64,000 nucleotides of DNA from Mobula birostris. Its lineage: Eukaryota. Both the position numbers and the translations under genes were made by a program. Shown here piece after piece: positions 1-64,000 of this stretch. Location of the stretch: NCBI RefSeq assembly GCF_030028105.1, contig NC_092383.1:86385921-86449920 (forward strand), in the 5' to 3' direction. How positions within the stretch are numbered: the stretch's first letter is position 1; the number at the start of each line of letters is the position of its first letter. The notes under the pieces were generated by a model. The model worked only from the letters and a program-made list of their open reading frames with translations, was not told the origin of the DNA and did no database searches.

Positions 1-1005
1 AGTGGTGTTCCACAGTGATTTGCTCTGGGACCCCTCCTCTTTGTGATTTTTATAAATGACCTGGATGAAGAAGTGGAAGGGTGGGTTAGTCAGTTTGCTG
101 ATGACACAAAAGTTGGGGGTGTTGTGGATAGTCTGGAGGGTTGTCTGAGGTTAGAGTGCGATGTCGATAGGATGCAGAACTGGACTGAGAAATAGCAGAT
201 GGACTTCAACCCAGATAAATGTGAAGTGATTTATTTCAGGAGGTCAAATTTGAAGACAGAATATAATGTTAATAGTAAGACTCTTGGCAGTGTGGAGGAT
301 CAATGTGATTTTGGGATCTGTGTCCATAGGGGACTCTAAGCTGCCGTGCAGGTTGACTGTGTTGTTAAGAAGGTGTATGGTATTTTGGCCTTCATCAACC
401 ATGGGATTGAGTTTCAGAGCTGTGACGTAATTTTACAGCTATATAAGACCTTAGTTAGACTTCATTTGGAGTACTGTCTTCAGTTCTGGTCACCTCACTA
501 CAGGAAGGATGTGGATACTCTAGAGACAGTGCAAAGTAGATTTAAAAGGATGTTGCCTGGATTGGAGATCATGCCCAATGAGAACAGGTTGAGTGAACTT
601 GTCCTTTTCTTCTTGGAGTTACAGAAGATGAGAGATGACCTGAAAGAGGTGTGTAAGATGATGAGAGGCATTGATCGTGTGGATAGCCGGAGGCTTTTAC
701 CCCAGGCTGAAATGGCTAACATAAAGGATCATAGTTTCAAGGAGTTTGGAAGTAGGTACAAGGTCTAAGTGAGAGGTAAATTTTTCCACACAGAGTTGTC
801 ATTGTGCAGTATGCACTGCCGGCAATGGTGGTGGAGGTGGGATTCAATAGGGTCTTTTAAGAGACTCGTAGATAAGTAAATGGAGCTCAGAAAAATAGAG
901 AGCTATTTGGAAATTCTAGGCAGTTTCTAGAGTAGGTTACATGGTTGGCACAACTTTGTGGGCCGAAGGGCCTGTAATGTGCTGTAAATTTCTGTGATCT
1001 ATGCT
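1..1005 (+). mobile_element. CR1-type LINE, 3' RT portion and 3' UTR, decayed
   Basis: FADDTK-like RT motif near the start; ORF 346-768 HLEYCLQFWSPHYRKDV is the typical CR1 ORF2 C-terminus; CR1-like 3' tail near 960-1005. Confidence 0.9.
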
Positions 1006-1259
1006 CAAAAATGCGTTACTGTAGATAAGTAATCATGCACCTTATTAAAGCTCAAAAAGTTTAAAGTAAATTTATTATCAAAATTTGAAAATATCACTAT
1101 ATATGAAGAAAGTGTAATTCTGAAAAGTGGAGAAAAAGAAAACAGTTCTGTTATTTGTAGCAACACACACAAAATGCTGGGGGAATTTCACAGGCCAGGC
1201 AGCATCAATGGAAAAGAGTACAGTCAATATTTCATATAGATTAGTAGAGTACAGGATGA

Positions 1260-1812
1260 GTCTTTCGGCATACAATACTCAGACAATCTATGTTCCATGA
1301 TCAGTCTAATTCATCCCTCCTACATAGCCCATAACACATTATTTTTCATACATACATGTGCGTGCCTATCTGCAAGTCTCTTAAATGTTCCTATTATATC
1401 AGCCTCTACTCCCATGCCTGCCATGCATTTCAGGGACACACCAATCTGTGTAAAAAAAAACTTGCCTGTTATATTACCCCTAAACTTTCTTCCAATCACC
1501 TTAAATGGACGTCCTCTGGTATTGGTCATTGTCACCACGGGAAAGGGGTGCTGGCTGTCCACTCAATCTATGGCTTACACTCTACAATACTCCAAGGGTG
1601 ATCAAATCAGAGTTTTACAGAGCTGCACCATTACCTTGCAGCTCTGGAAATCAGTCCCCAGTGCATCACACACCTTCTTTAACATTCTTTTAACTCGTGC
1701 AGCAACTTCGAGGAATCAACATACTTGGACCCCAATATCCCTCTGTACCTCCACATTGCTCAGAGTTCTGCCATTGACCTTGCAATCTGCCTTCAAGTTC
1801 AATCGTCCAAGG
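1260..1812 (-). mobile_element. Decayed CR1 3' fragment, paralogous to 51.06-51.45 kb and 55.97-56.64 kb
   Basis: Minus-strand ORF has FKVIGRKFRGNITGKFFFTQ (CR1 C-terminus); shares the same internal deletion junction as the 56.3 kb copy. Confidence 0.75.
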
Positions 1813-1814
1813 TG

Positions 1815-2760
1815 TACTGTCCTCTTATTTTTGTCTCCCCGACATGCTCTTTGTATGAGTCCTACTTTATTGCAACTTCTGCAAGTTTCACCTTTAAACC
1901 TGCATTTCTTTGGTGAATGTGAGCCCCTGACACAATGCTAACACAATTTGTTCAGCCTGGCCAGTTTGTGTTCGGATATTGCAAATTGTTTACACTAACT
2001 TTCATTCTTGACTACAATTCAATTGCATCCCTGTCTGTGGTTTCCTTTGAAACAACAATTTTAGATGTTCTGTTGAATGTGAGTTGTGCTTCAGTTAAGA
2101 GCTATTTTTGACTGCTTTCTTGTAAGATTCCACAAACTAAATAATCTTTCAGTGCATCATCAAGCCCAACATTGAGCTGATAATACTCAGATAATCTCTT
2201 CAATTCAGCCACAAACGCTGAAGTGGACTCCCCTTCTTTCTGATTCTGCAAATGAAACCTAAAGCTTTCTGTAATTGATAATAACATTGTTTCTAAATGT
2301 TCTAAATTTCTGCTGGTTTGTTTGGAGCAGTCTAAATTTCAAAGCAAACTGTATGCCTTTAAAGGCAAAGTACTCAGCAAAATTGGCACTTGTTTCTCGG
2401 TATCTATTATATTTGCTTCAAACTATTGTTGAATTAACTCAGTATACACAGTCCGATTGTCTGGTGTGGAATCAAACGAGCCCGTCTTTCTGATGTAGCC
2501 AGCTGTTTGTGCTGTTTTAAATGATAATTAGCATCTGGTTCTCACTCTTTATGAATGGATGAATTCTTCTGATTTCTGATGTTTTTAAAACTTGATTGTG
2601 TTCTCCATTCAGAAGAACATGTGCTGTGCTGCTTTTCTATTAATTTGGACCACCTCTGCACGTGCTGTGCTACAATTTCTTTTACTTGCAATGTTTTTTT
2701 ACTTCAAATCTTTTGCTGCACTTCAGCAGGTTGACAGCCATCTAACATTCATTTTAAAGA
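1815..2760 (-). mobile_element. Gypsy LTR retrotransposon gag, decayed and 3'-truncated
   Basis: SFRFHLQNQKEGESTSAFVAELKRLSEY...LKDYLVCGI gag motif; CCHC-knuckle remnant (CRFKGETCRSCNKVGLIQRAC) near 1830-1900; in-frame stops. Confidence 0.85.
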
Positions 2761-2774
2761 TACGTCGTCACCAA

Positions 2775-3098
2775 TGCTATGTTTTGTAACTTCAAAACAT
2801 CAATCTAATTCAAAAGAAAATATGGGAGTCAGGGAATGTGGGTCTAACTTCGTTCTTCATTTCAAACGAGGCGTGCATGTATCATGTGAATTGCATACAT
2901 CATCATGCTAGCTCATATTTTATGATCTTATGGTCTTGATTCCATTAAGAAAATCCAGGAGCCTAAATGTGATCTGTTCACTACGTTTGAATTTCATTCT
3001 CAACTAAACCAAAAGGATAAATTACTTATTAATATCAACAATTTATTAATAAGAATATTAACAGATTATTTATTAGTTATTGAAACATACAACAACAA
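2775..3098 (-). mobile_element. Gypsy 5' LTR with adjacent primer-binding site (2762-2773)
   Basis: TG...CA ends; minus strand reads ...CATAGCA T TGGTGACGACG just inside the LTR; similar to the LTR at 57871-58351. Confidence 0.75.
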
Positions 3099-3099
3099 C

Positions 3100-5292
3100 C
3101 TCAGGCATATGAATCCACAGTGTGATCGCGGGACCATCGCAGCACGAGGAGGAACGAGGGGCTCGGGAGAGCGCTGAGAGCTGGGAAGCAGCTGAGGAGC
3201 TGAGGTGAGTGTGCTTGAAAAGGAGCGTGGAGGGCAACTGAAGGATTAATCAGAGTGTTGATTAGTCGATTGGAGGAGTGAGTACTTGAGATAATTGGCA
3301 GGGACAAATATAAGGAGGGGCAACTAAAGAGGAGCGGCCAGTGTGTGAGTGGCTCAGGGTAGGAGTGGAGCTTTGAGGCTTTGGCGAGCAGAGGCTGAGG
3401 ACAAGCTTGCTCCCAGTGAGGTAAGGCCGGGTAAGTTCCTTTAATTAACTTAGGAGTAGGTAATGGAGGCAGCAGTTAGGGCAGTCGAGTGCTCCGTTTG
3501 CAGTATGTGGGAAGTCAGGGACAGCACAATTGTCCCTGATGACTACACCTGTAAAAGGTTCATCCAGCTGCATCTCCTGACAAACCGAGTTAGGGAACTG
3601 GAGCTGGAGCTGGATGAACTTCGGATCATTCCTGAGGCTGAGGCAGAAATAGACAGGAATTTCAGGGAGACAGTCACCCCTAAAAGTCAGGAGGCAGGTA
3701 GTTGGGTGACTGTCAGTAGAGGGAAGGGGAATAGACAGAAAGAGCAGAGCACCCCAGTGGCCGTTCCCATCAACAATAAGTATACCAATTTGGATACTGT
3801 TGGTGGGGGCGACCTACTGGGGACAAGTTGTAATGGTCACGTCTCCGGCACCGAATCTGGACCCTCAGCTCAGAAGGGAAGGAGGGAGTAGAGGAGAGTA
3901 GTAGTGATAGGGGATTCAATAGTTAGGGGGACAGATAAGAGGTTCTGTGGAAGAGATCGAGATCACGGATGGTCTGTTGCCTCCCTGGTACCAGGGTCTG
4001 CGATATCTCAGATCGAGTTCTCGGCCTTCTCAGGAGGGAGGGTGAGCAGCCAGATGTCGTGGTCCATGTAGGGACTAATGACGTGGATAGGAAGGAGGAG
4101 GAGGTCCTGCAAAGAGAGTTTAGAGAGTAAGGTGCAAAGTTGAAGGACAGGACCTCCAGGGTTGCAATCTCAGGATTGCTACCCATGCCACATGCTAGTG
4201 AGGCTAGAAATAGGAAGATAATGCAGCTAAATACGTGGCTGAGGAGATGGTGCAGGAGGGAGGGCTTCATGTTTCTGGACAATTGGGCTTTGTTCCAGGG
4301 AGGGTGGGATCTGTTCCAATGGGACGGTTTGCACCTGAACAGGAGGGGGACTAACATCCTTGTGGAACCTTGGTTTTCAAGGGATATTGATGATCTGATT
4401 AAGAAAAATAAAGAAGTGTATAGCAGGTATAGGCAACAAGGAACAAATGAGTTACTTGAAGAGTATAGAAAATGTAAGAAAATACGAAAGAAGGAAATCA
4501 GGAAGGCAAAAAGAAGACATGAGGTTGCTTTGGCAGATAATGTGAAGGTAAACCCGAAGGGTTTCTACAAGTATATTAAGAGTAAAAGGATAGTAAGGGA
4601 CAAAATTGGTCCCCTAGAAGATCAAAGACCAATGAGAAAAATGGGCCAGAAAATGTTAGATAGAATTTAATGCAGCCAAGTGTGAAGTGTTCCATTTTGG
4701 AAGGACAAATCAAAGTAGGACATACACAGTAAATGGTAGGGCACTGAGGAGTGTAGAGGAACAAAGGGGTCTAGGAGTTCAGATGCATAATTCCCTGAAA
4801 GTGGTATCACAGGTAGACAGGGTTGTAAAGAAGGCTTTTGGCATCCTGGCATTCATAAATTAAAGTATTGAGTATAGGAGTTGGAATGTTATGGTGAGGT
4901 TGCATAAGACATAGGTGAGGCCAAATTTGGAGTATTGTGTACAGTTCTGGTCACCTAACTATAGGAAGGATATCAGTAAGATTGAAAGAGTGCAGAAAAG
5001 ATTTACGAGAATGTTGCCGGGTCTTCAGGAGTCGAGTTACAGGGAAAGATTGAACAGGTTAGGACTTTATTCTTTGGAGCATAGAAGAATGAGGGGAAAT
5101 TTGATAGAGGTTTACAAAATTATGAGGGGTGTAGACAGAGTAGATGTGAGTAGGCTCTTTCCACTTAGATTAGGAGAGATAAATATGAGAGGACATGGCT
5201 TTAGAGTGAAAGGGGAAAGGTTTAGGGGGAACTTCTTCTCTCAGAGAGTGGTGGGAGTGTGGAATGAGCTGCCATCTGACATGGTAAATGAC
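3100..5292 (+). mobile_element. CR1 LINE with 5' UTR, ORF1 (zinc-finger-like plus SGNH esterase) and internally deleted ORF2
   Basis: ORF1 from 3463 VECSVCSMWE...YTCK; GDSIVRG and DGLHLN esterase motifs; stops at about 3889 and 4128; jumps to ORF2 pieces near 4360 and 4630; HLEYC-type RT end 4915-5295. Confidence 0.92.
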
Positions 5293-5543
5293 TGACGAGA
5301 GGTTAATTCTCCATAAATGTTAAATTTGCAGAAATTCTGAAGAAGTATGAATACTTGATCCTGTTGCGAGATTTCAACACAATCTGTGTGATCCCAAAGC
5401 CTTCACTTTACCTTATAGACCACTCTGGGAGGATCTGATTCATCAGGTTTCTGTAAAAGGCAACGGTCAAATCATCAGACTCATTGACACTGGGAACTCT
5501 GCTTTAGAGTCGTATCTGGAGCTTGGACTCCAATATATTCACA

Positions 5544-5600
5544 TCAAACATTCTGCACACATACAGTTGTCAACATCTTGTCAATATCATCTGCAGATAG
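5544..5600 (-). CDS. Probable terminal cytoplasmic exon of the Ig receptor (LSADDIDKMLTTVCVQNV*)
   Basis: AG acceptor at 5601-5602, about 100-nt intron after the TM exon, phase 0 matches the TM exon end. An alternative acceptor 10 nt further gives MILTRC*. The tail is short and Tyr-free either way. Confidence 0.5.
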   Translation of the reverse strand, partial: LSADDIDKMLTTVCVQNV

Positions 5601-5704
5601 CTTTGGATTGACCATTGGATAAGAAATAGTCAATGTGTTTAAATATCTTCCCTCAAATGATCAGTATATTTGAAAGCAAATTCCATTGACGTCCAGAAAC
5701 CTAC

Positions 5705-5795
5705 CTTAGTTTCCCTTGTGAACCATGAGACTGAAATAGTGCAGATCAGCAGCAGTGTGAAGAGCAGCCAACGACCAACCTTCCATATCATGAAA
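5705..5795 (-). CDS. Transmembrane exon of the Ig receptor (FMIWKVGRWLLFTLLLICTISVSWFTRETK)
   Basis: Polypyrimidine acceptor ttctgtatctcttcccctttgctcag, donor AAG|GTAGGT; 91 nt, phase 2 to phase 0; hydrophobic run with N-terminal Lys/Arg. Confidence 0.8.
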
Positions 5796-6214
5796 CTGAG
5801 CAAAGGGGAAGAGATACAGAACTGATGAGACAAAACGAGATGGCTCTGTGTTTGAAACATTTACCTTCTGTTTCCTCTGTAACCTTAGTGGAGTGGAGCT
5901 CGGTAGATAAGCACAGGCAGACGAGTTTAATTAGAAGAGTAAACTAGTGTTGACAGAACGATGAGTAGGAGAAAGGAGAAAAACCTGATCATCATCTGGA
6001 ACAAAACCACATTTTCTCGAGGCAGTGGCAACATCTTGGATTGCAGTCATTCATTGATACTATTATGATTGTTGGAATTACTGAGTATGCCCGCTAGAAA
6101 ATGAATCTCAGGGTTGTATAATAAATTTATTTTGAGCTTTGAAATCTTTTCTGCATTACATCTAGTTCAATAACATTTTTTTTTAGCAGAATACCAACTT
6201 CTCCTCTCGTGTCA

Positions 6215-6404
6215 TCACTGATTATTATTCTTCCATATTGTTCACTTTGCCCATTTGTATTCACTAACAATGTGCTCTGGCGGTTCTACATGTGGCACAA
6301 ATACTTTGTGTGTGAACGGTATATTGGTGCATAGTGACAATCGATTGTGACCACTCTTCCCCACAACTCCTCTTATTTATCTTCTGCCCATAAACCACAC
6401 AAAA
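6215..6404 (-). pseudogene. CD300/pIgR-type V exon remnant V1 (pseudo, 3'-truncated)
   Basis: Homologous to V3 (TIDCHYAPIYRSHTKYLC); two in-frame stops (TAA, TAG), compensating 1-nt indels, no second half or donor. Confidence 0.85.
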
Positions 6405-7489
6405 CTGAGGGAGAAATTCTTCAGAAAATTTACAGGTAAAATTAAATTTACACAAGTAGATTCAAGATTGTTTAATGTCATTTCTTGTATACAAATGTAA
6501 AGGAGAACAAAATCATTGTTCCTCTCGATCTGAAGCAGCACAAAAACAAAAAAAAATAAAGAAAGCAATAATAATAATAAAAGATGTTTTACTTAAAGCC
6601 TCTTTTGCACATTGGACATTTGTCGGACTTTGTTGTGTGTGGTTTGTCATGGATTCTATTGTGTTTCTTTGTTTTGTGCATGTGTGAAAGAAGATGAATC
6701 TCTAGGTCGTTTATGGTGTACATACTTTGATAATAAGTTTACATTGAATTTTGAACTTGGAAAGTGGCTAGTGGGATGACTGATGGAATTGAACTCAGGC
6801 AGTGTGAAATGATGAATTTTGGGAAATTGAACAAGGGCAAACCTTACGCAGTAGAGAACTAGGTGTGCAACTACACCGATACCTGAAAATGGTAAGACAG
6901 ATACCTGAAAGTGGCAACACAGGCAGACAAAGTGCTGAACAAGGAATATGACCAGCTTGCCTTCATATGATGGGGCATTAATACAGTTGTGATGGCATGT
7001 TAGAGCTATAAAGGACATTGTCACGATCTCAACTTGAATACTCTGTGTAGTTCCATAGGAAGAGTGTGATTAAATTAGAGAAGGTACAGAAAGCATTCAC
7101 AAAGATGCTGCTAGGACTGGAGGGTTTGGGTTATGGACAGGCTCGGACAGTTTGAAACTTGGATGTGCAAGTTCAACTATGTTTGAAATGCTCCACATTT
7201 GAATGGAGTAAGTGACAGATTATAACATTGCATTAAGGTAGTACAAGGGGAAACAGTAAGAGAATGCAGAATAAAGTGTTACAGTTACAGAGAAAGTGCC
7301 ATGCAGTAGACAATAAGCTGCAAGCCCAGTTAGATTATAAGATCAAACACCCATTTTATCATACTACGAGAGCATCCAATAGTTTTGTAACAGTGAGAAA
7401 GAAGCTGTCCTTGAAGCTTGTGGTACATGCTTTCAGACTCTTGTAATTTCTGCCCAATATCAGGGGAGAGGAAGAGAGTACGTCAGTGG

Positions 7490-10171
7490 CTAAAAGATGG
7501 CTGCTATTGAGAGCTGAATGTCCAAGGATCTACTGTGTATTGGAAAGATAGGTTGATAGGCAGAAGGGGTGGTGTGGCCCTGTGTATAAGAAATAATATT
7601 AAATCATTAGAAAGGGATGACAGAGGATTGGAAGGTGTAGGGTCTCTATGAGTTGAGTTAAGAAATGTCAAGGGTAAAAGGACCCTAATGGCAGTTGTGT
7701 ACAGACCTTCAAACTGCAGCTGGGATGTGGATTACAAACTTCAGCAGGAGATAAAAAAGGCATGTCATAAGGGCAATATCATGATAACCTTCAGGGATTT
7801 TTACATGAAAACGTCTGGGGAAAGCCAGGTCAGTACTTGACCTCAAGAGAGAGGATTTGTAGAATGTCTAAGGCATAGTTTTTTAAAACAGCTTGTTATT
7901 GAGCCCACTTGGGGATAGGTTGTGCTGGATTGGGTGTTGTGCAATGATCCGGAGGTGATAAAGAGAGCTAAAGGTTAAGGAACCCTTAGGGAACAGTGAT
8001 CACAATATGATCATTCACTTTGAAATTTGAGAAGAAGAAACTAAATTCAAATGTGTTGGTATTTCAGTGGAATAAAGGAAATTACAATGGCATGAGAGGG
8101 GAACTGGCCAAAGTTGACTGGAAAGGGACACTAGCAGGAAGGACAGCAGAGCAGCAATGATTGGAGTTTCTGCGAAAAATGAGGGAAGTGCAAGGCAGAT
8201 ATATTCCAAATAAGAAGAAATTTTCAAATGGAAGGATGATACTACCATGGCTGACAAGTGAAGTCAGAGCCAAAGTAAAAGCAAAAGAGAGGGCATACAA
8301 GGAAGCCAGAGCTAGTGGGAAGATAGAGAATTGGGAAGATTTGAAAGACTTACAGAAGGAAACTAAGAAGGTCATTAGGAAGGAAAAGATGAATTATGAG
8401 AATAAGCTGGTAACTAATATCAAAAAAGATACTAAAGGCTTTTTTAAGTATATAAAGGGTAAAAGGGAGTCGAGGGTAGATATAGGGCCAATAGGAAAAT
8501 GCCGTTGGAGATATTGTAATGATAGACACAGAGATGGCATATTTTGCAACAGTTTTCACAGTGGAAGACCTCTGCAGTATACCTGATTTTCAAGAGTGTC
8601 AGGGAAGTGAAGTATGTGCAGTGAAAATTATGACTGAGAAGGTGCTCAAGAAGCTTAATGGTTTGAATGTGGATAAATCTCCTGGACCTAATGGAATGTA
8701 CCCTTGGGTTCTGAAGGAAGTAGCTGGAGAGATTGTGGAGGCATTAGCAGTAATCTTTCAAGAATAAATATTTCTGGCATTGTACCAGATGACTGGAAAA
8801 TTGCAAATGTTATTCCGCTATTTAGGAAGGGTGGGAGGCAGCAGAAAGGAAACTGTAGGCCTGTTATCCTGACATCAGTGGTTGAGAAGTTTTTGGAATT
8901 GATTGTTAGGGATGAAATTACAGAGTACCTGGAGGCATATTGCAAGATAGGCCAAAGCTAGCAGAGTTTCCTGAAAGGAAAATCCTGCCTGACTAACCTA
9001 CTGCAATTTTTTGAAGAAATTACTAGCAGGGTAGGCAAAAGAGATGCAGTGGATGTGGTGCACTTGGATCTTCCGAAGGCCTTTGACAAGGTTCCACACA
9101 TGTGGCTATTTAGCAAGTTAAGAGCCCAAGGAATTACAGGGAAGTTACTAGCATGGGTGGAGTATTGGCTGATCGGTAGAAACAGAGAGTGGTAATAAAG
9201 GGATCCTATTCTGGCTGGCTGCCAGTTACCAGTGGAGTTGCACAGGGTTTGGTGTTGGGACTGCTGCTTTTTACAATGTACATCAATGATTTGGTCTATG
9301 GGATTAATGGATTTGTAGCTAAATTTGCTGATGATACAAAAATAGGTGGAGGAGCGGGTAGTGTTGAGGAAACAGAGAGCCTGCAAAGAGCCTTAGATAG
9401 TTTAGGGGAATGGGCAAAGAAGTGGCAAATGAAATACAATGTTGGAAAGTGTATGGTCATGCACTTTTGTGGAAAAAATAAATGGGCAGACTAGTATTTA
9501 GATGGGGAGATAATTCAAATTGCAGAGATGCAAAGGGACTTGGGAGTCCTTCTGCAGGATACTCTAAAGGTTAACCTTCAGGTTGAGTCAGTGATGATGA
9601 AGGCGAATGCAATATTGGCATTCATTTCTAGAGGTATAGAATACAAGAGCAGGGATGTGATGTTGAGGGATTATAAGAGAATGATTCCAGGAATGAAAAA
9701 GTTACTATATGGGAAACGTTTGGCAGCTCTTGGGCTGAATTCCCTGGAGTTCAGGAAAATAAGGGGGGATCTCATAGAAACATTCTGTATGTTAAAAGGC
9801 CTGAATGGATTCGAAATGGCAAAGTTATTTCCCATGGGAGGGGAGTCTAGGACAAGAGGGCGTGACTTCAGGATTGAAGGATGTCCATTTAGAACAGAAA
9901 TGCAGAGAAGTTACTTTAGTCAGAGAGTCGTAAATCTGTGGAATTTTTTGCCATGAGCAGCTGTGGAGACCAAGTCATTTTGTGTATTTAAGGCAGAGAT
10001 AGATAGGTTCTTGTTTAGCTAGGGTAATCAAGAGGTATGGGTAATAAAGGGTATGGGGAGAAGGCAGGCGAGCGGGGATGACTGGACGAATTGGATCAGC
10101 CCATGATTGAATGGCAGAGCAGACTCGGTGGGCCAAATGGCCTACTTGTGCTCCTTTATCCTATGGTCTTA
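7490..10171 (+). mobile_element. CR1 LINE ORF2 (endonuclease through RT) plus 3' UTR, multiply disrupted
   Basis: ORF pieces PWLTSEVRAKVK, KSPGPNGMYPWVLKE, KFADDTKIGG, QRVVNLWN; 3' tail ending ...cctatggtcttat. Confidence 0.92.
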
Positions 10172-10929
10172 TCGGTAATTGGGTCTTCAATTAGATTGGC
10201 TGCTTTACCATGTCAGTGAAGTGTATTAAAATCAATTAAAAATATAAATTATTACAAATATCCATAAAGTATAATTATGTATGTATGAACGTGTATAACA
10301 ATCAGGATGTGGGGAGAAGCTGAGGTAATATCTACAGATCCCTCTGCACTCACAATTGAAGGATCTAATAAAGGAAACACTGCCTCTGCTTAAAACCAGC
10401 TCTCCTACAAAAGTCAACTCCCTCCTAATTCCATACTGGTTTGGACATTGATTGTTGAGTTCTCACTGGTGTCACGTCAAAATCTTTTCCCCTCTGGACT
10501 GTGGAACATCTTCAACAGACCCAGTAGAAAGCCTGCAGTGAATGTATCAGGGCAAACAGTTTGACATCACATGAGCTCCTCCAAGCACACATTGTAGATG
10601 GAGATGTCTCCTGCTGTTACATAACCAGCACATAGAGAAATAACTTGAAATGTGATGTCCTCAGCCAGTAATTGAGCAGGAACTTTGCCTTGCTGTGACT
10701 TTCGCTGCTGTGGAACCAGTGGTAAAGAAGCTTTGCAAGTTCTTGGCCAGTACAGCTCAACTTATGTCATGGGATAGAGTTAGCCATGGAACTGTCAGAG
10801 TAAATGCTACAGGGAGCACCCTCTGAGTCATGACAAATGGAGGAACATGTTCTAATTTCCTCATCACAGACATAGCACAGCAGTGTGATGTAAACATGAC
10901 GCTATTTCCATTCTGATGAGCTGCAGATC

Positions 10930-11740
10930 AGGAAGGTTCAGGGATGCCACTTTCCTGTAAGAATGAAGTGCAAGTCTGGCAGGATTAGGAAATCCTGGCT
11001 GACAAGGGATATTGAGATTCTGGTCAGGAAAAATAAGGCATCGGCAGTGAATCCCTTGAGGAATGTAAGAGATATAGGTATACAATTAAAAGAGATCAGG
11101 AAAGCAAATAGAGTATGTGAGATAACATAAGCAGATAAGGTAAAAGAATTCTGAGAGTCTTACACGTCTATTAAAAGGAGAAGAGCAACAAGGAAGAGAT
11201 TAAGTTCCCATAACGATTAATGTGATCATCCATATGTGGAGCTACAGGAGACTGGTGAGGTCTTAAATTAATATTTCTTGTCTGTATTTACTGTGGAGCA
11301 GGTCATGGAAGATAGGAATTAAGGGAAATGAATAGTGTTCTATTGGAACATATCATTACAAAAGAAGAGTTGCTGGCAGTCTTGAAGAATATAATTTTCA
11401 GATAATCTCATAGGGCCTGAGCAAGTGTAGCCCAGGATATTATGAGGAGCTAGGGAGAAATTACTAAGGCCTTGGCAGAGATATCTGCATCACCCAGCCA
11501 TAAGTGAGGGAACAGAAGTGTGGAGGATTAATGGCAAATATTGTGGCTTTATGTAAAGAAGGGGTACAAAGGCACGCCAGGAAGCTGCATGTCAGTGAGA
11601 CCAACATCACTGGTCGGAACCTTACAAGAGAGGATTCTGAGAAATAGAGTCGACTAGCAATTGGATAAGCAAGGACTGATGAGGAATAGTCTGCATGGGA
11701 AATCAGATCTCACCAATATGAATGAGCATTTGAAGAGGTG
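10930..11740 (+). mobile_element. Old decayed CR1 ORF2 fragment
   Basis: Degenerate matches to the CR1 linker and early RT region (ggagctagggagaaatt, ggcaaatattgtggcttta). Confidence 0.6.
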
Positions 11741-12049
11741 ACAGTGTCACGATGTACGCTGGCAATGTTGGAACCCAATTGCACAGGAAATCCAGACTCC
11801 AATGTGGAGACGGAGACCAAAGTTTATTCATAGGAATTCCAACAGAATGTCAATGGCTGAGCGGCAACTGCAAGACTGAACGCTCTCAAATTGGACCCCG
11901 CTATTAGCGCTAATCAGGCATCCGCTTAAGTAATACAAGTAATATGGAATTCCTGAGCCTATCAAAATGATGGAACGCACACCATGATGGACTCTTTATT
12001 GTCACCAGATATTTTAACCACGTGAACCTTAAGTCAGTGCTCCCCAGAT

Positions 12050-14035
12050 TCCATCAGAACATGGACTTTGCAACGAGAGGGGAGAATGTGTTGGACCTTG
12101 TTTACACAAACATTCCCGACCCCACCTCAGCTACTCAGACCACGTCTCTGTTATGCTAATCCCAGCGTACAGACAGCACGTCAGGCGCGCCAGACCTGTT
12201 CAGAAGCAGGTGAAAACCTGGCCAACAGGAGCCATCTCTGCTCTTCAAGACTGCTTTGAGCACACTGACTGGCACATGTTCAGGGAGGCTGCAACTGACG
12301 GCGACTCTACCAGCTTAGAGGAGTACACGGCATCAGTGACTCAGCAAGTGCGTCGATGACGTCACTGTGGCCAAGACCATCACTACATGCGCTAACCAGA
12401 AGCCATGGATGACCACAGAGGTGCGTGCGCTGCTGAGGACCCGTGACTCCACCTTCAGAGCAGGCGACAGGGCAGCCCTAACAACAGCAAGGGCCAAACT
12501 GTCCCGGGCCATCAAAAAGGCAAAGCGTGCACACGCCCAGCGAATCCACAGCCACTTCCAGGATAGGGGCGGCACGTGGCACCTGTGGAAAGGCATTCAG
12601 AACATCACCAACTACAAGACAACACCACCTGCCTGTGCTGGTGATGCCTCCCTCCCAGATGCGTTGAATAACTTCTATGCTCGTTTTGAGGTGAAAAATG
12701 ACATGGCAGTGAGGAAGACCACTCCTCCTCCGAACAACCAGGTGCTGTGTCTTACCTTGGCTGATGTGAGGAGAACCCTGTGCAGGGTCAACCCATGGAA
12801 GGCTGCTGGACCAGACAATATTCCTGGCAAAGTGCTTAGAGTATGTGAAGACCAGCTAGCTGAGATTCTCACTGACATCTTCAACATCTCCGAGCAGCAC
12901 CGTCGTTCCTACGTGCTTCAAGGCTGCCACCATCGTCCCCGTGCCGAAGAAGTCTTCAGTGTCCTGCCTCAACAACTACCATCCCGTCACACTCACAACC
13001 ATCATCATGAAGTGTTTCGAGAGGCTCGTCATGGGGCACATCAAGACCCTGCTGCCCCCCTCACTGGTCCCCCTGCAGTTCATGTACCGTCCCAACCGTT
13101 CAACAGACGATCCTATTGCCATCACCCTCCACCTGGACAAAAAAGACACTTACGTTCGAATGCTGTTCATAGACTTCAGTTCAGCATTCAACACAATCAT
13201 TCCTCAGAAACTGATTGGAAAGCTGAGCCTACTGGGCCTGAACACCTCCCTCTGCAACTGGATCCTAGACTTCCTGACTGGGAGATCTCAGTCCGGATTG
13301 GAAGCAGCACCTCCAACACCATCACACTGAGCACGGGGGCCCCCCAGGGCTGTGTGCTCAGTCCACTGCTGTTCACTCTGCTGACCCACGACTGTGCTGC
13401 AACACACAACTCGAACCAAATCATCAAATTTGCCAATGACACGGCCGTGGTGGGTCTCATCAGCAAGAATTATGAGTCAGCTTACAGAGAGGAGGTGCAG
13501 CAGCTAACAGACTGGTGCAGAGCCAACAACCTGTCCCTGAATGTGAACAAAACAAAAGAGTTTGTTGTTGACTTCAGGCTTCAGGAGGACACGGAGCGAC
13601 CACTCTCTGCTGAACATGAATGACTCCTCCGTAGAGATCGGTAACAGCACCAAATTTCTTAGTGTTCACATGGCGGTGAATCTCACCTGGTCCCTCAACA
13701 CCAGCTCCAGAGCAAAGAAAGCCCAGCAGCGTCTCTACTTTCTGCGAAGGATGAGAAAAGTCCATCTCTCACCTCCCGTCCTCACCACAGTCTACAGAGG
13801 TTGTATTGAGAACATCCTGAACAGCTGCATCACTGCCTGGTTCGGAAATTGCACCATCTTGGATCGCAAGACCCTTCAGCGGATAGTGAGGTCAGCTGGG
13901 TAGATCATGGGGATCTCTCTTCCCACCATTACCGACATTTACACCTCACGCTGCATCCGTAAAGCAAACAGCATTATGAAGGACTCCATGCACCCTTCAT
14001 ACAAACTCTTCTCCCTCCTGCCATCGAGCTGCCAT
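12050..14035 (+). mobile_element. Rex1/Babar-clade LINE ORF2, frameshifted
   Basis: NQKPWM...[61 protein letters not shown] motifs across ORFs 12367-13903. Confidence 0.9.
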
Positions 14036-14768
14036 AGCAATCCATAGAAATGGATACATTAACAAAGGTTAAGAGACATTTTGACAGATGTGTGGATAGG
14101 AAAGGCTTAGAACAGGGCTTCACAAACTTTTTTATGCCATGGACCTTACAATACTTAATTCATCAACTTCAGTTTGTTTATTTATGTGTAATTAATCTGT
14201 AGATTTCATTCTCACTTTCATAAACTATTATGCATTATGTATACTGCAGTGCTTTGCATCTTGGTTTGGAGAAACATTGCCTCACTGGACGGTATACATG
14301 TATATAGTTAAATGACAATAAACTTACCTTGACTGGACTGGACTGGACTTGATCCCAGGTTGGGAGCCCCTGGCAGAGAAGGATATGGAATAAATAAAAT
14401 TAAATGTGCTGAACTTAGATGAACATCCTGGTTGGCTTGGACGAGTCAGGCTGAAGGGCCTGTTGTTCTAATATATATCAAAGACATTATGATTCTATAC
14501 ATGAGCTTCAACTGCTATGCTTAAATTTTTAAATAATTGGGGAAAAGAAATTTTTCTTTGATCTCAGGCTTGACGCATGTTCAAGAAAATCAGGAATACT
14601 CAGTTTCCAAGATATGAGTTTGTTGAAGTTAATCATGTCAAATATGATAAACACTAGTTGAAGAGAAACAGATTTCTCTCCCAACTGGCTCTACTTGGAA
14701 GCAGTAGCAGTAAAACCACCCGCAGCGAAAACCTTATACTTTACATCTGAGCTGGAGTAGTTTCTTAC

Positions 14769-14823
14769 CTTTGTGCGGTTGTCATCAATTCTGTCACAGT
14801 ATTTTCACAGAAATCAATTCTCC
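14769..14823 (-). CDS. Candidate 55-nt connector exon ((G)RIDFCENTVTELMTTAQ(S))
   Basis: Strong acceptor ttttattttattttcttttaacag and donor AAG|GTAAGA; open only as phase 1 to phase 2, which fits C2-to-TM joining. Confidence 0.55.
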
Positions 14824-14944
14824 CTGTTAAAAGAAAATAAAATAAAATTTCATCTGCTTTGTACTTGCAAGAACAAGAGAGCACAGTTATTAGACCAATA
14901 GGTACTTGAACATGGTGGACCAAAGGTGATCTATTACCTGATGC

Positions 14945-15270
14945 ACATTTAAAGATTAAAGATGAGCTTTATTTGTCGCATGTACATCTGATCATACAGT
15001 GAAATGTATCGTTTACAACAGTTACCAACAGAGTTTGTGCTGGGGGCAGCCTGCAAGGGTTCCATGCTTCTCGCACCAAAATGGCTTCCATAGGACTTAC
15101 TCATCCTAACCTGTGCATTTCTGGAACGTGGGAGGAAACTGCGGCACCCAGAGGAAATCCTCGCAGTCACTGGGAGAACATACAAACAACTTGCAAACAG
15201 TGGTGGCAATTGGACCCTGATCGCCGATCGCTGGTGCTGTAATAGTGTTACAGTTAATTGCTGTGCTCCT
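14945..15270 (-). mobile_element. V-SINE (HE1-like)
   Basis: Reverse complement of the V-domain core (gggtttcctctgggtgccgcagtttcctcccac). Confidence 0.7.
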
Positions 15271-16544
15271 GTGCAGCCAATTACATTTACTGGCAATTTG
15301 GATACAGGGAGATAATCCAACAGGATAATGCAGGAGGTTTTCTCAATAAAAAAGCAAAGTCTTTTGTTTCTCACATCTCTTGATGTCTCTACCTCTGAGA
15401 AAAATAACTCAATCTTTCTTGAATACTGGTTCACCACATTCTGGGAGAAGAAATCTTTCCTAATCCCAGTCTTAAATGTCTCACCCTTCAGATAATTTCT
15501 AAGATTCCAAGCTTACTTACTTACTGTCCGTTACACCACTGGTGTTTAGGGCAGCAATGAAGGTGTCCTATCTCTGGCAGTGTTCGGGGCTTCCTTCATT
15601 GTGTCAGTAGGTTCCTCTCGGTTTTCACTGCTGTCAGTCATGCAAGTCCCAGGTAGAGACTGAGCAATACCGTCAAACTCTGATGGAGAGGAATTTTTCA
15701 TTTCTGTTTCCATGACAATTTTGTTGAACCAATCAGGCTTGTCAGTCCTGAGTGAACCCCCCGAACCTGGAGGATTGGGGGACCACTCTAAGTCTGGCCC
15801 CTACCCTCTGACCTGTTCGGCATGGGTGACCCGATGAACTGCCAAAGCATAAAGCCCTCACTCCAGCCAACGTAGCTCTCTGCGTCATTGAGGCATGCAA
15901 ACCTCCAAATCTAACGACAAATTTGTGGTTCTCTTGGAGGTAAGTCTCATTAGACTATCCTGTATTCCCTGGCATTTGAAGCATCCTACCTGCATCTGTA
16001 TCACCCTGCTAAAATATTGCTCATTTCTATGTGATCACCTCTCAGCCTACTGAACTCCATCAAATAAAAACCAATTACATTTGCTCTCTGATCTTGTGTC
16101 ACTTGTGGCATTCCAGAAATCAGTCTGCTGATCCTTTGCTTGCCTTCTTCCTTAACAAGAACATCTTTCATTGAACCAAATCTGCTGACAATGCTGGTGG
16201 CCCAAGAGTGAGGCTCAAGTCAGTGTTTGACTGATTTAAGCTTCAGGCCAGAAAGGAAAGATCGGGTATGGGCCAAATCGAGGCAGTGATTCCCGGGTAC
16301 AAGAGTGTATCAAAGCAGCAAGAACCCCTACCATCCAAGTCATGCTCTCTTCTTGCTGCTGTCAGAACGAAAGAGTTGCAGGGGGCTTAGATCCCATATC
16401 ACCAGGTTCTGGACCAGTTGTTATCTTCAACCTGTAGGCTCCTGAAACATCATGGATAAATTCACTCACCAACACTGAACTGATTCTGCAACCAATGGAC
16501 TCACTTTCAAGGATTCTACAGTTCATCTTCTCAGTATTTATTTA

Positions 16545-16950
16545 TCTATCTCCTTCACCTTTCCCCATTCCCCTTTCCCTCTCTCACCAATCTCCTAACT
16601 TGCCCATGACCTCCCCCTGGTGCTGCTCCACTTTCCCTGCTGCCCGTGGCCTTCTGTCCCCTCCTATCAGATTTCCCCTCCTCCAGCCCTTTATTGCTTT
16701 CTCCAATTGACTTTCCAGCTCTTTACTTCACCCCTCCCACTCTCTCAATTTCACCTTGTACTTCTCCATCTCCTCCCACTGACTTTCTTAGGTTGACTTC
16801 TAATCTCCTTTCCTTTCCAGTCCTGATGAAGGTCTCAGCCCGAAATGATGACTGATGACTCTTTCCAATAGATATTCCCTGGTCTTCTGAGTACCTCCAG
16901 CAATTTGTGTGTGGTGCTTTGCTTTCCAGCATCTGCAGATATTCTCTTGT
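16545..16950 (+). mobile_element. Penelope-like 3' end inserted in a Rex1-type tail (duplicate at 18785-19180)
   Basis: Pyrimidine-rich tract followed by cctgatgaaggtctcagcccgaaa...ctccagcaatttgtgtgt; related copies at about 32.7-33.0, 35.5-35.9, 42.3-42.6 and 46.1-46.5 kb; the family name is an inference. Confidence 0.55.
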
Positions 16951-17262
16951 TATTATTTATTATTTGTTTCTTTTGTATTTGCACAATTTGTCTTATTTTG
17001 CACATTGACTGACAATTTTTGAGTGTTTGTAGTTTTACATTGAGTCTGTTGTATTCATTTGTATCTACTGTGAATGCCTACAAGAAAATGGATCTCGGGG
17101 TAGTATATGGTGACAAAAACTTAATTTACTTTCAACTTTGAAGTGGTTTATCTTGGAAAGACTATCTTAATGAATGGCCAGAAATATTACCAGATGAGAT
17201 ACATTCACACCCAGCCAGCGAGAGCAGATCAGAGACAGGAGACCCTGTGCTGAGAGACTCAC

Positions 17263-17296
17263 ATTTGAACGGCTGTGCCGAAAAGCTTTTCATTCT
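17263..17296 (-). CDS. 34-nt connector exon, intact copy ((E)NEKLFGTAVQ(I))
   Basis: gtttcag acceptor, AAT|GTGAGT donor; phase 1 to phase 2; the AT end plus the first T of the TM exon gives Ile in frame. Confidence 0.6.
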
Positions 17297-17425
17297 CTGA
17301 AACGTGGTGACAACATACACTTCATGCTCCTGTGTGAAGTTCCAACAACACAATATCCAGCACACATCAGTCATTCAGTTGTACTCCATTGATCATCATA
17401 AAGATTCAAACCCTCCAGCACTTAC

Positions 17426-17557
17426 CCATGCTGTTGACTTCAATCACATTTCTGCAGGTGCTGACATTGTTGGAGATGGACATACTGACCACTTCACTGG
17501 ACTTCTCTCCATTAATATTTGAGGCTTTGCAATAATACAGATAATTTTTGTATTCAA
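17426..17557 (-). pseudogene. C2-type Ig exon, 3' half only (cut by the duplication breakpoint)
   Basis: LYYCKASNINGEKSSEVVSMSISNNVSTCRNVIEVNSM|GTAAGT; 5' half replaced by the start of unit 2. Confidence 0.85.
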
Positions 17558-19514
17558 GTACACTTTTTATGCAACAGGATAATGCAGGAGGTTTTCTCAA
17601 TGAAAAGGCAAGGTCTTTTGTTTCTTATATCTCTTGATCGCTCTGCCTCTGAGAAAAATAACTCAATCTTTCTTCAATACATGTTCACCACATTCTGGGA
17701 GAAGAAATCTTTCCTAATCCCAGTCTTATCTGTTTCACCCTTCAGATTATTTCTAAGATTCCAAGCTTTCTTACTTACTGTCCGTTACACCACTGGTGTT
17801 TCGGGCAGCAATGAAGGTCTCCTATCTCTGGCAGTGTTCGGCGCTTCCTTCATTGTGTCAGTAGATTCCTCTCAGTTTTCACTGCTTTCAGTCATGCAAG
17901 TCTCGGGTAGAGATGAGCAATACCGTCAAACTCTGATGGAGAAGGATTTTTCATTCCTGTTTCCATGACAATTTTGTTTAACCAGTCAGGCTTGTCAGTC
18001 CTGAGCGAATCCTCCGAACCTGTAGGATTGGTGGACCACTCTAAGTCTGGCCTCTACCCTTTGACCTGTTTGGCATGGGTGACCCGATGAACTGCCAAAG
18101 AATAACAGCCAACATAGCTCTCTGGGTCATTGAGGCATGCAAGCCTCCAAATTTGTGGTTCTCTTGGAGGTAGGACTCCACAGACCATCCTATATTCCCT
18201 GGCATTTGAAGCATCCTACCTGCATCAGTTCAGCACATATCACCCTACTAAAATATTGCTCAGTTCTATGTGATCACATCTCAACCTGCTGAACTCCATC
18301 AAATATAAACCCAATCAACCAAATCCCTGATCTTGTGTCACTTGTGGCATTCCAGAAATCAGTCTGGTGATCCTTCGCTTGCCTTCTTCCTTAACAAGAA
18401 CATCTTTCATCGGACCAAATCTGCTGACAATGCTGGTGGCCCAAGACTGAGGCTCGAGTCAATGTCTGATCGATTTAAGCTTCAGGCCAGAAAGGAAAGA
18501 TCGGGTATGGGCCAAATCGAGGCGGTGAGTCCTGGGCACAAGAGCGTGTCAAAACAGCAAGAGCCCCTACCATCCAAGCCATGCTCTCTTCTTGCTGCTG
18601 TCGGTACAAAGGAGTTGCAGGGGGCTTAGATCCCGTATCACCAGGTTCTGGACCAGTTAATATCTTCAACCTGTAGGCTCCTGAAACATCATGGATAAAT
18701 TCACTCACCAACACTGAACTGATTCTGCAACCAATGGACTCACTTTCAAGGATTCTACAGTTCATCTTCTCAGTATTTATTTGTTTATCTCCTTCACCTT
18801 TCCCCTTTCCCTCTCTCACCATTCTCCTAACCTGCCCATGACCTCCCCCTGGCGAGCCTCCACTTTCCCTGCTTTCCATGGCCTTCTGTCCCCTATCAGA
18901 TTTCCCCTCCTCCAGCCCTTTATCGCTTTCACCAATTGACTTTCCAGCTCTTTACTTCACCCCTCCCACTCTCTCAATTTCACCTTGTACTTCTCCATCT
19001 CCTCCCACCGACTTTCTTAGGTTGACTTCTAATCTCCTTTCCTTTCCAGTCCTGATGAAGGGTCTCAGCCCGAAACGATGACTGATGACTCTTTTCAATA
19101 GGTGTTCCCTGGCCTTCTGAGTACCTCCAGCAATTTGTGTGTAGTGCTTTGCTTTCCAGCATCTGCAGGTATTCGCTTGTTATTTATTTATTTATTTATT
19201 TATTTATTATTTGTTTCTTTTGTATTTGCACAATTTGTATTATTTTGCACATTGATTGTCTGACCATTTTTGATTGTGTGTAGTTTTACATTGAGTCTGT
19301 TGTATTCATTTGTATCTACTGCGAATGCCTGCAAGAAAATGGATCTCGGGGTAGTATATGGTGACAAAAACTTAATTTTCTTTCAACTTTGAAGTGATTT
19401 ATCTTGGAAGGACTATCTTAATGAATGGCCAGAAATATTACCAGATGAGATACATTCACACCCAGCCAGCGAGAGTCAGATCAGAGACAGGAGACCCTGT
19501 GCTGAGAGACTCAC

Positions 19515-19548
19515 ATTTAAACGGCTGTGCCGAAAAGCTTCTCATTCT
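19515..19548 (-). pseudogene. 34-nt connector exon copy carrying a stop codon (CAA to TAA)
   Basis: AG AAT GAG AAG CTT TTC GGC ACA GCC GTT TAA AT; splice sites intact; TAA at 19517-19519. Confidence 0.6.
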
Positions 19549-19677
19549 CTGAAACGTGGTGACAACATACACTTCATGCTCCTGTGTGAAGTTCCAACAA
19601 CACAATATCCAGCACACATCAGTCATTCAGTTGTACTCCATTGACCATCATAAAGAATCAAACCCTGCACCACTTAC

Positions 19678-19998
19678 CCATGCTGTTGACTTCAATCACA
19701 TTTCTGCAGGTGCTGACACTGTTGGAGATGGACACATTGACCATTTCACTGGACTTTGTTCCATTAACATTTGAGGCTTTGCAATAATAGAGATCTTTTT
19801 TGTATTTTAATGGTTGGCAATGTAGATCCAGTGTATTGTTATCGGAGATCTTTGAATCCGCAGATGGGGTCCTTTCGTACCATGAGTACTGAATGGGAAG
19901 GGATCCATGGACAGACTCACAGGACACTGACACGGAGTTCCCACAACTTGAGCCACTTGTTGGTGGAGAAAATTGAAGCAAAGGAACAGACACAGGTT
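19678..19998 (-). CDS. Intact C2-type Ig domain exon
   Basis: 321 nt, phase 1-1; ttttccacag acceptor, GTAAGT donor; EPVSVP..VSCES..GSLPIQYSWY..YYCKASN, FCRL/PECAM-like C2 pattern. Confidence 0.9.
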
Positions 19999-20714
19999 CT
20001 GTGGAAAACAATCAGTAAACATCTGAAAATCAAACACAGTAAAGATTTCAGCAGTTCTGTATCTCAACCAGAACCCACAAGTTTGGAATCTCAGCAGCTC
20101 ATCTGCTCCATTGTGTCTCTGCATCTTCCCATCTGTCTGAACTTCCATGTCTGTCAGTATCGCCGGAGACAGAAGGATTCCTGATCAGAACAACAGTGGT
20201 GACACTGAGAATGTGTCAGTGTGATAATCTGGGATTCAGTCTCTCTCAGCCCCAAGGAGACAGTCATAAGTGAGAGCAAACATTGTGACTTTGCAATGGC
20301 AATATTTGTGTGTGTCCTAGAAAACTCACCATAATTTGAAAGCAGGAAATTGTCAGATACGTACAAGATGAATGGTGACTTTAAGGAGAAAGTGTAATTG
20401 TGATTTGATTTCAGTGACCTACAGCAGCAAGGGAACCCATTAGTAATGATAGCTGTATGAAGACAACAAGGAATGATGTGAGATCATAGACCATAATACC
20501 ATGAAACATAGGAGCAGAATTAGGCCATTCTGTCCATTGACTCTGCTCCACGATTCCATCATGGCTGATTTATTATCGTTCTAAATCTATTCTCCGGCCT
20601 TCTTCCTGTATCCTTTGATGCTCTTACTAATCAAGAGCCTATGAAATTCCATTTTAAATATACCCAATGACTTAACCTCCACAGCTGCCTGTCACAATGA
20701 ATTCCACAGATTTT

Positions 20715-21297
20715 TTTTTAGATTATGCGAACACTCTGTCCTCCTTTATTGTCATTTAGAAATGCATACATGCATTAAGAAATGACACAATGTTTCTCCG
20801 GAGTGATATCACAGAAAACAGGACAAACCAAAGACTAACACTGACAGAACCACATAATTATAACATATAGTTACAGCAGTGCAAAGCAATACCATAATTT
20901 GATGAAGAACAAACCATGGGCACGGTAAATAAAATCTCAAAAGTCCCCGAGTCAATTGACTCCCGGGTCCCCGATAGCAGACGGCAAAAGAGAGAAACTC
21001 CCTGCCATAAACCTCCAGGCACCGTCAACTTGCCGATGCCTTGGAAGCAGCCGACACTGAGTCCATCCGTCCAAAAACTTCGAGCTTCCGACCAGCCTCG
21101 GGCCTTCTGCTCCAGAGATTCTGGTTACCATACAGTAACAGCGGCAGCAAAGCGGGCAATTCAGAAGTTTTCCAGATGTTCCTCTGTACTCTCATGTCCG
21201 TCTCAATCAAATCAGAATTGTGCACGGTCCCCTACTTAACAGATAACAGACATCACCATCGAAGTGGTTGCGCGTGCTGCTGTCGCGCCGCCATCTT
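20715..21297 (-). mobile_element. Non-autonomous retroelement-like repeat
   Basis: Minus strand begins aagatggcggcgcgac and ends in an aataaag-containing tail; sits between CR1 fragments; family not identified. Confidence 0.4.
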
Positions 21298-22400
21298 ATC
21301 CTTCTCATTAGTAAAGGCTTCATCTCCCTCTGGCTGAAGAAGTTTCTCCTCATGTCTCTTTTAAAGGGACATCCTTCCATTCTGAGTCTGTGCTTTCTGG
21401 TCCTAGATGCCCACACTGTAGGGAACCTCTCTTCACATCCACTGGGGTTTGCAATGCTCGATAGCTTTCAATAAAATCCACCCTCATTCTTCTAAACTCC
21501 AGCACGCACAGGCCCAAAGCTTTCAAATGATGCTCATACATTCAGGGAGTTTAACATCACCTGGAATTTAACAGATGGATCCCTTTAGAATTGATATACC
21601 GAGAGTTCTTGGGAAACAAGTCCATTGCTCCCTGAAAGTGGCAACACAAGTGGACATAATGGTAATGAAAGCATTCAGCACCTTTGCCTTCTTCACTCTA
21701 CATGTTGGAGGCTGAAGCTGACTGGGCATCTTGTAGCTTCATAAAACACTGATTAGGTCACATTAGGAACATAATATGTATTTCTGGTTGCAACACTATA
21801 GGAAGGATGTTGTCATTTATCAGCCTATTTTTCAATCTATTGTAGATCTCTCTGCAAGCCGTGATTGCCCCCCTGACTGTGCAATACACATACAATCTTG
21901 GTGTCATCTGCAAATTTGCTGATTCATTTTACCACATTATCATCCGGATCACTGATACAGATGCAAACAACAACAGACCCAGCACCAATCCCTGCGCTAA
22001 GCATCATTGTTGCTAAATATATTTTAATTATGTTTGCCAGCGCCCCAGTAATTTCTGTACTTGCCTCCCGTGAGGTCCGAGATAACACGTTAGCAGGCCT
22101 TGGGGATATATTCACACTGATTTGCCTCAGGAAAGCAAACACCTCCTCCTTTAACAGGGTGACGTCTCATAGAGTTCAGAAGCAGGAAAATATACTGAGC
22201 CTTCCACTGGAAACCAGTATCCCAACAGTGGATCAGAACTCACAGTGGATGAGAGTACTATGAGCGAGGTCTCCCCATCTTTGCACACTCGCCACACTGC
22301 TGTGGAGCCTCCGGATATTCCTGCTGCCCTGACTCTTCCCAGAGAAAAACTGAATCAGACATTTCGGTGGAGACAACAAATCAATCAATGAGAAACCTAC

Positions 22401-22690
22401 CATCAGATACTTGGAGATGCACATCAAACACTGGATCATTGCCAAAGGTTGTAATTCCACATCTGTAAGGTCCTGTATCATTAGAGACAAGATTCTCCAT
22501 AGTAACAGTAAATATTCCTAGGGATGTGTTATCTCTGATTGTCATTCTTCCATACTGCTCATTTGTCCCATTTGTATTCACTAACGATGTGCATTGGCGA
22601 CCCCACATGCAGCACAAATACTTTGTGTGTGAACGGTACATTGCTGCATAGTGACAATCGATTGTGACCGCTCTTCCCACAACTCCTCTT
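22401..22690 (-). pseudogene. V exon V2: open domain body but 5' end and acceptor lost
   Basis: GRAVTIDCHY...YLCCMWGRQC...DTGPYRC...VSD|GTAGGT; upstream of RRGVV there is an in-frame TGA and purine-rich non-homologous sequence with no polypyrimidine acceptor. Confidence 0.75.
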
Positions 22691-22802
22691 CTTCATCTCC
22701 TTCTACTTTAGGCCACGAACGTATCAATCACCTCTGATGTGGACCACTTTCTGGAAGTCCAAAATGCCGGCTTCTACAAAGAATGGATCTGTATGCTCCA
22801 TG

Positions 22803-24223
22803 ACTCTTTAGATGCTGGATTAGTTCCTGAGGATTGGAGGGTGGCATGTAACCCCACTTTTTAAAAAAGGAGTGAGAGAGAAACTGGGGAATTATAGAAT
22901 GGTAAGCCTGACATCGGTGGTGGGGAAAATGCTAGAGTCAGTTATCAAAGGTGTGATAACAGCACATTTGGAAAGCGGTGAAATCATCGGACAGAGTCAG
23001 CATGGATTTGTGAAAGGAAAATCTTGTCTGACGAATCTCAGAATTTTTTGAGGATGTAACTAGTAGAGTGGGTAGGGGATAACCAGTGGATGTGGTATAT
23101 TTGGATTTTCAAAAGGCTTTTGACAAGGTCCCACACAGGAGATTAGTGTGCAAACTTAAAGCATACGGTATTGGTGGTATGCTATTGATGTGGATAGAAA
23201 ATTGGTTGGCAGACAGGAAGCAAAGAGTGGGAATAAATGGGACCTTTTCAGAATGGCAAGCAGTGACTAGTGGGGTACCGCAAGGCTCAGTGCTGGGTCC
23301 CCAGTTGTTTACAATATATATAAATGACTTAGACAAGGGAATTAAATGCAGCATCTCCAAGTTTGCGGATGACACGAGGCTGGGCGGCAGTGTTAGCTGT
23401 GAGGAGCATGCTAAGAGGATGCAGGGTGACTTGGATAGGTTAGATGAGTGGGCAAATTCTTGGCAGATGCAATTTAATATAGATAAATGTGAGGTTATCC
23501 ACTTTGGTGGCAAGAACAGGAAAACAGATTATTATCTGAATGGTGCCCAATTAGGAAAAGGGGAGGTGCAACGAGACCTGGTATGCTGGCATTCATAGCA
23601 AGAGGATTCGAGTACAGGAGCAGGGAGGTACTACTGCAGTTGTACAAGGCCTTGGTGAGACCACACCTGGAGTATTGTGTGCAGTTTTGGTCCCCTAATC
23701 TGAGGAAGGACATTCTTGCATAGAGGAAGTACAAAGAAGGTTCACAAGATTGATTCCTGGGATGGCAGGATTTTCATATGATGAAAGACTGGATTGACTA
23801 GGCTTATACTCTCTGAAATTTAGAGGATTGAGGGGGAATCTTATTGAAACATATGAAGTTCTAAAGGTTTTGGACAGGCTAGATGTAGGAAGATTGTTCC
23901 CGACGTTGGGGAAGTCCAGAACGAGGGGTCACAGTTTGAGGATAAAGGGGAAGCCTTTTAGGACCAAGATGAGGGAAAACTTCTTCACACAGAGAGTGGT
24001 GAATCTGTGGAATTCTCTGCCACAGGAAACAGTTGAGGCCAGTTCATTGGCTATATCTAAGAGGGAGTTAGATATGGCTCTTGTGGCTAAAGGGATCGGG
24101 GGTATGGAGAGAAGGCAGGTACAGGGTTCTGAGTTGGATGATCAGCCATGATCATACTGAATGGTGGTGCAGGCTCGAAGGGCTGAATGGTCTACTCCTG
24201 CACCTATGTTTCTATGTTTCTAT
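22803..24223 (+). mobile_element. Young 5'-truncated CR1 with an internal deletion near 23580
   Basis: [28 protein letters not shown] motifs; (tttctatg)n tail; same subfamily as 58686-61546 and 62519-63978. Confidence 0.93.
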
Positions 24224-24631
24224 GACTGCTGGACTAAGTGTGTAAATGTAGGAGGGGACAATGTTGAAAAATAACTGTGCTAGGTTTTCTAAAATTGACT
24301 CCTTCTATCTTGGGCCACGAAATTATCAATCACCCCTCGTAATATCTGGATCCCTTTACAGTTTATGTACAGAGAGTTCTTGGGATACAAGTCCATTGCT
24401 CCCTGAAAGTAGCAACAGAACTGGATATAATGGTAATGAAAGCATTCAGCATGTTTGCCTTCTTCATTCTACATGTTGGAGACTGAAGCTGACAAGGCAC
24501 TTTGTAGCTTCATAAAACTTTTGTTTGGGCACATTTGCAACATACAGTAATTTGTAGTTCTGGTTCCAACACTCTAGAAAAGATGGAGGTTTTGGAGGAG
24601 AGTAAAGACTTTACCAGGTGAAGATAACACC

Positions 24632-24960
24632 AGGCTGGCATGGTAGTGTAGCGGTTAGCACAACACTTTACCATACCAGTGACCCGGGTTGAATTCCTGC
24701 TGCTGTCTGTAAGGAGTTTGTACATTCTCCCTATGACCGCGTGGGTTTCCTCCAGGTGCTCTGGTTTCCTCCCACAGTCCAAAGACCAAGAACTTGATAG
24801 GTTTTTTTTAATAATTGTTTTTATTGGTAGGTTAGTTAGTCATTGAAAATTGTCCGAGGTTTAGGCTGGAGTTAAATCTCGGAGTTACTGGGTGCACAGT
24901 TTAAAGGGCTGGAAGATCCTATTCCACATTGTGTTTCATAAAGGAACAAACAAACAAGCA
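24632..24960 (+). mobile_element. V-SINE (tRNA-derived head plus V core) with (TAAA)/(TGAA) tail to about 25012
   Basis: ggcatggtagtgtagcggttagc...gacccgggttgaattcc head; gggtttcctccaggtgctctggtttcctcccacagtccaaagac core. Confidence 0.85.
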
Positions 24961-26044
24961 AACAAATCAATAAATGGATGGATAAATAAATAAATGAATG
25001 AATGAATGAATGTTATTGGGATTGAAGTGTATTAACTGTGGGTTGAAGTTCAACAAACTAGAATTGTTTTTGCTGGTGTACAGGAGGCTGAGGAGAGACC
25101 TGTGAGAAGTTCATAAAATGACTGAAGTCATATGTAAGGAAAATAGTCATAATTTTTTTCCCAAGGTTAAAATATCAAATAATAGTGAGCATAGTTTTAA
25201 GGTGAGCTGGGGGAAAGTTTAAAGGACGTTTGTAAAACAAGTTTTTTTTTACACTGAGTGGTGGCTGCATGAAACACAAAGTCAGACTGGCTGGAAGAAA
25301 AGTATATCATAACAATATTTAAGAGGCTTTTAGATGAGGACATGAAAAAGGAGAGACTGGAGGAATATGGACCATATACAATATGATGAAATGAGCTTAG
25401 AATGACATCATGATCAGTGCAGCCATGGTGGGCCAAAGAGTCTATTCTTGGTCTGGAATGTGTCCCAAGTTCCCTCTAGTTCCATTGCTCCATTTCCCAC
25501 AGCAACGGGCCAGATGGAGAGTCTGGCTGCCAGGAAGTGGATGGTCATTGGGTGCTGAGAGGTGGAACACTGGAGCACATTGAGGGGGACAGAGAGAAAG
25601 AGCACGTGGTAGGGGAGGGAGTGAGTGATACTTGAAGCACGGATGGGAAGTGGGATAGCCTGGCCTAGGAGGAATGAACACAGGCTGTTTTGATCTGGAT
25701 TTGATTGCTTTTTTATGATTTTTGAGGTATTTAGATCATGAGTTACACTTGCTTCTCATTGACCTATTATCAGATTATTAGATTTAGTCTGAAAGTAAAC
25801 TTCAAGAGTGTAACATTTCATACAGTTCAGAGGCAGGAAAATGTGCTGAGCCTCCCACTGGAAATCAGTTTCCAGTCAGAGAGTGAGAGCTATATGAGCG
25901 AGGTTTCCTGACCCTCACCCGCTCCCTGTGGGATTCTGTACCTCTACAGATCCTCAGGATATCAGTGCTGCCCTAACCATTCCCAGAGAAAACATGAATT
26001 GGACAGTTTGGTGGAGACGCCAAGTCAATCAATGAGAAACCTAC

Positions 26045-26365
26045 CGTCAAATACGTGCAGATACACATCAAACACTGGAGTATTGCCAGATGTTGTAATT
26101 CCACATCTGAAAATCCCTGTATTTTGAGAGGCAAGATTCTCCATAGTAACAGTAAATGTTCCCTGGGATGTGTTATCTCTGATTGTCCTTCTTCCATGCT
26201 GCTCATTTTTCCCATTTGTATTCACTAACAATGTGCATTGGCGACCCCACAGGCGGCACAAATACTTTGTGTGTGAACGGTACATTGCTGCATAGTGACA
26301 ATCGATTGTGATCGCTCTTCCCACAACTCCTCTTATTTTATTTTCTGCCCATAAAGCACCTGAAA
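26045..26365 (-). CDS. Intact CD300/pIgR-type V exon V3
   Basis: 321 nt, phase 1-1; ctccctcag acceptor, GTAGGT donor; VSGALWAENKIRGVVGRAITIDCHY..KYLCRLWGRQC..NTGIFRC; four Cys. Confidence 0.9.
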
Positions 26366-26367
26366 CT

Positions 26368-27890
26368 GAGGGAGAAATTCTTCTAAAAATAGACAGGTAA
26401 AATCAAATTTACACAAGCAGATTAAAGATTATTTTGTGTCATTTCCAGCACCCTAGTGTAAAGGAGAGCAAAAAAAAATTGTTACTCCGGATCCAATGCA
26501 GCACCAAAAAAAAGAAATGATAAAGAATGCGATAGTAATGAATAAGGATGCTTTATTGAAAGCTGTTACTGTGTTCCAAGGAAACAGCCCACACTGTCTA
26601 TGGGTATAATTGAATTCCAGGGAAACTGAGAAATCAACACCGTCGTTCCTCATCACATACTCAGAGCTCTTCACACGTTATTTGATTGAAGTCATCATTG
26701 TCACTGCCCACTAATGTCTCAGTGTGTTTCCACATTTCTGAGTCAGTCCCAATCCAGGCAGGTGAGGAAAAGATCAGTGGGGGGTAACTTACTGGAGGCA
26801 ATTGTGTGAGACAGGATCTACCTGAATTTGTAAAGATAGCATCTGATTTGGGATAGCCGACATGATTTTGTGCATGAAAGAACCTCTCTGAAATGAAACT
26901 GACTGAGTTTTTTTGAAAGGCTGACTAAAGGGACTGTTGAAGGTAAGGAGTTTAGCAAGGCTTTTGACAGGGTCTCACATTGTAGACTGATCTGTAATGT
27001 GAGATCACATGGGATGCTAGCTGGATCGATACTGAATAGGCTTGGTGGAAAGAGTCAGATTGTTAGTGGAGTGTTTTTTTTTGACGATATTAGACTTCTT
27101 CACCAATTGAGTGCTGCTAGGGAGAAAATCTTCAGAAAATGGACAGGTAAAATCAAATTTACACAAGCAGGCTCAAGTTTCAAGATTATTTAATGTCATT
27201 TCCTGTACGAACGTGTAAACTGGAATTAAATCGTTGGATCTAAATGGATCTAAATGCAGCAGAAAAAAACACAAAAGATAATGAATACAATTAAAATAGC
27301 TAAAGATGTTTTATTTACAACTGACACTGTGTTACAAGGAATCTGCCACAGTGTCAATTGATATAAATAAATTCCTCACAGACAGAGAAGACAATAACAT
27401 CGTCCCTCCTCACGTGCTCCCAGCTCTTCACAAGTAGCAATTTTTATTTGATTGGAGTCATCATTGTCACTGCCCACTAATGTCTCAGTGTGTTTCCATA
27501 TTTCTGAGTCAATAGATTACTGATCCAGTCCCACTCCTGGCAGGTGAGCCCAAGATCAGTGGGGGGTAACTTACTGGAGGCAGGATCGACCTGAATTTGC
27601 AAAGGCAAGATCTGATTTGGGATAGTCAACATGATCCTGTGCATTGGAAATCCTCCCCCAAAACTATTTGACTGAGTTTTTTTTGAGAGACGATGAAAGG
27701 ACAGGACCTTAGAGATTAGCAATTTTTGTTTAGCAAGGTTTATGACCATACCTTGCATAGCAGACTGATCTGTAATGTGAGATCACATGGTAAGCTACCT
27801 GGATGGATATTGAATAGGCTTGGTGGAAGGATACAGACTGTGGTAGTAGAGTGTTGGTTTTCTGACAACATCAGACTTTATCACCAGCAA
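26368..27890. repeat. Tandem duplication of about 750-770 bp of the intron upstream of V3
   Basis: ggagaaa..caggtaaaatcaaatttacacaagcag at about 26370 and 27120; gtcatcattgtcactgcccactaatgtctcag at about 26690 and 27457. Confidence 0.85.
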
Positions 27891-29429
27891 TGTGCCATCA
27901 GGATCGTTGCTGTTATTTGTTAACCACTCTTATTGTCATCAATATTAATAATCTGGAATGAAACTGTAGGTGGCATGATTAATAAGTTATGGGTGAGACA
28001 GCAGTGTGGTGGACAGTGGCAAGAGTTGTGTAAGTTTACACGAGGATCTTGAAAATGAGCCGGTGTTCAGTCCCATTATTCTGTGCCAGCAAGCTGCCCC
28101 CTCCCCACCTGAGCCTGTATTGTCTGCTTGCATTTGACCTGTCTCCCTCTCTTCTCGGTCCTACTATCAGGTGGAAGGTGCAGGAGCCTTGGGCCCCACA
28201 CCACAGGGTTCGTCAACAGTTGTTGTCCTGCAGCTATCAGGCTCCTGGATTGGTTTCACTCGCCTCAGCACTGAACTGACTCCGCAGCTGTGGACTCACT
28301 TTCAGAGACTCTGCCTCTCATGTTCTATGTATTATTTGTTTACATAGTTTTATTATTTGCACGATTCATCATCGCTTGCACATTGATTTTTTGTCAGTCT
28401 TTGTTGTGTGTGGTTTTACATGGATTCTATTGTGTTACTTTGTTTTGTGGGCAAAGGTATGGTGGATAATCACAGTCTTTATCCCAGGGTGGGGGAGTTG
28501 AAAACTAGAGACCCTCGGCTTAAGGAGTGAGGGAAAATTCTTAGAGAGCCCGGAGCAGCCGTGTTTTACACACACAGCCGTGTGTGCATGGAAAAGGCTG
28601 TCAGAGGAAGTACTAGAGATGGTTACAAATACACTATTTAAAATACATTTGGACAAGTTCATATATAGGCAAGTTTTAGAAGGATACGAGACAAATGCAG
28701 TGAAATGGGAGAAGCTCAGGAAGACACTGTGGTCAGCACAGATGATTTGGGGTGAAACTCCTGCGTCCATAACCTATAACTCCCTGACTCTGCAGCATCC
28801 TCTCTAAACTGGAACATGCTTTTAAAAGGATAAATTCAGAATTCTATTTCATTGCATAGATGTGACAGCTCATGGGATCACAGCCTATCAGATTGCACTT
28901 CAATCTCAACAATCAAAGTTCAAAGTATACTTATTATCAAAGAATCTATACTATATACAACCTTGAGATTCACCTCCTTCCAGGCAATCACAAAAAAATA
29001 GAACATCCCAATATACAGAAAAAAGAGCAAATCAAAGTAAGCAAATAACATTTGGAGCTGAAATTCACAAAACTGAGGCCACAGCCAAGAAGCCAGTCAT
29101 CACTGTAGTCAATTCATGAGGCCATTAATTGCCAACCACAGCCTCAGTTCAGCGTAAAGACACGTAAACCTTCTGTGCAGCAAGCTGAACACCAGCCCAT
29201 CCCTCGCCTTGGACTGACATTCCTTTAGTGATTAAAAGGGAATTGAAGGTTTATTATCCTTGTTGTAATCATGAAATGCAGCAGCCTTGTTCATAGAAGG
29301 AATGGATTTCCTTCTCATGTCTCAAAGCGAGTGAGGTTTTTTATTTAACAAACAAAAACCCAATTTCAGCGGTTAGTAATTTACCTGGGATGCTCAGATA
29401 TTCAAAAGCTAGAGACGACCAAAGACAAT

Positions 29430-30410
29430 GAGACCATTAGACATAGGAGGAGAATTAGGCCATTTGGCCTATACAGTCTGCTCCACTATTCCATCAAGGC
29501 TGACTTATTATCCCACTCAATTCCATCCTTGGCATTTCTCCCCATAATCTTTTGATGCCTTTCCTAAACAAGAAACTATTAAGTACGCTTTAAATATACT
29601 CAATGTCTTGGCCTCAAAAGCCATGTATGGTATTGAATTCCATAGATTCAACACCCTCTGGCTACAGAAATTCCTCCTCATCTCTGTTCTAATGTACGGA
29701 GTCTGCACATCCTCCATGTGGAATGTATGGGGTCTCCCCGAGTGGTCCTGTTTCCTCCCACAGTCCAAAGACATACTCATTAGGATAACTGCTCTTTGCA
29801 GATTGCCCTGTGATTATGTTACAGTTAATTGGGTTTGTCGAGAGTTCGATCGGTGTTGTGACCCAAAGGGCTGGAAGGGCCTATTCTGTACTCTATCGGT
29901 AAATAAATAAAATAAAGGGATGCCCTTGCATTCTGAGGCTGATTTTTCAGGATGATTTCCCCATAAGGAAACCACTTTTGATCATATACCTCCAAGTACC
30001 CCAAAATCCTGTTCTTAATAATAGACTCCCACATCTTCACAACCACTAAAGTCAGGCTAACTGGTTGACAATTTCCTTCCTTTCGCCTCCCTCCTTTCTT
30101 AAAGAGTGTGGTGATACTTCCAATTTTCCAATCCTTTGAACATTCCAGTCTAATTATTCTTGAAAGATCACCACTAATGCCTTCATGATTTCTTTAAATA
30201 ACTCTTTCAGAAACTTGGGATGTAGTACATCTGGTCCAAATGACTCATCTACTTTCAGATCCCTCAGCTTCTCAAGCACGTTTTGCTTAGTAATAGCAAC
30301 AACACTCATCTCTGCCCCTGCCATTGCCAAATTTCTGTCATTCCCACTAATATTTGCAATATTATAAGTCCTTCCTTTTGCTTTTATGAGAATCAGAAGT
30401 CGATACCAGT
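29430..30410 (-). mobile_element. Decayed CR1 pieces with a V-SINE fragment (+) at about 29700-29910
   Basis: MRRNFCSQRVLNLWNS; FGPDVLHPKFLKE; V core gtggtcctgtttcctcccacagtccaaagac. Confidence 0.7.
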
Positions 30411-30686
30411 CTGGACTTTTCAATGTAAAGCCAGAAGTATTAATGGAATGCTCTCAATTTGTCGAGATGCGCAAGTCCAACTATGTTTGAGATGCTCCAT
30501 ATCTTCCAGGAGCAAGTGACAGACTTAACTGTTCACTGCACTTTAGTTCTACCCCATGGATGCTGCAATGTGCAGCTTCTACAAATGCAAAGAAATTCCT
30601 TACCCTCAGTAGAGGTATAAGAGCAGCAGTAACAGAGTAACAAAAAGAAATATTTAAATGTATCCTCCCTTGAAATTAGAACTTAC

Positions 30687-30885
30687 CGCTGCCATTGATT
30701 TCTGTCACGTAACTGCAGATATCTCTGTTGTTGAAGACTGTCGCAGTAACCATTGCACTGGATCTCGCTCCAAGCCGATTTGAGGCACTGCAGTAATATT
30801 GCTGGTGTGTGTGCTTGAAGGATTGACAATGCAGAGTCAGTTCATTGGTATCTGAGATCTTCGGATACCCAGATGAGGTTTGTAA
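30687..30885 (-). pseudogene. C2-type Ig exon, 3' half only
   Basis: SSGYPKISDTNELTLHCQSFKHTHQQYYCSASNRLGARSSAMVTATVFNNRDICSYVTEINGS|GTAAGT; 5' half missing next to a Tc1 remnant. Confidence 0.85.
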
Positions 30886-30904
30886 ATATCTAAGGCACTA
30901 CTAT

Positions 30905-31208
30905 CCTCCTGGGATTTTCACACACAACTGTCTCTAGAGTTTAGTGAGAATGGTACGAACAACATGAAAAAACATCCAGAGAGCAGCAACTCTGTGAACA
31001 AAAGTGCTTTATTAATGAAAGAGGTCAGAGGAGAATGGCCAGACATGTTCATGCTGACAGAAAGGTGACGGGAATTCAAATAACCGTGGGTTATGACAGC
31101 GGTGTGCTGAAGAGCATCTGAAGGTACAACACGTCAAACCTCGAAGTGGATGAGCCACAGAAGCAAGAGACCATGAACATCCACTCAGTGGCCACTCTGT
31201 TATGTTTA
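30905..31208 (+). mobile_element. Tc1-like DNA transposon remnant (right part)
   Basis: gtctctagagttt..gagaatgg..gaggtcagaggagaatggccagac..cactcagtggccact terminal-repeat-like end. Confidence 0.7.
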
Positions 31209-31423
31209 GGAGGTTTAAAGGCAGCAACTTGTGAGATATCTGTCACATGTTTGGAGGCTTTCAGGAGAGAATGAAATTGTAACTGGGTTCAGTGACCTGC
31301 CGTATAGAGGGAAACATTTGGTACTGATATTACTGCAGAGATAGTGAGGGATGGACAGTGTCTGGCAAAGATCATGAGACTTTTATTTTATGGAATGCAC
31401 AAATCAATCACTGAGAAACCTAC

Positions 31424-31744
31424 CATCATTTACTGTTAGTTCTAAATTAAATCTTGTATCGAGACCTGGTGTTGTAATTCCACAGCCGTACCATCCTGTA
31501 TCTCCAGAGTGAAGATCCTCCATAGTAACAGTAAATATTCTCCGTTCCGGGTTATCTGTGATTGACACTCGTCCACTCCGTCTGTGCTGCCCATTTGTTT
31601 CCACTAAAACTGAACAATGGACGGTCCATCCATGGCACCAATACTTTGTGTCTGAGCGGTACTTTTCTTCATAGTGACAATCGATTGTGATCGCTCTTCC
31701 CACAACTCCTCTTACAGATTTCTCTGCCCGCAATGCACCTGAAA
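31424..31744 (-). CDS. Intact CD300/pIgR/TREM-type V exon V4
   Basis: 321 nt, phase 1-1; canonical splice sites; CHYEEKYRSDTKYWCHGWTVHC...DLHSGDTGWYGC, the four-Cys signature. Confidence 0.93.
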
Positions 31745-32174
31745 CTGAGGGAGGCATTGTCAGATGTGAGGGAAAGGAACAATTTAATACAACAATTATT
31801 TTTCAACATGACGGTAAAAACAGGTGCAGGTCATGTACGGCATGTGGTCCATGACAACACAGCCAATGATTTTGGTGTGAAGTGCAGTCAGTGCTGTTAC
31901 TGTGTCAGCCGTGTCAGTGATCTCTCTTCCCTGTGTCGGTACATTGTGGGTTCACTTCCCACTCCAGAATCCTGAGCAGAAACCCAGGGCTGATCTTCCA
32001 GTGCACTGCTGGGGGAGAGCCGTAGTGTAGCCAGAGGGTGTTGACTCTATGGAATTCAATACCATACACAGCTTTTGAGGCCATGAAAGTGTTCAACTTT
32101 CAGTTGCTTCAGAATATGTCAGCCTTTGAAATGTCCACAGAGCTTCCAGCTATTTCATAAGATGCTCCCAATTT

Positions 32175-32194
32175 TGTGTGTGTGTGTGTGTGTG
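32175..32194. repeat. (TG)10 microsatellite
   Basis: Direct read. Confidence 0.95.
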
Positions 32195-33090
32195 CGCCTG
32201 TGTGTGTTCAGACAAGGTTCTGAAGCAATTTGTAAATATTGTACCTATCAAGTATTTCTATGTGTAGTTAGAAGGTGGCGCAACAGTGGTCATTAGTGCT
32301 TCTGTGTCTAGAAACTCAGGTGAGATTTCAATAACTGTTGAGATACTTTGAGTATGAAAATCCAATTTATTATTTCTGGTATTTAAAAAACAAGTATCAA
32401 TAATAATAATGATGAACTGTCAGATTGTAAAGATCCCATCTAGATTGGAAAGACTTTTAGGGAGAGAAATTTCTTATCCCTACCACCCTGGTTTACCTTT
32501 GACTCCAGATCTAGTAACGTTCTATGTTAACTGCACCACTGAAGTGGCCCAGGAAGGACTCTGATTTCAAGACAATAACGTCAAATGTCGCAGTGATCCC
32601 TGCAGAGAGAGAACAGATCCCAGCAATGGTAGATCTGATGTTCTCGCTTAACAGGTTGCAGTAGATTTCTCCAGCTGGACATATTCTCCCCAAACCTGGC
32701 TCTACACAATTCTTCTTTTCTCCTTATCTGCTTCCACCTCTCACCCACCTCCAAACACCATCCCTTTTCCACCCCATTCCATTTGCCTGTTGTGCTTCAC
32801 TATTCCTCAGCCCCGACTAACTTGAGGACCCAGTTTCACACTTCCCCCTCTCCTATTTAACCCTCTCCCGCTCTACTCACACATGAGGCAGGGTCTCGAC
32901 CCGAACCATTGACATTTCCTCTGCCCCTGACAGAAGCTGCTTGACCCATTGAGTTTCTCCATGAGTGAACTCTGAGCTCCAGTTTCCGACAGCTTTAGTG
33001 TCTACGGGTATCAAGCATTCTTGTGAAAACGTTGTACGACCCCCAATCCAACACTGATTATGCAGTTGTCCAGTGCTGTCTGTAACTCAC

Positions 33091-33130
33091 CAGGTAGGAA
33101 ACCAGTCAGAAGGATCAACGTCCACAGCAT
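33091..33130 (-). CDS. Signal-peptide exon (MLWTLILLTGFLP) for V4
   Basis: ATG plus 13 codons plus 1 nt, G|GTGAGT donor; joins V4 to give MLWTLILLTGFLPVSGA. Confidence 0.88.
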
Positions 33131-33189
33131 TTTATTCACGGAGACACAAGCAGGACCTGTCTGTCCTCAGAGAGAAATGACTGAAATAA

Positions 33190-33235
33190 AATAAGGAAGA
33201 AGTCAGTCGGAAGTTTGATCAAAAAAACTACAGTA
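33190..33235 (-). promoter_or_regulatory. Putative proximal promoter with twin ETS (GGAA) cores
   Basis: aaGGAAga and cGGAAGT about 65-85 nt upstream of the ATG; positionally conserved in front of all three leader exons. Confidence 0.5.
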
Positions 33236-36200
33236 ACACAATTGGTGTGTGGTACATGACAATCTGAAAAGCTTTTAGTTATATTTAGCAGAACAGGAAC
33301 ACTTAAACTATTCTCAAAGACTGAATGAAATGCTGAGAAGTGTTAAAATATTAGAGACAAGCAACAGGAAACGTTTTAATCTGAAGTCAAAATAAACGAC
33401 TGTAGGTGTCCTGAAGCAGGGAATTAAGCTGAAATGTTGACCACCTGACTCCTGAAGTTCAATTTATTTTTTGCATGATTTATAGTGTTAGCTGTGGTGC
33501 GTCATTGGGAACAGTGTTCATGGTGAAAAGTTAACGATGGAAAGAGAAAGAGCCCATGTAGAGTGTTGTGAGTGTGAGGAGAAAGTTTGATGGCTCTAGG
33601 CGTGTACTCACTGGAGATTAGAAGAATGAGGGGGAGAGGGGGAATCATATTCAAACCTATTGAATATTGAAAGAACAAGACAGAGTGGATGTGGAGAGGA
33701 TGTTCCCTGTGAGTTCTAGGATCAGAGGGCAGTGCCTCTGAGTACAAGCACATTCCTTTAGAACAGAGATGAGGGAAAATTGTTTTAGCTGGATGGTGGT
33801 GAATCTGTTATATTCACTGTCACAGATGACCGTGGAGGCCAATTCACTGGGTATATTTAAAGTGGAGATTGATAAATTCTTGAATAGTAAGGGCATGAAA
33901 GATTATGGGGAGAAGGCAGCAGAATAGGGTTGAGAGAGAAAATAAATCAGGCACAATGGAATGGTGGAATAGACTCAAAGGGAAGAATGGCCTAATTCTT
34001 CTCTCTGCCTTTTGGTCCTATGGTCTTCTGATACAGGCAGCAATCTGCTGAACCTCTTCTGCAATCCCTCCAATGTTTCCACATCTTTCTTGCTATGCTG
34101 CAAACACAACTACACACTGACCTGAAGTGTGTCCTAATCATATTTTTATACATTTGCAACCTGAATTTTCATATGCACATTGCTGGCTCATTGCCATTAG
34201 CGGAAACACATCTCCCTCTGTTCCAAATTTCAGGGAGTTATGGACTTACACTCCAAGCTTTGTCCGTCATTCCGGATCTTGCCTTGGTACCCCCAGCACT
34301 CAGGCAAACCCTTTTCTCATTGTTACCATCAGTAGGGAGATACAGAAGCCTGAAGGCACACACTCAGCAATTCAGGAACAGCCTTTTCCCCTCTGTCATC
34401 CAATTCCTAAATAGGTATTTTATGCATAAAGACTACCTCACTTTTTTAATGTATATTATTTCTGTTTGTGCATGATTTTAATCCATTCAGTATATGTATA
34501 CTGTAATTTATTTTTTTCTCTTCTTCTATATTATATATTACATTGAACTGCTGCTGCTAAGTTAACAAATTTCATGACACATGCCAGTGATAATAAAAGT
34601 GATTCTGATTCGGGTTCTGATTTTGATTCTGATAACTCAATGTTTTGGGGAGCTTGCTGCTGAGGAGGGAGCAAAGTAGGAAATAGGTGTGATGTAGAAG
34701 AGGCTTTTCACGCAAACTCAGCATACAGTACTTCACTTCATTCCCTCTCCTCTCTGAAAACCGTGTCTGCTCTTTGAAGGAAACTTTAAAGCACACCTTT
34801 TCTGAATTCTATTCCATCTGTCAGTGCAATTTCAAGAACTCTGATGGATTTTCACTTTACTCTGGTTAGATGTGAGAGGAAACCAAGTGAATGGAATTAC
34901 ACAGTCACAATGGAGTAAAATCCATATCAGATCTGTTCTTAAACCAAATCAACTCAATTTTGACAGGAAATGATCTGTGTTAAGTAGACAACCCCTGTAG
35001 TTTCTATTTCTCATAGAATCACAGGGCACAGTTAATGGGCTGGACACACTTGTCCAAGGAGAAGACATTTCTGTCTTACCTGGCTCAACTCCATGGTCTC
35101 CCTTTCCCCTAACCCTGCATATCTTTGCTGAGATTCTCAGTCTCTAGCATCACAGTATCTCTGTTCACCAGGTTAGATCTTCCTATGTTAGTCGAAGTGT
35201 GATCTATCCACATTCATGCTGTGCAATTATCTGGGACAGATGAAGTCTGAGGAGAGCTTCAGTGCAAGGAATAACAATTCTCACATGTCACACATATTGT
35301 AGAAGTAATACAGAATCATAATCAAAATCAGTCTTAATATCACTGACATAATGTATGTTGTGAAATTAAATGTAGCAGTCCTAAATGGGAATGTTCGATG
35401 ATTACCATTGGAGCTCTACACAGAGTCACGAATTCTCGGTGCCATCTTGAATTTTATCTGAACAATGTTAATTGTTCAACCTTGATTTCATTGTAAACAC
35501 TGGAAAATCTGCAGATGCTGGAAATCCAAACCAACACACAGAAAATGCTGGAGGGAACTCAGCAAGTCAGGCAGCATCTGTGGAAATGAATAGATAGTCG
35601 ACATTTCAGGCTCAGGCTCTTAGTCAGGTCTGAGGAGAAAGTGAGAAGTTGCCTGAATCAAAAGATGGGTGAGGGGCGGAAGGCTATCTGGAAGGTGATC
35701 AGTGATGCCAGCTGGATAGGAACAGGTGTAAAGGCAGTAAAAGAAGGAATCTGACGTGAGAGGAAAGTGGACCATAGGAGAAAAAGGAGGAGGGGCCTAG
35801 GGAGAAGAACCAGGCTGGTGAGAACTGGTAAAAGAAGGGCCTCCGACTGAAACCTTGACTGTCTATTCACCTCCATAGATTCTGACTGACCTGCTGAGTC
35901 CCTCCAGTATTTTGTGTGTGTTGCTTTTGACCTCATTGTAGTATGAGGGTTGAGGTGATTCAAGAATGTAGCTCATTTATATTTTCCTGAATTTTTGTTG
36001 CTGACTTTGCAATTGTTTATAAACACTTAATTTCACATTGTATATCAAGAGATAAATCATAAAATAATTCAGTATAGATGGAGAGCTGTTGTAATTTTGG
36101 GTTTGTTACATTTGCTTTAGGGGAAAACAGTGCAGTATATTAGCCATGAATGTATATCTGCTTAAATTCTGTACATTGTATAGTATGAGTGCTGGCTCTA

Positions 36201-36394
36201 TTGCATCAGTCACTGCTGTCATCAGTCTAATGTTCACCCTCAGCGAATGATGTGGTTAGAACTTCTGTCTTCTTTACTTGTCTTACCAAACAGAATATAG
36301 AGAAGTAACAGCAGATGCTACACATTGACAGATTGTTCTGGCCTCTTCCTGCATTGCACCATCACTTCTTGGAAAACTTCTCAAAGGTCATTTT

Positions 36395-37335
36395 CATAAA
36401 TAACCTGGATGAGGAAGTGGAGGGATGGGTTAGTAAATTTGATGACACAAAGTTTGGGCGTGTTGTGGATAGTGTGGAGGGCTGTCAGAGGTTACAGCGG
36501 GACATTGATAGGATGCAAAACTGGGCTGAGAAGTGCAGATGGAGTTCAACCCAGATAAGTGTGAGGTGGTTCATTTTGGTAGGTCAAATATGATGGCAGT
36601 ATACAGTATTAATGGTTAGACTCTTGGCAGTGTGGAGGATCAGAGGGATCTTGGGGTCCAAGTCCATATGACACTCAAAGCTGCTGCGCAGGTTGACTCT
36701 GTGGTTAAGAAAGCATGCGGTGCATTGGCCTTCATCAATCGTGGGATTGAGTTAGGAGCCAAGAGGTAATGTTGCAGCTATATAGGACCCTGGTCAGACC
36801 CCACTTGGAGTACTCTGCTCAGTTCTGGTCGCCTCACTACAGGAAGGATGTGGAAACCATAGAAAGGGTGTAGAGGAGATTTACAAGGATGTTGCCTGGA
36901 TTGGGGAGCATGCCTTATGAGAATAGGTTGAGTGAACTCGGCCTTTTCTCCTTGGAGCAACGGAGGATGAGATGTATAGATAGAGGTGTATAAGATGGTG
37001 AGAGACATTAATTGTGTGGATAGTCAGAGGTCTTTTCCTAGGGCTGAAGTGGCTAGCATGAGAGGGCACAGTTTTAAGGTACTTGGAAGTAGGTACAGAG
37101 GAGATGTCAGGTGTACGTTTTTAATGCAGAGAGTGGTGAGTGCATGGAATGGGCTGTCAGCAATGGTGGTGGAGGTGGATAGATAGGGTCTTTTAAGAGA
37201 CTCCTGGATAAGTACATGGAGCTTAGAAAATCAGAGGGCCATGGGTAACCCTTGGTAATTTCTAAGGTATGAACATGTTAGGCACATCTTTGTGGGCCAA
37301 AGGGCCTGTATTGTGCTGTAGGTTTTCTATGTTTT
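36395..37335 (+). mobile_element. CR1 3' fragment inserted into a paralog of the 49.1-49.2 kb segment
   Basis: RT-end motifs and ttttctatgttt tail; flanks rejoin into sequence homologous to 49.1-49.3 kb. Confidence 0.88.
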
Positions 37336-38689
37336 TAACTGTGGGTCAATATCCTGATGAGAACAAGTGCAGAGATACAAAACATCTTCAGCAAAGTATT
37401 TTTGTTTCAGCAGCTAGATCACTGAACAACAATAACAATTTGGTGAAGAAAAGTGAAAAGGTCATTTAACCATCGTGTTTAAACTGGATCCCAATCCTGT
37501 GCATACCTCTAAATACAATGGTGGGATTGTAAAACATTTTCCATTCGGTTGTTGAGAAGTCATACAAAAAGAGCAGCTTCATGAGGTATTGGTCAGACTG
37601 CATGTGGAAGATGGTGAACAGTTTTTGGCCCCTTATCTTTGAAAGGATGTGCTGTATTTGGAGCGGATCCAGAGGACGTTCCCGAGAACAATACCAGGCA
37701 TGAAAGGGTAAATATGTGAGGAGTGCTTGATGTCTTGGGGTCTGTACTCGCTGGAGTTTAGAAGAATTGGGGAAGGGTTCTCAATGAAACCTCTTGAATA
37801 GTGAAGGGCCTAGACCTGGGTTGGTGTCTATGTGGAGAGGAAGTTTCCTCTGGTAGAAGGGTCCCTGACCAAAAGGTACTGATTCTGTGGAATTTATTAT
37901 CACAGATGGCTGAGGAGGCTAAGCCCTTGGACATATTTAAAGCAGAGGTTGATAGGTTTTTGTTTAGTAAGGGTGTCAAAAGGTACTGGGAGAATAGGGT
38001 TGAGGTGAACAATAAATGAGCCATTATAGAATGGTGATACAGTCTCAATGGGCTGAATGGCCTTCTGCCACTATGTGTCATCGTCTTATGATCTGAAGTG
38101 ATAGGGCAATGCAGGGAAAGGTTGCAACAGTTAGTTTACGTGAGGCATCCATTGATACTTAACTATATTCTATTTTTACAGAATAAGACAAGTAAAGAAT
38201 ACGGAAGTCCGAACACAGACTCAGGGCAGTAATTGTTGCCAAAAGTGCATCTACGAAGTACTGACTTGAAGGGGGTGAATACTTATGCAATTAATTATTT
38301 TGCATTTTATATTTCAAATAATTTACATCACTATGTAGAGATCTGTTTTCATATGCAGAAGTGTCCATAAATCAGGGCTTCATCACCTGGGACTGAACTG
38401 TATTGTCTTTGTCTTACACCTCATTCCTCTGAGCAGATCTGCTTTCTAAACTGACAGTGTTCCATTATTTATCCAGATCTGAGGAGGGGTCCCTGACCTG
38501 AAACTGGGTTCAATGGACCAAAACGTTCAGTGCTAATTCCTTTACAGAGATGCTGCCTGATCTGTTGAGTTCCTTCAACACTTGTGTGTGTTCAATCAGT
38601 ATACAGGAGGACGTTTGAAAATCTGGTTGTATAGTGTCACAACAACTATCTCTCATTTAACATCATCAAAACCAAAGTGCTGATTATTG

Positions 38690-39480
38690 ACCACAGTATG
38701 AGGTATCCAGAAGTCCACGAACCAGTATTCAGCAGGAAATCAAAGGTGGAAAGAGTCAGTAACTTTAAATTCCTTGGCATTATCATTTTAGAGGATCTGT
38801 CCTGGGTCCAGCACAAAGAAAGCTGACAGCGCATTATTTACTTAAAAATTTGCAAAGATCAAACTGTCATCTAAAACTTTGACAAAGTTCTATAGATCCA
38901 CAGTGGAGCATATTCTTACTGGTTGCATCATGGCATGGTATGAAAACACCAATGTCCTTGAATGGATAAACCTATAAAAGGTAGTGGATAAAGTCCAGTT
39001 GATCACAGATAAACCCCTCCTCACTGTGGAGCACATTGTCACACTAAAAACAGCATCTATCATCAACTAGGCCATGCTCTCTTCTTCCTGTTGCCGTCAG
39101 GAAGCAGGTACAGGAGCCTCATGTCCCACACCAGCAGGTTCAGGAACAGATATTACCCCTTAATCATGGGGCTTCTGAACCAGAGTGGATAATTTCACCT
39201 ATCACTGAACTGATTTCTCAACCTATGGACTCACTTTCAAGGATTCTACAATTCATGTTCTCAAATATTATTTAGAACTTATTTACCTATTACTATGATT
39301 ATTATTTTGTTTTTCTTTTAGTATTTCCATTTTTTTTTACTCATTGGTTATTTGTCTTTGTGTGTAGTTTCCACTGATCCTATTGTGTTTCTTTGTATTT
39401 ACGGTGAATGCCTGAAAGTAAATGAAATAGTATATGGTGACATATACAGTATGTCCTTCAATAATAAATTGAAGTTTCTT
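38690..39480 (+). mobile_element. Rex1/Babar 3' fragment and tail, decayed
   Basis: FKFLGIII..LSW pattern, gcattcttactggttgcatc, typical atgaa..gtatatggtgacat tail. Confidence 0.7.
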
Positions 39481-40424
39481 TTCTGACAATTATGCAATCA
39501 TTTGATCAGAATAAAATAAAAGTTAATTGAAATTGGGTATATTTCCAGTCAATATTCAGGGGTATTAAAGACGAATGAACAATGGAATTAGAAGTTGGGT
39601 GTTGAACAAAATGAGTGATTGCCTTGTTGCAGCTTGCAATGGTCAACGGGGTGTGAATCTGCAAATAGAAGTTGCTACTTTTCTCAGAGTTGACATGTAA
39701 CTGTAACCCGTCGATGTACAATTCGCCTCGGAGCTGCTACATGAAGGGAGCTGTTTGCAGATGTAAAGATCATCACTCATGATAACAAAACGCAAAATAT
39801 TAGAAGATTCTTTGTAATCAGATAACGATGTGGTATAGCACAAGTTTTTTTCACACAGTGGATGAGAAAGAGAATAAGTAAGGCAAAAGGCCAGCATTAC
39901 ATTGAAAACTGCAGCAGGTCACTCTTATGCAGCGAGTTTCAACCTGGAATAAAACTGCAACCTACAATCCAATTTTGAGCTTATTATAGTTGTATATCTT
40001 TCACCTTTGATTGAGATGATGTCAGTTTCTTTGATTAATATGACAGAGGATTCACATATTAAGGTATCAAGTTTCAGTAACTGACAGACTATAGTTTCAA
40101 GATCAGGCACCTGAATCAGCATGGATAACTTCACTCACTCAACACTGAACTGATCATGACACAGAAACCTAAGGGCTCACTTTCAAGGACTCCATAACTC
40201 GTGTTCTCAGTATTTATTTATTTGGAGATTCAGCACAGAACAGGCTCTTTAGGCCCAATGAGCCACACTGCCCAGTAACCCACCGATTTAACCCAGCCTA
40301 ATCCCAGCACAGTCTTCACTAATTCATTTGACACAAGAAGATGGATTTCACTGTATGCTTCGAAGTTTTGATGTAAATTTGATGAATATAAAGCTAATTT
40401 TTAAAAATAAAACAGAATATACAT

Positions 40425-40625
40425 GCAATATTTCCTTCCCGACCCTGTAGCCCATTGGTTTCTACTGAAACTGAATATTGGTGACCAATATTCCATGGCA
40501 CCAATACATTGTGTGTGACTGATTTACTGTTGCATAGGGGCAATCATTTATGATCACCTTTCCTACAACTCCTCTTACCCCATCTCTCCATCTCCACAAT
40601 CCATCTCTCTCTAACCAAAAGCAAA
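40425..40625 (-). pseudogene. V exon remnant V5 (frameshifted, 3'-truncated)
   Basis: RGVVGKVIINDCPYATVNQSHTMYWCHG, then a frameshift to SVSVETNG; acceptor ttcaatttcag retained. Confidence 0.8.
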
Positions 40626-42094
40626 CTGAAATTGAAAGCAAAATTCTTGAGGATCTGAAGAGAATTCAGAATTGAAGCGAATGAGGGTGAGAGACAACAT
40701 GATAGAGATGTATAAGATGATCAGAGGCAGAGATCAAGCGGAGATCCAGAGAATATCTCAGGGCAGAAATGGCCAATGTGTGGGGGAATAATTTCAAGGT
40801 GATTGGAGGAAAGGATTGAGAGGGTGTCCGAGGCATGTTCTTTACACAGAGTGGTGGGAGCATAAAAAGCCTTACCAGGAGTGGTGGTAGAGGCAGATAC
40901 ACTTAAAAAACTCTTAGATAGGCTTATGGATTATAGGAGAGCTTTAGAAGGGATGGATTAGATTGATCTTATAGTAACACACAAATGCCAGAGAAACTTA
41001 GCAGGCCAGGCAGCACCTATAGAAACAGGTACTGTCCACGTTTCGGGCTCAGACCCTTCAGCGTCTACTCCCCAATTTTCAGGAACAGTAATTACCCTTT
41101 CATCATCATACTCCTGAACCGATGTGGATAACTTCACTCACTTGAACTATGAACTGATTCCACAACACATGGAATCAGTCTCACTTTCAAGGATTCTGCA
41201 GCTCATACTCTCAGTATAAAAATAATGTATTAAAATATGTGTATTTTTATCTGCACTATTTGTCTTCTTTTGCACCTTGGTTGTTTGTCTGACTTCATTT
41301 ATGTAGGTTTACACAAATTCTATCACATTGCTTTATTTTTCTCTAAACGCCTGAAAGAAAATGAATCTCACTGTAGTATATGCTGACATGCATGTACTTT
41401 GATAATAAATTTACTTTGACTTTGACTAGTGCAGCACTTTGTCAAAAGGCTTTTGAAAATCCAAGTAAACAACATCCACTGATGGACAAAGTCTCGTTCC
41501 TCTATGCAGCCTGTTAATTCTTTAAGGAGTTCTAACAAATTTGGCAGGGTAGATTTCTCCTTAAGCAGATTATGCTGACTTCAGCCTATCTTACCATATA
41601 CCTCCAAGTACTCTGAAACCTCATCCTTAATAACAGATTCTAACATCTTAGCAAACACTGAAGTCGGACTAATTGTCCTATAACATCCTGCCTTTTGTCT
41701 CCCTCCCTTCTTAAAGAAATGAGTGACATTTGTAGTTTTCCATTCCTCTGGAACCATACTTGAAAGATTATTACTCATGCCTCTACAATCTCTTCAGTTA
41801 GCTCCTTCAGAACCATGGGGTGCAGTCCAAGTAACTGATCCTATTTCACAATGTCCTCTCTCCTATTTACACCATCTTCCCTCTCCACTCAGGTTCAATG
41901 CAGAGTCTCAACCCAAACCACCAACAATTCCCTTCCCCCAGACAGATGCTGCTTGGCCTGCTGAGTTCCTCCAGGAGATTTCTCTGAACTCCAGTTTCTG
42001 ACATCTTTAGTGTCTACACGTATTCAAGCCCTGTTCTGGAAACAATGCAAACCAAAACTGATTATAAAAATACCCCATGCTGGTTGTCACTCAC

Positions 42095-42131
42095 TGGGTA
42101 GGAAACTAATCAGAAGAATCGAAATCCACAT
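42095..42131 (-). CDS. Signal-peptide exon (MWISILLISFLP), paired with pseudo V5
   Basis: 37 nt, ATG start, A|GTGAGT donor; homologous to 33091-33130. Confidence 0.75.
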
Positions 42132-42199
42132 TGTTTTACTCACTGAGACCCTGTCAGCACTTGTCTGTTCACAGAGTGAAATTGCTGTTGAATAAAATT

Positions 42200-42240
42200 A
42201 AGGAAGAATAGGGCAGGAAGTCCAATCGCGAAACCACAGT
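42200..42240 (-). promoter_or_regulatory. Twin ETS cores plus RUNX motif upstream of a leader exon
   Basis: aGGAAga, caGGAAGT, and AACCACA at 42232-42238. Confidence 0.5.
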
Positions 42241-43279
42241 GAGCTAACTTAGGCTGATATGTGAACATATGAAAAGCAACACACACAAAATTCTGGAGGA
42301 ACTCAGTAAGTCAGGAAGCGTCTATGTAAATGAACATACAGTCGATATTTTGGGCCGGGATCCTTTATCAGGTCTGAAAAAGAAAGGGGAAGACACCAGA
42401 ATGAAAGGATGGGGTGAGGGGATGCAGGCTAGCTGGAAAGTGATTGGTGAAGCCAAGTGGGTGGGTGGGTAAGGTAAAGGGCTGGAGAGGAAGGAATCTC
42501 GTAGGAGAGGACCGTGGAACATAGGAGAAAGGGAAGGAGAAGGGGACCCAGGGGGAAGTGATAGGAAGGTGGGATGAGGTAAAAGGCCAGAATATCAAAA
42601 GCTCTTAATTATATTTGTCAAAATTAAAGACAATTCCCAATAACAGATAGAAATAATGAGAAAAGTCGAATTGTTAGACGCCAGCGACAGCAGATGTTAT
42701 AATCTGCAGCAAAAATAAATTGCTGGAGGAGTCATGATGCAGCAGCTTAATCTGCAATGTTGACCATTCTGCCGGACATTAAAAGTGACAGGTGCGTAAA
42801 AAGGACCCGAAGGATTATTGGCAAACCAAGTTACCCCGACCACAAACTGTTCCAGCTGCTACGATCCGGGAAACAGTATCGCAGCATAAAAGCCAGGACC
42901 AACAGGCTCCGGGACAGCTTCTTCCACCAGACCATCAGACTGATTAATTCACACTGACACAATTGTATTTCTAAGCTATATTGACTGTTCTGTTTTATAT
43001 CTTACTGTTCATACTCTTTATTACAAATTACTGTAATTTGCACATTGTACATTCAGATGGAGATGTAACGTAAAGATTTTCACTCCTTATGTGATGGATG
43101 TAAGAAGTAAAGTGAATTCAATTCAATTCAATCTGCAGATGCTATCTGACTCCCTAAGTTCCTCCAGAAGCTTTTTCTCTTGCTTGAGTTAAAAGGTTAT
43201 CCATGATGAGTCATCAAGTAAAGGGTTGATGACAAAAAGTTAACTGAGGAAGGAAAAGGAATGAGAGGAAGAGAAAAAA

Positions 43280-43490
43280 CCATGGTCAAGACGTTCAGTT
43301 GTTCTTCAGAACAAACATCAGAATGGGAAGAAATGTGTTCTAAGTGACTTTATTGTGGAATGGTTGTAGGTGCCAGATGGAGTAGTTTGAGTATCTCAGA
43401 AACTGATGATCTCCTGGGATTTGCACACACTACAGTCTCTAAAGTTCACAGAGGATGGTGCAAAAAATTGAAAAAAGGAAATCTTGTGAG
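43280..43490 (+). mobile_element. Tc1-like remnant (left part) abutting a truncated C2 exon
   Basis: ttcagttgttcttcagaacaaacatcagaatggga..gagtatctcagaaactg..cagtctctaaagtt. Confidence 0.7.
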
Positions 43491-43494
43491 TAGT

Positions 43495-43735
43495 GGTTCA
43501 GTGCCAATTCCAGGCACTGCAGTAATATTGATGGTACTTGCATTGAAGGATTGACAACATCGAGCCACTTCATTGGTGCCTGATACCGTTGGATACCCAG
43601 ATGAGGTTATTTCATACCATGTGTACTGAATGGGAAAGGATCCCTGCAAGGACTCACAGGAAACTGACACTGAGTCCCTGAGACGTGAAACATTTGCTGT
43701 TGACAGATATCGAAGCACAGGAGAAGACACAGGTT
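43495..43735 (-). pseudogene. C2-type Ig exon, 5' three-quarters, frameshifted
   Basis: ttccacag|AACCTGTG acceptor; EPVSSPVL..VSCESLQGSFPIQYTWYE..; frameshift before YYCSA; donor lost. Confidence 0.85.
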
Positions 43736-43794
43736 CTGTGGAAAGGAATTCAACAATCAGACACTAAATGAACATATGAAATCAAAAACTCCTC

Positions 43795-45205
43795 TACCAC
43801 TTTATTAGGTACACCTGTTCACCTGTTTGTAAATGCAAATATCTAATTAGCCAATCATGTGGCAGCATACTTACACACCTGGAGAAGAGGGATGCTGATG
43901 TGAGAATACTGTTCTTGGACCACAGTTCAGCATTCAACACCATAATTCCCTCCAGGCTTGACAAGATACTCAGAGACCTCAGCCTTCACCCTGCCTTGTG
44001 CAGCTGGATCCTGGACTTCCTGTCAGTTCACCGGCAGGTGGTAAAAGGGGGGTTCCCTCATCTCTGCCCCTCTGACCCTCAACACAGGAGCCCCTCAGGG
44101 CTGTGTCCTAAGCGTCCTCCTTTACTCTCTGTATACTCATGACTGTGTTGTCACCTACATGTCCAATCTGCTAATTGTATTTGCAGATGATACTATATTG
44201 ATTGGCCTTATCTCAAATAATAACAAGACAGCCTACAGGGAAGTCATCACCCTGACACTGTGGTGTCAAGAAAACAACCTCTCCCTCAATGTCGCAAAAA
44301 CAAAGGAGCTGGTTGTGGATGACAGGAGGAATGGACACAGGCTAACCACTATTGACATCAATGGATCTGAGGTTGAGAAGGTAAACAGCATCAAGTTCCT
44401 TGGCATACACATCACCAAGGATCTCAAGTGGTCTGTACATACTGGCTGTGTGGCGTAAAAAGCACAACAGCACCTCTTTCACCTCAGATGGTTGAAGAAG
44501 TTTGGCATGGGTCCCCAAATCCTCAGGACTTTCTACAGGGACACAATTGAGAGCATTCTGACTGGCTGCATCACTACCTGGTATGGGAACTGTACCTCCC
44601 TCAATCACAGGACTCTGCAGAGAGTGGTGTGGACAGCCCAGCACATCTGTGGATGTGAACTTCCCAATATCCAGGATATTTACAGTGATAGGTGCATAAA
44701 AAAGGCCTGTAGGATCATTAGGGACCCAAGTCACCCTAACCACAAACTGTTCTGGGACAGCTTCTTCCATCAGGCCATCAGACAGATTAATTCGTGCTGA
44801 TACAATTGTATGTCTATGCTACATTGACTGTCCTGTTGTACATACTATTTATTACAAATGACTATAAATTGCACTTTGCAGATTCAGACAGAGATGTAGT
44901 GTAATAATATTTACTCCTCATGTATGTGAAGGATGTAAGAAATATAGTCAATTCAATTCAACACAGTCCATAAAAGCATGCAGACATGGTCCAGAGATTC
45001 AGTTGTTGTTCAGGTCAAACATCAGAATGTGGAAGAAGTGTGATCAAAGTAACTTTACGCATGAAATGATTGTAAGCGGTTGTTTGAGTATCTCAGATAA
45101 TGCAGATCTCCTGGAATTTTCACACTGTCTCTAGAGTTGGTAGAGAATAGTGCAAAAAACAAAAAAAAAAACATCCATGGAGCAGCAATTCTATAAGCAT
45201 AAAAT
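43795..45205 (+). mobile_element. Tc1-like element split by a Rex1/Babar LINE (43873-44960)
   Basis: ccactttattaggtacacc end; the halves rejoin as tggcagca|acacagtccataaaagcatgcagac; the insert has [15 protein letters not shown] and FADDT motifs. Confidence 0.8.
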
Positions 45206-45495
45206 CTCGTATCAACACCTGTTGCTGTAATTCTACAGCCGTACCATCCTGTATCTCCCGTGTGAAGATCCTCCATAGTAACAGCAAATACTCCCCATTC
45301 CGGGTCATCTGTGATTGACACTCGGCTACTCCGTCCGTGTTGCCCATTTGTTTCCACTAAAACTGAACATTGTTGACTCTATCCATGGTACCAATACTTT
45401 GTGTGTGAGCGGTACGTTGCATCAGTGATAATCGATTGTGATCGCTCTTCCCACAACCCCTCTTACATCTTTCTCCTCACACAATGCACCTGAAA
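45205..45495 (-). pseudogene. V exon V6 (pseudo)
   Basis: Close to V4; first Cys changed to Tyr, 2-nt deletion and TGA/TAG stops; 3' end cut at the Tc1 remnant. Confidence 0.88.
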
Positions 45496-46549
45496 CTGAG
45501 GGAGGCATTTTCAGATTTGAGGGAAAGGAACAACTTCATGCAAACAAATATCTTTGAACACGAGTGTAAAAACAGGTCCAGGTCACGTCCAGAATGTGAA
45601 CCATGATGAGCAACCAATAATTCCGGTATGAAGTGCAGCCGAACGTACACAAATATAACAGCCGTTTCATTTAGGATGCTGCTCTAATTTCTGATGGAAA
45701 TCTTATATTTTGCATCTGTCAGGTATTTCTATGTGTAGTTGGAAGGTGGTGTAACAGTGGTCATTACCACTTCAGTGTCAAGAACTCCAAGCATGATTTC
45801 AATTTCCATAAGGATATATTCAGTGTTTAAATCCAATTTATTAATTATTTCTAGAATTTATAACCACATATCAATGATGGTAATAATCAACTACCAGATT
45901 TTCAAAATCCCATCTGGATCAGAAAAGCCTTTAGGGACAGAAATCTCTCATCCCTACCCACCCTGGCTTATCTTTGACTCCAGATCTAGTTGTATTCTTT
46001 ACTTAATTGCCCCAGTGAAATGGCCCAGGAAAGACACTGATATCAAGACAATGTCAGCGTGTTCCCTGCAGAGTGAAATCAGATTCCAGCAATGGTAGAC
46101 CTGATATTCCCACTGAACAGCCTCCAGGAGATTTCAGTAGCTGGATATATTCTCCCCCCACTTGGCTACACACTACTCCCTTTTTCCCTTTATCTGCTTC
46201 CACCTCTCAGCCATCTTCAAAATCCACCCCTTTTCCTCCCCATTCCATTTGCCTGTCATGCTTCACCCCTCCTCAGTCCCTGACCACCTAGTGGACCCAG
46301 ATTCACATCTCCCCCTCTCCTATTTACACTATCTTCCTCTCCACTCAGACTTGATGCAGAGACTCAGCCTAAACTGTCGACAGTTCTCTTCCCCCTAACA
46401 GATGCTGTTTGGCTCACTGACTTCCTCCGGAAGTTTGCTCTGAACTCCAGATTCAGTCATCTGTAGTGTCTGCACACATCAAGTTCTGTTCTGCAAATGG
46501 TGGACGACCTCCAAATCAATGCAAATGGCCAGTGCTTGCTGTCACTCAC

Positions 46550-46586
46550 CAGGTAGGAAACCAATCAGAGGAATTGAAGTCCACAT
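46550..46586 (-). CDS. Signal-peptide exon (MWTSIPLIGFLP), paired with pseudo V6
   Basis: 37 nt, G|GTGAGT donor; the intron downstream is homologous to 31745-33090. Confidence 0.75.
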
Positions 46587-46649
46587 TGCTTTATTCACAG
46601 AGACCCAGCCAGGACCTGTCTGTCCTCAGCAAGAAGTAACAGTGAAATA

Positions 46650-46695
46650 AAAATGAGGAAGATGGCAGCAGGAAGTTCAATAAGAGAACCACAAC
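46650..46695 (-). promoter_or_regulatory. Twin ETS cores plus RUNX motif upstream of a leader exon
   Basis: GAGGAAG, caGGAAGT, and AACCACA at 46687-46693. Confidence 0.5.
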
Positions 46696-48479
46696 AGGGG
46701 TATGGTATGTGACAATCTGAAAAGCTTTTAGCTATATTTAGCAAGACAGAAACATTTAAGCAATTCCCAAAAACTGAATGAAATGTTGAGAAGAGTTAAA
46801 ATGGTAGATACAAGAAACAGCAGTTGGTCTAATCTTCAGCAAAAACAAACTGCAGGAGATGTCCTGAAGCAGAGCGTTAATCTAAAAATGTTGCCTCTGT
46901 GGATCCCACCTCTCTCCCCACATTTCTCCAGAAATTTTATTTTTTTACTTGATTAAATATGTTAGGTGCATTGAGTTATTGGGGAAACTGCTGATGTTGA
47001 AAACTAAATGGTGGAAAAGGAAAAAGCCCAAGTTGAAGGTTGTCGTGATTGTGAGTTGAAGTTACGATCTGGGCTTCGTGTCTACGGGTTCCATGTGCTG
47101 ATTTGAGGCTGAGGGAGTGACCCTCCCCACTGCTCCAGTCTTTTCTTCTAAATGCTATTTGCTTCCTTTTGTTTTTGATTTGTTCTTTTCTCTCGCTGTA
47201 CATTGGGTGTTTGGAGGTCTTCTTTTATTTGTGGGTTATTTTGGGTTTCTTTGATTTGTGGCTGCCTGTAAGGAAGCTAACCTCAGGATTGTATAATGTA
47301 TGCATACAATGATGATAAATGTACATTGAACTATTGAATATTGAAAGGCCTAGATAGAATGGATGTGGAAGGGATGTTGCCTGTAGAAAAGGAGTCTAAG
47401 ACCAGAGGGTACAGCCTCAGAGTACAGGATGTTCCTTTAGAACAAAGTTGAAATTGAGAGTGATGAATCTGTGGAATTCACTGCCACAGATGGCTGCGGA
47501 GGCCAAGACACCAGGTGTATTTTGAGTGGAGATTGATAGTTTCTTGATTAGTAAGGACGTCAAAGGCTACGGGGAGAAGTCAGGATAATGAGATTGAGAG
47601 TAAAAATAAATCAAACATGATGAAATGGTGGAATAGACCCAAGGGGAAGATTGTCTTAGTTCTTCTCCTATGCCTTTTGATCTTATGGTCTTCTAATACA
47701 TTCACCAAACCTGTGAACTCTTCTACACCCCTCCAATATTTCCACATTCAGTATTTGCCATGATGATAATTCAATCAAATCTGTTTTGTGAACTTGCTGC
47801 CAAAAAGCAACAAACTAGGAAATAGGTGTGATGTAGAAAGGGCTTTTCATGCAAACTTAGCACACAGTACTTGGCTTAATTCACTCTCCTCTCTGAAGGC
47901 TGTGTCTTATCTTTGAAGAGACTTTAAAGCTCCACTCTTCTGAATTCTATTCCATCTGTTTGTGCAATTTCAATAGCTCTGATGGGATTTCACTTTGCTT
48001 CAGTTACCATCAGGAGCCATGTCAACATCAATATCTTCCAACCCAATGTCACGTCTTTCTGATGATTTGATTTCATTTTAATAAACAGAGCAATGCCACC
48101 CTTGTTGCCTTCTTGTCTGTTCTTTCGATACAATGTGCTCCAAGCTATAATTTTCTTTCAGCCATGATTCAGTGATGCCTACAACATCATACATGCCAAT
48201 CCATAACTTTGTGACAAGTTCCTCTACCTTATTCCGTATACTGCACATATTCAAATTTAACGGTGTATTCACCCTGTTCGATCTTGTCTGCCTTTTATGT
48301 TGAAACTCATCCTATTGACTGCTATTTTGCCCTGTCAGAATCAGAATCAGGTTTATTGTCATCGGCACTTGTTAACTTAGCAGCAGCAGTTCAATGCAAT
48401 ATATAATTTAGCAGAGAAAATAATAATAATAAATAAACAAGTAAATCAATTACAGTATACATATATTTAATAATTTTTT

Positions 48480-48935
48480 TAAAAAGCGTGGAAAATCAGA
48501 AATACTGTATATTTAAAAAAAGTGAGGTAGTGTCCAAAGATTCAATGTCAATTTAGGAATCAGATGGCAGAGGGGAAGAAACTGTTCCTGAATCGCTGAG
48601 TGTGTCTCTTCAGGCTTCTGTATCTCCTACCTGATGGTGACAGTGAGAAAAGGGCATGCCCTGGATGCTGGAGGTCATTAATAATTGATGCTGCCTTTCC
48701 ATGACACTGCTCTCTGAAGATGTCCTGGGTACTTTGAAGACTAGTACCCAAGATAGAGCTGACTAGATTTACAACCTTCTGCTGCTTCTTCTGGTCCTGT
48801 GCAGTAGCCCCTCCATACAAGACAGTGATGCAACCTGTCAGAATGCTCTCCATGGTACAACTATAGATATTTTTGAGTGTATTTGTTGACATACCATATC
48901 TCTTCGATCTCCTAATTATGTACAGCCGCTGTCTT
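48480..48935 (-). mobile_element. Rex1/Babar 3' fragment
   Basis: MESILTGCITVLYG..GRRYRSLK..RFRNSFFP; similar minus copies at about 50.4-50.8 and 55.3-55.8 kb. Confidence 0.8.
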
Positions 48936-49094
48936 GCCTTCTTTATAACTACAACAGCCTCGCCTCACCACACATTGGGTATTTGTAAATGATACCTTGT
49001 ATAATATGAGAGCTGACTCTATTGTATCAGTTATTGCTGTCAGTTGTGTAGTGTTCACCCTCAGTGAAGGATGTGGTTAGAACGTCTGTCTTCT

Positions 49095-49232
49095 TTACTT
49101 GCCATAGCAAACAGAATATGGAGAAGTACGAACAGCTGTTGGTACTTCTCTATAGATGACAGATGTTCTGGTCTCCTCCTGTATTGCCCCATCACTTCTT
49201 GGAAAACATCTCAACAACCATGGTGCAACATG
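49095..49232 (-). CDS. Candidate orphan cytoplasmic terminal exon with an ITIM-like VIYREV
   Basis: tttctctgcacttgttcacatcag acceptor; phase-0 open frame HVAPWLLRCFPRSDGAIQEETRTSVIYREVPTAVRTSPYSVCYGK*; no partner TM exon found upstream in the window. Confidence 0.3.
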   Translation of the reverse strand, partial: HVAPWLLRCFPRSDGAIQEETRTSVIYREVPTAVRTSPYSVCYGK

Positions 49233-51529
49233 CTGATGTGAACAAGTGCAGAGAAACTAAACATCTTCAACAAAACTATTTTGTTTCAGCATCTAGATCA
49301 TTGAACAACAATAACAATTCAGGGAAGTGAAAAGGCCACTTAACCATTGTGTTGAAACCTAATCCCAATCCTGTGCAGCCCCGTAAATACAATGGTGGGA
49401 TCATAAAATGTTTACCAGTCAGTTCTTGGGAAGTTATCCAAGAACTGAGGCTTTATAAGGTATAGGTCAGATTCAATGGGCTGAGTGGCCTAATTCTGTT
49501 CTGTTTTATTGTCTTCTGGTCTATGGTCTTAACTGATGAAGCAATGCAGGAAGAGGATGCAACAACTAGTTGACTTGAAGCATCCATTGGATCCACCCTG
49601 AATACTGTCTTCTGAGCACAGAAGTTCTAAACTTACTCCTTGAGCATTACTTTGGGATGTCCTCGGAAAAGGAAAGGGTCCCTTTCAGAATCAGGATCAG
49701 TTTATTTTCACTGTCTTCTGATGTGAAATGTGTTGTTTTGCAGTAGAAAAACTAAGTAAGTTCCTTGCCTCAGAGCATTAATGAACTCCAGTTTAACAGG
49801 TCCAGGTCCACAAGTGGGACCACTGCTTCTGGAATTATCCCCAGGCAATCAACACCCATCAGATAACCCTGAGCTGAAGAGGGCAAGAGCTTCATCAGAT
49901 TCCGGTGTTATTGTGTCACATCCTCACACAGCAGGCAAAGGTTATTATGCCATATTCCTACCTGCCGATGAGGCTTTTCAAAGTTCAAAATTCAAATTCA
50001 ATTTATTATGAAGGTACATACATGTCAGCATAAACTATCCTGATTATAATGACGATAATGCAGTTCACCTTCTCTCATTTTCAAGACCGTTTATTGTACA
50101 TTCATGGGTTACAGTCACAGATCAGTACTGAGAAAAGTTACACCTTCTAGTTGCAGATTCACACCCTGATGACCAATGTAAGCTGCAATAATTTGCAGCT
50201 CTCTCATTTTATTCAGCACCCAACTTTTATTTCCATTGCTCGTTCTCCTTTAAGGCCTTTGTACAGTGACTGGAAATGTTCATGCTGTGTCTCTTTCTCA
50301 CTCCATTTCGACAAAATGTGTTATGAAAAGTCAGTAACCTTGTCAAACTTGAAAATCTTCATAGTAACTTTAGTAGCAAAGTTTGTATGTATTGCCATAT
50401 TCTATCCTCAGTTCCATTTTCTTACAGGCATTCACAGTAGAACAAAGAAGTACAATAGAATCAGTAAAAACTACACACAAGAGCTGACAAAATATAATCT
50501 GCAATGGAAGGCAAACTATGCAAATACAAAAAAATTATTGATTGTAAATATAAGACTGAGACATGAGTTGTGGAGACATTGAAAGTCAGTCCATAGGTTG
50601 TGTTCAGTGAGCACTTCACTGTTGAGCTGAGTGAAGTTATCAATACCTGGTTCAGGAGCCTGATGGCTGAACTGTTCCTGAAGCTGATGGTTTGGGACGT
50701 TCCAAAGGGAGCAGTGAGAAGAGAGCATGTCTGGATGATGAGGATCCTGGATGATGGATCCTGCTTTCTTGTGGAAACCCTCCTTTGTCGGTGTGCTCAT
50801 TGTATGGGAGGGCTTTACCTATGATCTGATCAGTCTTGACCAATTTCCACACAGACCGTCTCTGAGTCATGAATGGCTCTGTTTTTTATAGAAGCCTGTA
50901 AGTCAATATTGCCCATAAATTAGAAAACAGACAAATATCATACAATGTGGTATCCATACCTCCATGGTATTCTAATGAAGGGCATCAACTGCATATAAAA
51001 CTAAAAAGGAGTAATTCTGAAAAGAGATGAGAACGAAAACTCATTATGTTATTTGTAGGAACAGAGAACATAGAACAGTACAGCACAGTACAGGCCCTTT
51101 GGCCCCCAGAGTAGTGCTAAATTGTATTCCATGATCAAGCTAATCCTTCCCTCCTACATTGCACTTAACACTCTATTTTAATACATATATGTGTGTAGCT
51201 CTCTCAGAGCTTCTTAAATGTCCCTGTTGTATCAGCCTCTATCATCAAGCCTACAGTGAATTCCAGAGAGCTGCCACTCACTGTGTGGAAAAAAAAACCT
51301 ACCTCTTACATCTCCCCTAAACTTTCCTCCACTCACCTTAAATGGGTGTCCTCTGGTACTGGTCTTTGTCATGATGAGATCGGTGTGCTGCCTATCCACT
51401 CAACCAATGCTTTATACTCCACAATACTCCACGTGTGATCGAACCAGAGCTGCAATATTTCCTTGTGGCTCTTGAACTCAATCACATCAACTAGTGAAGT
51501 TTAGCACATCATACACCTTCTTTAAGTAT

Positions 51530-52340
51530 CTGAGAATGGGCAAAGAAATGGCTGATGGAATACAGTGTCGGGAAGTGTTTGGTCATACACTTTAGTAGAA
51601 GAAATGAAAGGATGAACTACTTTCTAAATGGAGAGAAGATACCAAAAACTGAGGCACAAAGGGACTTGAGAGTTCTTGTGCAGGATTCCCTCAAGGTTAT
51701 TTTGCAGGTTGAGTCTGTGGTAAGGAAGGCAAATATGATGTTAGAATATAAAAGCAAGGATGTAATGTTGAGACTTCATAAAATACTGGTGAGGCCTCAT
51801 TTGGAGTATTACGAGCAGCTCCTCATCTTGAAAAGGATGTGCTGAAACTGGAGAGGGTTCAAAGGAATTTCACGAAAATGATTCCAGGATTGAATGGCAT
51901 TTCATATGAAGAGCATTTGATGGCTCTAGGCTGTATTCAATAGAATTCAGAAGAATGAGTGGAGACCTAATTGAAACCTATCACATGCTGAGAGGCCTTG
52001 ATAGAGTGGATGTGGAAAGGATGCTTCCTTTGGTGGGAGAGCCTAAGACTAGACAACATAGCCTCAGAATAGGGGTGTGTCAATTCAGAATGGAGATGAG
52101 GATGAATTTCAAAGTTGGAGATCGGTGAACCTCTGGAATATTTGCCACATGCAGCTGTGGAGGGTGAGTCTTCATGTATAATTAAGGCAAAGATTGATAG
52201 CTTCTTCATTGGTCAGAGCATGAAGAGATACGGGGAGAAAAGCAGGAGATTGAGGCTAAGAGCAAAACTGGAGTTTCCATGATGAATTGGTGGAGCAGGC
52301 TCAATGAGCCAAATGGCCTAATTATGCTCCTATATCTGAA
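51530..52340 (+). mobile_element. Decayed CR1 3' fragment
   Basis: [15 protein letters not shown] motifs and CR1 3' UTR. Confidence 0.8.
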
Positions 52341-52949
52341 CTTCTCAGCCACAAGCAATAGCAGATATTTTAACTTGAAGCAAAAATAAAGATTTGGATT
52401 TGTCCTGAAGCAGAGGATTAATCTGAAATGCTGACCACTCTGCCTATGTTGAACACACCTGTCTCCCTGGGTTCCTCCAGAACTTTTATATTTTGCTTGA
52501 TTAAAAATGTCAGGTGTGTTGAGTCATTGGGAGAAGTGCTCATGGTGGAAAGAGAAAGAGCACATGTTGAGTGTTTTTGTGATTGTGAGTAGGAAGTTGT
52601 GGGCTTCGTGTTTACAGGCTCCACGACATTTACCATGCCGTGCTCTAAATTCAGGCTGATTCTATAGCCTGCTCAGGCTGCTCCAGGCTTCGAGTCTGAG
52701 GACGTACTTTCATTCTAAATACTATTTGCTTACTTTTATTGTTTGCACATTTCTCTCTGTCTCTGCACATCAGGAGATTTTTGATCTTTTATTGATGGGC
52801 TACTTTGGGCTTCTTTGTTTTGTGGCTACCTATAAAGAGATGGATTTTAAGAGTTGAAAATAAATGTACATTGCACTTTGAACTTTTGAATGATGAAATG
52901 GTGGAATAGACCCAATGGGAAGGATAGCCTAATTCTTCTCCTATGTTGT

Positions 52950-53453
52950 TGTGATGGAAATGAGACAGATTCTTTGGGTCTCAAAGGCAAGGATTCTGGA
53001 CACACAGTTTTAACAATAAGGAGTTTATTTACAAGGGGAGAAGAGCTTGAGGACAACACAAGTGGCTAAAATATTCGCACAAACACGCTTAGGATAGTCA
53101 AGCATGGGAAAAGTTGGGTTGGCAGTACGCTCCCAAAACCCTATTCAATGCACAGCTCACCACGTGTCTCCAGCGCTGTTCTGTAGTCTTCAGCCTGGAG
53201 TGAAGCAGGGTGGTCCCTCGAGGATGGCAAAAAAGAGAGCTGGCCAAGCACATGTAGCACCCTTTATAGGTCAGGGGGCTGGAGGGTCCAGCCCAGGTGA
53301 TTCACTGGGGGGCCAACGGCTTGGTAGTAGATGGGTTAATCCAATTAAGGTGGCCAATGGTTAAGTGTGCATTGATTAGTTGGGAGGGGTGAAATGTTGA
53401 CTGGCATGTGGTGTGCCTTCCGACCAGGTAGAGGGCAGTGCTGAGCCATGACA
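52950..53453 (-). mobile_element. Possible solo LTR inserted in a CR1 tail
   Basis: TG...CA bounded unique 504 bp with a polyA signal on the minus strand; absent from paralogous tails at 34.0 and 47.7 kb; no clean TSD. Confidence 0.4.
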
Positions 53454-56400
53454 GGCACGGCTCTCTGGATATATATGTCTTTTGGTTTTATGGTCTTCTT
53501 ATACAGGCAACAAACTGGTGAACCTCTTCTGCAATCCCCAAGTGTGTTCTAACTGTATTTTTATACATTTGTAACATAAATTCTTGAGTGATTAATGCTG
53601 GCCCAATGCCATAAGCTCTCTTTACCACCTACTTTACCGTCTCCCTCGATTCCAAAGTTTGGGGAATTATGGACTCCAAGATTTGTGCATCATTCTGGAT
53701 CTGCCTTGATGATAATTCAATCAGACGTGTTTTATAGAACTTGCTGCTGAGAAAGAATAAAAATAGGAAATAGGTGTGACGTGGAAGGGTTTTTCATGCA
53801 AACTCAGCAGACAGTACCTCATTTCATTCTCTCTCCTCTCTAAAGGCTATGGCCGATCTTCGAAGGAACCTTAAAAGCTTACCCTTCTGAATTCTATTCC
53901 AGTTGTCGGTGCAATTTCAAGAGCCCTGATGGGATTTCACTTTGCTTCAGTCCAATATGAGGGGAAAACCCACTGAATGGAATTACCCATTCACAGCGGG
54001 TAAAATCCACGTCGGATCTCTTAAACCAAATCAACTCCATTTTGAAAGGAAATAGTCTGCATATGTAGACAGCTCCTGTAGTTTCTTTTTCTCATAGATT
54101 CATGGGGCACAGTTAATGTACAGGTCACATTTGTCCAAGAAGAAGACATTTCTATCTTACCTTCTGCACTTCTTTCTATGTTAGTCGAACTGTGATCTAT
54201 CCAGATTCATGCTGTGCGATCCCCTGGGGCAGATGAAGTCTGAGGAGAGCTTCAGTCCAAGGGATTAGAATTCCCACATGTCACACATATTGGAGAATAA
54301 ACACAGAATCAGAATCAGAATCAGGTTTAACATCACCGGCTTACCGTATGTCATGAAATTAACTATAGCAGTCCTAAACAGGAATATTTGATGATTCCCA
54401 TTGGGAAGGAGAAGCTTGTTTACAGAAGGCATTTATTAGTTCTTCCCTAAATTCTGTTTTGTAAGAGAAGTAAACAACACAGAAGTTCTAACAATATCCT
54501 TTGAGAACTGCTTGAGACAGCCTGGGACAGGGAAGTGTCCATTTCAGAATCAAAATCAGCTTTGTTTTCTCTGTCTTCTGATGTAAACTGTGTTGTTTTG
54601 CAGCAGAAAAAAAATAAACAAGTTCCTTCATTCAGACTATTAACGAGCTCAGGTTTAACAGGTCCAGGTTTACAAGTGGGACCACTGCATGTGGAATTAT
54701 CTGCAGATAATCAACCCTCATTAGCTAACCCTATCCTGAGGAGGTCATGAGCTCCAAACAGACTCTGGTGTTATTGGTGTTATTTGGTGCTTTTGCTTCA
54801 CATCCTTGCATCGGAGGTGACGGATATTGTGCTGTATTGCTCCTTGTCAGTGAGGCATTTTAAAGTTCAAAACTCAAATTGAGTTTATTATTGAAGTGCA
54901 TATATTTCAGCAAAAAAACTACTCTGGTTATAATTACAATAATGAAGTTCACCCTTTGTTCGATTTTCAGGATGTTCTATTCTATGTATGTACATTAATG
55001 GGTTACAGTCACGTGTTAGTTCTGAGAAAACTTACACCATCTATTTGCAGATTCACACCCTGATGACCAATGCAAACTCCAATAATCAGCAACTGACTCA
55101 TTTTAATCAGCACCCAACTTTTATTTCTACTGCTGGTCCTTTAGTACATTTGTGCAATGACTGGAGAGCTTTATGCTTGAGTCTCTTTCTCACTCCATTT
55201 CTACAAAATGTGTTCTGATGGGTAAGTAATCACGCACTTTATCACAGCTCAAAAAATCCAAAGCAAATTTATTTTCAAAATACATATAAATCACTATATA
55301 CTACCCAGAGATTCATTTTCTTGCAACCTTTCATTGGAGAACAAAGAAAAACAATAGAATCAATGAAAAACTACACACAAAAACTGATAAACGACAAACA
55401 TGCAAAGGAAGCCAATCTGTGCAAACACAATAAATAAGAAATTAATTAATACTGAGAACATAAAATTGTAGAGTCCTTGAAAGTGAGTCTATAGGCTGTG
55501 TTCAGTGATCTTTGCTGTTAAGTGACCAAAGTAAACCACTCTGGTTCAGGAGCCTGTTAGCTGAAGTGTTCCTGAATCTGTGGGCTTTGGGCCTAAGGCT
55601 TCTCTGTGTCCTTGCCAGTGAGAAGAGAACATGTTTGTATGATGGACGTCCTTGATGATGGATTCTGCTTTCTCATGGCAATACATCGCTGTAGATATGC
55701 TCGTTGGTGTGCTGGGCTGGGCTTTGCCTATCAATTGATCAAATCAGTATTAACCAATCTCCATACAGACTACCCCCGAGTAACGAATGGGTCTGTGTTT
55801 ACAGAGGCCAGAAAGTAAATATTGCCGATAAATCAGAAAACACAGAAATATCACTCAATGTGTTACCCATACCTTCATGGTATTGTAACGAAAGGATCAA
55901 CTGCAAATAAAACTGAGGAAAAACAGTAATTTTGAAAAGTGGAGAGAAAGTAAACCAGTTTTGTTATAACATAGAACATAAAACAGTTCGGCCCACAGTA
56001 TTGTGCTGATCTATACTCCATGATCAATCAAATACTTCCCAAATGCATAGCCCATGAGACTCTGTTTCGTACATACATGTGTAAGCCCATCTAGGAGTCT
56101 CTAAATGTCCCTATTGTATCAGCCTCTACCCCCATGCCTGCAGTGCGTTCCAGGGACCCACCACTCTCTGTATAACAAAAAACTTACTTCTTACATCTCT
56201 GCTAAACATTCTTCCACTCACCTTAAATGGATCTCCTCTGATATTGGTCATTGTTACCATGAGGAGGGGGTGCTGGCTATCCACTCAATCTATTCTCCAC
56301 AACGCTCCAAGAGTGATCAAACCAGAGTTTTCGAGAGCTGCGACATTACTTTACGGCTCTTGAACTTGATCCCCTCAACCGGTGAAGTCAAGCACCTCAT

Positions 56401-56670
56401 TCACCATCTTTAACACCGTTTCAACTTGCTCAACAACTTTAAAGGATCTACACATTTGATCCCAATGTCCCTCTGTAACTCCTCACTGTTAAGAATCCTG
56501 CCATTAACCTTGTAATCTGGCTTAAAGTTCAATTACCCAAAGTGTATCACAACATATTTTTCAGTGTTAAACTCCATCTACCACTTCTCCACCCGACATT
56601 GCATCCTGTCTTTGTCTGTTTGTATCTTATGACAACCTTCTGTACCACCCACAACACTGACAATCTACCC

Positions 56671-56780
56671 CCATATGTATATACAGTACTGTGCAGAAGT
56701 TGTAGGCGTATGTAAAAATAGTACAATCTACCATATGTATATACAGTACTGTGCAGAAGTTGTAGGCGTATGTAAAAATA
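56671..56780. repeat. Tandem repeat, period 60 with an identical 50-bp core, that includes a Tc1 terminal repeat; the Tc1-like element continues to about 57110
   Basis: ccatatgtatatacagtactgtgcagaagttgtaggcgtatgtaaaaata occurs twice; TA+CAGTACTGTGCA is a Tc1-type end. Confidence 0.8.
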
Positions 56781-57224
56781 TTTTATAAAGCGAAGAGGCT
56801 TCCAAAAATAATGAAATGTCAAGTTACCGAATATCAGATATTTACTATAAAGTGCAGTAAACAGAAAAAAGCTAAATAAAATCGATATTTGGTGTGACCA
56901 CTCTTTGCCTTAAGAACGGCATCCATTCCCTGAGGCACACAGTTGTGCAGTTTTATAAGAAAATCAGCTGCTTTTTCCAAGCAACTTGGAGAACTTGCCA
57001 CTGTTCTGCAGACTTGGGCTGTCTCGTTTGCTTCTGACTTTCCAGGTAATCCCAGGTAACCTGGATAATGTTGAGATCAGGACTCGGTGAAGGCTATGCT
57101 ATCTTGGGATGCCTAAGAATTTTGCACGGTAATGTACATTGGAAATTTGAATTAAGTAACATTACAGAGGTTCATTTGTGTGTACAAGTGACATTAAGTC
57201 AAGTGATTATAACTTGGGAATGAG

Positions 57225-57740
57225 CTTGTCCTGTCCAAGACCGAAAGAAGCCGCAGAAGATCGTGAACACGGCGCAGCACATCACACAAACCAATCTTCC
57301 GTCCTTGGAGTCACTTTACACCACACGCTGTCGGAGCAGTGCTGCCAGGATGATCAAGGACACGACCCACCCAGCCAACACACTTTTCGTACCTCTTCCC
57401 TCCGGGAGAAGGCTCAGGAGCTTGAAGACCCATACGGCCAGAGTTGGGAACAGCTTCTTTCCAACTGTGATAAGACTGCCGAACGGATCCTGACCCAGAT
57501 CTGGGCCATACCCTCCAAATATCTGGACCTGCCTCTCAGTTTTTTTGCACTCCCTTACTTTCCATTTTTCTATTTTCTATTTATGATTTATAATTTAATT
57601 TTAATACTTCTTTTTACTATTTTTAATATGTTTAATATTTCATATTTGTAATCCAGGGAGCGGGAACTGCAGAATCAAATATCGCTGTGATGATTGTACA
57701 TTCTAGTATCAATTGTTTGGTGACAATAAAGTATAAAGTA
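57225..57740 (+). mobile_element. Rex1/Babar 3' end
   Basis: LPSLESLYTTRC..LPSGRRLRSLKTHT..NSFFP; aataaagtataaagtata tail. Confidence 0.8.
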
Positions 57741-57870
57741 TAACTGTATCCTCTTTTATCTTAACATTACTCCTCCTACCAGATCAATTCTTTAAACTAA
57801 CACTCTTCCATTTTTAACTCAGATCTGATGAGAAATTCCTGACCTGAAACTGGATTTAATGAAAAGTTCC

Positions 57871-58351
57871 TGTTATGATTTGCAGCTTCAAAACAGTGAA
57901 CGAATTCAAAGCAAACAACAGAGCTGGGAAATGAGAATCTTAGACTGTGTTTTTACTTTAAGTGAGGCGCACATGTATCACATAGAAACATAGAAAATAG
58001 GTGCAGGAGTAGGCCATTCGGCCCTTCGAGCCTGCACCGCCATTTATTATGATCATGGCTGATCATCCAACTCAGAACCCCGCCCCAGCCTTCCCTCCAT
58101 ACCCCCTGACCCCCGTAGCCACAAGGGCCATATCTAACTCCCTCTGAAATATAGCCAATGAACTGGCCTCAACTGTTTCCTGTGGCAGAGAATTCCACAC
58201 TTTCACCATGTTGGTGTCATGACATATCAATTCATATCATTTACTTATGAACCATATTTAATTACTTAAACAAACAAGAATACTTAATCAAACAATATTT
58301 ACAATATTACTCGAATATTTACAATATTACTGAAATATTAAATACACAACA
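57871..58351 (-). mobile_element. Gypsy 3' LTR, interrupted by a CR1 3' end (57981-58208, minus)
   Basis: TG...CA ends; similar to the LTR at 2775-3098; a purine-rich PPT-like AAGGAG directly precedes it on the minus strand. Confidence 0.8.
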
Positions 58352-58600
58352 CTCCTTGCAACTTAAGTATAAATTCCATCTGAATAGAAAATGCATCTCA
58401 CTATATATACAGTATACTATATGAAGGATTTCATACTCTTGGCATATCATCCTTCCTGAAACAGGGGATCACTCTGCTTAGCAGATGAGACTTGTAGCTG
58501 TGAAACCATCTTAGGTTCTGGGGCCTCCTCCACAGTGGGTTGTAAGAGCTGTTGACCCTGAGACTGCAGGAAGTGGTTCTGACTGCGATGGACATCTTTC
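58352..58600 (-). mobile_element. Gypsy pol C-terminal tail and 3' non-coding region
   Basis: REERCPSQSEPLPAVS... Pro/Ser/Thr-rich post-integrase tail leading into PPT and LTR; family assignment by recollection. Confidence 0.65.
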
Positions 58601-58685
58601 TTCTCTTTCCCATTTCTTCTTCTAGTTCATGCATTTAGCTCACTGGAGTATTCTCTTATTAATCCTTCTATTGCTCCCTTTACAA
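58600..58685 (-). pseudogene. RBM25: RBM25 retro-fragment, distal piece
   Basis: VKGAIEGLIREYSSELNA then LEEEMGK, compared with recalled human RBM25 IKGAIEVLIREYSSELNA and KLEEEKGK. Confidence 0.85.
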
Positions 58686-61546
58686 AAGGACGGGTTGCAC
58701 TTGAATCCTAGGGGGACCAATATCCTGGCAGGGAGATTAGCGGGGGCTACTGAGGTGACTTTAAACTAGAATGGTTGGGGGGTGGGAATCAAATTAAAGA
58801 GGCTAGGCGAGAGGAGGTTAGTTCACAACAGGGGGATGGGAACCAGCGCAGAGAGACAGAGGGGTGTAAAGTGAGGGTAGAAGCAAAAAGTACTATGGAG
58901 AAAAGTAAAAGTGGCAGGCCGACAAATCCAGGGCAAGCATTAAAAAGGGCCACTTTTCAGCATAATTGTATAAGGGCTAAGAGAGTTGTAAAAGAGCGCC
59001 TGAAGGCTTTGTGTGTCAATGCAAGGAGCATTCGTAATAAAGTGGATGAATTGAAAGTGCAGATTGTTATTAATGATTATGATATAGTTGGGATCACAGA
59101 GACATGGCTCCAGGGTGACCAGGGATGGGAGCTCAACGTTCAGGGATATTCAATATTCAGGAGGGATAGACATGAAGGAAGGGGAGGTGGGGTGGCGTTG
59201 CTGGTTAAAGAAGAGATTAACGCAATAGAAAGGAAGGACATAAGCCGGGAAGATGTGGAATCGATATGGGTAGAGCTGCGTAACACTAAGGGGCAGATGA
59301 CGCTGGTGGGAGTTGTGTACAGGCCACCTAACAGTAGTAGTGAGGTCGGAGATGGTATTAAACAGGAAATTAGAAATGTGTGCAATAGAGGAACAGCAGT
59401 TATAATGGGTGACTTCAATCTACATGTAGATTGGGTGAACCAAATTGGTAAAGGTGCTGAGGAAGGGGATTTCTTGGAATGTATGCGGGATGGTTTTTTG
59501 AACCAACATGTTGAGGAACCAACTAGAGAGCAGGCTATTCTGGACTGGGTTTTGAGCAATGAGGAAGGGTTAATTAGCAATCTTGTCGTGAGAGGCCCCT
59601 TGGGTAAGAGTGACCATAATATGGTGGAATTCTTCATTAAGATGGAGAGTGACATAGTTAATTCAGAAACAAAGGTTCTGAACTTAAAGAGGGGTAACTT
59701 TGAAGGTATGAGACGTGAATTAGCTAAGATAGACTGGCAAATGACACTTAAAGGATTGACGGTGGATATGCAATGGCAAGCATTTAAAGGTTGCATGGAT
59801 GAACTACAACAATTGTTCATCCCAGTTTGGCAAAAGAATAAATCAAGGAAGGTAGTGCACCCGTGGCTGACAAGAGAAATTAGGGATAGTATCAATTCCA
59901 AAGAAGAAGCATACAAATTAGCCAGAGAAAGTGGCTCACCTGAGGACTGGGAGAAATTCAGAGTTCAGCAGAGGAGGACAAAGGGTTTAATTAGGAAGGG
60001 GAAAAAAGATTATGAGAGAAAACTGGCAGGGAACATAAAAACGGACTGTAAAAGCTTTTATAGATATGTAAAAAGGAAAAGACTGGTAAAGACAAATGTA
60101 GGTCCCCTGCAGACAGAAACAGGTGAATTGATTATGGGGAGCAAGGACATGGCAGACCAACTGAATAATTACTTTGGTTCTGTCTTCACTAAGGAGGACA
60201 TGAATAATCTTCCAGAAATAGTAGGGGACAGAGGGTCCAGCGAGATGGAGGAACTGAGCGAAATACATGTTAGTAGGGAAGTGGTGTTAGGTAAATTGAA
60301 GGGATTGAAGGCAGATAAATCCCCAGGGCCAGATGGTCTGCATCCCAGAGTGCTTAAGGAAGTAGCCCAAGAAATAGTGGATGCATTAGTGATAATTTTT
60401 CAAAACTAGTTAGATTCTGGACTAGTTCCTGAGGATTGGAGGGTGGCTAATGTAACTCCACTTTTTAAAAAAGGAGGGAGAGAGAAACCGGGGAATCATA
60501 GACCGGTTAGCCTAACGTCGGTAGTGGGGAAACTGCTGGAGTCAGTTATCAAGGATGTGATAACAGCACACTTGGAAAGCGGTGAAATGATCGGACAATG
60601 TCAGCATGGATTTGTGAAAGGAAAATCATGTCTGACGAATCTCATAGAATTTTTTGAGGATGTAACTAGTAGAGTGGAAAGGGGAAAACCTGTGGATGTG
60701 GTATATTTGGATTTTCAGAAGGCTTTTGACAAGGTCCCACACAGGAGATTAGTGTGCAAACTTAAAGCACATGGTATTGGGGGTAAGGTATTGGTGTGGG
60801 TGGAGAGTTGGTTAGCAGACAGGAAGCAAAGAGTGGGAATAAACGGGACCTTTTCAGAATGGCAGGCGGTGACTAGTGGGGTACTGCAAGGCTCAGTGCT
60901 GGGACCCCAGTTGTTTACAATATATATTAATGACTTGGAGGTACTACTGCAGTTGTACAAGTCCTTGGTGAGACCCCACCTGGAGTATTGTGTGCAGTTT
61001 TGGTCCCCTAATCTGAGGAAAGACATCCTTGCCATAGAGGGAGTACAAAGAAGGTTCACCAGATTGATTCCTGGGATGGCAGGACTTTCATATGAAGAAA
61101 GACTGGATGAACTGGGCTTGTACTCGTTGGAATTTAGGAGATTGAGGGGGGATCCGATTGAAACGTATAAGATCCTAAAGGGATTGGACAGGCTAGATGC
61201 AGGAAGATTGTTCCCGATGTTGGGTAAGTCCAGAACGAGGGGCCACAGTTTGAGGATAAAGGGGAAGCCTTTTAGGACCGAGATTAGGAAAAACTTCTTC
61301 ACACAGAGAGTGGTGAATCTGTGGAATTCTCTGCCACAGGAAGCAGTTGAGGCCAGTTCATTGGCTATATTTAAGAGGGAGTTAGATATGGCCCTTGTGG
61401 CTACGGGGGTCAGGGGATATGGAGGGAAGTCTGGGGCGGGGTTCTGAGTTGGATGATCAGCCATGAGCATAATACATGGCGGTGCAGGATCGAAGGGCCG
61501 AATGGCCTACTCCTGCACCTATTTTCTATGTTTCTATGTTTCTATG
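58686..61546 (+). mobile_element. Young CR1 (ORF1 end, ORF2 with a premature TAG at 60407-60409 and a deletion near 60937), 7-bp TSD TTTACAA
   Basis: 544-aa endonuclease ORF, RT motifs, (tttctatg)n tail; TTTACAA at 58679-58685 and 61547-61553. Confidence 0.95.
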
Positions 61547-62008
61547 TTTACAACCTGATCTGCCCTCTAGGTTTCCTCATCCACAACCTGTGGCAAATCC
61601 TGTTTTTGTCTCTCCTTTGACTCTATTTCTTTTTGGCCTTCCTTTCATCGATCTGGTCTTTGGTCTTTGGTCTTTGCATCTACTTTTACAAGCAATTTTT
61701 TCTCCTACTTGACATTCCTGCAACAACCATAAAACACACAGAGTAGGTTTCAGTTCTTTACAGGCACAAAAGCCAAATGCTTGCAACTTTCCTGAAGATC
61801 CTTAAACTCTCCTCCAGCTTAAAACCAAGCCACATTTCACAAGTATCTGACTGATTAACTTATCAGAAGCTTTCTCAGACATGTTGCCTATAAAAACTGT
61901 TGTAGTCCAACTAGTGCTTTCATCATTTTCACTCTTCCTCTGAGCAGCGTGGCCCTTCCTTACAGGAATATGCTTTCCAATCAGAGGCATAGAAGTTGGA
62001 ACCAACAC
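61547..62008 (-). pseudogene. RBM25: RBM25 retro-fragment, proximal piece covering the RRM
   Basis: VLVPT..GKH..ENDE..TTTVFIGNMSEKASDKLISQILVKCGLVLSWRRV*GSSGKLQAFGFC..LLVKVDAKTK..DEET*RADQVV; no introns; stops and frameshifts. Confidence 0.92.
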
Positions 62009-62057
62009 ATGTTTGTTCTCAGTTAGGCAATGGTTTATGATGTATGTCAAAGAGGCA

Positions 62058-62518
62058 GTCGTGGCATTATCTAGTACCTTTCTTAATTTGGTTTCAGTCG
62101 GCTTCATTGCAAGGGATGTGGCATGCAATTGGTGGATGGATCTCCAATCGAGTAGCAGTTGTCTCAGCAAATGAAGTCCCCACAATGCTGGTCCTTCTGT
62201 TTTTACCACATACAAGCTCAATGTGGCTCACAGTTCTGCATGTCATTCCCACAGGAGTTATCCTTTTACCAGTGTAAGTTCTCAGTTGAATATTTGCAGG
62301 CTTCACTTTGGTATCTTTCAAATGCTGTTTAAACTCATTTTGTGGGATGACTGAAACAGCTGAACTAGTGCCTAATTCCATTTTACTAATTTGTCGTTTA
62401 CTCCTGGTGTAAGCCACATTGCTTGTTTGTTGTTAATTTTCATACAGTAAAGCTCAAGGCTACACAGTCCTGTGTCACTCTCATCATAATCAGATTTTTC
62501 ATCTACAGCATGCAGATT
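62058..62518 (-). mobile_element. Gypsy gag end and aspartic protease region, decayed; resumes at 63979-64000
   Basis: NLHAVDE, KMELGTSSAVSVIP (degenerate D-T-G-S motif), LRTYTG, LYVVKTEGPALWG, LRKVLD. Confidence 0.85.
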
Positions 62519-63978
62519 TGAAACATAGAAAATAGGTGCAGGAGTAGGCCATTCGGCCCTTCGACCCTGCACCGCCATTTATTATGATCATGGCTGATCA
62601 TCCAACTCAGAGCCCTGCACCAGCCTTCCCTCCATACCCTCTGATCCCCCTAGCCACAAGGGCCATATCTAACTCCCTCTTAAATATAGCCAATGAACTG
62701 GCCTCAACTGTTTCCTGTGGCAGAGAATTCCACAGATTCACCACTCTCTGTGTGAAGAAGTTTTTCCTAATCTCAGTCCTAAAAGGCTTCCCCTTTATCC
62801 TCAAACTGTGACCCCTCGTTCTGGACTTCCCCAGCATCGGGAACAATCTTCTTGCATTTAGCCTGTCCAATCCCTTTAGGATTTTATACGTTTCAATCAG
62901 ATCCCCCCTCAATCTTCTAAATTTCAACGAGTACAAGCCTAGTTCATCCAGTCTTTCTTCATATGAAAGTCCTGCCATCCCAGGGATCAATCTGGTGAAC
63001 CTTCTTTGTACTCCCTCTATGGCAAGGATGTCTTTCCTCAGATTAGGGGACCAAAACTGCACACAATACTCCAGGTGTGGTCTCAGCAAGGCCTTGCACA
63101 ACTGCAGTAGTACCTCCCTGCTCCTGTACTCGAATCCTCTCCCTATAAATGCCAGCATACCATTCGCCTTTTTCACCGCCTGCTGTACCTGCATGCCCAC
63201 TTTCAATGACTGGTGTATAATGACACCCAGGTCTCGTTGCACCTCCCCTTTTCCTAATCGGCCACCATTCAGATAATAATCTGTTTTCCTATTTTTGCCA
63301 CCAAAGTGGATAACTTCACATTTATCCACATTAAATTGAATCTGCCATGAATTTGCCCACTCACCCAACCTATCCAAGTCACCCTGCATCCTCTTAGCAT
63401 CCTCCCCTCCTCACAGCTAACACTGCCGCTCAGCTTCGTGTCATCCGCAAACTTGGAGATGCTGCATTTAATTCCCTCATCCAAGTCATTAATATATATT
63501 GTAAACAACTGGGGTCCCAGCACTGAGCCTTGCAGTACCCCACTAGTCACCGCCTGCCATTCTGAAAAGGTCCCGTTTATTCCCACTCTTTGCTTCCTGT
63601 CTGCTAACCAATTCTCTATCCACATCAATACCTTACCCCCAATACCATGTGCTTTAAGTTTGCACACTAATCTCCTGTGTGGGACCTTGTCAAAAGCCTT
63701 TTGAAAATCCAAATATACCACATCCACTGGTTCTCCCCTATCCACTCTACTAGTTACATCCTCAAAAAATTCTGAGATTCGTCAGACATGATTTTCCTTT
63801 CACAAATCCATGCTGACGTTGTCCGATGATTTCACCACTTTCCAAATGTGCTGTTATCACATCTTTGATAACTGACTCCAGCAGTTTCCCCACCACCGAC
63901 GTTAGCCTAACTGGTCTATAATTCCCTGGTTTCTCTCTCCCTTTTTTTTTTTAAAAAGTGGGGTTACATTAGCCACCC
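62519..63978 (-). mobile_element. Young 5'-truncated CR1 inserted in the Gypsy gag
   Basis: RT ORFs 62607-63745; the flanks rejoin as gcactaatctgcatg (STNLH) with about a 2-bp overlap. Confidence 0.95.
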
Positions 63979-64000
63979 TTAGTGCTTTTTCGAAGCTGCA

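Follow-up and report, generated by a model that had tools for sequence, protein, structure and literature searches.

The giant manta ray (Mobula birostris) carries one gene of the modular domain immune-type receptor (MDIR) family of cartilaginous fish, of the MDIR5 type, on the minus strand of the analysed 64,000-nt stretch of contig NC_092383.1 (the window), between positions 33130 and 5403. Gene structure and family assignment are given a probability of about 75%. Within a known gene family, the locus is an ordinary member that has partly decayed, and RefSeq already contains a prediction of it. Isoform X2 (P0204, 305 aa), listed as XP_072134930.1/931.1, is reproduced without a single difference by joining seven exons of the window (33130-33091, 31744-31424, 19998-19678, 14823-14769, 14369-14328, 5795-5705 and 5450-5403), all with AG/GT borders. 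In this order, they encode the leader, the first V domain, the second C2 domain, a stalk with a cysteine, a short Ser/Pro stalk, the transmembrane (TM) segment and 15 aa of the tail. All exons named here lie on the minus strand. The coding part of the leader exon (33091-33130) specifies MLWTLILLTGFLP of a split signal peptide, equals residues 1-13 of XP_072134930.1 and is followed by a GT donor. Isoform X1, XP_072134929.1 (P0225), is also rebuilt exactly from window exons with AG/GT borders. It runs from the remnant of a C2 exon (C2a, ATG at 30753) through the second V exon V3 and has no signal peptide, which suggests that some transcripts carry a damaged exon and are unproductive. The RefSeq models at this locus are automatic predictions. 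They name the protein "uncharacterized protein" or "CMRF-35-like molecule 4". The two accessions for X2 encode an identical protein, usually an indication of two modelled transcript variants.

A sequence-only reading of the window had assembled an immune receptor from six segments. The segments are indeed present on the minus strand, their internal borders all carry AG on the acceptor and GT on the donor side, and together they join into 864 nt (287 aa plus stop); addition of V3 (26045-26365) gives 394 aa. Four of the six (33091-33130, 31424-31744, 19678-19998 and 5705-5795) match the RefSeq exons exactly, but the proposed connector (17263-17296) and tail (5544-5600) occur in neither annotated isoform. 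The exact proteins of 287 or 394 aa are not supported, since the model has an incorrect connector and tail and omits the conserved Cys stalk exon. The gene had further been described as invisible to the open reading frame track. This holds in the sense of a spliced vertebrate gene, nothing more, and RefSeq already predicts it.

The assignment to the MDIR family, also proposed from the sequence, is borne out by comparison with the skate proteins. XP_072134930.1 and MDIR5 of the clearnose skate (ABC86800.1, Raja/Rostroraja eglanteria) are 55% identical over 292 aligned positions (E 2e-105), including stalk, TM segment and tail. Identity to skate MDIR2 (ABC86796.1) is 51% over 283 positions (E 3e-91). 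The nearest relatives in the database are batoid and shark proteins, skate MDIR5 and MDIR2 included. Manta protein and MDIR5 have in common the Ig-domain subfamilies, the Cys stalk, the TM segment (WKVGRWLLF) and a short K-[KR]-DES-[DE]-P tail; the stalk Cys, the WKVGRW motif and a KKRDESEP-like tail align, and the type I layout is collinear with the named MDIR form. The domain order of skate MDIR5, V-C2-V-C2, is followed by the exon remnants in the window. Unlike MDIR5, manta X2 has two Ig domains only, the first V and the last C2, the middle exons being broken or skipped, and it possesses an additional 14-aa stalk exon. The 2006 description of the MDIR family came from the clearnose skate (Cannon et al. 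2006, Immunogenetics 58:362, ref. 35 of PMC3031540); to our knowledge, the family has been little studied since. That description reportedly distinguished four Ig-domain subfamilies and receptors with one to six domains. The relatives found here carry from one to at least five V domains. At least nine distinct M. birostris relatives are located on the same 99.8-Mb chromosome, several with consecutive accessions, and form a large multigene family. One paralogue, XP_072134926.1 (P0161, "polymeric immunoglobulin receptor-like isoform X1", 505 aa), shares leader, stalk exon 1 and TM segment at 100% identity and has a near-identical tail. V4, C2a and V2 of the window match its domains at 93-99% identity; it is located on the same chromosome and has a neighbouring accession number. 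It is a separate 21.6-kb gene with an intact L-V-C2-V-C2-stalk-TM-tail layout, all four Ig exons intact, and without the second stalk exon.

The combination of a four-Cys V domain of the CD300/pIgR type with C2 domains had been recognized correctly. The V4 domain superposes on CD300lf with a TM-score of 0.91 and an rmsd of 2.2 A at 38% identity, and all four cysteines align with domains D1, D4 and D5 of pIgR (E 8e-49 summed over domains). The CD300/CMRF35 molecules (CD300lf, PDB 6e47, 1zox) share the V fold and the extra disulfide with the manta V domain, and some members resemble the manta protein in a short tail and a charged TM residue. CD300 proteins consist of a single V, their only Ig domain, on a mucin-like stalk, whereas in the manta protein an FCRL-type C2 domain comes after the V domain, and TM segment and tail are unrelated to CD300. 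The ectodomain of pIgR is all V-type in the solved structures, and pIgR has a long cytoplasmic tail. The manta protein alternates V with C2, its second domain being FCRL-type, and ends in a tail of 20 aa. RefSeq nevertheless labels many members of its family "pIgR-like". Among FCRL4/5, the manta C2 matches the domains of FCRL5 (E 3e-33 over six stretches). FCRLs are not known to have a V domain of the pIgR/CD300 type and signal via ITIM or ITAM-like tails.

Seven Ig exons, intact or damaged, line the locus. V4 (31424-31744), used in X2, is an intact four-Cys V exon identical to residues 14-120 of XP_072134930.1 (Pfam V-set, E 3e-13) and of the first-V type (D1). Next follows C2a (30687-30888), the remnant of a first-C2 exon (D2), whose 5' half and native acceptor are gone and whose donor is intact. 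DNA homology of C2a to C2b and to a further C2 at 43.7 kb ends near 30890, with stops and frameshifts upstream. Cryptic in-frame acceptors are present within the remnant, all with poor pyrimidine tracts. V3 (26045-26365), used in X1, is an intact exon of the second-V type (D3) with an open frame, AG/GT borders and four Cys. V2 (22402-22689) is a dead duplicate of the same type. Its acceptor is lost, ACG replacing CAG in the alignment with V3, and its 5' end contains a 1-nt deletion and stops. V2 matches the second V domain of XP_072134926.1 at 99%. The intron between V3 and V2 harbors a retroelement fragment on the plus strand (22808-24224) with a reverse-transcriptase ORF at 23086-23598 (Pfam RVT_1, E 2e-23) and 91-92% identity to an element at 57.9-64 kb. 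C2b (19678-19998) is the intact membrane-proximal C2 exon (D4), identical to residues 121-227 of XP_072134930.1 and present in both annotated isoforms. A 2.2-kb tandem duplication (15315-19806; 15315-17554 equals 17569-19806 at 91% in self-BLAST and alignment) copied the 3' part of C2b and a mini-exon behind it. The resulting C2c (17427-17558) is a 3' fragment of a D4-type exon without acceptor. Finally, a pseudo-V fragment with stops (6208-6396) is situated in the intron between stalk and TM exon.

Domain trees with batoid relatives placed V4 in D1 (clade support 98), C2a in D2 (99), V3 and V2 in D3 (100) and C2b and C2c in D4 (99). Along the DNA, the clades appear in the canonical order of first V, first C2, second V and second C2. 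The window exons therefore belong to a single MDIR5-type gene of four domains that has suffered internal damage and duplication. The earlier proposal of a receptor pieced together from several ancestral tandem units is contradicted by these trees.

The extent of the damage raises the alternative of a decaying, largely unproductive copy. Most transcripts would then carry damaged exons, as X1 does, and be degraded or leaderless, X2 would mostly reflect homology-guided prediction, and the function would rest with intact neighbours, XP_072134926.1 among them. Three of the seven Ig exons are broken, a retroelement has entered an intron, X1 starts within the C2 remnant, two dead 5' gene copies are located upstream of the locus within the window, and intact paralogues with domains of 93-99% identity exist. 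Against this stand the X2 exons, every one of them open and with sound splice sites, which have kept the conserved cysteines, the invariant TM arginine and the conserved tail, and the X2 protein appears under two accessions. A largely unproductive copy is considered improbable.

The connector between C2b and the membrane is encoded by two stalk exons. Stalk exon 1 (14769-14823) codes for GRIDFCENTVTELMTTAQ with a membrane-proximal Cys, is required to rebuild both X2 and X1 and shows conservation across the family, skate MDIR5 included. Its cysteine may link two chains, by analogy. Stalk exon 2 (14328-14369, 42 nt) codes for GSQPGIKSSPVQS. It is symmetrical and missing from XP_072134926.1, and thus optional across the family. 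The 34-nt connector of the sequence-only reading (17263-17296) is frame-compatible and has good splice signals, but neither annotation nor homologues support it. A proximal twin (19515-19548) has an identical acceptor and donor and an in-frame TAA that would end the protein at 237 aa. The intron between C2b and the TM exon holds 631 frame-compatible open AG..GT segments, 17263-17296 among them, so that a match in phase is cheap. A strict splice filter retained 17263-17296 as one of only two passing segments in the intron and rejected the real stalk exon (donor GTAAGA). Splice signals alone hence do not decide the connector.

The TM exon (5705-5795, FMIWKVGRWLLFTLLLICTISVSWFTRETK) matches XP_072134930.1, XP_072134929.1 and XP_072134926.1 at 100%. 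The predicted TM helix comprises residues 262-287 and includes Lys265 and Arg268; an equivalent of Arg268 is found in 47 of 47 TM segments of the family. The real last coding exon (5403-5450) encodes KPDESDPPRVVYKVK with a stop at 5405-5403, and this tail is likewise conserved, in MDIR5 as in the rest of the family. An AATAAA is found at 5071, approximately 330 nt downstream. Relatives throughout the family show the stalk Cys, the WKVGRW motif and a K[KR]DES tail, the manta version of the latter being KPDESDP. The tail exon of the earlier model (5544-5600, LSADDIDKMLTTVCVQNV plus stop) is unsupported and has a weak, purine-rich acceptor. Two other candidates were rejected. A second TM or tail exon was sought in the repeats at 0.7-1.0 kb and 37 kb (weak tblastn match at 37161-37114), where the aligned sequence proved to be a dispersed repeat with no relation to the tail exon. 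Some predicted paralogues (P0041, P0158, P0186) have longer cytoplasmic tails, and these matched dispersed repeats at several places in the window rather than exons of the gene.

The 287-aa or 394-aa model could still represent a real, perhaps alternative, transcript (C2 to 17296-17263, TM exon, 5600-5544). In its favour, every junction has AG/GT borders with matching phase, the pyrimidine tract of the 34-nt exon is fair, its donor reads GTGAGT and the strict filter lets it through, and V-V-C2 layouts as in the 394-aa version exist in predicted relatives (P0018, P0016). Nevertheless, the connector and tail peptides occur in none of 233 relatives, and both the Cys stalk exon and the tail, conserved between mantas and skates, are missing from the model. 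The nearer twin with identical signals and TAA would need to be skipped. Connector and twin differ at 2 of 34 bases, compared to about 9% over the whole duplication, giving no sign of constraint on the mini-exon. The tail acceptor is purine-rich, and the proteins retrieved by database search included neither the 287-aa nor the 394-aa form, and no isoform joining leader, V4, V3 and C2b. Such a transcript is very improbable. A gene yielding mainly a secreted two-domain form of 237 aa (C2 to 19548-19515, TAA; L-V-C2-ENEKLFGTAV) is hardly credible: the C2 donor and the mini-exon downstream of it are only 129 nt apart, and the mini-exon has the good splice signals of its twin, and soluble receptors with CD300-like V domains are known in fish, e.g. 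carp SITR (PMC3031540), but no annotated or homologous protein among 233 relatives has such an end, none was among the proteins retrieved for the locus, and transcripts with a stop so far ahead of later junctions would normally be degraded.

The membrane-bound MDIR5-type product of the X2 exons would be a type I receptor at the cell surface, with a CD300/pIgR-like V domain that would bind the ligand. The tail after the TM helix comprises 20 aa (TRETKKPDESDPPRVVYKVK). Read directly, its single Tyr (VVYKVK) fits neither the ITIM nor the ITSM pattern. Like adaptor-coupled receptors, the protein has basic residues in its predicted TM helix and a short tail devoid of ITIM and ITAM. The invariant Arg at the outer end of the helix, together with the 20-aa motif-less tail, would direct signalling through an adaptor with an acidic TM residue and an ITAM. 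By analogy to FcR-gamma-coupled receptors, such signalling is tentatively proposed, at slightly less than even odds. Against this proposal, the 2006 description reportedly found no recognised signalling motifs in MDIR5.

At the locus, the first C2 has lost its 5' half, the second V was duplicated with one copy now dead, and the second C2 was duplicated in part; the annotated productive X2 mRNA skips the damaged middle exons. The locus may also illustrate a natural change in domain number. In this scenario, a four-domain MDIR5-type gene whose second Ig exon and one copy of the third fell to deletion and mutation would survive as a two-domain receptor purely by exon skipping. Intact V3 would make a V-V-C2 variant possible, and the two 34-nt copies with their strong splice signals would serve as poison exons tuning output. 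This scenario is possible and rather unlikely.

An automatically named manta protein and many "pIgR-like" and "FCRL5-like" neighbours are now tied to the MDIR family, and a corrected exon map is available for a manta member. Beyond family link and exon map, the gene is not exceptional within this known receptor cluster, which evolves fast. Conservation of stalk Cys, TM Arg and tail between skates and mantas makes the adaptor coupling directly testable. If the change in domain number is true, the number of MDIR domains, one to six, would vary because phase-1 exons decay and are skipped within genes, not because of shuffling between genes.

The gene proposed by the sequence-only reading is real and its family was rightly recognised; the protein proposed for it contains two wrong exons, and its evolutionary story needs correction. 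The locus (33130-5403, minus strand) encodes a 305-aa protein of Mobula birostris, annotated as 'uncharacterized protein isoform X2' (P0204, XP_072134930.1/931.1). P0204 is rebuilt exactly from seven window exons, all with AG/GT borders (33130-33091, 31744-31424, 19998-19678, 14823-14769, 14369-14328, 5795-5705 and 5450-5403). A second protein, 'CMRF-35-like molecule 4 isoform X1' (P0225, XP_072134929.1, 314 aa), is also rebuilt exactly, from 30753-30687, the V exon V3 (26365-26045) and the five 3′ exons of P0204. These exact matches show that the window comes from the giant manta ray and that the gene is already auto-annotated. The RefSeq proteins for the locus are predicted models. Isoform X1 starts within a C2 remnant and has no leader, which would suit a mostly unproductive locus; this reading is improbable.

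The six segments originally joined are all on the minus strand, with AG before and GT after every internal border, and yield 864 nt, or 287 aa plus stop (394 aa with 26045-26365). Four of the six agree with P0204, and the two proteins are identical over residues 1-227 and the transmembrane exon. They differ between these parts and after them: the connector 17263-17296 and the tail 5544-5600 are wrong. The real connector is a 55-nt stalk exon coding GRIDFCENTVTELMTTAQ, followed by a 42-nt stalk exon coding GSQPGIKSSPVQS, and the real last coding exon (5450-5403) codes KPDESDPPRVVYKVK. A Cys-bearing stalk, a transmembrane segment and a K-[KR]-DES-[DE]-P tail recur in family members of rays, skates and sharks, and the same three parts of P0204 align with clearnose-skate MDIR5.

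The rejected connector is one of only two segments passing a strict splice-signal filter. The genuine stalk exon fails this filter, so splice signals alone are not decisive. Phase matches are cheap: 631 open AG..GT segments with a suitable phase lie in the C2b-to-transmembrane intron. The 34-nt connector sits within a 2.2-kb tandem duplication (15315-17554 = 17569-19806, 91% identity). With 2 mismatches in 34 bases, its two copies are no more alike than the duplicated halves overall. The rejected tail exon has a purine-rich acceptor. Ten short peptides from this connector (ENEKLFGTAVQ) and tail (LSADDIDKMLTTVCVQNV) were found in the right context in none of the 233 fetched relatives, and the exact 287-aa protein is very unlikely to be real. 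The connector's twin lies 129 nt behind the C2b donor, with identical splice signals and an in-frame TAA; a secreted 237-aa form made via this TAA-bearing mini-exon is likewise very unlikely.

The end of the last coding exon (5403-5412) reads TATAAG followed by GTAAAGTGA, with a GT directly after the Lys codon, two codons ahead of the stop. In the paralogues P0041 and P0005, whose tails run on past '...VHK', this GT may be usable as a donor, and some family members may thus splice around the stop. Some predicted paralogues, e.g. M. hypostoma P0041 and P0158 ('...EKETRHEHFQSQYRGLKGEQGMEIKAGC') and M. birostris P0186, have C-terminal extensions that match dispersed repeats with many copies in the window (50216-50299, 39540-39602, 55110-55202, 55529-55708, 50614-50801 and about ten further sites). 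Such predicted tails probably represent exons derived from repeats, or annotation artefacts, rather than signalling tails.

Assignment to the MDIR family (modular domain immune-type receptors) is supported by sequence comparison. P0204 shares 55% identity with skate MDIR5 (ABC86800.1) over 292 aligned positions (E 2e-105), spanning V, C2, stalk, transmembrane segment and tail, and 51% with MDIR2 (ABC86796.1) over 283 positions. When 1.8 billion representative proteins were searched with the V exon V4 by a profile-free method, 2526 relatives came back, the closest being ray, skate and shark proteins. Pfam classes V4 as a V-set domain (E 3e-13). The expected likeness to CD300/PIGR-like proteins was confirmed: among solved structures V4 is closest to pIgR (E 8e-49, summed over domains), CD300/CMRF35 proteins (about 1e-19) and NKp44, and each of its four Cys aligns with one of the four in pIgR D1, D4 and D5. 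C2b matches FCRL5 (E 3e-33, six stretches) and FCRL4. An AlphaFold model of the annotated 305-aa protein has a mean pLDDT of 76 (more than 90 over most of the V domain) and a helix at 262-287. The modelled V domain superimposes on CD300lf (TM 0.91, rmsd 2.2 A) and pIgR D1 (TM 0.81). The window gene is one more member of the MDIR family, already in RefSeq; the family has reportedly been known since 2006. Its primary paper, Cannon et al. 2006, is reference 35 of PMC3031540.

Searching the window in six frames with the domains of the originally proposed protein revealed many further related pieces on the same minus strand: the intact V exons V4 (31.7 kb) and V3 (26.3 kb), V2 (22.6 kb), a V fragment with stops (6.3 kb), the intact C2b (19.9 kb) and the C2 pieces C2a (30.8 kb) and C2c (17.5 kb). 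Upstream of the live gene (40492-46586, minus strand) are remnants of two more 5′ gene copies. They comprise leader-like exons (46586-46551 at 46.57 kb, 42131-42096 at 42.11 kb), a first-type V interrupted by a stop and a frameshift (45493-45193, 45.3 kb), 61 codons from the 5′ end of a first-type C2 (43733-43551, 43.64 kb) and a V fragment (40602-40492, 40.55 kb). Trees were built from the V and C2 domains of 18 multi-domain relatives. They group V4 with the first (membrane-distal) V domains that stingray and manta genes carry (support 98), and they place V3 and V2 in the second-V clade (100), C2a and the 43.64-kb C2 in the first-C2 clade (99), and C2b and C2c in the membrane-proximal C2 clade (99). 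Along the DNA, the first V is followed by the first C2, two copies of the second V, the second C2 (one and a fragment), the stalk, the transmembrane segment and the tail. MDIR5 and the intact manta paralogue P0161 (XP_072134926.1, 505 aa, a separate 21.6-kb gene) have the same order. Domain trees and exon order point to one four-domain MDIR5-type gene, not to the suggested assembly from several ancestral tandem units; the simplest history is such a gene followed by internal duplications and exon decay.

Homology of C2a with other C2 exons ends near 30890, with stops and frameshifts upstream. V2 carries ACG in place of V3's CAG acceptor; it also contains stops and has lost 1 nt. Just upstream of V2, in the V3-V2 intron, lies a retroelement fragment (22808-24224) that includes a reverse-transcriptase ORF. 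The fragment shares 91-92% identity with parts of an LTR element at the window end (57980-63979), whose own parts are repeated in both orientations at 95-96% identity (58-64 kb). The productive mRNA would skip the broken middle and join the first V directly onto the last C2. A GC-rich stretch of the stalk-to-transmembrane intron (52% vs about 42%) holds, antisense to the gene, a 418-aa open frame (12367-13623, plus strand) that encodes part of a reverse-transcriptase domain (Pfam RVT_1, E 4e-10) and is probably a retroelement relic. The segments 43-986 and 36387-37320 are copies of a dispersed repeat about 0.95 kb long (79% identity). The segment 37161-37114, within this repeat region, was rejected as a relative of the 5544-5600 exon, the weak protein-level likeness being due to chance.

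The annotated protein consists of a split signal peptide, a four-Cys V, a C2 bearing three N-glycosylation sequons, a stalk whose one unpaired Cys (Cys233) may serve to form a dimer, a predicted transmembrane helix and a tail of 20 aa. Analogies for the ligand are lipids, to which CD300-like V domains bind, and polymeric Ig, to which pIgR binds. In ungapped BLAST, Arg268, near the outer helix end, is present in 47 of 47 family transmembrane segments, and Lys265 in 19. The single tail Tyr (VVYKVK) matches no ITIM or ITSM pattern. FcR-gamma-coupled receptors (FcalphaRI, NKp46, LILRA) combine an Arg near the outer leaflet with a short tail without a motif. The invariant Arg and the short, motif-less tail favour adaptor-coupled activating signalling, by which this receptor would, tentatively, act.

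Follow-up and report, generated by a model that had tools for sequence, protein, structure and literature searches.

A decayed Ty3/Gypsy-like element family of Mobula birostris in which spliced host RBM25 mRNA very probably replaced the reverse transcriptase, RNase H and integrase region

The 64,000-nt stretch of Mobula birostris DNA analysed here (the window) ends in a decayed, non-autonomous LTR element copy, which in our judgment is best explained, with high confidence in the explanation as a whole, as a Ty3/Gypsy element carrying spliced host RBM25 mRNA in place of its RT-RNase H-integrase region. Under the history that we propose, an RBM25 mRNA would have been co-packaged with element RNA, and reverse transcription likely joined the two by changing template twice, each time at a short microhomology. 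The hybrid probably had a single origin by copying error and then underwent a burst, with about 2,000 sites likely reached through mobilisation in trans by pol-bearing relatives. The purine-rich 3' part may later have suffered deletions, and the window locus would then have received three CR1 insertions and a five-fold tandem duplication. If so, one LTR-element capture event gave rise to a sub-family that ranks among the larger ones in a vertebrate genome, a scale of copy number that had gone unnoticed in the preliminary description of this DNA.

The window element and the host RBM25 gene

In the order of the element, 5' to 3', the features are:

Window-equivalent 65863-66093 (in copy L021), 1.9-2.1 kb beyond the window, minus strand: 5' LTR, from LTR ends and a PBS-like site
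63979..64000, minus: 3' part of gag, running on beyond the window (blastn to pol-type copy L112)
62520..63978, minus: young 5'-truncated CR1-type LINE, inserted in gag
62067..62518, minus: end of gag and aspartic protease, frameshifted, 78% to pol-type copies L112 and L119
62060..62066, minus: 5' switch point, 7-nt microhomology, found both in pol and where host exon 3 ends
62009..62056, minus: 48-nt RBM25 cassette exon (host C1:154450900-154450947, AG/GT ends)
61547..62008, minus: spliced RBM25 exons e4, e5, e6 and start of e7 (RRM region)
58686..61546, plus: young CR1-type LINE (endonuclease and RT) in RBM25 exon e7, exact ends
58597..58685, minus: remaining RBM25 piece, e7 and then internal deletions, 94% to host e7
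58597-58605, minus: 3' switch point, 9-nt microhomology GAGAAGAAA, from the junction rows
58367..58596, minus: pol tail (end of the integrase frame and 3' untranslated part), 70-76% to pol-type copies
58352..58366, minus: decayed polypurine tract, its position matching a purine run in other copies
57871..58351, minus: 3' LTR, about 245 bp, TG...CA, with a short 3' fragment of CR1 dividing it at about 57981-58215

This arrangement upholds the minus-strand order first proposed (gag-protease, RBM25, pol tail, polypurine tract, 3' LTR), and the 5' LTR that was expected beyond 64 kb has been located. The three CR1 inserts originally reported are present, although the second ends near 63978, after which the sequence is gag again. 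The protease assignment comes from tblastn of a gag-pol protein (P0121, protease at residues 273-359), whose residues 237-437 match 62067..62518. The large CR1 insert at 58686-61546 matches Pfam Exo_endo_phos (7e-12) and RVT_1 (1e-22) and is flanked by a 7-bp duplication; in place of its excision in silico, natural copies lacking it were used, and all 15 dispersed copies L006-L020 are uninterrupted at that site. Aligned with a pol-type relative, the window matches up to 62061 and then again from 58606, so that RT, RNase H and integrase are absent. As the preliminary description held, pol has been replaced rather than interrupted. C18 carries five copies that are nearly identical and represent segmental duplicates.

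The resemblance to RBM25 noted in the preliminary description holds up under search. With RBM25 protein P0038 as tblastn query, window positions 62029-61549 (minus strand) match residues 70-236 at E 2e-34, and the match picks up again beyond the CR1 at 58686-58594 (residues 235-271). In the better-preserved copy L015:1660-2109 the match to RBM25 reaches E 2e-61 and 74%, and that to Pfam RRM_1 reaches 1.3e-10. A Pfam search of the window's own five short RBM25 and protease frames gave no match, and a PDB sequence search with the window frames gave a weak RRM match (E 0.031) and no RBM25. The RBM25 sequence itself stands as first described, at a length of about 600 nt rather than 540, and the 50 nt once set aside as unassigned filler are really RBM25, comprising the 48-nt cassette exon and 10 nt of the preceding exon. 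The cassette-exon peptide is also present in a shark protein (P0122).

A C-terminal RBM25 query located the host gene on C1, where exons lie 2-8.5 kb apart; a search of the genome for the PWI family led to two other genes, neither of them RBM25. Fragments of the element family occur 37-49 kb upstream of exon 2 of RBM25. Introns are present in the host gene at every captured junction and in none of the copies, which bears out the suspected intron loss, and the separate host exons are 78-90% identical in DNA to window positions 61547..62008. Splicing was scored at a cut-off of at least 23 of 30 matching positions in 37 rows (35 copies and two window pieces). The spliced form reached this cut-off at e4/e5 in 35 rows, at e5/e6 and e6/e7 in 34 each and at cassette/e4 in 30; in none of the 37 did the intron-retaining form fit better.

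Switch points and the replaced pol segment

The captured mRNA spans about 1.07 kb, from the end of exon 3 to the start of exon 10 with the cassette exon included, and stands in for a pol segment of about 2.28 kb (RT-RNase H-integrase), as homology to L112 ends at its position 2968 and restarts near 5250. The 5' heptamer reads TGCCACA in most copies. Shared runs of 7 and 9 nt have probabilities of 6.7e-4 and 5.3e-5, respectively, at random joints. Host sequence begins at the identical base in 70 of 99 copies, and among these 99 none begins more than 3 nt earlier or extends beyond base 31 of exon 10. The RBM25 fragment has neither a polyA tail nor a flanking target duplication, and together with microhomology at both ends this supports capture by template switching, as initially suggested.

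These same features weigh against a processed RBM25 pseudogene made by a LINE that landed in a Gypsy element, with flanking deletions taking out pol. CR1-type LINEs are plentiful and young here, but the expected polyA tail and duplication are missing, microhomology marks both ends, the 3' end of the mRNA was not found, and the C-terminal RBM25 query matches the host gene only. This origin is largely refuted, and we regard it as very improbable. Still less credible is that an element residing in the RBM25 gene was read through and spliced, or that the hybrid spread by segmental duplication at the DNA level. The family fragments upstream of RBM25 and the C18 duplicates would fit such events; however, both switch points lie within exons, away from splice sites, and similarity among dispersed copies is 77-80%, each having its own target duplication and flanks unrelated to those of the others. 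For the dispersed copies these routes are largely refuted.

Family size and transposition

Template-switch capture followed by retrotransposition is consistent with the structure of the wider family. A motif for the hybrid junction has 621 matches and one for the pol-type junction 1,266 (controls, 0 in both cases), and hybrids account for roughly one in three family members at the replacement site. Since the junction motif is matched by 24 of 69 copies chosen independently of it, the 621 matches correspond to a hybrid total of about 1,800; a first look had yielded 2,651 candidate copies. The hybrid therefore numbers at least 621 copies and probably about 2,000 (range about 1,800-2,700), and many carry both junctions with distinct target duplications, as the preliminary description anticipated for a mobilised chimera. 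The family was also found in DNA runs of three other organisms; no RNA run was listed as carrying it.

Paired LTRs with TG...CA ends, a PBS-like site after the 5' LTR and a polypurine tract before the 3' LTR frame the element. For the autonomous form, P0121 gives a pol order of protease-RT-RNase H-integrase by Pfam, with no BEL/Pao-specific family among the matches listed, and pol-type copies such as L112 align with it over residues 33-1130. Layout, pol order and a 5-bp target duplication point to the Ty3/Gypsy class. Of 12 copies whose two ends were located, 7 have the duplication, matched at 4 or more of 5 positions, vs 5 of 132 cross pairs, and it differs from copy to copy; 5 of the 12 show no clear duplication, and none has one of 4 or 6 bp. 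That of the window copy is suggestive (4/5, assuming loss of the first LTR bases). The tree is star-like, internal branches contributing 4.7% of its length, and contains no supported subfamilies. One copy contains RT and then switches back into the hybrid, as expected from co-packaging.

Decay, cargo and precedents

The copies decay neutrally. Across all events dN/dS is 1.04 for RBM25 and 0.94 for gag-pro, and for variants common to at least eight copies 0.77 and 0.70, on small counts, with a star tree giving low power for detecting selection on the source element. None of the 99 copies examined, out of about 2,000, is without stops and indels, even in samples that, as top matches, are biased toward well-preserved copies. 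Neither the intact frame nor the purifying selection of a functional retrogene or domesticated element was found among them. The copies seen are all damaged and none is young, so the capture steps are read from fossils.

The RBM25 cargo was probably a passenger, as judged from sequence. A passenger offers nothing beyond a 1-in-3 chance for the in-frame 5' junction and the stop-free majority frame. In the window, frame 61805-62227 crosses the junction without a stop, gag-protease and RBM25 being in frame; 42 of 84 copies retain a stop-free 50-codon frame over it, a stop is the commonest codon in none of 208 columns of the RBM25 part, and the original frame is preserved in 32 of 67 3' length variants. 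These observations, and the hybrids' share of the family, would suit a cargo of the same origin that raised the copying rate through a Gag-protease-RRM fusion protein or through host-like RNA shielding the element from silencing. Yet every class except the smallest has a dN/dS of about 1, and the frame counts are non-independent, as deletions are common to several copies. Moreover, 7 of 20 pol-type copies have a plain deletion rejoining at the hybrid's tail site, so short forms spread without cargo. No hybrid protein appears in the best 150 of 360 representatives or in 21 near-length public matches; P0139, considered as one, is an ordinary model of RBM25. We hold such a benefit to be improbable. 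A shade less so is that an in-frame Gag-protease-RBM25 fusion equipping the particle with a host RNA-binding domain, or an essential-gene sequence costly to silence, drove the hybrid to its third of the family, with small RNAs from the 2,000 copies possibly regulating RBM25. The family allows the effect of a host cargo on retroelement success to be tested.

The mechanism, LTR-mediated retroposition, is already published, with retrocopies reported for fly and mosquito as well as zebrafish, chicken, mouse and human (Tan et al. 2016, PMC5131818). As in the passages of that paper used here, a piece of mRNA, without polyA, takes the place of some of the internal ORF sequence, microsimilarity marks both switch points (7 and 9 nt here, a median of 6 bp in fly), and the unit was recopied as a non-autonomous element with switch points common to copies. 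The fly cases there comprise nine retrocopies at 18 insertion sites, whereas the present family has about 2,000 copies, is old and is common to several species, a scale exceeding the animal cases in those passages. Maize Bs1 (one to five copies, three parent genes) and human HERV-K/FAM8A1, presented as a single case (both via PMC5131818), likewise hold host exons within an LTR element, with switch points common to copies. In the portions considered of the report on Pseudocercospora (10.1101/550798), a hAT transposon amplified a histone H3 transcript (784 sequences in 471 elements), which similarly involves a spliced housekeeping transcript and hundreds of dead copies shared by related species; that, however, is a RIP-inactivated fungal DNA transposon, and here a vertebrate LTR element has more copies. 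Plutella Pxyfem, as excerpted from PMC9674220, consists of 11 retrocopies of PxyMasc, also made by LTR template switch, whose silencing RNAs are directed at the parent gene. Among the literature listings and abstracts searched there was no paper on an RBM25-carrying family, and a prior description elsewhere, such as a Repbase or Dfam entry, is possible.

About 2,000 RBM25-like sequences at ~88% identity may mislead annotation and read mapping, and insertions common to species should make good phylogenetic markers. The copies also preserve, in fossil form, an old isoform of the host mRNA, in that they retain the cassette exon and an ancestral residue since changed in the host.

Window copy and joints between Gypsy and RBM25 sequence

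The element and its RBM25 content in the window are real. The locus (G000:C18:86385921-86449920, in a genome of 4.0 Gb) comprises the following features:

62515-61922, minus strand: gag-pol match, aligned to residues 237-437 of P0121, a fish gag-pol
62029-61549, minus strand: first part of the RBM25 match, residues 70-236 of P0038 (RBM25), E 2e-34
58686-58594, minus strand: second part of the RBM25 match, beyond a CR1 insert, P0038 residues 235-271
58351-57871, minus strand: 3' LTR, divided by a short CR1 piece
65863-66093 (window-equivalent, outside the window): 5' LTR, which the preliminary description expected beyond 64 kb

The domain order of P0121 (protease, RT, RNaseH, integrase) is that of Ty3/Gypsy elements, and the CR1 insertion site is uninterrupted in 15/15 dispersed copies checked. 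The CR1-type LINE itself (58686-61546, plus strand) is young, with long open frames of 551 and 345 aa, and nearby CR1 copies are 95-97% alike to it. The window lies within a ~105 kb tandem duplication of five units (G000:C18 86.23-86.66 Mb), 98.5-99.9% identical over the 3.5 kb tested; the large CR1 carries an internal deletion in two of these units and is without it in the other three. A second gag fragment at 1833-2449 (minus) resembles P0121 residues 1-217. An Ig-domain exon at 19658-20011 (minus) and 17406-17624 (minus), with a Pfam Ig_3 match below cut-off (E 2e-4), sits within an internal repeat of 2.25 kb (15.3-19.8 kb) and likely represents a tandemly amplified Ig-superfamily gene.

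A protease-region query recovered 29 loci besides itself, which continue into RT (21), RBM25 (7) or neither (1). Relative to L112, a copy carrying pol (pol-type), Gypsy copies carrying RBM25 (hybrids) show homology to position 2968 and again from ~5250, so that ~2.28 kb of pol, judged against L112, has been replaced, as the reported loss of pol would require. The longest hybrids hold host mRNA positions 147-1218 (~1.07 kb), a span that opens with the last 10 nt of exon 3 and closes with the first 28 nt of exon 10. Neither joint coincides with a splice site; pol and host have 7 nt in common at the 5' joint (P 6.7e-4 for such a run at a random joint) and 9 nt at the 3' joint (P 5.3e-5). In the junction rows the 5' joint is in frame and the 3' joint departs from the pol frame. 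We pooled 99 copies from four samplings (35 + 6 + 30 + 28 loci), after excluding the five duplicates on C18, two other duplicate loci and the host locus itself; the set may still contain one duplicate pair, L153 and L154. In 70 of these copies the host sequence begins at position 147, and in none does it begin before 144 or end past 1221.

Parent gene and loss of introns

The sole gene found with a C-terminal RBM25 query lies at C1:154.44-154.49 Mb (3 exon matches, 11 candidates), and its exons have AG/GT ends and can be joined into a single open frame. In 35 dispersed copies these exons are contiguous, end to end. Across 37 junction rows (the 35 copies and two window pieces), spliced junctions were matched at ≥23/30 in 35 rows for e4/e5, 34 for e5/e6 and 34 for e6/e7, and an intron-retaining junction was the better fit in none, which upholds the claim of a contiguous sequence derived from an intron-split parent. 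Together with pol replacement and microhomology at the joints, this intron loss supports the capture of RBM25 by a Gypsy element proposed in the preliminary description. The ~50 nt regarded there as unassigned filler proved instead to be a 48-nt in-frame cassette exon from host RBM25 intron 3. Its peptide forms the start of an annotated shark RBM25 isoform (P0122, Heptranchias perlo), a match that would point to a cartilaginous-fish host. The captured mRNA skips an additional small host exon (30 nt, AG/GT ends, L041:6025-6054, C1:154446025-154446054). A single contig links this exon to the 48-nt one; it comes from run X20, which is marked 'RNA? (probably DNA)'. Upstream of the coding exons of host RBM25 lie fragments of this LTR family (L034-L037, C1:154378702-154406559).

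Spread and age of the hybrid family

A 21-nt motif search allowing at most one mismatch returned 621 matches to the hybrid junction vs 1,266 to the pol-type junction, and none to reversed control motifs. Since the motif is present in 24/69 copies chosen independently of it, ~1,800 hybrid copies are estimated; first-look candidates for the RBM25 piece numbered 2,651. Both outer ends were located in 12 of 35 copies, and 5-bp target duplications, scored at ≥4/5, flank seven of these, all differing (cross pairs, 5/132). Such distinct target sites, in copies sharing both junctions, bear out the suggestion that the chimera was mobilised. The purine-rich 3' cargo is partly lost in many copies; among 49, it is short in 29, as in the window copy, medium in 17 and long in 3. 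In three other organisms (D, E and F), 12,000-14,000 DNA contigs pile up on one copy with the RBM25 part covered, and the 3' deletions are shared; among the contigs listed, those of F bridge both joints and those of D the 3' joint.

Median LTR-pair divergence K is 0.23 (n = 12), with hybrids and pol-type copies alike (0.20-0.28 in 4), and divergence is 0.119 between copy and host and 0.166 between copies. A tree of 79 copies is star-like, with internal branches making up 4.7% of its length and no supported clades. Over 208 codons, the host differs from the commonest copy codon by 17 synonymous and 8 other differences, six of the latter being CpG sites with weak majorities. Because the copies match the host at six places where it differs from Heptranchias, and retain at codon 245 the alanine of Heptranchias where the host has serine, the captured gene would be this lineage's own RBM25, probably spread soon after capture. 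A functional retrogene was rejected: dN/dS among copies is ~1 (RBM25 1.04, gag-protease 0.94), and 0/99 copies are free of stops and indels. For widely shared variants, dN/dS is 0.77 in RBM25 and 0.70 in gag-protease, on small counts.

Mechanism, cargo and known systems

The fossil copies and the model outlined by Tan et al. 2016 (PMC5131818) suggest how the hybrid most likely arose. RBM25 mRNA would have been packaged together with Gypsy RNA; reverse transcriptase would have jumped to it at one microhomology and returned at the other; and the resulting hybrid, retaining LTRs, PBS, PPT and gag-protease, would have been copied by pol-bearing relatives. One copy on C23 (L192:4867-7690) comprises protease and RT and then returns to the protease end and full RBM25 cargo, a structure that would fit recombination of co-packaged pol-type and hybrid RNA. 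Plain deletions rejoining the same tail site are found in 7/20 pol-type copies (L114, L116, L117, L121, L123, L125 and L126); these cargo-free forms rejoin the pol tail at the purine-rich site of the RBM25 3' joint, possibly a recombination hotspot. Given such cargo-free deletions, the RBM25 cargo looks like a passenger, though it may have benefited the source element, as a star-like tree is blind to selection before the burst.

Four of five features tested for LTR-mediated retrocopies were found, the fifth concerning transcription; a LINE pseudogene was rejected on its own features. The mechanism is a known one operating at unusual scale, and scale is what distinguishes the family from the cases compared. 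Among the papers listed by literature searches, none concerned this RBM25-bearing Gypsy family. The family is far larger than the fly retrocopies reported by Tan et al. (nine retrocopies, 18 sites), Bs1 as described in that paper (one to five copies; PMC5131818) or Pxyfem as reported (11 copies; PMC9674220). A fungal DNA transposon is described with 784 histone sequences (10.1101/550798), vs ~1,800 hybrid copies here.
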